Part shown: in pieces, positions 1-42,720 of the stretch
Layout of the letters: each line of letters opens with the position of its first letter
How positions within the stretch are numbered: position 1 is the first letter of the stretch
Source: Candidatus Zixiibacteriota bacterium
GTDB taxonomy: Bacteria; Zixibacteria; MSB-5A5; GN15; JAAZOE01
Direction: 5' to 3'
Length of the DNA: 42,720 nucleotides
Assembly (NCBI GenBank): GCA_043819555.1
Contig: JBDREQ010000072.1
Span: forward strand, 1-42,720
Translations under genes and position numbers: made by a program
The notes under the pieces: model-generated
The model's input: the letters and a program-made list of their open reading frames with translations, nothing else
The model's database searches: none
Told to the model about the DNA's origin: nothing

Positions 1-98
1 AGAGTTGATGCGATTTGCCTGATCGAGCAGCCCGAGGCTGATAATCTGGAAATCTCACACCGCTCTTCAAGGTTAAATTGTTTGTATCTATGTCCCAT
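1..98 (-). CDS. IS30-family transposase, N-terminal fragment cut by the window edge
   Basis: My translation from the ATG at 98 gives MGHRYKQFNLEERCEISRLSASGCSIRQIAST…, matching the IS30 HTH start pattern (Y-x-Q-L-x-x-E-E-R…S-I-R-Q-I-A). It is absent from the ORF track because it is short. Confidence 0.8.
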   Translation of the reverse strand, partial: MGHRYKQFNLEERCEISRLSASGCSIRQIAST

Positions 99-139
99 AA
101 CACCTCTACGAGGTGTTGCACTTCGTTTGTGAACTTAGG
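1..139 (-). mobile_element. 5' end of an IS30-family insertion sequence (continues left of the window)
   Basis: Minus-strand end CCTAAGTTCACAAACGAAGTGCAACACC resembles IS30-family terminal repeats (…TTCA…TGCAAC) and is followed by a transposase N-terminus. The exact end base is uncertain. Confidence 0.75.
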
Positions 140-407
140 GGGGTTTGAATAGAATCATCTTCGCCCAATCGTCTGGATATAAATCGACCATAAAATCTAT
201 AACCCATCCATAGGATTAAGTAAGCCCCAAAAAACGGAATCAAAATGTTCATAGACTACCCTTAGCTTTAAAACAATAACTCGCAGAATTTTAGTTGCTC
301 GGCCTTATTAATATAACAATCTTATTCATACTCTCCAAACGGGATAATAAGATTTGAAACTATGCTTTTTAATATGCGTAATTATAGCTGAGAGGCAGAG
401 GAAATAT

Positions 408-1613
408 ATGGTCAAAAAACCGGAAATTAGAAGATTAATTATCCTCGCCATGATTTTATTGTATTGCCTGTCGGCATCTGGCGTTATCGGCGCATTTGAA
501 TTTTCCAACAGTGATCGTTATACGTTACCTCCCAATGACACAATTCCAGGCGATTTGTATATGACTTGCGGTGGAGCCTCGTTCCCATATTCCTGGACTC
601 GCTCCGATGCCGGTGGTCGCGGGGGGGCTTTTATAGACGGGACTATTCTGGGCGACCTTTCCATAGCCGGCGGGAAACTGAATTTTTCAGGATTGATTAA
701 GGGCAGCCTAAATTGCGCCAGCCAATCTACTTTTATAAAGGGTAATATTGAGCGTTCCGCGAGAGTTGCATGCCAGGAAATTACAGTTACCGGGGAGATA
801 GGCAATGACGCCGTGATTTTTGCCAGTCGAATCGAATTGGGCGTTTCATCCCGAATCAATAACGATGCCGCCATCACCGGCGGCGAAATTAGAATTCTTG
901 GCGATGTGGGACGGGATTTGATCATCCACGGAGATGAAGTTATCATTGCCGGGAAAATAGGCGGCGAACTTGATATTGAAGCAAACATCATAACAATTGA
1001 ATACCCTGCGGAAATTAGCGGAAATGTATCATACACCTGCCCCCAAAAAATAAGAATCGCGGATGATGTAATTATAGAAGGCGATGTCGAATGGCATCGG
1101 GTGGAAAAAGATGCTAAGGCAGATAGCGAAATTGACTGGTCGACCCGATTATTTTTTGCATTCTGCACGCTTATCGTAGGATTGATAATGATTCCGCTGC
1201 TTAATCGCCATACGCGGCTGGCGTCCGAACAAATCAGAAACAAGCCGCTTCAATGCCTGGGAACAGGTTTTGTTTTTGTCTGCGCCGCTCCGATTGCCGC
1301 GATTCTTTTGACTATTACGGTGATCGGAATACCGACTGCCCTCATTTTGATTTTTTTATATGCGCTCTTTGCCTATGTCGCCAAAATCTATTTCGCCATT
1401 TTTCTGGGATCATCTATAATTAATGCATTTCGCAAAGGGATCAAACCAAAACAAGGAATCGCGTTTATCCTCGGACTAATTGCCCTAACGTTTGCGTATT
1501 CAATGCCCGTCGCGGGGTGGATTATCTATTTTGGCTCTATGTTATTCGGCGCGGGTGCGATTTTACTTGGGGCCCATGAATGCCGCAGGCAGTCAGCATC
1601 CGATATTAGTTAA
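408..1613 (+). CDS. Bactofilin/polymer-forming-cytoskeletal-like beta-helix repeat protein with a C-terminal multi-TM domain
   Basis: N-terminal hydrophobic segment, repeated I-x-G-x-I-x-G-D/N-L units, and about 4-5 C-terminal TM helices. ATG 408 has an upstream GAGG/AGGA; the ORF is open from 354. The stop overlaps the ggt stop (TTAA 1610-1613). Confidence 0.7.
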   Translation: MVKKPEIRRLIILAMILLYCLSASGVIGAFEFSNSDRYTLPPNDTIPGDLYMTCGGASFPYSWTRSDAGGRGGAFIDGTILGDLSIAGGKLNFSGLIKGSLNCASQSTFIKGNIERSARVACQEITVTGEIGNDAVIFASRIELGVSSRINNDAAITGGEIRILGDVGRDLIIHGDEVIIAGKIGGELDIEANIITIEYPAEISGNVSYTCPQKIRIADDVIIEGDVEWHRVEKDAKADSEIDWSTRLFFAFCTLIVGLIMIPLLNRHTRLASEQIRNKPLQCLGTGFVFVCAAPIAAILLTITVIGIPTALILIFLYALFAYVAKIYFAIFLGSSIINAFRKGIKPKQGIAFILGLIALTFAYSMPVAGWIIYFGSMLFGAGAILLGAHECRRQSASDIS

Positions 1614-3322
1614 TATCCGCGAATTGTTGTCCCGTCCATGCGCATATCGGGAAAACTGGAAAAATAAAACGATTCCGGTGTAAATTCGGCGGCATTCACC
1701 GTACCTATAGATTCTATTTCCTCGACGATATGGCCCCTGGCAATCAAATCCTGAATTATCGCATTATCGAATGATTCCTTTTCTATAAATAAAATATCGG
1801 GCTGCCATTGATGATGGATGCGGGTGGTTTTTTCCGCTTCCCCAATACTCATACCGAATATCTTTTTATATATTATCATCTGAGCAATGGCAGAAATTAT
1901 TTTAGAACCTCCTCGGCTGCCAAGAGCCATATAAGGTTTGCCCTTTTTGAAAATGATGGTCGGCGTCATCGACGACAACATTCTTTTCCCCGGTTCTATT
2001 TTATTGGCTTCGCCTCCCACCAATCCAAAAGCGTTGGCCTGCCCCGGCTTGATAGCAAAATCATCCATTTCGTCATTCAGCAAAAAGCCGCATCCGTCAA
2101 CGACCGCCTTGCTCCCAAAAGGCATATTTATCGTGTAAGTCATTGAAACGATATTCCCAGAATTGTCAACTATTACAATATGGGTCGTTTCGGTCGGCTC
2201 GATGCTGCTCTTGGGAACGCCAGGTAAAATATCGGTTGAGGCCGAGGCGTGTGATTCATCTATTGATTGAATCCGTGTCATAAGATAGTTCTTATCAAGA
2301 AGCTCTTTTGAAAAATCCTGAATGTAATCCGGATCGCCGAGATATTTTTCGCGATCGGCAAACGCCCGTCGAGAGGCTTCTGTGTATAGATGGAGATATT
2401 GGGGAGAATCAGCCGTATATTTCTCCAGTTCAAATTTATCCAGAATCGATAAAATTTGACCCATGACAATACCACCCGATGAAGGCAATCCCGGGGCATA
2501 TATATCCAGGTCGCGAAACGTGAAACTGACCGGATCCCGCCATTTCGGATTATATGATTCCAAATCCTGCTCGGTAATAATGCCGCCATTAATGGCACAG
2601 TATTCGGAAATCTTACGGGCTACCAATCCGGTATAAAACCCGTCGCGACCATTTCGTTCGATTAAACCCAAAGTCAAGGCTAAGTCTTCTTGTATAAATT
2701 GGCTGCCTCGTATCGGAGCATGCCCATCTGTTAAAAATATTTCCGCGGTCGAGGGATACAATCCCAAATCATCCGCATATTCATTAATATAGGATTCAAA
2801 ATGACTGAGTACCGCAAATCCGGTGTCGGCCAGAAATCGAGCGGGCTGGACTAAGGATGACCATTGCGCCTTTCCAAATCGTTGATGCATTTCATACAAA
2901 CCCGCGACAGTTCCGGGCGCCCCCGCCGATAGAGGCCCAATGATAGCCTTATCCCTGTCGACATTTCCAAGAGTATCAAAATACATCTCCGATCTAATAC
3001 CGGATGGAGCCGTCTCTCTGAAATCAAGGAACTTCACTTCCTGAGATTCGGCCGAATAGACGAGGGCAAAACCGCCGCCACCGATATTACCGGCCCGAGG
3101 GAGGGTTACGGCAAGCGCAAATGCGGCCGCGCAGGCGGCATCAACCGCGTTTCCTCCCGATTTCAAAATATTGAGACCAATGTCCGCAGCATAGGGATCC
3201 GAGCAGACAACAATACCATTTCTATAAATGTTTTGCGCCGCCATTTGTTCACATGATGAAAAACAGATTAGGGTGAGTATTAATGCTGTCGAAATTGAAA
3301 GAAAACCGATTTTTACATTCAT
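1610..3322 (-). CDS. ggt: Gamma-glutamyltransferase (possible lipoprotein, FSSC)
   Basis: Motifs GGNAVDAA, GNIGGGGF, DFRETAP, ETTH (autocleavage Thr), LNDEMDDF and KRMLSSMTP. Start is 3322 or 3328. Confidence 0.93.
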   Translation of the reverse strand: MNVKIGFLSISTALILTLICFSSCEQMAAQNIYRNGIVVCSDPYAADIGLNILKSGGNAVDAACAAAFALAVTLPRAGNIGGGGFALVYSAESQEVKFLDFRETAPSGIRSEMYFDTLGNVDRDKAIIGPLSAGAPGTVAGLYEMHQRFGKAQWSSLVQPARFLADTGFAVLSHFESYINEYADDLGLYPSTAEIFLTDGHAPIRGSQFIQEDLALTLGLIERNGRDGFYTGLVARKISEYCAINGGIITEQDLESYNPKWRDPVSFTFRDLDIYAPGLPSSGGIVMGQILSILDKFELEKYTADSPQYLHLYTEASRRAFADREKYLGDPDYIQDFSKELLDKNYLMTRIQSIDESHASASTDILPGVPKSSIEPTETTHIVIVDNSGNIVSMTYTINMPFGSKAVVDGCGFLLNDEMDDFAIKPGQANAFGLVGGEANKIEPGKRMLSSMTPTIIFKKGKPYMALGSRGGSKIISAIAQMIIYKKIFGMSIGEAEKTTRIHHQWQPDILFIEKESFDNAIIQDLIARGHIVEEIESIGTVNAAEFTPESFYFSSFPDMRMDGTTIRGY

Positions 3323-3340
3323 AAACATTCTCCAAATTTC

Positions 3341-3371
3341 AAAAAAAAAGCAACCGATTTTCGGCTGCTTT
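3341..3371 (-). terminator. Intrinsic terminator after the GH35-fold gene
   Basis: Minus strand AAAGCAGCCGA-AAA-TCGGTTGCTTT running into a 9-T tract. Confidence 0.75.
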
Positions 3372-3391
3372 CATTATCAATCGACACCATA

Positions 3392-5593
3392 TTATTTAGA
3401 TATCAATAACATTTTGGCATCAGGGAAATCTATATTTAGAGATATTCCATTTTTCAATTCATCCACGCTGGTTTTTATTGGCTCATCACGCTCTGCCGGA
3501 TCCTCAGCATCGTTATTGCCAAATTGATCAATCAATTTAATTTTCGCCCCCTTGAATCCCATTTTGCGGAGATCAATGCGCAGTAGAATATCCTTGCTCC
3601 TCATATCAGTCGCATCACTCAAATCGCCAGCCGGTGGAGCCAATAAATACAAAACAAATTTCTTATCGTTTTTGTGCAAAACCACTTCAACATTGGGATC
3701 CGAGACGTAGATCGGGCTGGATAATTTTGCCATCTCAAGAATTTCTTCAAGATGTTTTAGTTTTCTAAAATCACCGCCCGACGCTATATCATAACTGAAG
3801 AAAAATACCTTACCCTTAAGCCTCGAGGATAATACACCAACCGTTTTTCCATTGGCGGTAGCAAGTTTTTTATTTTTGGCATCGGTAGTTCTTATGGTAC
3901 CGTAAATATATGACAAAAATGTTTCGGACTTTCCAAAATCTATCGAGCCGATGCCTTCGCCAAGCGTAGTTTTTATTCGAAGCTTTTTGGAAATCAGCGA
4001 TAAGTCTTTGCCCATTTCATCATATTTAGGCATCAAACCAACCAAAATAACATTAATTCCCTTCTCGGCTAACTTAATTATATTCTCTTGCGCTTCCTTG
4101 GACATAAATTCGCACACGGGGATCAGAATTGTTTTGAATCCATGCAGCTTTTCAGCGTCAGATATATCGCCAATTCCGTAATCAAAACACAGCCGGCTAA
4201 AATCGCGACACGCGCCGTTAAAAGTTTCTCGCAATAACCTTCCAACATAACAAAACGCGCTGGTTTTTTCAAATTCAGACAGCCATTGATAAGGCCGATA
4301 AAACGCTGCCGCCAGGGAATTATCCGGCTTGATTACATTAACTCCCATTTTGGGTATAGCAATATTCAATCTCTTGATTATTTCAAAGCCGACTCCGATT
4401 GCTCCATCGTGATCGATAGGGGCGCCATACCAATGGTCGCGATTAACAAACATATAATGATTGAAACCTTTAAATCCACCAGCCAATCCGGCCGCAATAA
4501 AGAACCTTCTCCGACCATCAGTTATGGGAAACATGTGCTCTGATTCCTTTTTATCAGAGGTCATACTTCCGGATATGAACGAAGGCGCCCATGCAAATGG
4601 AGTCATTGTCCGCATAAAACGGGCTTTTTGCATGAGATCAAAGGCGGTACCGTCGGGAAATACTGATGCCCCCAATAAATGCTCTTCATCACCTTCTAAC
4701 TTCAGCGAAAATGCGGGCAATGGCTGCTCTTTTTTAAAATACAGTGACCGGAAGAAAAACGGCAAAACTGTGTAGGATTTGAATAAATCCTCCATGCCGC
4801 TTAGAAATTCAGATAAATACCATTCCTTAAATAGAAACCAGTCAAAAACCTTTGGCATGTTCTTTATATCAAATCCGGCAAAATCCCGAGGCGGTTCGAC
4901 ATTAATGAAATCCTTATTCTTCTCCTTATATAAAGAATTTAAGTTTTTTATTTCGCCATATTTCTGATCCAAAAATGCGGGATAAAGCGCTTTGATAACA
5001 TAGTCATTATAATCGGCATCGCCGGCGCCAGTACGATGACAGAATGATGTCTCAAAATCAAATTCAACCATGAATACCGGGCCGCGAGGATGTATATAAT
5101 TGCGCGTGGTTTCAATCAGATTCTTAAAATAGTTCTTGAGATAATGCTGAAAATGCGGATGCATATAACTGACCAACTTACCGCCGGCAACCCCCGTGGA
5201 GTCAGTCAAAATAATTTCCTCATCTCTGGCATTGCGAGCCAAAAGCTCCGAATCGCTGATGACAAAATCAGGAATTCCACCGTTTTTCCATTGCCCTGAT
5301 ATCCAGGGCCCCGGCCGCAAAATCACCTTGAATCCAAATTCTCTCGCCAATTCTAAAAAAACGATTAAATCTTTGCGCGAATCCTGAAAACCGTTAAAAT
5401 CTATGTCTTTGTTTCGGCCCTGATGTAAATTCCATGGTACGGCAGTAGAAATAATTCTAAATCCTGCCCTCTTGATTTTCTCGAAGCATACCGACCAATA
5501 TCTTTTTTCGATCCGGAAATAATGCATTTCCACAGAAAATGGGTAGTAAATGTCTTTTCCGATTGTTAACCGGTTTTGATCAACACCTAACAT
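3392..5593 (-). CDS. GH35/GH42-type beta-galactosidase-fold protein, possibly non-catalytic
   Basis: Motifs EMHYFR, VPWNLH, LRPGPW…GGIP and NHYMF, plus a C-terminal trimerisation-like domain. Several conserved active-site residues appear substituted. No signal peptide. Confidence 0.8.
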   Translation of the reverse strand: MLGVDQNRLTIGKDIYYPFSVEMHYFRIEKRYWSVCFEKIKRAGFRIISTAVPWNLHQGRNKDIDFNGFQDSRKDLIVFLELAREFGFKVILRPGPWISGQWKNGGIPDFVISDSELLARNARDEEIILTDSTGVAGGKLVSYMHPHFQHYLKNYFKNLIETTRNYIHPRGPVFMVEFDFETSFCHRTGAGDADYNDYVIKALYPAFLDQKYGEIKNLNSLYKEKNKDFINVEPPRDFAGFDIKNMPKVFDWFLFKEWYLSEFLSGMEDLFKSYTVLPFFFRSLYFKKEQPLPAFSLKLEGDEEHLLGASVFPDGTAFDLMQKARFMRTMTPFAWAPSFISGSMTSDKKESEHMFPITDGRRRFFIAAGLAGGFKGFNHYMFVNRDHWYGAPIDHDGAIGVGFEIIKRLNIAIPKMGVNVIKPDNSLAAAFYRPYQWLSEFEKTSAFCYVGRLLRETFNGACRDFSRLCFDYGIGDISDAEKLHGFKTILIPVCEFMSKEAQENIIKLAEKGINVILVGLMPKYDEMGKDLSLISKKLRIKTTLGEGIGSIDFGKSETFLSYIYGTIRTTDAKNKKLATANGKTVGVLSSRLKGKVFFFSYDIASGGDFRKLKHLEEILEMAKLSSPIYVSDPNVEVVLHKNDKKFVLYLLAPPAGDLSDATDMRSKDILLRIDLRKMGFKGAKIKLIDQFGNNDAEDPAERDEPIKTSVDELKNGISLNIDFPDAKMLLISK

Positions 5594-5648
5594 ATAACTC
5601 CTTGATTTTCAACGATATAAAAAAATTGGCCTTTTGAGCCGTGATATG

Positions 5649-5677
5649 ATACTAACAAAATTAGCCCGAAAAGTCAA
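5649..5677 (-). promoter_or_regulatory. Sigma70-type promoter for the GH35-fold gene
   Basis: TTGACT-N17-TAGTAT with a TGn extension and an upstream T-tract. Confidence 0.6.
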
Positions 5678-5946
5678 TAAAAAACATTTTTTGCGACCGC
5701 TTTCCGTCCCACAAGTCTTTATGGTACAAAAAGTTTTGCTGTATGGTCTTGAATCGTATAATGTTCCAATAGTGTTTTTTATTACTCTCCAAAAAAAATA
5801 TAAAGGATTTATCATGAGAATTATAAGTTATTATTGGATAGTTGTTTGCAGTAAATCTCATATAATGGCGCATCGTTTATATATCTCATTGTATCTTAAC
5901 TAGTTATAAAAATCAAAAATGATGGTCATTAATATATTCGGAGACG

Positions 5947-8900
5947 CTATTTCAATAAAATCATTTTCTTTATTTCTTTAAGTTCTTTTGAATCAAAACG
6001 ATACAGGTAAATCCCCGACGATACTGGATGCCCGCGAGTATTTTTGCCATCCCAGATCAGTTCGTGATATCCTGCGGGATATTGTTCATCGGCCAAAACT
6101 CGGATTAATTGACCTACTATATTATAGATATCCAATCTTACATGACCCTGTTGTCCTATTGTAAATCCAATAGTTGTCGCCGGATTAAAGGGATTGGGGT
6201 AATTCTGTTCCAGATTGTATATCATGGGGAGGTTTTCTTCGTTGCCGGCGATTGACGGATTAAGATATGCAACGGGAAAGCAAATTTCGCCTTCAAACTC
6301 AGTTTCAATTTGATTTCCATTATAATCCAAAAACCCAAAAGATCCTGCGCTTGAGATCGAATCAAAGCATATCGTTTTAACTTCATCGCCCACAACTCCA
6401 CCCGGAATAAAATTGACCGCAAATTGATATTGAGGGAAACCCGGTGGAAGTCCGCCATTAATCGAATTCACTGACGATGCCGAGAAGCCGAAGTCGTCTG
6501 AATCAAGCCCATCGATATCATTTTCAGTAACGATTAAACCACTCGATATCGGCCAGACAATTTCATGATCTTCCATTCTGCTTTTTTCAATCAGGGTCAC
6601 AGCATTGGTAAGCGGTCCCAAGCCATCCGATTGAGCATCATATATCCAAGAGACCCCATCGGGGGAATAAATCTCTATTCCAAATTGAATGCCCCCAATT
6701 TTCGCGGGATTTTCGATGCCAATTAATAATTGATAGCTTCGGTCGGAACCATCGACATATATAGTATCATTATCGCCCAGGATTTTGTCATCGGCTTTAT
6801 CATAAATGGCCAGACTTACCGAATTAAATGCCGCTTGCACCGAATTCAGTTTTACTAAAGGCATATAAACAAATTCGCTGTTTCCGTTGATAATTTTGTT
6901 GTCCATTAAATCTGTTTTAAGCGGGCCGGTGCGAATGCGCCAGTCAAGTCCGAATTCACCCATATTCCCGACTTTAGCGGTATCAAATATTATACTTGAT
7001 GAGCGCGACCAAATCGTATCAATATCAATCGCGGTGTCATCATAGCTGAAGTAGGCAGTGAAATAATCATGCCGGCCTGAGTCAAGATAAGTACTGTTGA
7101 AAAATATAAATCCGGCATACAGATAAGAACTGTCGTTTGAAGCAAAAGTTGTTTTGTAATCGGTGGCGGTCAGGGGCAAATGCATCACAATCGAATCGCA
7201 GTTTATCCAGTTTTCCGACCATTTAAAACCGGTCCCCCCGGCGCCGACGGCCGAATCATTATATATTTGTGAAGTGACCGAAAAACCTTCAGGCGAACCA
7301 TCCCAAAAACCGCCTGAAATTTGAATTGTATCGGCATCGCCGGGATCATTGTCATCGCGGCCAACGTCATAAACGGTGATGACAATCACTTCCGAATCGA
7401 CATCATAACTATCGCGGGCATAAAAAATGACAGTTATTAGTTGAGATCCAGATTCAACTTGATTGAAATCGGGAGAAAATTCAAAAATCGCGGCTCCGTT
7501 TCCAAAATCGACAAATGACGCGTTTCCGTTAAAAATGGAATCGTCAAGTTTCGGTGACATTGATAACGACGGGATTATCTCTTCGGCATCACTTCCGGTA
7601 ATTTGTATCTCCAGCTTCCGGCCCTCATAAACAAAATGACCTCCGATCTCATCAAGCACCGGAGGGAAATCTCCTTCATTAACGGTTATCGTAACCGTTA
7701 GCTTACTGGAAGCATAATCCGGCGACCCATCTATACTATCGGTGGCAAGGAATTCAACATCATAAATACCAGCCTGAGTCGGCCCCGGAATGAACGTAAA
7801 TTCTCCGGTCGATTCATCAAATGTGCTATTGGGCAGAGTATCCAGCATGAACAAATGTACATCGGCCCCCTCCGGGTCAGAGGCCGAAACTGTAAAATTG
7901 AGAATTTCCCCTTCAGCGACCGCTTGCGAATCTAACGGAATAAATTCAGGCTGCTGGTTGCCAATCTCAGTAACCGTTATTCCGACGATAGCCGTATCCG
8001 TAAATAATCCATCGTAGGCCATAAAATATACGTTATAAGTTCCGGCCTGAGTATAATCGGGGCGGAACCTATATATGGCCGTATCGCCTCCATCATATAT
8101 AAAATCACTGTTGGTTGGCATTGAATCTGCGGACAGTACAACTCCAATACTGTTAGGGTCAGTTGCAACGACAAAAAAGGTCAGAGTATCATTTTCGGGA
8201 ATCTCTTTATCAGTTATTGGCTCAATCACGGGCGGCTCATTAGGACCAATAACCGTTATCACTGCAGTTTCCGAGACAATCTCGATTCCATCGCTGGCGT
8301 AGAACGTCACTGCAGTATCGGCCGAGCCGGTTCCATATTGGGTTTCGTCCGGAGTAAAGGAAAATAACCCGGTTCCATCGCCGTTATCTATAAATGAAGA
8401 ATTATTTGGAAGCGGCAACGATGTTGTAATAGATGGAAATGTCCCATCAGGATCGGAAGTCGTCACTGTAAAGGACAGATCGGTGCGCTCAACTACTGTT
8501 TTTGGCTCAATTGGTTCAATTGATGGAGTTTGATTTCCCGCGTCAATGACTGTTATACGTACGACAGCCGAATCGGTGTTATCCGGGTCATAGGCATAAA
8601 ACCAAACATCATATTCTCCGGCCTGCGTGTAATCGGGAGCGAATTCAAACGTTCCCCTGCCATTGTGACTGGTAGGAAAAATCGCGTTTTCGGGTAAATA
8701 TGCAGCACTTATCGAAGGAAGATCACCATCGGGGTCCGTGGCAGTAACGTCGAATATCAGACTATCTCCTTCAACGACCGATGTATCCGGTATGGGGTCA
8801 AGAATCGGAGAAGGATTGGAATCAAGAACCGTAATCGTCACATTAAAAGAATCCTGATCGGTTCCATCGTGGGCATAAAACGTAATAGGATAATCTCTAT

Positions 8901-9192
8901 CGTTATCATATCCTGTTGAAAATGTAAATGATCCCATGCCATTACCGCTATCGACAAAAAAGGCATTGCCCTTGAACATAGGATCAAGATCCGAGGGCGA
9001 CGTCCAGAGATTGATAACGTCTCCAGTGTCAGTATCGGTTGATTCAATTTTCCAAACCAACTCTGTCGTTTCAATAATCGTCGTATCGCTAATCGGAGTT
9101 ATAACCGGCGGATTATTTTGAGCCGTGGCAATTGCCGGGATTGAAAAAAGGGCGATGACGAAAACAGCAATTTTAAAAAATTTCCAACTCAT
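5947..9192 (-). CDS. Secreted protein: six cadherin/Ig-like repeats, a cohesin-like domain, shared domain X, and a C-terminal FlgD-Ig/T9SS-A-type domain
   Basis: Signal peptide ending ATA-Q; six N-x-x-P-x-(I/L)-x-P-I…F-x-P-D-x-x-Q-A-G repeats; C-terminus LEQNYPNPFNP…WDG…SGIYLYR…KKMILLK. ORF open from 9207. Confidence 0.85.
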   Translation of the reverse strand: MSWKFFKIAVFVIALFSIPAIATAQNNPPVITPISDTTIIETTELVWKIESTDTDTGDVINLWTSPSDLDPMFKGNAFFVDSGNGMGSFTFSTGYDNDRDYPITFYAHDGTDQDSFNVTITVLDSNPSPILDPIPDTSVVEGDSLIFDVTATDPDGDLPSISAAYLPENAIFPTSHNGRGTFEFAPDYTQAGEYDVWFYAYDPDNTDSAVVRITVIDAGNQTPSIEPIEPKTVVERTDLSFTVTTSDPDGTFPSITTSLPLPNNSSFIDNGDGTGLFSFTPDETQYGTGSADTAVTFYASDGIEIVSETAVITVIGPNEPPVIEPITDKEIPENDTLTFFVVATDPNSIGVVLSADSMPTNSDFIYDGGDTAIYRFRPDYTQAGTYNVYFMAYDGLFTDTAIVGITVTEIGNQQPEFIPLDSQAVAEGEILNFTVSASDPEGADVHLFMLDTLPNSTFDESTGEFTFIPGPTQAGIYDVEFLATDSIDGSPDYASSKLTVTITVNEGDFPPVLDEIGGHFVYEGRKLEIQITGSDAEEIIPSLSMSPKLDDSIFNGNASFVDFGNGAAIFEFSPDFNQVESGSQLITVIFYARDSYDVDSEVIVITVYDVGRDDNDPGDADTIQISGGFWDGSPEGFSVTSQIYNDSAVGAGGTGFKWSENWINCDSIVMHLPLTATDYKTTFASNDSSYLYAGFIFFNSTYLDSGRHDYFTAYFSYDDTAIDIDTIWSRSSSIIFDTAKVGNMGEFGLDWRIRTGPLKTDLMDNKIINGNSEFVYMPLVKLNSVQAAFNSVSLAIYDKADDKILGDNDTIYVDGSDRSYQLLIGIENPAKIGGIQFGIEIYSPDGVSWIYDAQSDGLGPLTNAVTLIEKSRMEDHEIVWPISSGLIVTENDIDGLDSDDFGFSASSVNSINGGLPPGFPQYQFAVNFIPGGVVGDEVKTICFDSISSAGSFGFLDYNGNQIETEFEGEICFPVAYLNPSIAGNEENLPMIYNLEQNYPNPFNPATTIGFTIGQQGHVRLDIYNIVGQLIRVLADEQYPAGYHELIWDGKNTRGHPVSSGIYLYRFDSKELKEIKKMILLK

Positions 9193-9333
9193 ATTTTCAA
9201 GAACCAAACATCCGTTTACTCAAATTAACCTATTCCGGAGTATAGTCAATAGTATTATACAATATTCGCCAATCAAGGATTAATATTGTAACATCTGATG
9301 CAAAATTGATTGAACTGTCTCCAATCATACCAT

Positions 9334-9366
9334 AAAAAAAGCCCTCTCAAATATGGGAGGGCTTTT
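9334..9366 (-). terminator. Intrinsic terminator after the 319-aa gene
   Basis: Minus strand AAAAGCCCTCCC-ATATTT-GAGAGGGCTTTTTTT. Confidence 0.8.
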
Positions 9367-9384
9367 GAAAAAAATCATGAAAAC

Positions 9385-10344
9385 TTATCGCATCAAAACC
9401 ATTTTACGGGTTTCGACATATTCATCGGTAACCATTTTGTAAAAATAAATACCGGATGCGACTTCGTGACCGCTGTCATCATCGCCGTGCCATTCGATAA
9501 AATGGTTGCCGGCTTCAATTTCGCCACTGACCAGCGTATTTACTCTCTGACCAAGAATATTGAATACAGCAATATCAACCTGGCTCTTTCGGGCCAGTGA
9601 ATAATCAATACCGGTCACCGGGTTAAACGGGTTGGGATAATTCTGCTCCAGGCCGTATGTGTAAGCGATGGCGGGGTTATCACCTGCCGCTTGGCTCGCA
9701 GATTGTTCAACCATTACATTAATAGCGCCGCTAAATGCTGCAGCAATACCTCCACCACCCAGATCTACAAAAGTCCAGTCTCCGCTGGCGCCAATCTTGG
9801 AAGAATCAATAGTAAAATCAACAGCATTTCCCGGAACATCAAGAGAGAAGTTAAAATTGAACATATGTTCCATGGGGCCCACAATGAGACCGTTCCATAA
9901 GGCCACTCCGCCCAGAATAATTGAATCCGGAGCGATAGAATCAACATCTTGCTCGGTAACATAAAGACCTGTCATATCAAATGAACCCGTTGTGCCTGAT
10001 TCCGGCTTAAAACGGCTGGCACCCTCCACGGTAATGGCCCAGTCATCCTGACCGCCTGCTCCCCATCCGCCAGTTTGCGGTTCCCAGTTGACATTTATAG
10101 CAGCATCGCCTTTGAAAACCAAACCGAGGGACATGCCGCCCAGTATCACATCATTTTCAAGCGACATTTCAACTCGATACATTATAGGGTTGCCATCACC
10201 ATCCTGGGCGTAAATAGTTGAGCCATTGGTTTCATAGACACCGTCGGTAACATTATACAATGCGACAGCAACCGAATCAGCCGCCTGTGAAACGCCAAAT
10301 GACATTAACAAAACGGTTAAAAACGTTAACATTAAAATTCTCAT
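9385..10344 (-). CDS. Secreted protein: single domain X (divergent cohesin-like) plus C-terminal FlgD-Ig/T9SS-A-type domain
   Basis: Signal peptide ending SQA-A; GGAGG RBS; LEQNYPNPFNP…SGIYFYK…RKMVLMR. Confidence 0.85.
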   Translation of the reverse strand: MRILMLTFLTVLLMSFGVSQAADSVAVALYNVTDGVYETNGSTIYAQDGDGNPIMYRVEMSLENDVILGGMSLGLVFKGDAAINVNWEPQTGGWGAGGQDDWAITVEGASRFKPESGTTGSFDMTGLYVTEQDVDSIAPDSIILGGVALWNGLIVGPMEHMFNFNFSLDVPGNAVDFTIDSSKIGASGDWTFVDLGGGGIAAAFSGAINVMVEQSASQAAGDNPAIAYTYGLEQNYPNPFNPVTGIDYSLARKSQVDIAVFNILGQRVNTLVSGEIEAGNHFIEWHGDDDSGHEVASGIYFYKMVTDEYVETRKMVLMR

Positions 10345-10459
10345 ACGCTCATGCCTCCATGCGCATTCTTTTTTGCGCTCATTGTTTTAAATTCTTAATT
10401 ACTTTCCATTTTGCTTTTTCTCATACTTAAGGACGCATGTGAAAAAGATACGTCAAATG

Positions 10460-10487
10460 AAAGTACGAAAAAATCTGTGCCAGTCAA
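10460..10487 (-). promoter_or_regulatory. Possible sigma70-type promoter for the 319-aa gene
   Basis: TTGACT-N16-TACTTT, with the same upstream T-tract context as the promoter at 5677. Confidence 0.4.
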
Positions 10488-10667
10488 TAAAAAAATAGCA
10501 CTTTTTTTCAATATTACTATATGGCGGCGGAGGGTACTATTAAAATACTGGCCCGGTTCAATTATGTCAAGACATTTAATTTAGCGTTATTCAGCCAATC
10601 CCTTTCTGAAATCAAAAGTCTTAACGCCATTGGTAAATCCTTATATCCGTCTTTATTTTAATAAGTT

Positions 10668-10699
10668 ATACGCCGCGAATGTGATAATTCGCGGCATAT
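10668..10699 (-). terminator. 13-bp stem-loop immediately 3' of the giant gene (terminator or 3' stabiliser)
   Basis: Minus strand ATATGCCGCGAAT-TATCAC-ATTCGCGGCGTAT. The G-U pair works only on the minus strand, and there is no clean U-tract. Confidence 0.55.
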
Positions 10700-10707
10700 A
10701 TTCTGTT

Positions 10708-13700
10708 TTAATTATTAATCGGAGGCGGCCCCTGCTTGAAGATAAAGTTCACCAGATAAAGGGCGTCACCGATATTGACAATGGGACCATCGACACCATC
10801 GTTGTTTACATCAGCGGCTTCCATGACAACCGGAGCGGCTCCCTGCTTGAAGACAAAATTGACAATAAAGATAGCATCGGCAATATTGACCGTTTCGTCA
10901 TTATTCGCGTCGCCTCGCAGGAAGGTTGCTACCCGGGTCCATTTTAATAATGTATCCGTCAAGCCAGCAGGATCCTCGACAACGTATCGGAACAGGTGCA
11001 TTGCGCCATTTTGCGAGGCATCGGGAGTAAATGTCAAACTCGCCGCGCCGTTGCCCGAATCGACCAGAACCGAATTAGGCGGAGGATTTATCATCCAGAA
11101 AAATATTGGATCAAGATCAGGATCGATAGCCAGTATGTGGTATTCGATTGACTCTCCCAATATTACCGTCATCGTATCAGTCGGAGAAGTAAAGATTGGC
11201 GCCTGGTTACCGGCTTCCTGAACAGTTATCGACACATATTCTGAATCGGCCAAACCATCCTTGAGAGCAATAAAGAGAACATTATAGGTTCCCGCCTGAA
11301 CATAATTAGGCGTAAATCGGAATGTTTTGGGCATGCCGGCAGAGAATAAGATTTCCGAGTTCGTCGGATTATTCTGGACAATTATATCTGCGTTCCCGCC
11401 GCCGGGATTAGTTGCTGTTATTAAAACATCCAGAGTCTCACCTTCAACGACCGTCTGAGGGCCGATAGGTTCGAGAATCGGAGCAACGGGTACATTTGTA
11501 ACTGTGAAGTTTATCGGTCCAAATATTCCAAAGTCATCAGGGTAACTCGGATCATTGTCATAAGCCGCAAATATTAAAGCGTAGATTCCGGCCTGGGTAT
11601 AATTCGGCGTCAATGTCAGAGTCGCGGTACCGTTTCCATTATCGACAAAATTAAAGTTGGCCGTACTTTGTACCATTACCATTCGCGGCGGTATGCCATC
11701 GGGGTCAAAACCAGACAGATTATATACCAGAGTACCGCCTTCGGCCACCGTCTTAGTTTGACCCGGCGGAATCTCAAGAAGGTAAGGCAATCGGTTGACA
11801 TCATTAATTACGATTTGAATGATAACGCTATCTATCATAGTTCCGTCGTCGGCGTCGGTCGCATAGAACGTTAAATCATAAGTTCCCGCATCGGTATACG
11901 AAGTTATCCATTCAAATCTGCCCGTATAATTGCCATTGTCTACGAAAGTGGCTGTACCCGGCAGAGTCGAAGTAGATAATATCGGTACAACCAAATCAAG
12001 ATCGGAACAGGTAACATCAAATCTGATTGTCGCGTTTTCATTGACGGTAATACTGGAAATTGGATCTAAAACCGGCATTTGATTACCGGCATCATCTACA
12101 ATAATAGTAACTAATTGCGAATCGGCCAATTCTCCATCGCTGGCGATAACCAGGATATCATAAATGCCTGACTGAGTATAACCCGGCATCCAGGAGAAAT
12201 TGGCAGTGCCGTCGCCGTTGTCGGAAAACGTTGCACCGCTGGGAAGCTGCTCGGCGGTCAGGGTCGGAATTGTTTCATCGGGATCAAGAACGCTAACTGC
12301 AAAGACTAGTTCAATCGCCTCGGTCACATTTTGTGCCGGGATAGGATCCAGAATCGGAGCCTGATTTCCCGCTTCAAGGACCTGAATTAAAACATTTACT
12401 CTATCAATATCAAAACCGTCACTGGCCCGTAATACTATTCCATAAAGCCCCGCCATCACGAAAGTTGGCGAGAATGTAAAGGTCCCGGTTCCGTCGAGAT
12501 TATCAATAAATGATGAGCTATCCGTTAAATCATCGGCGGATAAGATCGGAATACCACCATCCGGATCGGAAGCCGACACCATTAATACTAAGGTCTGACC
12601 TTCCGGAATCATCTGCGGCATAATGTCCGCGAATTCAGGCGGAGCATTCCCGGATACTACAGTAATCTCGACATCAATCGAAGCCGACATCGGTGAGGGT
12701 GAATCGTCTATAGCTATGAATCTGACGGTAAGAACGCCGGCCTGGCTATTATTCGGAGTAAATCTGAAAAGACCGGTATTATCGCCCTGATCCACGAAGG
12801 TCGCGTTATTGGGAATACCGGACGCGGTCAGGAAAACTTGACCGGAACCATCGGTGGTGGAATCGGACGCGGTTACTGTAAATTCAAGAGTTCTGCCGAC
12901 GCTGACTCCAAAGGGACCGATCGGCTCGATCGATGGAGGCTGATTTATTTCAATCGTAATTATTTCAACTAAGGCAATATCAGAAAGCTGAGGACTGCCA
13001 TCATCAGTAGCATAAATACGAATGGTATCCACGCCGGCCGAATTAAAATCAGGAGCGTACATAAATACGCCTGTTCCATTGAGGTTGTCAGTCAAGGTAA
13101 TCCCTGTCATAGGCTGATTAGATGTGTAGCTGAATACTACGTTATGCCCATCAGGGTCGGTGGCAGACAGAGGAATAATCAAAGTATCATTTTCGTTGAC
13201 CGCCCGCGGACTGATAATCGGATCCAGCACAGGCGCCTGATTGCCCAGCTCCGTTACCGAGACCAATACAAATTCGCTATCGGCCAGAACACCATCGCTG
13301 ATTATGAATGTAACACCATACACTCCCGCCTGAGTAAAATCAGGGGTGAAATCAAATATGCCGGTTCCGTCAAGATTGTCATTGAAAGTCGAATTAACGG
13401 GTAGATTTATGACCGTGAAAGTTGGAATGGTTCCATCGGGATCAACTGCCGTGATCAGAACATTCAGGTTGGTGCCTTCGGTAACAAATAGAGGCCCAAT
13501 CGCATTCAGCACTGGAGCTTGATTACCGGCATCCGCTACATTTATCGTCACCAGTTGAGAAACCGATTCAGAACCATCGTCGGCAAAGAACGTTATATCG
13601 AAACTGCCGGCCTGATCAAACGCAGGCGTGAAGTCAAAGATACCGGTCAAAGCTTCAAAGGTAGCGTTCGGCGGCAAGGCTGATGTCGATAATGTCGGCG

Positions 13701-16700
13701 TGGTTCCGTCAGGATCTGAAGCGGTTATTACAAAATTCAGATTTTCGCCTTCGTTGACTGCCTGAGGTGTTGCGATAGGATCGAGCACCGGCGGGCGATT
13801 AGTATTTAGAACCGTTATTATTACTACTTCGGAATCAACCAGAAATCCGTCAAAGGCTTTAAAGGTAACATTATATACACCTTCCTGAGTGAAATTCGGG
13901 TTGAAGTCAAAAATGCCGGTTAAATCATCAAAGGTGGCGTTAGCTGGGAATCCTGTCGCCGACAGAGTCGGTGCTGGGCCGTCTGGATCGGATGCCGTAA
14001 CTTCAAAGTTCAGGTTAGAATTTTCATACACAATCTGAGCGCCAATTGGATCCAGGACCGGAGCCTGGTTACCGCCATCGGTAACAGTTATCTGAACTAT
14101 TTCGGAATCAATATCAACACCGTCATCGGCATAGAAAGTAACAAAATGGTCACCGGCCTGAGCAAAATCAGGATTGAAATCAAATATGCCGGTTAAATCG
14201 TCAAATGTTGCATTAGTTGGTAAAGTCGATGTTGATAGCGTCGGAACCGTTCCGTCGGCATCGGATGCGGTGATTATCAAATTCAGATTACCGCCTTCAG
14301 CCACAGTCTGAGCGCCAATGGGATCGAGGACCGGCGGCTGATTTAATTCAGTTACTGTAATCTGGACGAGCTCCGAATCGGTCTCCAATCCATCGGCGGC
14401 ATAGAATGTTACAAAATGATCACCGCCCTGTGTGAAATCAGGATTGAAATCAAAAATACCGGTCAAATTATCAAACGTTGCATTGGCTGGAAGAGCAGAT
14501 GTCGCAAGAGTCGGGATAGTTCCATCGGCATCGGTCGCGGTGATTATTAGATTCAAATTGCCGCCTTCTGCCACGGTCTGCGGGCCAATTGCGGTTAGTA
14601 CCGGAGCATCATTTACAGGAGATACTGTAAACGTCGCCGGGTCAGAACCAATCTCAAGATCAGGGTCTTCGGCGGTAAATGTTATTGTCTCAGTTCCGTT
14701 CCATTCGGCGGTCGGAATTGAAATCGTAGCAACTCGAGCTGTGATATCAACTATCAGTTCAGTACTGCCGGAATAACTCCACGTCATCTCCGCATCTGTA
14801 TTATCAACATCCGAAACATAATCATCGAGATTTATCGTAATGAAACTTGCTCCTTCAGCGACCGTCTGGTCGGGAATATCTGAAACAATTGGAGCATCGT
14901 TGATTGGAGTAACTGTAAACGTCGCGGGATCAGAACCGGTCAGAAGTCCTGGATCTGAAGCCGTGAACGTAATGGTTTCAGAGCCGTTCCAATCAATGGT
15001 GGGAGTTGTTATTGTCGCTACCCGAGCAGTTATATCAACTATTAATTCTGTATTACCGGAATAACTCCAGGTCATCTCGTCATCGGTGTTATCGGCATCA
15101 CTTACAAAGTCATCAAGATTTATCGTCGTAAAACTTGCCCCTTCTGCAATCGACTGATCGGGAATATCCGTTACGACCGGAGCATCGCCAACCGCAGTTA
15201 CCGTAAATGTTGCCGGATCACTGCCTGTCGCCAGACCTGGGTCTTCGGCTGTGAACGTTATCGTCTCACTGCCATTCCATTCTGCAGTTGGAATTGTTAT
15301 CGTGGCTACTCGAGCTGTGATATCAACTATCAGCTCGATATTACCACTATATGACCATATCATCTCCGTATCAAGATTATCAACATCTGAGACATAATCA
15401 TCAAGATTAATGGTTGTAAAGAAATCTCCCTCACGCACTGTCTGGTCGGGAATATCTAAAACGACCGGAGCGTCGTTAACGGCGGTTACCGTAAATGTCG
15501 CCGGATCACTGCCTATCGCCAGATCTGGATCTTCGGCTGTAAACGTTATCGTCTCATTGCCGTTCCATTCGGCGGTCGGAATTGAAATCGTAGCAACTCG
15601 AGCTGTGATATCAACTATCAGTTCAGTACTGCCGGAATAACTCCACGTCATCTCCGCATCTGTATTATCAACATCCGAAACATAATCATCGAGATTTATG
15701 GTTGTAAAGACATCTCCCTCAAGCACTGTCTGGTCGGGAATATCTGAAACAATTGGAGCGTCGTTGATCGGAGTAACTGTAAACGTCGCGGGATCAGAAC
15801 CGGTCAGAAGTCCCGGATCTGAAGCCGTGAAAGTAATTGTTTCGGAGCCATTCCAATCAATGGTGGGAGTTGTTATTGTCGCTACCCGAGCCGTGATATC
15901 AACCGTTAACTCGGTGTAACCAGAATAACTCCACGTTATCTCAGTGTCGAGATTATCAATGTCGCTTACAAAATCATCTAAATTTATAGTCGCGAAACTC
16001 GCCCCCTCGACAATTGCCTGATCGGGAATATCCGTCACTACCGGAGCGTCATTGACCGGAGTAACCGTAAATGTTGCCGGATCACTGCCTGTCGCCAGAC
16101 CTGGGTCTTCGGCTGTAAACGTAATCGTTTCATTGCCGTTCCATTCTGCAGTCGGAATCGTTATAGTAGCAACTCGAGCCGTGATATCAACTATCAGTTC
16201 AGTACTGCCGGAATAACTCCACGTCATCTCCGCATCTGTATTATCAACATCCGAAACATAATCATCGAGATTAATGGTTGTAAAGACATCTCCCTCAAGC
16301 ACTGTCTGGTCGGGAATATCTAAAACGACCGGAGCATCATTAACAGCAGTTGCGGTGAATGTCGCAGGATCAGAACCGGTCAGAAGTCCCGGGTCAGAAG
16401 CCGTAAATGTAATTGTTTCAGAGCCGTTCCAATCAATGCCGGGAGTCGTGATTGTTGCTACCCTAGTAGTTATATCAACTATTAATTCCGTATTACCGGA
16501 ATAACTCCAGGTCATCTCAGCGTCGGTGTTGTCGGCATCACTTACAAAGTCATCGAGATTTATCGTCGTAAAACTTGCCCCTTCTGCAATCGACTGATCA
16601 GGAATATCTGTCACAACCGGAGCGTCGCCAACTGCAGTAACCGTAAAAGTCGCCGGATCAGAGTCGGTTGCAAAACCTGGGTCTTCGGCTGTAAACGTTA

Positions 16701-19608
16701 TCGTCTCGGTTCCGTTCCATTCTGCAGTCGGAATTGAAATCGTAGCAACTCGAGCTGTGATATCAACTGTCAGTTCAACATTACCTGAATAACTCCACGT
16801 CATCTCCGTATCTGTATTATCAACATCTGAGACATAATCATCGAGATTAATGGTTGTAAAGACATCTCCCTCAACCACCGTCTGATTAGGAATATCGGAA
16901 ACAATCGGAGCGTCATTGACTGGAGTAACAGTAAAGATTACAGGATCAGAATCTGAAAGGAGCCCCTGATCGGTCGCCGTAAAAGTAATTGTTTCGGTGC
17001 CATTCCAATCGGGAGTTGGCATTGTAATCGTAGCCACCCGAGCAGTTATATCAACCGATAATTCGGTATTACCGGAATAACTCCAGGTTAATTCATCATC
17101 GGCATTATCGATATCATTGACATAATCATCAAGGTTTATCGTCGTAAACAGTGAGCCTTCTATTATAGTTTGATTAGGTATATCTGCGACCACCGGAGCG
17201 TCATTGACATTGGTTGCTGTAAACACAACAGCATCAGCCCCTGAAGCCAATCCCGGGTCGGTCGCCGTAAAAGTAATCGTTTCGTTGCCATTCCAGTCGG
17301 GACTGGGGATATCAATTGTCGCGATTCGATTTAAATCAATTGATACTATCAAGTCTATATTGCCCGAATACGTCCAGTTCATTTCGGCGTCAGTGTTATC
17401 GATGTCGCTGACGAATGCGTCAAGGTTAATCGTGGTAAAGGCCCCGCCTTCTGATATAGTCTGGTCAGGTATATCAATCACCACCGGAGCGTCATTGACC
17501 GGAGTAACCGTAAAGTCAGCGGCATCAAAACCGGTCGCCAGACCTGGGTCTTCGGCTGTAAACGTGATCGTCTCGGTGCCGTTCCATTCGGCGGAGATCG
17601 GCGTAATCGTCGCTACCCGGGCCGTGATATCAACCGTCAGATTAGTATTGCCGGAATATGTCCAGGTCATCTCAGTATCGAGATTATCAACGTCGGTGAC
17701 ATAATCGTCTAAATTGATAACCGCGAATGAGGAGCCCTCGGCAATCGATTCATCGGGAATACCAGCCACCACCGGGGCATCATTAATATTCGTTACTGTG
17801 AAATCAGCCGCGTCAAAATCGGAGAGAAAACCGGGATCGGTCGCGGTAAAAGTGATTGTTTCCGTTCCTACCCAATCGGCGTCCGGAATTGTAATCGTGG
17901 CCACGCGAGCCGTGATATCAACTGTCAGCTCAGAATTTCCGGAATAACTCCAGGTTATCTCGCTATCGAGATTGTCTATATCGCTGACATAGTCATCAAG
18001 AGTAATAGTGGCAAACGTTGAGCCTTCAGTAATCGATTGATTAGGAATATCAGAAACAACCGGAGAATCCCCGATAGCGGTAACGGTAAACGTTGCCGGA
18101 TCAGAATCTGAAAGTAATCCCAGATCTTCTGCAGTAAAAGTGATCGTTTCAGTTCCATTCCAATCAGGAGTAGGAATCGTAATCGTCGCGACTCGGGCCG
18201 TGATATCAACCGTCAGCTCGATATTACCGGCATATGACCAAGTCATCTCGGCATCGGTATTATCTATATCGCTGACGAAGTCATCCAGATTTATAGTAGC
18301 GAATGAGGCGCCTTCTGGAATCGTCTGATCAGGGATATCTGTAACAACAGGAGCATCATTAACAGGCGTAACGGTGAAAACTGCCGGATCAATTGCGGAC
18401 ATTAAGCTGGGGTCGGTCGCCATAAATGATATCGTTTCACTTCCGCTCCACTCAGTCGAGGGAATAGTTATCGTTGCAATTCGACTGGCGTTAATCGTTA
18501 CGAATAACTCGACATTACCGCTGTAACTCCAAAGCATCTCAGTATCAAGATTATCAACGTCTGTTACATAATCATCAAGATTTATGGTAGCGAATGAGGC
18601 ACCCTCGGCAACAGTCTGATCGGGAATTCCGGATACCACCGGAGCGTCATTGACCGGAGTAACCGTAAATGTCGCCGGATTGGAATTTGATAGTAAATAT
18701 GTATCGGTCGCGGTAAAGGTAATTGTCTCGGCGCCATTCCAGTCAGCATTTGGTATTGAAATCGTAGCGACGCGATTGACATCTATCGAAACAGCTAACT
18801 CGATATTTCCAGAATATGTCCAGATTATTTCAGCGTCAGTATTATCGATATCGGTGACATAATCATCCAGATTAATCGTTGCGAAAGTCGATCCCTCAAT
18901 TATCGTCTCATCAGGAATATCAGATACTATCGGAGGATCGCCAACCGGAGTAACCGTGAAATCAGCCGCATCAAAACCGGTCGCCAGACTCGGGTCTTCG
19001 GCTGTAAACGTGATCGTCTCGGTCCCGTTCCATTCGGCCGAGATCGGCGTAATCGTCGCCACTCGGGCCGTTATATCAACCGTCAGATTGGTATTGCCCG
19101 AATAACTCCAAAGCATCTCAGTATCAAGGTTATCTGCGTCAGTCACATAATCATCAAGATTTATAGTCGCAAAACTACCGCCTTCGGCTATCGACTCATC
19201 AGGAATTCCGGATACCACCGGAGCGTCATTGACGGCCGTGACTGTAAAGATTGCAGGATCGGAGTCAAATAATAAATCCGGATCGGTAGCCGTAAATGTT
19301 ATTGTTTCGTTACCGTTCCAGTCAACCGTTGGAATTGTGATTGTGGCGATTCGAGCTGTTATATCAACTGTAAGCTCTAAATTTCCGGCGTAAGTCCAGG
19401 TCATTTGGTCGTCAGTATTCTCAGCGTCAGTAACATAATCATCAAGATTAATAGTCGTGAATGTTAAACCTTCGGCGACGGTCTGATCCGGAATATCCGA
19501 TACAACCGGGGCCGTTTGAGCCATCGCCGAGCCGGTTGTAAATATCAGACCAAGGGTTGCAATTACTGCCAGAATTTTATATTTGGTAAACATCATTTTT
19601 GCCCTCAC
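10708..19608 (-). CDS. Giant secreted adhesin/scaffold-like protein: 17 type-A plus 13 type-B cadherin/Ig-like repeats and a C-terminal dockerin
   Basis: Signal peptide ending AMA-Q; repeats counted by eye; C-terminal duplicated Ca-loop motif RGDANNDETVNIADAIFIVNFVFKQG…ADVNND…VNIGDALYLVNFIFKQGPPP. Alternative starts at 19596 or 19593. Confidence 0.9.
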   Translation of the reverse strand: MRAKMMFTKYKILAVIATLGLIFTTGSAMAQTAPVVSDIPDQTVAEGLTFTTINLDDYVTDAENTDDQMTWTYAGNLELTVDITARIATITIPTVDWNGNETITFTATDPDLLFDSDPAIFTVTAVNDAPVVSGIPDESIAEGGSFATINLDDYVTDADNLDTEMLWSYSGNTNLTVDITARVATITPISAEWNGTETITFTAEDPSLATGFDAADFTVTPVGDPPIVSDIPDETIIEGSTFATINLDDYVTDIDNTDAEIIWTYSGNIELAVSIDVNRVATISIPNADWNGAETITFTATDTYLLSNSNPATFTVTPVNDAPVVSGIPDQTVAEGASFATINLDDYVTDVDNLDTEMLWSYSGNVELFVTINASRIATITIPSTEWSGSETISFMATDPSLMSAIDPAVFTVTPVNDAPVVTDIPDQTIPEGASFATINLDDFVSDIDNTDAEMTWSYAGNIELTVDITARVATITIPTPDWNGTETITFTAEDLGLLSDSDPATFTVTAIGDSPVVSDIPNQSITEGSTFATITLDDYVSDIDNLDSEITWSYSGNSELTVDITARVATITIPDADWVGTETITFTATDPGFLSDFDAADFTVTNINDAPVVAGIPDESIAEGSSFAVINLDDYVTDVDNLDTEMTWTYSGNTNLTVDITARVATITPISAEWNGTETITFTAEDPGLATGFDAADFTVTPVNDAPVVIDIPDQTISEGGAFTTINLDAFVSDIDNTDAEMNWTYSGNIDLIVSIDLNRIATIDIPSPDWNGNETITFTATDPGLASGADAVVFTATNVNDAPVVADIPNQTIIEGSLFTTINLDDYVNDIDNADDELTWSYSGNTELSVDITARVATITMPTPDWNGTETITFTATDQGLLSDSDPVIFTVTPVNDAPIVSDIPNQTVVEGDVFTTINLDDYVSDVDNTDTEMTWSYSGNVELTVDITARVATISIPTAEWNGTETITFTAEDPGFATDSDPATFTVTAVGDAPVVTDIPDQSIAEGASFTTINLDDFVSDADNTDAEMTWSYSGNTELIVDITTRVATITTPGIDWNGSETITFTASDPGLLTGSDPATFTATAVNDAPVVLDIPDQTVLEGDVFTTINLDDYVSDVDNTDAEMTWSYSGSTELIVDITARVATITIPTAEWNGNETITFTAEDPGLATGSDPATFTVTPVNDAPVVTDIPDQAIVEGASFATINLDDFVSDIDNLDTEITWSYSGYTELTVDITARVATITTPTIDWNGSETITFTASDPGLLTGSDPATFTVTPINDAPIVSDIPDQTVLEGDVFTTINLDDYVSDVDNTDAEMTWSYSGSTELIVDITARVATISIPTAEWNGNETITFTAEDPDLAIGSDPATFTVTAVNDAPVVLDIPDQTVREGDFFTTINLDDYVSDVDNLDTEMIWSYSGNIELIVDITARVATITIPTAEWNGSETITFTAEDPGLATGSDPATFTVTAVGDAPVVTDIPDQSIAEGASFTTINLDDFVSDADNTDDEMTWSYSGNTELIVDITARVATITTPTIDWNGSETITFTASDPGLLTGSDPATFTVTPINDAPIVSDIPDQTVAEGASFITINLDDYVSDVDNTDAEMTWSYSGSTELIVDITARVATISIPTAEWNGTETITFTAEDPDLEIGSDPATFTVSPVNDAPVLTAIGPQTVAEGGNLNLIITATDADGTIPTLATSALPANATFDNLTGIFDFNPDFTQGGDHFVTFYAADGLETDSELVQITVTELNQPPVLDPIGAQTVAEGGNLNLIITASDADGTVPTLSTSTLPTNATFDDLTGIFDFNPDFAQAGDHFVTFYADDGVDIDSEIVQITVTDGGNQAPVLDPIGAQIVYENSNLNFEVTASDPDGPAPTLSATGFPANATFDDLTGIFDFNPNFTQEGVYNVTFKAFDGFLVDSEVVIITVLNTNRPPVLDPIATPQAVNEGENLNFVITASDPDGTTPTLSTSALPPNATFEALTGIFDFTPAFDQAGSFDITFFADDGSESVSQLVTINVADAGNQAPVLNAIGPLFVTEGTNLNVLITAVDPDGTIPTFTVINLPVNSTFNDNLDGTGIFDFTPDFTQAGVYGVTFIISDGVLADSEFVLVSVTELGNQAPVLDPIISPRAVNENDTLIIPLSATDPDGHNVVFSYTSNQPMTGITLTDNLNGTGVFMYAPDFNSAGVDTIRIYATDDGSPQLSDIALVEIITIEINQPPSIEPIGPFGVSVGRTLEFTVTASDSTTDGSGQVFLTASGIPNNATFVDQGDNTGLFRFTPNNSQAGVLTVRFIAIDDSPSPMSASIDVEITVVSGNAPPEFADIMPQMIPEGQTLVLMVSASDPDGGIPILSADDLTDSSSFIDNLDGTGTFTFSPTFVMAGLYGIVLRASDGFDIDRVNVLIQVLEAGNQAPILDPIPAQNVTEAIELVFAVSVLDPDETIPTLTAEQLPSGATFSDNGDGTANFSWMPGYTQSGIYDILVIASDGELADSQLVTIIVDDAGNQMPVLDPISSITVNENATIRFDVTCSDLDLVVPILSTSTLPGTATFVDNGNYTGRFEWITSYTDAGTYDLTFYATDADDGTMIDSVIIQIVINDVNRLPYLLEIPPGQTKTVAEGGTLVYNLSGFDPDGIPPRMVMVQSTANFNFVDNGNGTATLTLTPNYTQAGIYALIFAAYDNDPSYPDDFGIFGPINFTVTNVPVAPILEPIGPQTVVEGETLDVLITATNPGGGNADIIVQNNPTNSEILFSAGMPKTFRFTPNYVQAGTYNVLFIALKDGLADSEYVSITVQEAGNQAPIFTSPTDTMTVILGESIEYHILAIDPDLDPIFFWMINPPPNSVLVDSGNGAASLTFTPDASQNGAMHLFRYVVEDPAGLTDTLLKWTRVATFLRGDANNDETVNIADAIFIVNFVFKQGAAPVVMEAADVNNDGVDGPIVNIGDALYLVNFIFKQGPPPINN
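14608..19512 (-). repeat. 17 intragenic tandem repeats of 288/291 bp (96-97 aa; tandem-95/Big_9-like)
   Basis: Unit APVVxDIPDQxxxEG…TINLDDYVSD…WSYSG…WNGxETITFTA…VND. An identical ~92-nt block starts at 14741, 15605 and 16181, spaced at multiples of 288. Confidence 0.95.
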
Positions 19609-19615
19609 ACCTGAA

Positions 19616-22135
19616 CTACTTCAACAGTACCATTTTCTTGGTTTGGTTATTATCTCCCACTCGTAGTCGGTAGAGATAGACACCGGAGGCCGACATATCG
19701 CCGCCATTATCGGTACCGTCCCAGACAACAGTATGCATACCGGGTGGAAGTGGTTCATTTACCAGGGTTTTCACGGATTGGCCGAGAATATTGAAGACGT
19801 CGAGTCTTACCGTCTCGGCTCCTCCAGAGGAACCATCTATATAAAAGTCTATATAAGTTGTTGGATTAAACGGATTGGGCCGGTTCTGATACAGCGAAAA
19901 TTTATCCGGCAGAATTGGATCAGGATTTATTCCCTCAACATCGATGCCTTTGGCCGCTCCGGTGCTTATTACCGCGCGAGTAATTCGAACCTGCGAATTG
20001 TCATCAGCCCTGATCGGCGCCCTGGATACAAACGGCAGGGCCAGAATATCTGACAAACCTTCAGCAATTAACTCATCTTCATTCCAGGGGTGACGACTAT
20101 GGAGGAGAACCTTCATCTTTCCCGCGCCATTATCTTTGGTATATATCTGAAATTCGCCGCTGGCGTCGGTCAATATTGGCTTAAGCATTTCGATCGTATT
20201 GGGATTATAAGAAATTTCGAGTTCCACACCGGCGATATCTGCAGGTAAATCGGCCTCAAGGGCCATTTCCGATTGTACTCCGGCGCTGGTAATCTCATCA
20301 TGAAGTACTTGAAGCGACGCGAATTCTCCCGGAGGAACAGGCGGAGCAAGATCCGGAGAAATGGGAAGAAGGAAAATCGCATTGATGATACCGACCAGAT
20401 CAATTACGTTCACGGAATCATTTATCACAACATCCGCCGCGGCAAATTGTCTGCGCGTCAAATTATAATTTTCGATAATAAAGGCAACGACGCTGACAAG
20501 GTCGGCCACGTTTATATTTTTATCTAAATTAACGTCACCCCAGTAATCAACACACATCGAACCGGAATCGGTCACCATCTCAAGCCCGGCAACATTTGGA
20601 TCGGGATCTATCGACTCCCAGGCATTGTAGATATCAATGGGATAGCATCCCGGAGAAGCGAACTGGTCAACCGTGAAGGCCAGGTTTAGAATTGCCGAGG
20701 AAGAACCGGGAACCATCGGGTCGTTAGCCAATCCGAAAACGACCACCCGCACCTCTCCCGGAGTCTCGTTTATATTTTCATATATTACCCAATCGGGGAT
20801 ACGATTAGTTGCAAATATCGAATCGAGATCAAAATAATTGTAGTCGTAATTCAGATCAAACTGAACACCGTAAATTGTCTTTTCGGTTACAACATTAATC
20901 GGCACCATAACTTCATTCAGGCCAGGAACGCCGCCTTCCTGGAAAAGGTCTTCGGCAGATGAGGTAAACAGTATATCTTCATCGATTCCCTCGACAAATA
21001 CCGAAACAAATTGCGCCCCGGATGTAGCTCCGGAATCATCGGTTGCCTGAAACTTGAATGAGAAACTTCCAACTTGATCCAGGTCAGGCTTAAAAGAGAA
21101 CAGACCGGTTGCGACACCGCCTGCGCCTGTGACAACTCCATTAATTCCAAAATGCGCGTTGGGAGTCGTCAGGCTTCCATCATTGGCGCGAATTGTAACG
21201 ACTCCGGATTGGGCATCGGTAGCCGTAACGTTAAAGCTGACCTGTCCGCCGGCCATAATATTGTATGTAGTGGGCGAAATTGTCGAAAGTACAGGGGGAT
21301 TATTTTTGTCCGGATCGGGAGGAGGTTGAGTAGTATCTACAACGGCCGTATCGACTATAAAGACAGAGCTGAGCAAATTTTGAGGATACACCGATACTGT
21401 CTGTGCATCAGGAGCGCCGGGAGGATCATGCCATTCCTCAGCAAATTCAGTGCTCTTATATGTTTGAGGAATATTTCTCGTAGTATGTAAGAATGATTGA
21501 TCGTTAATCTGTGCCGCCGGATTTACTCTGAATTTTATATATCCGATAATTACGCCAAGAGTATCACCCGAATAAACCAGACCGCCGGGAATATGGGGCC
21601 TGACATAGCCGGAAGTATTTTGTGCGTAGGCTGAATCCACCCAGTTCGGAGCCATCAGAAGACGAACGCTATCACGGGCATTAAGACTATAATAGACCGA
21701 TTTGATAGCCCAGGTTGGATGACTGATACCCGTATATTGTGGTGGATTCACCCAGCCAAAATTCTTGATCTGGTTTGAAATGATAAGATCCAATTCCCAA
21801 AGACCGGGATCATAAGCGGGAGTCGCTTGAAATTCAGTCGAATCAGGCGGAGTATAGGTCGGATCAATATCAGCCGAATCCAGAAGTTTTTGATAATCGG
21901 CATTGAAAGCGATAATCGGATGCAGAATATTATGGTCGAACTGGAACAAAAAACTTATTCCACTGACGGTCGAATCGTTTTGAAGATAAATCGGAATCGA
22001 AACGATACTATCCGGTAATCCATATTCGACTTTCAAAAATCCGATACTCTCGTCCGTCAAAATCTGACCCCGGGCAAGCCCGGCGGAAATTCCGATTAAC
22101 AGACATATCAGTAGTGGTATGATCAAACGCCTCAT
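19616..22135 (-). CDS. Secreted protein: cohesin-like, Pro-rich linker, Ig-like, cohesin, dockerin, cohesin-like, FlgD-Ig/T9SS-A-type C-terminus
   Basis: Cohesin-like VPINV…GVQFDLNYD and IAGVELEISYNP; dockerin GDVNLDKNINVADLV…ADVVINDSVNVIDLV; C-terminal QNRPNPFNP…TKKMVLLK; GAGG RBS. Confidence 0.85.
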   Translation of the reverse strand: MRRLIIPLLICLLIGISAGLARGQILTDESIGFLKVEYGLPDSIVSIPIYLQNDSTVSGISFLFQFDHNILHPIIAFNADYQKLLDSADIDPTYTPPDSTEFQATPAYDPGLWELDLIISNQIKNFGWVNPPQYTGISHPTWAIKSVYYSLNARDSVRLLMAPNWVDSAYAQNTSGYVRPHIPGGLVYSGDTLGVIIGYIKFRVNPAAQINDQSFLHTTRNIPQTYKSTEFAEEWHDPPGAPDAQTVSVYPQNLLSSVFIVDTAVVDTTQPPPDPDKNNPPVLSTISPTTYNIMAGGQVSFNVTATDAQSGVVTIRANDGSLTTPNAHFGINGVVTGAGGVATGLFSFKPDLDQVGSFSFKFQATDDSGATSGAQFVSVFVEGIDEDILFTSSAEDLFQEGGVPGLNEVMVPINVVTEKTIYGVQFDLNYDYNYFDLDSIFATNRIPDWVIYENINETPGEVRVVVFGLANDPMVPGSSSAILNLAFTVDQFASPGCYPIDIYNAWESIDPDPNVAGLEMVTDSGSMCVDYWGDVNLDKNINVADLVSVVAFIIENYNLTRRQFAAADVVINDSVNVIDLVGIINAIFLLPISPDLAPPVPPGEFASLQVLHDEITSAGVQSEMALEADLPADIAGVELEISYNPNTIEMLKPILTDASGEFQIYTKDNGAGKMKVLLHSRHPWNEDELIAEGLSDILALPFVSRAPIRADDNSQVRITRAVISTGAAKGIDVEGINPDPILPDKFSLYQNRPNPFNPTTYIDFYIDGSSGGAETVRLDVFNILGQSVKTLVNEPLPPGMHTVVWDGTDNGGDMSASGVYLYRLRVGDNNQTKKMVLLK

Positions 22136-22172
22136 GGCATTCCTCTATATGCTTCATGATTATTTTTCATAA

Positions 22173-24572
22173 TTATTTCAACAGCACCATTTTCTTAGAG
22201 GCCGAATTATCTTCCGTTTTTATCCGGTACAAATAAACTCCGGAAGCGACAGCGCGGCCTTGTGCATCTGTGCCGTCCCATATAACCTCATGTTGTCCGG
22301 CTGGATATTCTCCGTCGCTCAAAACCTTTACTGTCTGCCCCAGGATATTGAAGACCGTTAATGTCACCCGGGCAGGTTCATTTAGATTGAACCGTATATT
22401 CGTTTCCGGGTTAAACGGATTTGGGGCATTCTGGAATAACTCAAATTGCGACGGCATTACGCCGGTATTGGTTTTTTCTATTTGTAAAATTTCCCCATTA
22501 ATATTCGCTATTTCTATATTCTCAATCTGAAGATTCAAATCTGGTGAATCTGAAATTTTTATTATAGATTGCGAACCCGAATTGATCGTTGTACCGGTAT
22601 AGCTCATCAACAATCCATTCCAGCCATTCTGTTTCGTTCCGGACATCATATCCATTTCTGTCATGTTCATCGGAGCGAGATTTCCGGCATCTTCTCCGGT
22701 CAGGCGGACAAAGACGCCGCCGACTTCGTCCGGAGAATCAATATTCAAATAAGTTCCCGTCTCTTCGTGTGTTATTTCTGCCCTAACAGGATATGATTGC
22801 GTTGTTGGCCTGGCGGTCGGAGGATTGGTCTCTCCGGTAATGATAGTTATCAATAAAACCAAATCTGCGACCGAAGGGGCATAACCGTCGCGATTGATGT
22901 CGGAATTGAGTATTTGTTGCTCGTTCATCGGGTACTGGGTCGGACTGATAAAGAAATTCGAAAAATATACCGCATCACTGATTTCATAGGCGATATTATT
23001 GAGATTGATATCTCCCAGCATTTGGACGCCCGAGGCCGCGATCAGGACATAACCGTCAAAAAGATTAATATCGTTGGCATAAATAATACTGCCATCATCA
23101 AGTACCAAAGCATTATCGGTTGAAAACATCTGGATAAACCGCACCGGTATGTGCTGACCAACGAAATTTAGATCGGAACTGATCTGCACAGTCATCGTAA
23201 AGATCGGACCCTCGCCGCTTTCAATCGGACTGCCCATCCCGGCCTTACCCGAGATCCGGACATTGCCGTTTATGCCGTTCTCGTTGATGCGGTAATCAAA
23301 AATATGAAGATTTTCCGATCGGGTTCCGGTGCTGGTTATGCCCAGAGGAATCAAAACCGAAGGGTCCATTCGGATAAGAAGATTATATTCGCGAATAACG
23401 AATTTATTCTTCAGGTAAACATTAAGGTCAACCGACCGGCCCGAAAAACTAGTCACGGTATCAATCCTGATGCCATATAATGTAACCGGCACAAGCTCAA
23501 TTTCGATGACCGCGGTATCGGGCAGGCTATAAGGATCATGAGCAATCAGCGTAATTTGATAATGGCCCGAATCCGAAAAATCACTCGGCCAGCTTATCAG
23601 CCCGGGATTTTCAAAATCAAAAGAAGCCCCGTCGGGCAGTACTGAGATTTCCCATTCAATATTTTCAAAGTCGGGATCAAAAGCCGATACATTGATTCCC
23701 AGCGAATCTCCGGCTTCGGCCATGACCTCTTCCGGAGCGCTGATTATGGGGGCTCGGTTGACATTTATTACGTTTATCTTAACGCGGATATAGCTTGATG
23801 ATTTTCCATCGGAAGTCCAGAAAACAAAATAGAATGGTGATAAATCGGCTGATAGCGGGCCGATATAATCGGGGCGCCAGGCAAACTGAGCCGTCCCGTC
23901 GCCGTTATCGACAAATTCGGAATTAAATGGATGAATCGGATTGACGATTAGAACTTCATCGCCATCGGAATCAATAACCTGCAGGTCAATATAAAGAGAA
24001 TCTCCCTCTGCAACATACACGTCGGGAACCGGCGTGAATATCGGCGGGCGATTTTGCTCACCGATTTGTACTTCCCCAGGAATAAACGCGGGAGTGAAAT
24101 TATTCAACCCACTGGCGTCGGATAGCAATAATTGACCTGCAGGCGGTAAAAACGTTGTATCAATGATTATTATTTCCCCGGGAATCAAATCATCTTTGGC
24201 TCTGAAATTTATTTTACAAATCGATCCGGAACCGGGCTGGATGTATTCTTCCATGATAACCACGGCGCCGATCAAAATTGTGCCGGTGGTTTCGCTGACT
24301 GTCACCGGCAGCATATTGAGGTATTCAATCCGACTTCCGGCAAAATCAACTTCCTGAAATTCAAGTTTATCTATGGGATATATGAGCGGTAAAGTAATTG
24401 CCCCCAATTCTTCATCGTTCCAGACATTGACGGTAACGCTGAAATTTCCTCCGGCTGGCACCGTATATTGGCCAATTGAAATTGTGTCGGTTTCGCCAAT
24501 TGGATCATTCTGGGCCAATACCGAGCCGAAGAGAAGAATCAAAACTATGTATGTCAGTGCAAATCTTTTCAT
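22173..24572 (-). CDS. Secreted protein: cohesin-like, two Ig-like, cohesin-like, dockerin, spacer domain, FlgD-Ig/T9SS-A-type C-terminus
   Basis: Signal peptide ending VLA-Q; dockerin GDINLNNIAYEISDAV…SDINRDGYAPSVADLV; C-terminal QNAPNPFNP…SKKMVLLK. Confidence 0.85.
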   Translation of the reverse strand: MKRFALTYIVLILLFGSVLAQNDPIGETDTISIGQYTVPAGGNFSVTVNVWNDEELGAITLPLIYPIDKLEFQEVDFAGSRIEYLNMLPVTVSETTGTILIGAVVIMEEYIQPGSGSICKINFRAKDDLIPGEIIIIDTTFLPPAGQLLLSDASGLNNFTPAFIPGEVQIGEQNRPPIFTPVPDVYVAEGDSLYIDLQVIDSDGDEVLIVNPIHPFNSEFVDNGDGTAQFAWRPDYIGPLSADLSPFYFVFWTSDGKSSSYIRVKINVINVNRAPIISAPEEVMAEAGDSLGINVSAFDPDFENIEWEISVLPDGASFDFENPGLISWPSDFSDSGHYQITLIAHDPYSLPDTAVIEIELVPVTLYGIRIDTVTSFSGRSVDLNVYLKNKFVIREYNLLIRMDPSVLIPLGITSTGTRSENLHIFDYRINENGINGNVRISGKAGMGSPIESGEGPIFTMTVQISSDLNFVGQHIPVRFIQMFSTDNALVLDDGSIIYANDINLFDGYVLIAASGVQMLGDINLNNIAYEISDAVYFSNFFISPTQYPMNEQQILNSDINRDGYAPSVADLVLLITIITGETNPPTARPTTQSYPVRAEITHEETGTYLNIDSPDEVGGVFVRLTGEDAGNLAPMNMTEMDMMSGTKQNGWNGLLMSYTGTTINSGSQSIIKISDSPDLNLQIENIEIANINGEILQIEKTNTGVMPSQFELFQNAPNPFNPETNIRFNLNEPARVTLTVFNILGQTVKVLSDGEYPAGQHEVIWDGTDAQGRAVASGVYLYRIKTEDNSASKKMVLLK

Positions 24573-25082
24573 CAAATGCCCAAATTTAAATGCTATACAA
24601 CTCCAGTCTCTATAAGAGCAAAAGGCTTACCAATCCCGGATAAGTCTCAAATTACCCTTAATAATTCTCATATATTTTTGCGATATGGTGCAAAACTCAG
24701 GCAATTATCAATACTTCCGACTATCGCAAAAAAAACCTAACCTTTTCGTTCCCAGTTCGTTATACCTATTAATCCAAAAACGCTTATCTCTCCCCAGACC
24801 AAAAAAACAGAGGCCCGAAATTGTAACTTTGTGAGGCATTAAATCCGTATGGCGAGTAATTGACAATCTTTACAATACAATCTGCACTATTTTGCAGCAT
24901 ATTGAAGACAGATGACGAGTAAAATCCGATTTTTAAAAAACGAAAAGCCCGCAAGCTATTGTCAGTTGGTATGTTAAGCTCTTTGTCGGGCATATGCTTA
25001 TTCCTTATTTCTCGGTCATGTCAATTCTTCATTATCTCGTACTCTATAAACCAACCTCCCTATTTTCTTATTCTTTAATTTA

Positions 25083-25111
25083 GTGATAAGGGTCACGAAG
25101 ACCCTTACCAC
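25083..25111 (-). terminator. 12-bp stem-loop 3' of the 906-aa ORF (no U-tract; stabiliser or weak terminator)
   Basis: Minus strand GTGGTAAGGGTC-TTCGT-GACCCTTATCAC. Confidence 0.55.
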
Positions 25112-25128
25112 CAAATTATAAAAACTGA

Positions 25129-27828
25129 TTACTTCATCAGTACCATTTTCATAGTAGCTGAGTTAGCACCAGCAGTTACCTTGTAGAAATAGATACCGGA
25201 AGCAACGGACTTGCCGCTGGCATCTTTGGCATCCCAAACAACATTCACGGTTCCAGCTTCGCTGAATCCGTTAAATGTGTTCACACGCTGACCGGCAATG
25301 TTGTAAATCTCTACGGACCAATCTGAAGCATTGTTCAGATTGAAGCCCATGGTTGTGGTCGGGTTGAACGGGTTCGGGTAGTTCTGAGCGACGCTGAAGT
25401 TTGACGGAAGCGCATGGAAGCTGCTTTCCATCATGCTGCCGTTATAATCGGAAGCTTCAACGCTGATCAATTCGGCGTTACCATTGACCGGAATGGTCAT
25501 CAGATCGCCGGAAGTGATTGCTTCGGAACCAATGTTATAAACCAGGACACGGAGTTCGTTGTTCTCAAAGCTTGAGACGACGTCCATGTTGTTGTGCAGG
25601 ACCGGAGTACCGGCATCGCCTGTAACGTTAAAGACGAACAGGGCGGCGCCAGCGTCAACGCCGGTTTCCACACTAACATTCATGTTACCATTGACAAGCT
25701 GAGTTTTAACATCGAACAAAGTACCCGGAGCCGGCTTCGTGGCATACGGAAGCGCATCACCAATGATGACACGAACCAGATACACGAGGTCGGCGATGGT
25801 CAGGGCAGTACCGTCGGCATTCACATCGGAAGCCGCGATAGAACCGTCAACATGGACACCAAAGGCCGAAAGGCCAGTGATGAAATAGTTCGTGAACATA
25901 ACCGCATCAGCGATTTCATTCGCCAAACCGTTCATGTTGATGTCGCCGCGATCATCGATTTTATCCTTATCGATAATATCAATTCCGCCATTGAAGAAAT
26001 CAATAAAGCGAATCGGGGCGCCTTTATCGGTTCTGGTTTCACAGGCAACCGGAGCGCCGTACATGCCCGGGAAACCCCAGTTTCTATCCGTGACTTCAAT
26101 GTAGCTATCCCCACCGTCCATGCCATAGTAGTTATAGACGAAACGGGAGATAGCCAGAGAGTCACCGGAAGCGACCGAGATTACGTTGTCACCGCAGTCC
26201 ATCCAGAAGAAACTGACGTGGGCAAAGTAATCGTTGTAATTCACGTTAGTCGAGACAAAGAATGTCAGATTGACGAGAATTTGGCCATCACCGAGATTTA
26301 TAATACATTCATCATCAGGATGGACCGGGCCATTGTTAGTTTCGGCCATAGCGACAACACGAATTTCGCCGGAAGGACAGCCATTACCGCAATTGCCGTG
26401 TGAGCCATAGCGATAAGTGAAGTATTCCCATCCGCAATCCTGGAAGAATTGACCCAGTGATGCTTCAGTGAAGGTCAAAACGGTCGGGTCATAAGCCAAC
26501 AGGAAGTCAAAGCCGCCCATTTCTTCTGAACCCTTTTTCAGCCAAATCGGAAGATCAACATAGTGACCCTGAATGACATCATGAAGTTTATCAATAACCA
26601 CCTCATACGGTGTGGTTAATAATACATCGACTTCGAATGTACATTCAACCGGATCAGCAATACCGTCGCTGACGCTTACGGTTATCATATGAGAACCAAT
26701 GTCCTCAAAAGCGGTCGTCCAGGTGAATTCACCCGTGCCGGCATTAATAGCCATATCACCGATAGGCGGAGAAACCAAGGCATAAATCAATCCATCACAG
26801 CCATCGGCATCGGAACCAACAATATCATCCTTTATAATCATGGATGTAAAGCCGACCGGATTGTAGGCTAATCCACAATTGATAGTCGGGATTTTGTTGG
26901 TGACCGTCACTGCGATCTCATATGATGCACAATCGCCATTGGCGGCATCGCCAGCTGTAACAGTAATAGTTACGGCTGAACCAACATCGGCCGCCGCACC
27001 GGTATATGATACCGAACAGCTGCTGCCGAGATCAGTTACGACCGCGGCGCCGGCGCCGGTAGTACCACCCAGCTTAAAGTTGATTTCGTTGCCTTCTGCG
27101 TCGTAGCCATTCAGAGTGACACTTTTGCTGCCGCAATGGTCAACTGTCATTGATAGACCGGGAGCTGTAGTAAATGTCGGACAGAAATTACGCGCGTTTG
27201 TAACCGGTATGCATAATGCGCCTTCACCATCATTCCATCCAACTATCGGAGGAAAGGTCGCGCCGGTAGCATCGATGAAAATAAACGGGGCCGATTCGGA
27301 AACCTGAACACTGTCGATACACAGAGTTTTAACTTCTGCCGGATCAGATGTTCCGCCCGGGATACCATGCAATTGGTACATTTCCTCCAATGGTCCTGGG
27401 GGCAGTCCGGCTCCCATTGCAACACCACCGGCCAGTATTCTGTCCGGCAAGGTATTGTCAACGTCGGCATAAGTAATCAGCAAACCAGTCATATCCCAGA
27501 CGCCTTTAGGGTCTAAAATAGTCGGCGGCCACATGCGGGTATTGGAAAGCATTGTAATATAGAATTCTGAAGCCGGATCTGGTTTTCTATTACCAACGTT
27601 ATTCCAGGTCCAGGTAGCGCCATCCGGAGAAGTGATTTCAAATCCCAGAGTAATTCCGCCGAGATTTTGCGAGTTTTCAAGCGCTATGCCAAACTCAGCA
27701 GCAACACCGGCCCAAAGAGTATCGGAACCGGAGTGAGTGTGGACAATAATGTCACACAAATCCTGCTGGCCGTAAGTAAGCCCAAAAGAAAGAAGCAATG
27801 TTGCGAGCAAAACGATTAGTCGTTTCAT
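25129..27828 (-). CDS. Secreted Cys-rich protein: domain X, two Ig-like, cohesin, dockerin, spacer, FlgD-Ig/T9SS-A-type C-terminus
   Basis: AAGGAG RBS before ATG 27828 (ORF open from 27849); cohesin-like VDLPIWL…MGGFDFLLAYDPTVLTF; dockerin RGDINMNGLANEIADAV…SDVNADGTALTIADLVYL; C-terminal QNYPNPFNP…MKMVLMK. Confidence 0.87.
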   Translation of the reverse strand: MKRLIVLLATLLLSFGLTYGQQDLCDIIVHTHSGSDTLWAGVAAEFGIALENSQNLGGITLGFEITSPDGATWTWNNVGNRKPDPASEFYITMLSNTRMWPPTILDPKGVWDMTGLLITYADVDNTLPDRILAGGVAMGAGLPPGPLEEMYQLHGIPGGTSDPAEVKTLCIDSVQVSESAPFIFIDATGATFPPIVGWNDGEGALCIPVTNARNFCPTFTTAPGLSMTVDHCGSKSVTLNGYDAEGNEINFKLGGTTGAGAAVVTDLGSSCSVSYTGAAADVGSAVTITVTAGDAANGDCASYEIAVTVTNKIPTINCGLAYNPVGFTSMIIKDDIVGSDADGCDGLIYALVSPPIGDMAINAGTGEFTWTTAFEDIGSHMITVSVSDGIADPVECTFEVDVLLTTPYEVVIDKLHDVIQGHYVDLPIWLKKGSEEMGGFDFLLAYDPTVLTFTEASLGQFFQDCGWEYFTYRYGSHGNCGNGCPSGEIRVVAMAETNNGPVHPDDECIINLGDGQILVNLTFFVSTNVNYNDYFAHVSFFWMDCGDNVISVASGDSLAISRFVYNYYGMDGGDSYIEVTDRNWGFPGMYGAPVACETRTDKGAPIRFIDFFNGGIDIIDKDKIDDRGDINMNGLANEIADAVMFTNYFITGLSAFGVHVDGSIAASDVNADGTALTIADLVYLVRVIIGDALPYATKPAPGTLFDVKTQLVNGNMNVSVETGVDAGAALFVFNVTGDAGTPVLHNNMDVVSSFENNELRVLVYNIGSEAITSGDLMTIPVNGNAELISVEASDYNGSMMESSFHALPSNFSVAQNYPNPFNPTTTMGFNLNNASDWSVEIYNIAGQRVNTFNGFSEAGTVNVVWDAKDASGKSVASGIYFYKVTAGANSATMKMVLMK

Positions 27829-28070
27829 TATGTGCTCCTTCATTACCAAAGTTCATGTTTTAGCAAAACGTAATATTACAAGTAACGAGTTGCCACATAG
27901 TCCCCCTCATACAAACCATCCCAAATTCCGATGAGCCGTCCGGAAATTTTGTTCTGGTAAGTGAGTAGAAATGAGCTAAAAAGCCATTTCTTTCTTTTGA
28001 GCGCGTGTCATACAAATCCTCTTATGCGCGCGTCACCTCCTTTCAAAATGTTCCACTTAAGGTTAGTAGT

Positions 28071-28091
28071 AATCTCTCGTTTCGAGAGACT
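28071..28091 (-). other. Stem-loop between the 372-aa and 906-aa ORFs
   Basis: Minus strand AGTCTCTCG-AAA-CGAGAGATT, with no U-tract. Confidence 0.5.
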
Positions 28092-28147
28092 TTCTATTTT
28101 TATTTGACTTATTCTCATTTATGCCTTCAGTTAAGTATGCGCCCCAA

Positions 28148-29239
28148 TTAGTTGCAAATAGGATCCGGTCCGCCCTTAAACACCGTGTTGATTCCATAAA
28201 CAACATCACCGACATTCAAAAATGGATCGCCGTTGGTACCGCCACAATCGGTTACCGGAGGCGGTCCATATTTAAATATGTGATTGATCAAATAAACCGG
28301 GTCTCCAATATTAAAGAAAGTATCCCCGTTGGCATCACCGCAAAGACAATCGGCAAAATTGACCGTCACGTCGCCGTCATCATAAAAACAGGTCGACTCG
28401 TTGCGCACCGTCCACGGGATAGAGTCAATCGACGTCGAATCGGCAAAAATGGCTGAATCGGGATTGGTCGTATTGATCCAATCAAGACAATCGGACCCGT
28501 TCCAATCCTGACAAATCCAGTAGCGATAAAAAGTATCGCACACCAGAACTTCATCGATCCAGGTCGAGTCGCAAATAGTATAATTCGTAATTACTCCAAA
28601 CAAATCTCCATGCGGATCGGAAAACATCGTCTCGCTCAGGTTGTCAATTATCAAAAGCCCGACAACATTGTCGGAGCTGTCGATTACCTCGGATTTGGCC
28701 CGCATTCGCAATCGAAACAAAACTCCCGGGTTCGTTCGCGGGGCTACACCGGGAACGTAGGGCTGGCCGATAGCGTCGGCGATAGCCGTAACTTTGATAT
28801 CCGTGCGGTTTTCGGAAACCGATCTGGCGGTCACATATTCCCATCCCGAAATCAAACATCCCGCAGTATCAAGCGCCCCGGAATTGACAATTGTATCGAT
28901 GATTAGAGTATCCCTCCAATCAACGCACGTGCCCTGATCCCACTCGGCACAATACTGCGTTGTCGTTCGATAACTGGTATCAACCGCATCCGTCCTGAAA
29001 TCAACCAGGTCCGGATTATTCAAAACTATTTTGATCGTAAACGCGGCCAATGTCTCCTGGTAATTAGTGAACCAAACGCTGACCCACCCGGTTGTATCAC
29101 CGGCGGCGACAGTTGTGTCACTTAACGCCAGATAAATCTCAGGCATCTGCGCCTGGGATGATTCTGTTGAAAACACCATAACCGCCATTAGAACGGCTAC
29201 GGCGAGCAATAAAAAACGCGACTGGCAAGTGAAGGACAT
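28148..29239 (-). CDS. Secreted protein: cohesin-like domain with Cys/Trp insertions plus C-terminal dockerin
   Basis: AAGGAG RBS before ATG 29239 (ORF open from 29266); signal peptide ending SQA-Q; C-terminus CGDANGDTFFNIGDPVYLINHIFKYGPPP…NVGDVVYGINTVFKGGPDPIC. Confidence 0.8.
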   Translation of the reverse strand: MSFTCQSRFLLLAVAVLMAVMVFSTESSQAQMPEIYLALSDTTVAAGDTTGWVSVWFTNYQETLAAFTIKIVLNNPDLVDFRTDAVDTSYRTTTQYCAEWDQGTCVDWRDTLIIDTIVNSGALDTAGCLISGWEYVTARSVSENRTDIKVTAIADAIGQPYVPGVAPRTNPGVLFRLRMRAKSEVIDSSDNVVGLLIIDNLSETMFSDPHGDLFGVITNYTICDSTWIDEVLVCDTFYRYWICQDWNGSDCLDWINTTNPDSAIFADSTSIDSIPWTVRNESTCFYDDGDVTVNFADCLCGDANGDTFFNIGDPVYLINHIFKYGPPPVTDCGGTNGDPFLNVGDVVYGINTVFKGGPDPICN

Positions 29240-29534
29240 TCTCAACTCCTTCCGAACAGTTTTCATATGTTTACTGACAACTTCCGTTACCTATATCAGT
29301 CGCTCACCTCCGCGCTTGTTCATTTCCCCGCGACTATCATTCTGTTATAGTGCGGCTACGAACCAAGCCTTTGACTGGTAACTCGAATCAGGCTGTATCT
29401 TTGACAAACCCAACACTGAGGTATCATGAAATTTACTTTTTTAATTTCTCAGGCTCTTTATCAACTTTGGATAGGAGACTATCACCTGCTAATGTCTAAG
29501 ATCAACGTGTAGAAAATGTCGTATCATCGTGTCT

Positions 29535-29563
29535 AATATAAGCCACAGCTGGAAAGTTGTCAA
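29535..29563 (-). promoter_or_regulatory. Near-consensus sigma70 promoter heading the cohesin-dockerin cluster
   Basis: TTGACA-N17-TATATT on the minus strand. Confidence 0.7.
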
Positions 29564-29819
29564 CCTAATTCTTATCTTTTTTAAAGGGAAAAGCTTGCGC
29601 TGTTAACCCTATCCAGAATGTCTATTCCTCCAATATAGTGATTTCGCTTGACCGTATTGAGCAAACAATATGCCCGCTTTTATTTATCAACCAACCAAGC
29701 CTCAACGAGTATTGCCGGTCTTATAAAGGATATGGCCTTACGAAGCATTGACGGTTATTTTAAAGAAAATGAAGTAAACCGCGAATTAAATAAAACCCGC
29801 CCTTTAGGAAATAAGTTGC

Positions 29820-29845
29820 ACAACCTGCATAGGAATGCAGGCTGC
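29820..29845 (-). terminator. Stem-loop after the small lipoprotein gene
   Basis: Minus strand GCAGCCTGCAT-TCCT-ATGCAGGTTGT, with no strong U-tract. Confidence 0.45.
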
Positions 29846-29879
29846 ACATTTTAACTGCTCAATAATTGAACAATAAGTT

Positions 29880-30095
29880 TTAGTTATCGCCTTCAGTTGG
29901 CTCCGTCGGAGCCTCTTCGGTCATTGTTGTGTCAGCCGGAACTTCCTCGATCGTGGCATCAGGAGTGGTGGTTTCCATGGTTTCGGTTGTTGCCGGTTCA
30001 TCCTGCGTCATCGGTTCTTCCTTCTGGCTACACCCAAGATTCAGACATAAACTCATGACAAAAATAATAATTACAAAAACCCTTAAAAATCTCAT
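29880..30095 (-). CDS. Small lipoprotein with an acidic Glu/Thr/Pro-rich low-complexity body
   Basis: GGGAGA RBS before ATG 30095; hydrophobic stretch followed by lipobox-like NLGC. Confidence 0.7.
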   Translation of the reverse strand: MRFLRVFVIIIFVMSLCLNLGCSQKEEPMTQDEPATTETMETTTPDATIEEVPADTTMTEEAPTEPTEGDN

Positions 30096-30170
30096 AATAT
30101 CTCCCTTTTCATGATTCCATCCAAAGGTCTGACTGATATACAAAGGTATAAGGCTAATGTCAACCAAAAA

Positions 30171-31673
30171 TTAGCGAAAAATTCGCACCAGCAGATCCCT
30201 TATTTTGCTCCTTTCGTCTTTTTTCAAACCAAGTAAATACGCGGAACATAAAAATAATAGAAATACAGCGCCCCCCCATAAAATTATTCCGCCAAACTTC
30301 ATTGTCAATTCTCTGGTTAAATAAACTAAAATCACCGGAGCCAGCGACGACAGCATTGCTGGAACAACCGCTCGACTGATAAACTCTGAGAATTTCCCCT
30401 CGATTAGCCTAATCGTTGCGAATGGCAAATACCCTATTGAAATTATCGATAGAGGTATTGTAGTTCCCCAGGCCACGCCAACCAAACCGAGCCTTTTGAC
30501 CAAAATTATTGACAAAACAATGTTTACAATCCCGGAAATCATTGAAATAATTGCAAATTTACGATGCCTGCCGACCCCAATTAACAGTTCGCCCCCAACC
30601 GCCTGAGTAAATGACAAAATATGCCCTATTAATAGTATCTGCAAAATCGTTTTGGCGTATGAGAAATCCGGCCCGATCCAAATATCAATCAAATTTCCTC
30701 CCCAAAAAAACAGCATTGCTGATAATGGCAAAGATACCAACAAGTTAAGGCGACTGCCGTCATAAAATATCCGCCTCAGCGATGCCTTTTCGGTGTCAGG
30801 ATCATATCTCGAAGCTATTGGAGTGAATAATTTGGTTAAAGTAAAGATAAGTTGGCGCAAGTATTCTGTCAATTTGACAGCAATTCCAAAAACCGCGACT
30901 TCTTCGATTCCACGGAAGACACCCACTATGAAAGAATCGGAATAAAACGCAATTCTACCCGATAACACCAGTACAAACGAAAAGAACGAATAATTGCCGA
31001 TTTTCTTCAAAACCGGAAAATTGACGAGGCTTGGACCGATTGATAAATCAGGTAAGAGCTTATACAGCATACGCATACGCCAGAAATAACCAATCGCCGA
31101 ACCCAGCAGAGCCGAAATCCCAAGTCCCGGCAAGCCCATCCCGGCCTCAAGAAGCGCAATCGTTAAAACTGCCTGAAATACAGAAATTGTCAGCGAGACC
31201 AGATTAAACAGGTCAAACCGCCACAAACCTCCGGAAAGAGCGTCCGAAAAGATACCCATCGGGAAAGCGGCCGCGATTGAAATGCCGACCAGTAGAATTA
31301 CAATTTGAGATTGGCGGACCAATTCCGGGGGGATATCGAAAAACCCGGCGGCATTCCAAGCGATAAAAACCGTCGCGGCGATGACTATAATAGACAAAAG
31401 TCCGGCAGTGTAAAACGCTGTAGCGATTATTTCGTTTCGTTTGTTCGGTTCGCCCGTTTTTTGGTAACGGGCGACAAATTTGACGACGGCGTATCCGATT
31501 CCAAAATCAAAAATTCCAAGATAGCCTGAAAACGATCCGACCAGAATCCAGACGCCATACGATGCTTGCCCCAGCGTTCCGATTATATACGGCGTCAGGA
31601 AAAACGATATCAACGCCGAGGCTAAATAAACCGCCCAGTTGGACCCCAGATTTTTCGCGAATTGCCTTTTCAT
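30171..31673 (-). CDS. Wzx/MOP-family oligosaccharide flippase
   Basis: 500 aa with about 12-14 TM segments; motifs LTPYII…LGxxxYG…DFGI and LGLVGVAWGT. Confidence 0.88.
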   Translation of the reverse strand: MKRQFAKNLGSNWAVYLASALISFFLTPYIIGTLGQASYGVWILVGSFSGYLGIFDFGIGYAVVKFVARYQKTGEPNKRNEIIATAFYTAGLLSIIVIAATVFIAWNAAGFFDIPPELVRQSQIVILLVGISIAAAFPMGIFSDALSGGLWRFDLFNLVSLTISVFQAVLTIALLEAGMGLPGLGISALLGSAIGYFWRMRMLYKLLPDLSIGPSLVNFPVLKKIGNYSFFSFVLVLSGRIAFYSDSFIVGVFRGIEEVAVFGIAVKLTEYLRQLIFTLTKLFTPIASRYDPDTEKASLRRIFYDGSRLNLLVSLPLSAMLFFWGGNLIDIWIGPDFSYAKTILQILLIGHILSFTQAVGGELLIGVGRHRKFAIISMISGIVNIVLSIILVKRLGLVGVAWGTTIPLSIISIGYLPFATIRLIEGKFSEFISRAVVPAMLSSLAPVILVYLTRELTMKFGGIILWGGAVFLLFLCSAYLLGLKKDERSKIRDLLVRIFR

Positions 31674-31803
31674 GGATGGGGGTAATATACTGTATAAGAC
31701 AAAAAAATGGCATTAATTATTGTAATAGTGATTGACAAGTTCATCTTGTGCCCGTTTCTTGAACTATAAGTATTCTAACATCATTATATTTGGGGAATTA
31801 TCT

Positions 31804-34683
31804 ATGAATGAAGTAGTATACGAAGGTCTAGCGATTCATGAACAAAAGGTCGTTAAGGTCAAAGTCCTTGATGTAACCGAACCAGACCGTGATGGGAAAA
31901 GAATCAAAATAGAATTACTCAATCCTATTACAGGTGATACTCTTTTTTCAAGAATTTATAATGTTAGTGGATCTTACCTAGCGGAAAATAGAATGAGCGA
32001 TGAAGATTTATACAGACTTCTTATTCAATTTAGAAATTATGTTCCAGATAGGATCACAACGAACACAAAAAATGCGTTTAGATATCCGGTATGGTCAAGA
32101 AGACTTAAAATTCATGAGACCGGGAAATTAATAGAGGTTTATTTCTTGAATCGGCCGGGCGATACACTAAACGCTGGAATTATAAGAAACTCGTCAGTTA
32201 TAGAATTTTTTGAGATATTGGAAATATTTCAATATTTTTATGAATCCGGAGTACTCTCGCCAATTAATGATGAAGGGGATGAAGTCAAAGCCCAACAAGA
32301 TTGGCACAAAAAACTATCTGAGACTTTGGAGCGATTAAAACCAATTGTTAATGAAGATAAAAATGGCGCTACTATAATCCCAAAACCAGCGGAGGCGGAG
32401 GCGTCAACATCTGATCCTGAAGTTATAATTGGCGAAACACCCGTAGAATATAAACTCTTTGAGACTGTCGGTGTAACAATTGGGCAAGATGTAGTTAAAT
32501 TCATAAATTCACGCCAGACAAATATCAAAATTATATACAGTGGTAAAACGTCGATTATCTGGACCGATCAACCACCATATTCTGAAGGCAACATAGAAGT
32601 TTCTGATGAACGAATTAGTGACACAAAAGGCTTATCTATAATATTGGATAACACTCCAACTAGTCATCCCTGCCTGGTAAGAAATAAATTAGCCGTATTA
32701 AGCAATGGAGCGTTGCGTGGCACAATAGACGTTCAGGATTTACCATATTATACTTATTTTACGGCTTTGGCAATTCTTCAATATGAGAGTGAAATAAGAT
32801 TCAATGTTATAACCAGGGTTTGGCCTCGCACGGGGCCGCATGGCTTTAAAATCTATATTTCTGATGCGGCTCTACCACCAAATTATATTGATGCATTAGG
32901 ACCATGGATAGAAACTGATGAAAGATTGAAAGGCATAATCGAAGGGATTCGTGCAATTGCAAGAGCAGCAGCTTCAATCCATAATAGGGACAATTTAGAT
33001 GATGCTGACACAGAACCAGCAGAAAACCAAACCCAAGAAACAACAACGGTAACTTCGGATGCCTCAATATCTAAAACAATAGGCACAGCAGTACATTTCG
33101 GAGTAGGTGAAAAAGAAATACCAGAAGATGCACTTGGATATAAAGAATATGCTAACGCCATTGGCGATTTAATTATTCATGAAAAAACCGAGACACCATT
33201 AACTATTTGCATCGGTGCTCCCTGGGGTATGGGCAAGACAACATTAATGGATTTCATAAAGGAAAGGATTAAAGGTCACGAACATATACTGCCCATAAAT
33301 TTTAATGCGTGGAAGTATGCAAATTCTGAAGAAATTTGGGCGACTTTTTATTCCAAAATAATTGGCACAATTGAAGAGAGACTTGGGCGATTGAACAAGT
33401 TGTTATTTAACTGGAATGTACTTAAGCACTGTTTGCCTAAATCATGGCTAATTCGTATATTTCTATTATTAATTACGGTTGGCATAGTAATTTGGGGTTT
33501 ACGAAATCTATATTGCGCTGTTATAGATTTACCAGAAATTCAAATCAATAATTTCTCTACCCATGCACCAATAATCGGAACCATAATTACACTTGCCGTT
33601 TTGGCTTGGGCTTCATTTTTATCGATTTCAAAACTCATTTTAGGAAAATTCAAAAAAGCTCCTTATCCCATACCTCCCAATAAACAAAATGATGTACTAC
33701 TTTATTTTGAGAAAATATGCTCTTGGTTTGAGAAAAAAATTAATAAGCGGAAATCTAATAGGATTAAGAACAAAAAAAGTAATCTATTTATGAAGCCAAT
33801 CCATGAGCGCTTTATTGTATTTATCGACGATTTAGATAGGTGTCGACCTGAACAAATATTGAATATCCTAGAGGCAATAAAACTCTTTTTGGACACACAA
33901 AATTTCATATTTATACTTGCAATGGATGCTCGTGTAGTAAGACATGCTGTTGGCACACACTATAAATTTATGGCTGAGACTATACCAGAACAAGAAATAA
34001 TGAGATATGACTATCTTGAAAAAATAATTCAAATTCCTTTTTCTTTACCACAATTAAACCCCATAGAAATATTAAATCATAAAAACCAATTGCTGGCTGA
34101 TTTGGTGGAGCATCCCCAGGAAGAGAAGCATGATGAAAGACCCAAACCCAAAAAAGATAATGAACCAACGATTAAAGCAAACAGAAGCATGCCAATTGAG
34201 ATCCAAGGTGACCCCAATCAAGCTCTCTTCCCAATCAAACAGGATGATACCCTTGAAATGTCCCTATCAGAAGCCGAAGATAAAACAATTGAAGAAATTA
34301 TTAATAATGGAATTACTCCAACCCCAAGACAAATGGTTCGTTTCAAGAATGTATATTTATTGGCTCGACATCTCTACCTTGAGAAATTTGCATCACACGA
34401 AACCCCACCCTGCGAATTCACAATCTGGATATTGCTTCTAGTCGTTTATCCATTTGAAATAAGACGAATTAAAAGTCAATGTGATGTGCACGGATGGAAT
34501 ACAAGCTGGTCGGAGATCACGAAACAAATTTTAGAATTCTGTAAAAGGGATAAAAAGGACATTGATAGGGAATTGCAGGATTACAATAAATTGGAAATAA
34601 TTTTAAAGGATAAAATCCCCGAACCGATAGCTCTTGAGAAATTCCAACACATCACAGATTGTTTCAATCTCGTCCTAGATTGA
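31804..34683 (+). CDS. KAP-family P-loop NTPase with a long unrecognised N-terminal region
   Basis: DALG…YA; Walker A GAPWGMGKT; FNAWKY; two inserted TM helices; Walker B FIDDLDRC; YLEKIIQIPF; TPRQ. ORF open from 31732. Confidence 0.88.
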   Translation: MNEVVYEGLAIHEQKVVKVKVLDVTEPDRDGKRIKIELLNPITGDTLFSRIYNVSGSYLAENRMSDEDLYRLLIQFRNYVPDRITTNTKNAFRYPVWSRRLKIHETGKLIEVYFLNRPGDTLNAGIIRNSSVIEFFEILEIFQYFYESGVLSPINDEGDEVKAQQDWHKKLSETLERLKPIVNEDKNGATIIPKPAEAEASTSDPEVIIGETPVEYKLFETVGVTIGQDVVKFINSRQTNIKIIYSGKTSIIWTDQPPYSEGNIEVSDERISDTKGLSIILDNTPTSHPCLVRNKLAVLSNGALRGTIDVQDLPYYTYFTALAILQYESEIRFNVITRVWPRTGPHGFKIYISDAALPPNYIDALGPWIETDERLKGIIEGIRAIARAAASIHNRDNLDDADTEPAENQTQETTTVTSDASISKTIGTAVHFGVGEKEIPEDALGYKEYANAIGDLIIHEKTETPLTICIGAPWGMGKTTLMDFIKERIKGHEHILPINFNAWKYANSEEIWATFYSKIIGTIEERLGRLNKLLFNWNVLKHCLPKSWLIRIFLLLITVGIVIWGLRNLYCAVIDLPEIQINNFSTHAPIIGTIITLAVLAWASFLSISKLILGKFKKAPYPIPPNKQNDVLLYFEKICSWFEKKINKRKSNRIKNKKSNLFMKPIHERFIVFIDDLDRCRPEQILNILEAIKLFLDTQNFIFILAMDARVVRHAVGTHYKFMAETIPEQEIMRYDYLEKIIQIPFSLPQLNPIEILNHKNQLLADLVEHPQEEKHDERPKPKKDNEPTIKANRSMPIEIQGDPNQALFPIKQDDTLEMSLSEAEDKTIEEIINNGITPTPRQMVRFKNVYLLARHLYLEKFASHETPPCEFTIWILLLVVYPFEIRRIKSQCDVHGWNTSWSEITKQILEFCKRDKKDIDRELQDYNKLEIILKDKIPEPIALEKFQHITDCFNLVLD

Positions 34684-34722
34684 TTGTAGGCAATTCTCAA
34701 ATTTCTCAAGTCAATCCCCTCC

Positions 34723-34751
34723 TTGACTTAAACAGGCATTTACGATAATTT
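34723..34751 (+). promoter_or_regulatory. Possible sigma70 promoter for the SDR gene
   Basis: TTGACT-N17-TAATTT. The -35 box lies within the inverted repeat AAGTCAA-N8-TTGACTT. Confidence 0.4.
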
Positions 34752-34786
34752 ACCGGCTGATTATAAACTTTAAAAGGATACCACTC

Positions 34787-35557
34787 ATGTCAACTGTCAA
34801 AGATAAAATCGTTTTCATCACCGGGGCGTCGGCGGGAATTGGATATGCCACCGCCAAAATATTCGCCCGGGAAGGCGCTCGCCTCATCCTCTGCGCCCGC
34901 CGCGAAGAAAAGCTCAAGGACCATTCAATAGAACTGAAAGAAAAATACAATACCGACTGCCATTTTTTTGCCCTTGATGTGCGAAATCAAGTAGAAGTCG
35001 AGGATAAAATAAACTCACTTTCAAAACAGTGGCGCTATATTGATATTTTGGTCAACAATGCCGGACTGTCACGAGGTTTATCCAAATTGCATGAAGCCGA
35101 ACTGCTCGACTGGGAAGAAATGATCGACACCAATATCAAGGGGCTTTTGTACGTCAGCCGGGCAATTATTCCCGGAATGGTCGAACGCAATTCGGGACAT
35201 ATCATTAATATTGGTTCGATTGCCGGACACGAAGTTTATCCCGGTGGCAATGTTTACTGCGCCACCAAGCACGCCGTTGACGCTATCACCAAGGGGATGC
35301 AGATCGATCTAGTAGACACACCGATTCGAGTCAGCACCGTCGATCCCGGTCTGGTCGAGACAGAATTCTCGACTGTCCGGTTCAGGGGCGATGCTGAACG
35401 GGCCAAAAAAGTCTATCAGGGAATTCAGGTTTTATCGGGTGAGGATGTCGCTGAGGCGGTTTTGTTTTGTGTCACCCGACCGGCTCATGTCAATATTCAT
35501 CAACTTCGGATAATGGCGACGGCCCAGGCTTCAGCCACCATAGCCTACAGGAAGTAG
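34787..35557 (+). CDS. SDR-family NADP-dependent oxidoreductase (YdfG-like)
   Basis: Motifs TGASAGIG, NNAG and catalytic YCATK. Confidence 0.92.
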   Translation: MSTVKDKIVFITGASAGIGYATAKIFAREGARLILCARREEKLKDHSIELKEKYNTDCHFFALDVRNQVEVEDKINSLSKQWRYIDILVNNAGLSRGLSKLHEAELLDWEEMIDTNIKGLLYVSRAIIPGMVERNSGHIINIGSIAGHEVYPGGNVYCATKHAVDAITKGMQIDLVDTPIRVSTVDPGLVETEFSTVRFRGDAERAKKVYQGIQVLSGEDVAEAVLFCVTRPAHVNIHQLRIMATAQASATIAYRK

Positions 35558-35587
35558 ACATATCATGAGGAAGGGGGAATTTAAATT

Positions 35588-36400
35588 ATGAGTAAACGCA
35601 GATCATGGTTAGCCGGAATTTTATCTATTTTCGTTCCCGGACTTGGGCATTTATATGCCGGAAAACTTACCAGGGCTATTATCTGGTTTTTAACTTTTTT
35701 GATAATAATCAATTTAATTTTCCTCTTATTTATTAACGCAGATTGGGGTAAATATTCAGTGATTATCCCGATATGTATTTTTTTACTCACTTACTTGTGC
35801 GTAATAATAGATGCCATAATCTGTTCACAAAGATTTACAGTTGAATATCAACTTCAAGCTTTCAACCGGTGGTACATCTATATAATTGTCATCATTGTTT
35901 ATCTGTTTGCCAATGACTATTTATTACCGGCCGGTCGAAATTATGAATCTTTGAAGATGCCATCCACATCAATGGAAAACTCGCTTTTCATAGGCGATTA
36001 TTTTATTGTTGATACGACAGCATACAAAACAAATCCGCCGGAGCGGAATGAATTGGTTGATATTAAATATCCTATAGATCGCAAGACCAGATATATCAAA
36101 CGCTGTATAGGACTCCCCGGTGATACAATTGAGATAATCGATAAGCAAGTATTTGTAAACGGAATGGCCTTTAATGAAATGACTTCAATTAAAAATATTG
36201 ATGATCGCACAAATCCAAAGCGAGATAACTACGGACCTTACGAAGTACCTCCTAAAAATTATTTTGTTTTAGGCGACAATCGAGATAATTCAAGCGATTC
36301 AAGATATTGGGGAACTGTTCCAAGAGACCTAATAATCGGAACGCCGGTAAAAATATTTTGGAGTTCTGAACTTGGCCGTCTTGGTAAATTAATTAAGTGA
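35588..36400 (+). CDS. lepB: Signal peptidase I (S26) with N-terminal TM segments
   Basis: Motifs STSMENSL (Ser), YIKRCIGLPGD (Lys) and GDNRDNSSDSRYWG. Confidence 0.92.
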   Translation: MSKRRSWLAGILSIFVPGLGHLYAGKLTRAIIWFLTFLIIINLIFLLFINADWGKYSVIIPICIFLLTYLCVIIDAIICSQRFTVEYQLQAFNRWYIYIIVIIVYLFANDYLLPAGRNYESLKMPSTSMENSLFIGDYFIVDTTAYKTNPPERNELVDIKYPIDRKTRYIKRCIGLPGDTIEIIDKQVFVNGMAFNEMTSIKNIDDRTNPKRDNYGPYEVPPKNYFVLGDNRDNSSDSRYWGTVPRDLIIGTPVKIFWSSELGRLGKLIK

Positions 36401-36517
36401 TTTTTTTGATTTATCTTTCCATAAACCGATCAATTAATTTCTTATTTATTGATTTCCGTGCGATGAAGACATATTATTGAAGATTAAGTTCTCTCTTAAA
36501 ATTTCTCGGGGGTTACA

Positions 36518-37831
36518 ATGATTAATGAAAACAATCCAACATCTCAGCCGGGATTAGCTCCGGTCACTTCACGGGAAAGAATTGCCGCCGTCGATATAAT
36601 CCGAGGGATGGCGCTTCTGGGAATTTTAATTATCAATATAGATTTCTTCGCCCTGCCCAGTATTATAATTTTTAACCCGTCACTGGTCGGAGGATTTGAG
36701 GGGATCAATCTCATTACCTGGGAATTTGGCTATTTCTTTTTCTTTGAAAAAATGATGGCTGTTTTTTCGATGTTATTCGGCGGCGGTCTCATTTTGATGA
36801 TGAACCGATCGGAGAAACACAATCTGCAATTTAAAAGTATTTATTATCGCCGTTTAATGTGGCTGCTTGTTATAAGCCTTATCCATGCTTATATCTTCTG
36901 GTATGGTGATATCCTCTTCCCCTATGCTATTTGTGGAATGATTATCTACATGTTTCGCCGAAAAACCCAAAGATTTTTAATTATCCTCGGAATCTGCATG
37001 TTGGTATTCGGATTGGTTATATATTCCGTAAGCGGTTTTGGAATAGGGTACGTGCGCGATCAGGCGATTCAGGCTCAAGCCGCTCTCGACGCCGGAAATG
37101 AAATCGGTTCCCATCAGCAGGGGATGCTGCAGGCCTGGGAACAAATGGGCGTCATGTTTGATCCCAGTCCCGAAGCCCTTACCAAAGAGATAGATGCCTA
37201 TCGCGGCAGTTTTTCAGATGCCTTTTGGATTCGCTTTCCAATGTCACTCATGATGCAGACTCAAGCATTCATGTTTATGATGTTCTGGCGTATATTTGGA
37301 ATTATGCTTATTGGTATGGGACTTATGAAATCGGGATTTCTCACCGGAGAAAAACCAATTAAGACTTATACAATCTGGATGATTGCCGGATATGTAATCG
37401 GACTTCCAATTGTCTATTATGGAATGACATCAGCCATCGCTCATAATTTTGATTTTATCCGGTTTATGATGTATGGAGCGCATTTTAATTATCTGGTCAG
37501 CATCCTCGTTGCCATAGCCCATGCCAGTTTGATAATTCTGCTTTATAAAAAGGGTCTATTAAAATGGTTGACGTCTCGATTGCGGGCCGTCGGGCAAATG
37601 GCCTTGACTAACTACCTCGTGCACACTCTCGTTTTTACCACAATCTTCTATGGCTACGGCTTTGCATTATTCGGCGGCGTTGAACGCTTCTACCTGCTTC
37701 TGATGGCTTTGGCAATGTGGATAATCCAGTTAATATACAGTCCGCTTTGGTTAAAACATTTCCGATTCGGTCCTGCTGAATGGCTGTGGCGGTCGCTGAC
37801 CCATTGGAAGAGGCAGCCAATGCGGATGTAA
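36518..37831 (+). CDS. DUF418/YeiB-like inner-membrane protein
   Basis: Motifs DIIRGMALLGI, FSMLFG, WYGDIL, GQMALTNY and GPAEWLWRSLT. Confidence 0.9.
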   Translation: MINENNPTSQPGLAPVTSRERIAAVDIIRGMALLGILIINIDFFALPSIIIFNPSLVGGFEGINLITWEFGYFFFFEKMMAVFSMLFGGGLILMMNRSEKHNLQFKSIYYRRLMWLLVISLIHAYIFWYGDILFPYAICGMIIYMFRRKTQRFLIILGICMLVFGLVIYSVSGFGIGYVRDQAIQAQAALDAGNEIGSHQQGMLQAWEQMGVMFDPSPEALTKEIDAYRGSFSDAFWIRFPMSLMMQTQAFMFMMFWRIFGIMLIGMGLMKSGFLTGEKPIKTYTIWMIAGYVIGLPIVYYGMTSAIAHNFDFIRFMMYGAHFNYLVSILVAIAHASLIILLYKKGLLKWLTSRLRAVGQMALTNYLVHTLVFTTIFYGYGFALFGGVERFYLLLMALAMWIIQLIYSPLWLKHFRFGPAEWLWRSLTHWKRQPMRM

Positions 37832-37934
37832 AGAAATTTGTAAAATGAAAATATCAAGTAAACTTCAAGACGCTTATGGTCAGGAAGTATCTGATTATTT
37901 TAGAAGCAACAAATATACTTAGAGAATTTTATAA

Positions 37935-38129
37935 TGGGCCGCGCCCGCTCGGTTGTAAAACCTGTGCCCAAAAAGCCGGCTCAAATGATCCGAAGATCAC
38001 ATTGACCGCGCATCCCCCTCTTTGGGGCTACGATAAGCGTCGGTACTGTCGCTTTCTGGTAATTACTAACCTAATTTGGCCTTCCCTGGCGAATAGTTTT
38101 ACCAGTTTAGCCGGAGCGGGCATTGCCCA
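37935..38129 (-). ncRNA. Candidate structured RNA or palindromic element of unknown family (strand uncertain, minus favoured)
   Basis: Nested end-to-end pairings (TGGGC/GCCCA, GCCCGCTC/GAGCGGGC, GTAAAAC/GTTTTAC, CAAAT/ATTTG) enclose internal hairpins, including TGATC-TTCG-GATCA. It is a GC-richer island in an AT-rich intergenic region. Confidence 0.5.
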
Positions 38130-38305
38130 ATAAATAAGATGTTTTCCTTGTAGGCGATCCCCCGGCGAATACTAATAATACATCCCAGTCCCAATTATGT
38201 TCAATATATTTTAACTCAAACCGAAATTAACCAGATTTATCACTAAAAATAAATATTTCGCCGATTTAAAAATTGTTATTAATACTCAGCATCTTCAAAA
38301 AAAAC

Positions 38306-38334
38306 TTTACTTCAAATGCCATTTTGGATAGATT
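38306..38334 (+). promoter_or_regulatory. Possible sigma70 promoter for ileS
   Basis: TTTACT-N17-TAGATT ending 28 nt before the ATG. Confidence 0.45.
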
Positions 38335-38362
38335 GTGAGGCTAAAATAAAAAGGCCAGCATT

Positions 38363-41300
38363 ATGAAATTTGATCAACTAAAAGACAACTTCTCTTGGAC
38401 GGCAATCGAGGACGAAGTTCTTAAGTTTTGGAAAGATAACGACATCTTCTCCCGGTCAATGGAACAAAACAAAGAGAATGAGCCTTATATATTCTTTGAA
38501 GGCCCGCCGACCGCAAATGGAAAACCCGGAATCCACCATGTAATTAGCCGGACTATTAAAGACCTCGTTTGTCGTTACAAGACCATGGAAGGTTTTCGCG
38601 TTGATCGAAAGGCTGGCTGGGATACGCACGGATTGCCGGTTGAAGTGGAAGTCGAAAAGAAACTTAACCTGAAGACTAAGCAGGATGTTAAACAATACGG
38701 TATCGCGGAATTCAACAAGCGCTGCAAAGAATCGGTTTTCACCTATAAAAAGGACTGGGATGAACTCACCCGCCGCCTCGGTTACTGGCTGGATCTCGAT
38801 AAGGCTTACATCACTCTTGAAAATTACTATATCGAATCGGTTTGGTATATTCTGGCCAATTTTTTCAATCGCAATTTAATTTATAAGGGCCATAAAACCG
38901 TTCCTTTTTGCCCGCGCTGCGAAACGGTATTGTCCTCGCATGAGGTAGGCCAGGATTATAGGGACGTTAGCGATCCTTCGGTATTCGTCCGCATGAAAGC
39001 CGTAGGCGAAGATTATTCATTTCTCGTCTGGACAACAACCCCGTGGACTCTGCCGTCCAATGCCGCTATCTGCTTCCATCCTGACCACATTTATGTTCGA
39101 GTTAAATACAAGGATGAGCAGTTGGTTCTGGCCGAAGCCTTAGCTGATAAAATCCTCGGAGAGGATTTTGAGGTATTGGAAACGAAAAAAGGTTCAGAGT
39201 ATATAAATGCAAAATACCAGCCGTTGTTCGACACTTTTGCTGACCAAGCCAATAAAGCCTTTTATGCTATCACTGCTGAATTCGTTACAATGGAAGACGG
39301 CACGGGGATTGTTCATATCGCTCCCGGATTTGGGGCTGACGACTATGAGATTGGCAAAAAAATTGGGCTTCCGATCTTACAGGCGATTTACGAAAATGGT
39401 TATTTCAAGGAAGATACCGGATGGCTAGCTGAAAAATTTATCAAAGACGCCGACCCTGAAATTATCGCTGATCTCGATAAGCGGGGACTTCTATTCCGGG
39501 CTGAAAAATATACTCACAGTTATCCGTTTTGCTGGCGATGCCACTCGCCTTTGATTTATATCGCCCGCGAATCATGGTATATCCGGACGACTCAGTTTAA
39601 AGACAAATTATTGGAATACAATCGACAAATTAACTGGTATCCGCCCGAAATCGGTTCCGGCCGTTTTGGAGAATGGCTGGAAAACAATATTGATTGGGCC
39701 ATATCACGCGAGCGGTTTTGGGGAACGCCTCTCCCAATCTGGATATGCGACAAATGCGGTGAAAAACGGGCCATCGGTTCGATTGAACAATTAAAGAAAG
39801 AGGGGATCGGCGTTCCTGATGATATTGATTTGCACAAACCATTCATTGATGAAATCAAACTGACCTGCTCCGCCTGCTCCGGTGAGATGACGAGAGTTTC
39901 TGAGGTTATTGACGTCTGGTTTGATTCCGGAGCGATGCCATTCGCACAATGGCATTATCCTTTTGAGAACAAGGAACGTTTCGACAAAGAACTTTTCCCG
40001 GCGGCATTCATTTCCGAAGCTGTCGATCAAACCCGGGGATGGTTTTATTCCCTTCTGGCCATATCGACCATTTTTTACGATAAACCCTGCTTCGAAAACT
40101 GCCTGGTGATGGAATTCGTTGTTGACCAGGAAGGCAAAAAAATGTCGAAGCATATCGGCAACTATATTGAACCTTCTGAAATGTTCAATTTATACGGCGC
40201 CGACGCTGTCCGCTGGTACATGATTTCGACATCGCATCCCTGGATCGCCCTCAAGTTCGATCCCGATGGAGTGAAAATAACGCAGCGGAAATTTTTTGAT
40301 ACCCTGAAAAACAGTTATGCCTTTTGGGCCCTGTATGCCAATATCGATGATATCGCGGGAAAGGCTGATAAAGAAGGATTACCGATCGGCGATTATCTGC
40401 GAAAAAACATTGGAGAACAGACACCGATAGACAAATGGGTTTGGTCCAGATACAATTCGGTCGTACAATCGGTCACCAAATCTCTTGATGAGTATAACCT
40501 CACCCGGGCCACGAGAATGATTCAGAATTTTGTTATAGATGACCTGTCCAACTGGTATATTCGCCTCAATCGCTCGCGTTTCTATAGTTCCGGCGACGAT
40601 CCCGATAAAATGCTGGTTTATTCCCTTCTCTATGATATCCTCGTTGGGATATGCGGATTGATGGCGCCGATTGCTCCTTTTTTCTGCGAATTTATTTATG
40701 GGCAGCTTATAGGAGAAACCCGGCATAATAAAGGCGAATCGATTCATCTTACATCGTATCCCATATTTGATGCGCAAGCTATTGATACCAATCTGGAAAA
40801 AGAAATGGCTTACGTACAAAAGGTCGTTTCTTTAGCCCTTTCTGCTCGTAAGCGGAAAAACCTCAAAGTCCGGCAGCCGTTATCGAGGATAATCATAAAT
40901 GACCAGAATGGATTCAAGCCATCCGATAGTATAAATGAGATTATTCTACGTGAACTTAATATCAAGGCGATTGAATATTCGGATAATCCTGCCGATTATG
41001 TTTCATACTCGGCCAAACCGGTCTTTTCCAGGCTGGGACCTAAATTCGGAAAGGCCGTCAAGAAAGCCGCAGAAAAGATTGCTAATCTGCCATCCGATGA
41101 CATTAAGGAATTCGCGAATACCAAAAATCTGAAGCTGGAATTTGATGGCCGCGGGGTGGAATTGACATCTGAAGAAGTTGAGATTATTCGAGATGAACAT
41201 GAAGGTTTTGCCGTGGAAACAGACGGGCCATATACGGTTGTGCTGGACACCAGCCTGAACGAAGAACTCCGGCAGGAAGGCTTCGCGCGCGAACTGGTCA

Positions 41301-41557
41301 ACAAGATTCAAAATAAGCGAAAATCTTCAGGCTTTGAGGTCACCGACCGAATTCGGATAAAATTGTTTGCCGATGAACCGGTGGCGGAGGCTATAAAGAA
41401 TTTTGGCGATTATATTAGCACCGAAACTCTGGCCGAACCGTTTACCGCGGCCCCAATTGAGGACAACGACGAAGCCAGTACAAAATTAGCGGCGGGCGCA
41501 ATTGAAGAGTTGATAATCAACGGTGAAATTACGTATATTGCAATAGAACGTATTTAA
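38363..41557 (+). CDS. ileS: Isoleucine--tRNA ligase, type 2
   Basis: Motifs EGPPTANGKPGIHH, GWDTHGLPVE, WTTTPWTLPSN, DQTRGWFYSL and KMSKH; type-2 C-terminus EGFARELVNKIQ. Confidence 0.97.
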   Translation: MKFDQLKDNFSWTAIEDEVLKFWKDNDIFSRSMEQNKENEPYIFFEGPPTANGKPGIHHVISRTIKDLVCRYKTMEGFRVDRKAGWDTHGLPVEVEVEKKLNLKTKQDVKQYGIAEFNKRCKESVFTYKKDWDELTRRLGYWLDLDKAYITLENYYIESVWYILANFFNRNLIYKGHKTVPFCPRCETVLSSHEVGQDYRDVSDPSVFVRMKAVGEDYSFLVWTTTPWTLPSNAAICFHPDHIYVRVKYKDEQLVLAEALADKILGEDFEVLETKKGSEYINAKYQPLFDTFADQANKAFYAITAEFVTMEDGTGIVHIAPGFGADDYEIGKKIGLPILQAIYENGYFKEDTGWLAEKFIKDADPEIIADLDKRGLLFRAEKYTHSYPFCWRCHSPLIYIARESWYIRTTQFKDKLLEYNRQINWYPPEIGSGRFGEWLENNIDWAISRERFWGTPLPIWICDKCGEKRAIGSIEQLKKEGIGVPDDIDLHKPFIDEIKLTCSACSGEMTRVSEVIDVWFDSGAMPFAQWHYPFENKERFDKELFPAAFISEAVDQTRGWFYSLLAISTIFYDKPCFENCLVMEFVVDQEGKKMSKHIGNYIEPSEMFNLYGADAVRWYMISTSHPWIALKFDPDGVKITQRKFFDTLKNSYAFWALYANIDDIAGKADKEGLPIGDYLRKNIGEQTPIDKWVWSRYNSVVQSVTKSLDEYNLTRATRMIQNFVIDDLSNWYIRLNRSRFYSSGDDPDKMLVYSLLYDILVGICGLMAPIAPFFCEFIYGQLIGETRHNKGESIHLTSYPIFDAQAIDTNLEKEMAYVQKVVSLALSARKRKNLKVRQPLSRIIINDQNGFKPSDSINEIILRELNIKAIEYSDNPADYVSYSAKPVFSRLGPKFGKAVKKAAEKIANLPSDDIKEFANTKNLKLEFDGRGVELTSEEVEIIRDEHEGFAVETDGPYTVVLDTSLNEELRQEGFARELVNKIQNKRKSSGFEVTDRIRIKLFADEPVAEAIKNFGDYISTETLAEPFTAAPIEDNDEASTKLAAGAIEELIINGEITYIAIERI

Positions 41558-41573
41558 AACCCGGGGGTGCGCT

Positions 41574-41957
41574 TTGAAAAAAGCGGACATGAAAAAATAC
41601 GAAAAGCTCATTCTGGCCAAGCGAGAGACTCTCAGGGATGACATAAAGGAGCTCCGCAAAGAGTCGACAGCGACGATCAAGGAATCGACTGGTGATTTGT
41701 CGTCCTATTCGTATCACATGGCCGATTTGGGCACAGATGCGCAAGAGCGGGAAAAAAAGTTTCTACTGGCCTCCAAATCAGGCCGGCTGATTTATCATCT
41801 TGACGAAGCTTTGCGCCGCATTGAAAACGGAACCTTTGGCAAGTGCCTCGAATGCGGCAAAAACATTGCCAAGCCTCGATTGGATGCCGTCCCGCACGCG
41901 CGTTTCTGTATTGCCTGTAAGGAAGCGGAAGAGAAAAAGAAAGCCCGACATCAGTGA
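41574..41957 (+). CDS. TraR/DksA-family C4 zinc-finger protein
   Basis: Coiled coil with HMAD tip; CLECG…RLDAVPHARFCIAC. Confidence 0.9.
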   Translation: MKKADMKKYEKLILAKRETLRDDIKELRKESTATIKESTGDLSSYSYHMADLGTDAQEREKKFLLASKSGRLIYHLDEALRRIENGTFGKCLECGKNIAKPRLDAVPHARFCIACKEAEEKKKARHQ

Positions 41958-42490
41958 TCGACAAAACCTCTTCCCGACTTATACTCCTTTTTATCGCGGT
42001 CATAGTTTTAGACCAGGCAACCAAGTATCTTGCATTATCTTCACTGTCTCTGGGTCAACCGATTCCGGTTCTGGGAGATTATCTTCGCTGGACATTGGCC
42101 TATAATCCGGGCGGGGCGTTTGGCATGCGACTGGGCGGTCCCAATTATTATCTTATCACGTCTTTGATTGTCTTTGCCATCCTGATTTTTTATGTTTTTA
42201 AAAATCGCAATGCGAGTTTCATCTCGATTCCCCTGGCGATTGTCTCAGGAGGCGCCGCTGGAAATATCATCGACCGTTTTCGGTACGGCGAGGTTGTTGA
42301 TTTTATAGACTGCGAATTTCCCGACATTTCCATCGGGTCGTATCATCTTGACCGCTGGCCGATATTTAATATTGCTGATATGGCCGTCTCGTGCGGCATA
42401 ATCATCACCATAATTCTCATGATGTACCATTCGAGAAAAACGCCGGCAAAACCGGAAGATGACCGTCCGTCCAATCCTGAAATCACGTAG
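41954..42490 (+). CDS. lspA: Lipoprotein signal peptidase II
   Basis: Motifs DQATK, NPGGAFG, GNIIDR, VVDFI and FNIAD. The GTG start overlaps the upstream TGA. Confidence 0.95.
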   Translation: MIDKTSSRLILLFIAVIVLDQATKYLALSSLSLGQPIPVLGDYLRWTLAYNPGGAFGMRLGGPNYYLITSLIVFAILIFYVFKNRNASFISIPLAIVSGGAAGNIIDRFRYGEVVDFIDCEFPDISIGSYHLDRWPIFNIADMAVSCGIIITIILMMYHSRKTPAKPEDDRPSNPEIT

Positions 42491-42597
42491 AAAAATCCCC
42501 GTCAAATGCGTGGGATACTTCCCAAATGGGTTTGTTTTCTCAGATTAACGTTTTGGGTCATATCAAATCGGTGTTGATTACGAACACACCCCGCCCC

Positions 42598-42720
42598 TGA
42601 GCGGACGGGTACATAGGTAACAGATTGATCCGGGCAGATAGGTAACACTTTTTGTTAAATAAATCAATCATAGTCTTTTTTTGTTCTCTTTTTTGTATTC
42701 GGTGGTCTGATAATGCTGCA
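42598..42720 (-). mobile_element. Probable end of an IS481-family element (continues right of the window)
   Basis: TGA terminus followed by tandem subterminal repeats CGGGTACATAGGTAACA (42606-42622) and CGGGCAGATAGGTAACA (42631-42647), read as TGTTACCTAT on the minus strand. A short minus-strand frame (…IIRPPNTKKRTKKDYD*) ends just inside it. Confidence 0.6.

Follow-up and report, generated by a model that had tools for sequence, protein, structure and literature searches.

Why would a bacterium encode, side by side, seven proteins that carry the cohesin and dockerin connectors of enzyme complexes and no recognisable enzyme? The question is raised by a locus in a 42,720-nucleotide contig (JBDREQ010000072.1, here called the window) from Candidatus Zixiibacteriota, a member of the Zixibacteria, which to our knowledge are an uncultured phylum. 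The initial annotation described seven co-oriented secreted proteins behind a near-consensus promoter, most with cohesin-like segments, five with dockerin-type domains, five ending in a type IX secretion system (T9SS) C-terminal domain and none with a catalytic domain, and this inventory was borne out in every element, as detailed below. It also took the locus for a self-contained assembly, which was not borne out. On balance, we regard the locus as supplying the conserved core, scaffold and adaptor, of a cohesin-dockerin display system for dockerin-tagged cargo that extends across the Zixibacteria phylum.

Architecture of the locus

The interval 5947-29266 is filled by seven minus-strand open reading frames, A to G, all in the same orientation (Table 1), and a hydropathy heuristic indicated a basic and hydrophobic, signal-peptide-like N-terminus in 7/7 proteins. 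After its signal peptide, gene B encodes a divergent cohesin, two cadherin-like Ig domains, a second cohesin, a dockerin, an X module and a T9SS type A tail (AF2 model, pLDDT 89.9). Gene C has the order signal peptide, cohesin, two Ig domains, cohesin, class-B dockerin, X module and T9SS tail, and gene D the order signal peptide, cohesin, Ig domain, cohesin, internal dockerin, X module and T9SS tail. Gene A, composed of signal peptide, cohesin and dockerin without a T9SS tail, is, judging by its AF2 model (pLDDT 82.7), an adaptor-like cohesin-dockerin protein. Gene E likewise has no T9SS tail; its signal peptide is followed by about 30 tandem Ig/cadherin-like repeats (Big_9, tandem-95; 30 repeat starts by motif count), which give it a stalk- or adhesin-like appearance in sequence. 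The two remaining genes occupy variable slots: F, with a signal peptide, one divergent cohesin and a T9SS tail, is a minimal cohesin-tail adaptor, and in G a signal peptide and some six Ig repeats precede two cohesin-like domains and a T9SS tail. No catalytic family was found above cut-off in the seven proteins by Pfam and NCBIfam scans. A PepX_C match in gene E is repeat-driven and non-catalytic, and M36-family NCBIfam matches in the locus cover Ig repeats or tail and lie far below cut-off.

Table 1. Positions in the window of the genes, modules and candidate regulatory sites of the locus.
Feature	Position	Strand	Basis or remark
Promoter, sigma70-type, TTGACA-17-TATATT	29535..29563	-	about 300 nt 5' of gene A; 11/12 consensus matches
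Gene A, 372 aa	28148..29266 (likely start 29239)	-	ORF
Gene A cohesin with two Cys-rich hairpin inserts	28352-29149	-	model
Gene A C-terminal class-A dockerin	28151-28345	-	model
Gene B, 906 aa	25129..27849 (likely start 27828)	-	ORF
Gene B divergent N-terminal cohesin	27196-27753	-	hhalign vs cohesin profiles, 95-98%
Gene B second cohesin	25972-26613	-	type I cohesin match of model
Gene B internal class-B dockerin	25741-25953	-	model
Gene B reduced cohesin-like X module	25408-25728	-	hhalign
Palindrome TGCA-N6-TGCA in B-C gap	24883..24896	-	candidate regulator-binding site
Sigma54-like -24/-12 site 5' of gene C	24617..24632	-	motif
Gene C, 800 aa	22173..24575	-	ORF
Gene C first cohesin	24060-24506	-	Pfam Cohesin, 34.8 bits (slice)
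Gene C second cohesin	23031-23483	-	HMMs built here
Gene C class-B dockerin	22821-23033	-	HMM built here
Gene D, 839 aa	19616..22135	-	ORF
Gene D first cohesin, with inserts	21356-22039	-	profile evidence
Gene D second cohesin	20549-20968	-	Pfam Cohesin, 38.1 bits
Gene D internal dockerin	20354-20545	-	Dockerin_1, 25.0 bits
Gene D cohesin-like X module	19928-20320	-	hhalign, 98% vs cohesin
Gene E, 2966 aa	10708..19608	-	ORF
Gene E C-terminal class-A dockerin	10711-10932	-	Dockerin_1, 33.8 bits
Gene F, 319 aa	9385..10344	-	ORF
Gene F divergent cohesin	9703-10272	-	HMM of B N-terminal domain, E 5e-29
Gene G, 1086 aa	5947..9207	-	ORF
Gene G two cohesin-like domains	6940-7350 and 6265-6822	-	cohesin HMMs built here

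The promoter in front of gene A is the best of 19 promoter-like sites, a count to be set against a chance expectation of 14.4 ± 4.1 at the loose threshold applied; since the identical hexamer pair stands 5' of 19 of the 20 A orthologues, it is not a chance match. Transcription of all seven genes as a single unit is improbable, because the 553-nt gap between B and C contains hairpins and a sigma54-like site. A relaxed form of the TGCA palindrome, a pattern derived from the same sequences, recurs in 16 of 23 B-downstream regions (0.8 expected from shuffles), and the site resembling the sigma54 consensus in 5 of the 23 loci, which belong to families f1 and f5 (0.4 expected). Reading the 23 regions by eye showed a hairpin 3' of gene B in nearly all, and the NNC codon share of gene B is 0.46 against a 95th percentile of 0.42, a weak proxy with mixed controls.

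Cohesin and dockerin folds

Cohesin-like domains are present in six of the seven proteins (all except E), nine of them full-size, with two each in the non-catalytic multi-cohesin proteins B, C, D and G. In the models, the cohesin of A and the second cohesin of B have a cohesin beta-sandwich that matches type I cohesins: that of A aligns with 6kgc_A (Z 16.4, rmsd 2.3 Å, 142 aligned residues) and that of B (383-598, model numbering) with 5nrk_A (Z 15.6, rmsd 2.2 Å, 141 aligned). Two domains pass Pfam Cohesin as slices (C 24-172 and D 390-529), and the other five full-size domains are supported by HMMs built here and by hhalign. As profile evidence, the B N-terminus, F, G, the second cohesin of C, the first of D and the X modules score 93-98% against other cohesin profiles in hhalign, with Ig controls at about 2% or less; the X module of B is linked to cohesins only via that of D (96.7%). 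In the first cohesin of C, the hydrophobic pattern of the strands differs from the clostridial binding face.

The five dockerins, in A to E, were recognised by different routes. As slices, only those of D and E score above the Pfam cut-off; the modelled dockerins of A and B superpose on 4fl4_A (Z 9.5, rmsd 1.8 Å, and Z 10.1, rmsd 1.9 Å, respectively), and that of C was detected with an HMM built here; the profile of the A dockerin also matches PDB dockerins at E 1e-9. Across 60 aligned class-A dockerins the Ca-loop reads D60/N57/D58/N54/D60, the loop positions being kept in 54-60 sequences in repeat 1 and 46-58 in repeat 2. Helix positions V56, N52, F53 and K48 (plus R7) are common to both repeats on unrelated carriers, and cysteines are frequent (44/60 at one position). 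In some cargo proteins (C53:23586 in this genome, several in genome G104) a cohesin fold directly precedes the dockerin, so some cohesins may be spacers, not sockets.

T9SS tails and secretion machinery

The tail profile TIGR04183 (cut-off 23 bits) is exceeded by five of the seven proteins: B (46.2 bits), C (43.1), F (38.8), D (27.8) and G (27.3). T9SS genes, which the initial annotation proposed to look for elsewhere in the genome, are indeed there by NCBIfam profiles: SprA (TIGR04189, 601.6 bits, cut-off 200), PorU (NF033707, 622.6 bits, cut-off 420) and the PorV family (NF033709, 231.3 bits, cut-off 90; NF033710, 170.8 bits, below its cut-off of 250), the last with five matches, two above cut-off. 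SprA was detected in 151/151 phylum genomes, 149 above cut-off. The motor components GldN and GldM_1st were not found in the genome, and control genomes were likewise below cut-off. The genome also holds two secretin operons and 45 T9SS tails, and 17 of its 31 cohesin-bearing proteins have such a tail, among them one outside the locus with four cohesins (C20:56800-60600).

Conservation and co-loss across Zixibacteria

The order A-B-C-D-E, together with the promoter, is conserved across 15 families, in genomes picked for having a D match. Twenty A orthologues occupy the slot before B, C precedes D in 18 of 23 genomes, and all 17 genomes with DNA downstream of D have a giant Ig-repeat gene there. 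Genes F and G lie outside this core, and no other locus showed G in this form; the gene set that had been proposed as a conserved unit is thus one for A to E and their promoter, and not for F and G. A D match (E<=1e-40) occurs in 127 of the 151 phylum genomes, singly except in one genome, and dockerins occur in 149.

Three genomes 94-96% complete, from two families only (G065, G089 and G114), have neither B cassette nor D match, no class-A dockerins and 0, 0 and 1 cohesins, and carry 122, 139 and at least 150 T9SS tails, versus 45 in the studied genome. G104 and G137 have no B or D match either, yet contain 34 and 38 dockerins; as G137 has its 38 in a single-contig genome, the B/D core is not strictly required. 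Small signal-cohesin-tail proteins persist in both, as in G105, the three dockerin-bearing genomes without a B match that were checked. In a first look at counts per Mb over the 151 genomes, dockerins and tails showed no negative correlation (Spearman 0.05, p 0.56); family medians gave -0.28 (p 0.24) and the 137 tail-poor genomes +0.30, and the evidence for a dockerin-tail trade-off comes from 14 genomes in four families, possibly one lineage.

These observations bear on a structural alternative, the layer or fibre of the initial annotation, in which an S-layer-like lattice would arise by polymerisation of B, C and D via the cohesin-internal dockerin cassette that each possesses, with E as an adhesin stalk and enzyme docking secondary or absent. 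Head-to-tail chains are possible because a cohesin, a dockerin and a tail are combined in each of these three proteins. The B cassette, present in 145/151 genomes, also ends other large proteins (seven matches in this genome), the hairpin and codon share of gene B are in its favour, and T9SS-dependent S-layers are known in Tannerella, according to the account in PMC11205867. The joint loss of dockerin cargo, core and cohesins in the three genomes argues against it, as does the cargo described below, and we consider this alternative unlikely. A lattice would be compatible with the display of cargo if it also bore free cohesins, and a lattice or adhesin role of the scaffold itself is possible.

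Dockerin-tagged cargo elsewhere in the genome

Seventy dockerin proteins are encoded outside the window, and the class-A dockerin of A and E ends 57 of them (59 proteins in all), a distribution that speaks against both a purely structural layer and a self-contained assembly. Peptidases account for 18 of the 70, most with intact catalytic motifs (S8, four; M28, five; C10, two; M6, two; M14, M1, M43, trypsin-like and MXAN_6640-type); propeller-type matches occur in 15, and 37 are neither. The designation "enzyme-free" therefore fits the locus and not the system. No glycoside hydrolase was matched among the 70 proteins (Pfam E<=1e-5; many carriers are partly unannotated) or the five dockerin proteins of the locus (E<=0.01), in agreement with the earlier view that polysaccharide breakdown is not involved, and Pfam scans of the seven proteins of the locus and of further cohesin proteins gave no CBM family. 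One weak CbhB match in the cargo (22.6 bits, cut-off 1950) lies outside an N-terminal unknown domain.

Such a cargo might suggest a "peptidosome", a dedicated, planctosome-like proteolytic complex with synergy from joined endo- and exopeptidases. Its supporting evidence comprises the 18 tagged enzymes of both kinds, the lack of a glycoside hydrolase match, the tailed four-cohesin protein and, in the account of PMC6365825, exported peptidase ORFs from sediment assigned to Zixibacteria. It is quite improbable, in our judgement: peptidases are just 18/70 of the cargo, a scaffold of the locus has two or three cohesin folds that differ in subtype and are not tandem identical copies, and a complex is not needed for these peptidases because the same families occur in the genome with a plain T9SS tail.

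Exchange of the terminal dockerin with other sorting tags

Among M14 carboxypeptidase orthologues (39 rows, 54-100% identity), 19 end in a dockerin, 2 in a T9SS tail and 3 in IPTL-CTERM (TIGR04174 above cut-off), the C-terminal ends of the other 15 not being readable. M28 relatives, for whose selection the catalytic part alone was used, comprise 96 with a dockerin, 7 with a tail and 17 with neither (120 in total), and within the genome two M6 proteins, 39.6% identical over 805 columns, bear a dockerin and a tail, respectively. Judged from these alignments, the terminal dockerin is interchangeable with the T9SS tail or IPTL-CTERM on orthologous enzymes, and it apparently replaces the usual export-and-anchor tag.

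A model for surface display

Taken with the genome-wide analysis, the preferred reading is that the socket proteins of the locus probably hold dozens of dockerin-tagged proteins, peptidases included, on the cell surface. By analogy with T9SS biology, the tailed cohesin proteins would cross the outer membrane via SprA/PorV and be fixed to the surface by PorU; by analogy with cellulosomes, the Ca2+-loaded terminal dockerin would plug cargo into free cohesins of the scaffold and so be a surface-sorting tag of second order. Scaffold units may be joined to each other by a second specificity tier, made up of the dockerins internal to B, C and D. Tail-less cargo could leave the cell through the T9SS on a cohesin-tail adaptor or through T2SS/pilus-like machinery with docking outside, two routes that we rate about equal. 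As a speculative form of the first, to which we give some weight but well short of belief, a small adaptor made of signal peptide, cohesin and tail (F, C by its first cohesin, or a stand-alone relative) would bind tail-less cargo in the periplasm and pull it through SprA, the cargo staying plugged in after PorU has fixed the adaptor to the surface.

That the dockerin acts without these cohesins, being read by a PorV paralogue or T2SS or binding the surface through Ca2+, with the cohesin folds as Ig-like spacers, would draw on the five PorV-family matches and two secretin operons as possible direct readers, on the cohesin folds preceding dockerins in cargo and on the strand pattern of the first C cohesin, but is slightly less probable again than a peptidosome, given that cohesins and dockerins are lost together and that a role as sockets is the one evident use for the small signal-cohesin-tail proteins of G104, G137 and G105.

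If the display of cargo is as we propose, cohesin-dockerin assembly is no longer confined to a small number of polysaccharide degraders and becomes near-universal in a diderm phylum, where it is coupled to the T9SS; our literature search found no paper naming either cohesin-dockerin assembly or T9SS in Zixibacteria. Given the tag exchange, the many Zixibacteria genes annotated as "dockerin type I" likely encode surface proteins. Should cargo ride through SprA on an adaptor, the definition of a T9SS substrate would change: dozens of proteins would hitchhike on a single adaptor for export and anchoring, and the dockerin would be a new folded, reversible C-terminal sorting tag, for which evolution substitutes a T9SS tail or IPTL-CTERM and vice versa. 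As a practical outlook, designer enzyme complexes could gain orthogonal parts from new cohesin-dockerin pairs whose recognition face is different.

Comparison with known systems

Clostridial and ruminococcal cellulosomes are held by SLH or sortase anchors. Like those with the adaptor and anchoring scaffoldins of A. cellulolyticus (ScaB/ScaC) and C. thermocellum (OlpA/OlpC), the Zixibacteria system has type I-like cohesins, duplicated Ca-loop dockerins with two similar repeats, one enzyme-borne terminal dockerin class, a second class on scaffolds and a cohesin-dockerin adaptor. It differs in its diderm host, its T9SS tails, internal dockerins between two cohesin folds and cysteines in many class-A dockerins, whereas cellulosomes belong to monoderms and include CBM3 and dockerin-borne glycoside hydrolases. 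CBM3, a feature of simple primary scaffoldins, was absent by Pfam from the locus and other cohesin proteins scanned, and of the two elements by which PMC11557425 defines a cellulosome, the multi-cohesin protein is present and a dockerin-borne glycoside hydrolase was not matched by Pfam.

In the Bacteroidota T9SS, type A tails are recognised by PorV in SprA and attached to the surface by PorU, and C-terminal tags take many unrelated proteins to the surface, as we propose for Zixibacteria; the relevant accounts in PMC10994853, PMC11205867 and 10.1101/2023.06.07.544157 describe neither a dockerin as a T9SS-type tag nor a tailed adaptor carrying tail-less cargo. Chlorobium chlorochromatii, another FCB diderm, encodes Cag_2037/Cag_2038, in which the C-terminal dockerin of a long Ig-repeat protein, comparable to E, is predicted to bind the neighbour's cohesin for surface display; as presented in bioRxiv 10.64898/2026.03.19.712371, this is a single pair exported by T1SS, with no T9SS-tailed scaffolds or genome-wide dockerin tagging.

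The earlier statement that no characterised system is like this one is roughly right experimentally, and there are in-silico precedents (PMC8542988, PMC6461901). Both are proposals, and the features they have in common with our genome are dockerin peptidases (18 here) and, in a diderm, a cohesin protein with a predicted surface anchor (here the T9SS tail). The "planctosome" of freshwater Planctomycetes (Nemodlikiaceae) is a hypothetical cohesin-dockerin complex with an anchoring protein, a cohesin-dockerin adaptor and M14 and M12B peptidases; in the description of PMC6461901 a lamin-tail domain is suggested as its anchor in place of a T9SS tail, and the system is small and from another phylum. 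For Ca. Stygibacter (Cloacimonadota), an FCB-group candidate lineage, a cellulosome-like structure was proposed in silico only, with C-terminal dockerins on signal-peptide enzymes, S8 and C25 peptidases among them, and a non-catalytic cohesin protein with a C-terminal surface-attachment domain. As set out in PMC8542988, it relies on one 3,755-aa scaffoldin with tandem cohesins, CBM2/CBM3 and dockerin-bearing GH18 and GH57, in one genus, whereas Zixibacteria combine a five-gene core, two dockerin tiers, phylum-wide occurrence, about 70 cargo proteins with no GH or CBM match, and tag exchange.

Domain composition of the locus

The seven minus-strand open reading frames of the locus, A (372 aa), B (906 aa), C (800 aa), D (839 aa), E (2966 aa), F (319 aa) and G (1086 aa), belong to a genome of 3.35 Mb that is 97% complete. 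In the 90% clusters of the IleRS and SDR encoded in the window, members carry the name candidate division Zixibacteria. The initial annotation had described them as co-oriented signal-peptide proteins with cohesins, dockerins and type IX secretion (T9SS) tails, a description borne out by HMM searches and AlphaFold2 models. A hydropathy heuristic marked a signal-like N-terminal stretch in all seven proteins, the T9SS type A C-terminal domain (TIGR04183, above cut-off; hereafter, the tail) closes B, C, D, F and G, and dockerins are terminal in A and E and internal in B, C and D. A flagellar hook-cap role for these FlgD-like tails was rejected on the strength of the TIGR04183 matches and of a true FlgD encoded elsewhere. 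As also claimed initially, no catalytic family reached its cut-off in any of the seven proteins.

Besides a cadherin-like Ig pair, the model of B (pLDDT 89.9, 128 sequences) shows a dockerin (Z 10.1) and a cohesin resembling type I (Z 15.6, rmsd 2.2 Å, 141 aligned). The model of A, a protein without any Pfam match, comprises a cohesin (Z 16.4) bearing two cysteine-rich inserts, followed by a dockerin (Z 9.5; pLDDT 82.7, 41 sequences). Foldseek with the whole B model returned solely multi-Ig matches with low TM scores, and in VIA-align the top rows for B were taken by other domains, leaving its N-terminal domain and its X module, a reduced cohesin-like domain after the dockerin, without top rows of their own. 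Profile comparison grouped the first domain of B, which recurs in F and G, with cohesins (95-98%), and the module after the D dockerin with reduced cohesins (98%), with Ig controls at about 2% or less. The locus thus totals nine full-size cohesin-like domains (five with profile support only), three reduced ones and five dockerins. A complex of the first C cohesin, an M28 peptidase dockerin and two Ca ions, predicted for this pair alone, scored 0.19 against a mark of 0.32 and counts neither for nor against binding. A related-loci search of genome contigs gave five matches, each to the tail only, and Rfam gave no match anywhere in the window.

Conservation and gene order

Among 151 genomes of the phylum, SprA was found in all, dockerins in 149, the B cassette (cohesin, dockerin, X module and tail) in 145, and a D match (E≤1e-40) in 127. 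Gene order was followed in 23 genomes from 15 families, picked because their D match lay on a long contig. B lies upstream of D in 22 of the 22 with sufficient DNA, and an A-like gene stands ahead of B in 20 of 22. The slot before D holds a C-like gene in 18 of 23 genomes; in two it is taken by a group of two or three small genes with tails, mostly of the cohesin-tail kind, and in three it is empty. Wherever DNA beyond D is available (17 genomes), a giant Ig-repeat gene comes next, and 13 of the 14 copies with a visible end finish in a dockerin. F and G are not kept as such, the cluster end being occupied by varied dockerin or cohesin-tail genes; of the proposal that the gene set is one conserved unit, the A-E order therefore stands across 15 families, and the unit of seven does not.

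Dockerin cargo and putative cohesin partners in the genome

The genome contains 61 Pfam dockerin matches, and our own HMM identified 75 dockerin proteins, of which all 70 outside the window were scanned. They include 18 peptidases (16 by Pfam domains and two by NCBIfam metalloprotease cut-offs), with catalytic motifs kept in most of those examined by a pattern check, and 15 proteins with propeller-type matches; none had a glycoside hydrolase match at E≤1e-5. The initial interpretation is partly supported: it holds for the cohesin and dockerin modules and for the T9SS link, and fails in calling the system enzyme-free. With 18 peptidases among the 70 proteins, the locus is probably best read as a general docking platform. 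For the 400-aa domain of three dockerin cargo proteins, the Atlas returned solely hypothetical clusters.

Fifty-nine proteins, A and E among them, end in one near-uniform class of dockerin (class A), whose two repeats resemble each other and whose Ca-loop and helix positions are conserved. If cellulosomes are a guide, a tag this uniform on otherwise unrelated proteins suggests a single shared type of receptor. A second class (class B) occurs in seven proteins including B and C, six of which are tailed. Cohesin-like domains number 41 in 31 proteins, 17 of them tailed. A paralogue carries a simple dockerin tag at the place of the B cassette, which may itself be a swappable terminal tag.

Exchange of terminal dockerins and tails

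The main addition of this analysis is that the terminal dockerin behaves, at the level of sequence, like a surface-sorting tag. This reading draws on exchange in the M14 enzymes, on exchange among M28 relatives and within this genome, and on three dockerin-free, tail-rich genomes. Close orthologues of the M14 carboxypeptidase occur in 89 of 151 genomes; from 42 loci taken, 39 formed the orthologous group in a quick tree (54-100% identity). Their ends are a dockerin in 19 cases, a tail in two and IPTL-CTERM (TIGR04174, above cut-off) in three, the other 15 being unreadable to the terminus; the three distant paralogues end in tails. Among 120 M28 relatives selected on the catalytic part only, our own models assigned a dockerin to 96, a tail to seven and neither to 17, many of which resemble divergent dockerins of a kind that PF00404 overlooks. 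Within this genome, dockerin-ended and tail-ended paralogues coexist in the M6, M28, S8, propeller and unknown families, as in an M6 pair with 39.6% identity across 805 columns.

Class-A dockerins are absent from three genomes of two families, G065, G089 and G114 (94-96% complete), which also have at most one cohesin each and neither a B nor a D match. Their tails number 122, 139 and at least 150, respectively, versus 45 in the source genome and 48 in its sister genome. Their M14 enzymes are tail-ended, as are four long M28 enzymes taken from G089 and G114. Across all 151 genomes, first-look candidate counts gave no negative correlation (rho 0.05) between dockerins and tails, which speaks against a simple trade-off. 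Tail-rich genomes (81-239 candidates versus 27-98) number 14 and come from four families that may represent one lineage.

Two further genomes, G104 and G137, have 34 and 38 dockerins without a B or D match and retain small signal-cohesin-tail proteins. This pattern suggests a tail-borne cohesin as the minimal partner of the dockerin; the five-gene core would be the usual, not obligatory, form of that partner.

Proposed export and assembly

Of the T9SS genes that the initial annotation had suggested seeking elsewhere, those for SprA, a PorV-family protein and PorU scored above cut-off. GldN and GldM gave no match in the genome, nor did IPTL-CTERM, in searches without working controls. The genome also has a pair of secretin operons that resemble those of the T2SS or type IV pili. 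For type A cargo of Bacteroidota, export through SprA/PorV and attachment by PorU are established (PMC10994853, PMC11205867), and the tailed cohesin proteins would be exported and attached likewise. Cargo with a terminal dockerin would then plug into unoccupied cohesins when Ca2+ is present, A would convert one specificity into another, and E would form a long projecting stalk. Internal dockerins might join scaffold units, possibly as a layer, and the structural layer first proposed for the locus survives, speculatively, in these links.

For the passage of tail-less cargo across the outer membrane, two routes seem about equally likely. The cargo may leave by a T2SS-type system, a route demonstrated with GlyGly-CTERM and MYXO-CTERM proteins (10.1101/2023.06.07.544157), or it may hitchhike on an adaptor through SprA, a reading of fairly low probability in itself. 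The exchange with IPTL-CTERM fits both routes equally well.

Promoter, intergenic regions and transcription

A TTGACA-16/17-TATATT promoter lies upstream of the A orthologues and is identical in 19 of 20; the remainder of the 300-nt A leader showed no conservation. In the B-C gap, inspection by eye placed a hairpin after the B stop in nearly all 23 loci, followed by a purine-rich stretch and then often by another hairpin, with a long loop and a U tract. A TGCA-N6-TGCA palindrome (16 of 23 loci) lies further down the gap, as does a site resembling that of sigma54 (5 of 23 loci). The two motifs are weakly enriched in this genome before dockerin, cohesin or tail genes (3/87 versus 9/1210, p 0.04; 5/87 versus 14/1210, p 0.007). 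The hairpin after B, together with a gap of 553 nt containing the conserved palindrome and sigma54-like site, suggests that C-D-E is transcribed apart from A-B. One RNA run contained 0.11 of the words and yielded eight short contigs (depth 2-6) that matched the locus near-identically, on gene A and the stretch upstream of it, in the A-B gap, and on C, D/E and E. They were left unused, since contigs give no ranking of genes and may stem from DNA carry-over.

Neighbouring genes

The GH35-like gene sits behind the cluster in G034 and G088 as well; having neither signal peptide nor dockerin, it probably lies outside the system. The KAP-family NTPase is possibly a horizontally acquired defence gene, and the IleRS is an ordinary housekeeping gene.

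Coordinates of features in the window and at related loci (L, locus; G, genome, G000 being the source; C, contig)
Feature	Position	Observation
Gamma-glutamyltransferase	window 1610-3328	Directly downstream of cluster
GH35/GH42-like gene	window 3392-5593	Directly downstream of cluster
B-C gap	window 24576-25128	553 nt
Second hairpin and U tract	window, about 24995-24935	In B-C gap
A cohesin	window 28352-29149	Inserts are beta-hairpins of variable length, missing from several families
Small ORF	window, about 30110-29880	<100 aa, promoter-flippase gap, by eye
Polysaccharide flippase	window 30171-31673	Directly upstream of promoter; syntenic in family f1 only
KAP-family P-loop NTPase	window 31732-34683	Low GC; weak QatA similarity (135 bits versus cut-off 600)
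IleRS	window 38363-41557	Adjoins lspA; top full-length models MupA/MupB-like, far under cut-offs
B-like protein	L072:1-1440 (G000:C68:12195-13634)	N-terminal half like that of B (32% over 416 columns); class-A dockerin end
Relative of four-cohesin protein	L011:8862-11177	N-terminal half similar; class-A dockerin end
Unnamed family, about 850-980 aa	L066:1-2856; L027:5140-10980; L039; L035:7637-10234; L076:1-2562	Common 400-aa domain; dockerin end in three copies, divergent tail in five
Tandem adaptor-like genes	L113:5014-8633 (G037, 2.1-Mb genome)	Four cohesin-dockerin genes, about 290 aa, upstream of core
T9SS attachment cluster	L083:3854-14003 (G000:C25)	PorU; 896-aa protein with C-terminal PorV-family barrel and weak PorZ similarity; inactivated, tailed M6-like protein; 1108-aa gene nearby with weak SprA-model match
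IPTL-CTERM sorting signals	L149, L151, L153 (G078, G129, G079)	Zixibacteria family f14

Comparison with known systems

Our literature search, which left most subscription papers outside its reach, found no paper linking Zixibacteria with dockerins or type IX secretion and, by title and abstract start, nothing on the dockerin as a T9SS tag. In the accessible parts of PMC6365825 and PMC4411801, Zixibacteria figure solely where exported peptidases and carbohydrate enzymes are surveyed, and PMC4454575 mentions neither cellulosomes nor cohesins. Giant dockerin-type proteins are described in Omnitrophota, the accessible text making no mention of Zixibacteria (10.1101/2023.11.21.568195); amylosomes and mucinolysomes also figure in the related literature.

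The locus resembles the cellulosome in its connectors, but a canonical cellulosome was rejected, as neither dockerin-bearing glycoside hydrolases (DocGH) nor CBM3 were found here (criterion from PMC11557425). The locus represents a non-cellulosomal cohesin-dockerin type that is phylum-wide and T9SS-linked, and comparative evidence points to the dockerin as its putative surface-sorting tag. The nearest proposals, all in silico, are the planctosome (PMC6461901), the Ig-stalk/cohesin pair of Chlorobium (10.64898/2026.03.19.712371) and the Ca. Stygibacter complex, in which a tailed scaffoldin is accompanied by dockerin-tagged GH18, GH57, S8 and C25 proteins (PMC8542988).
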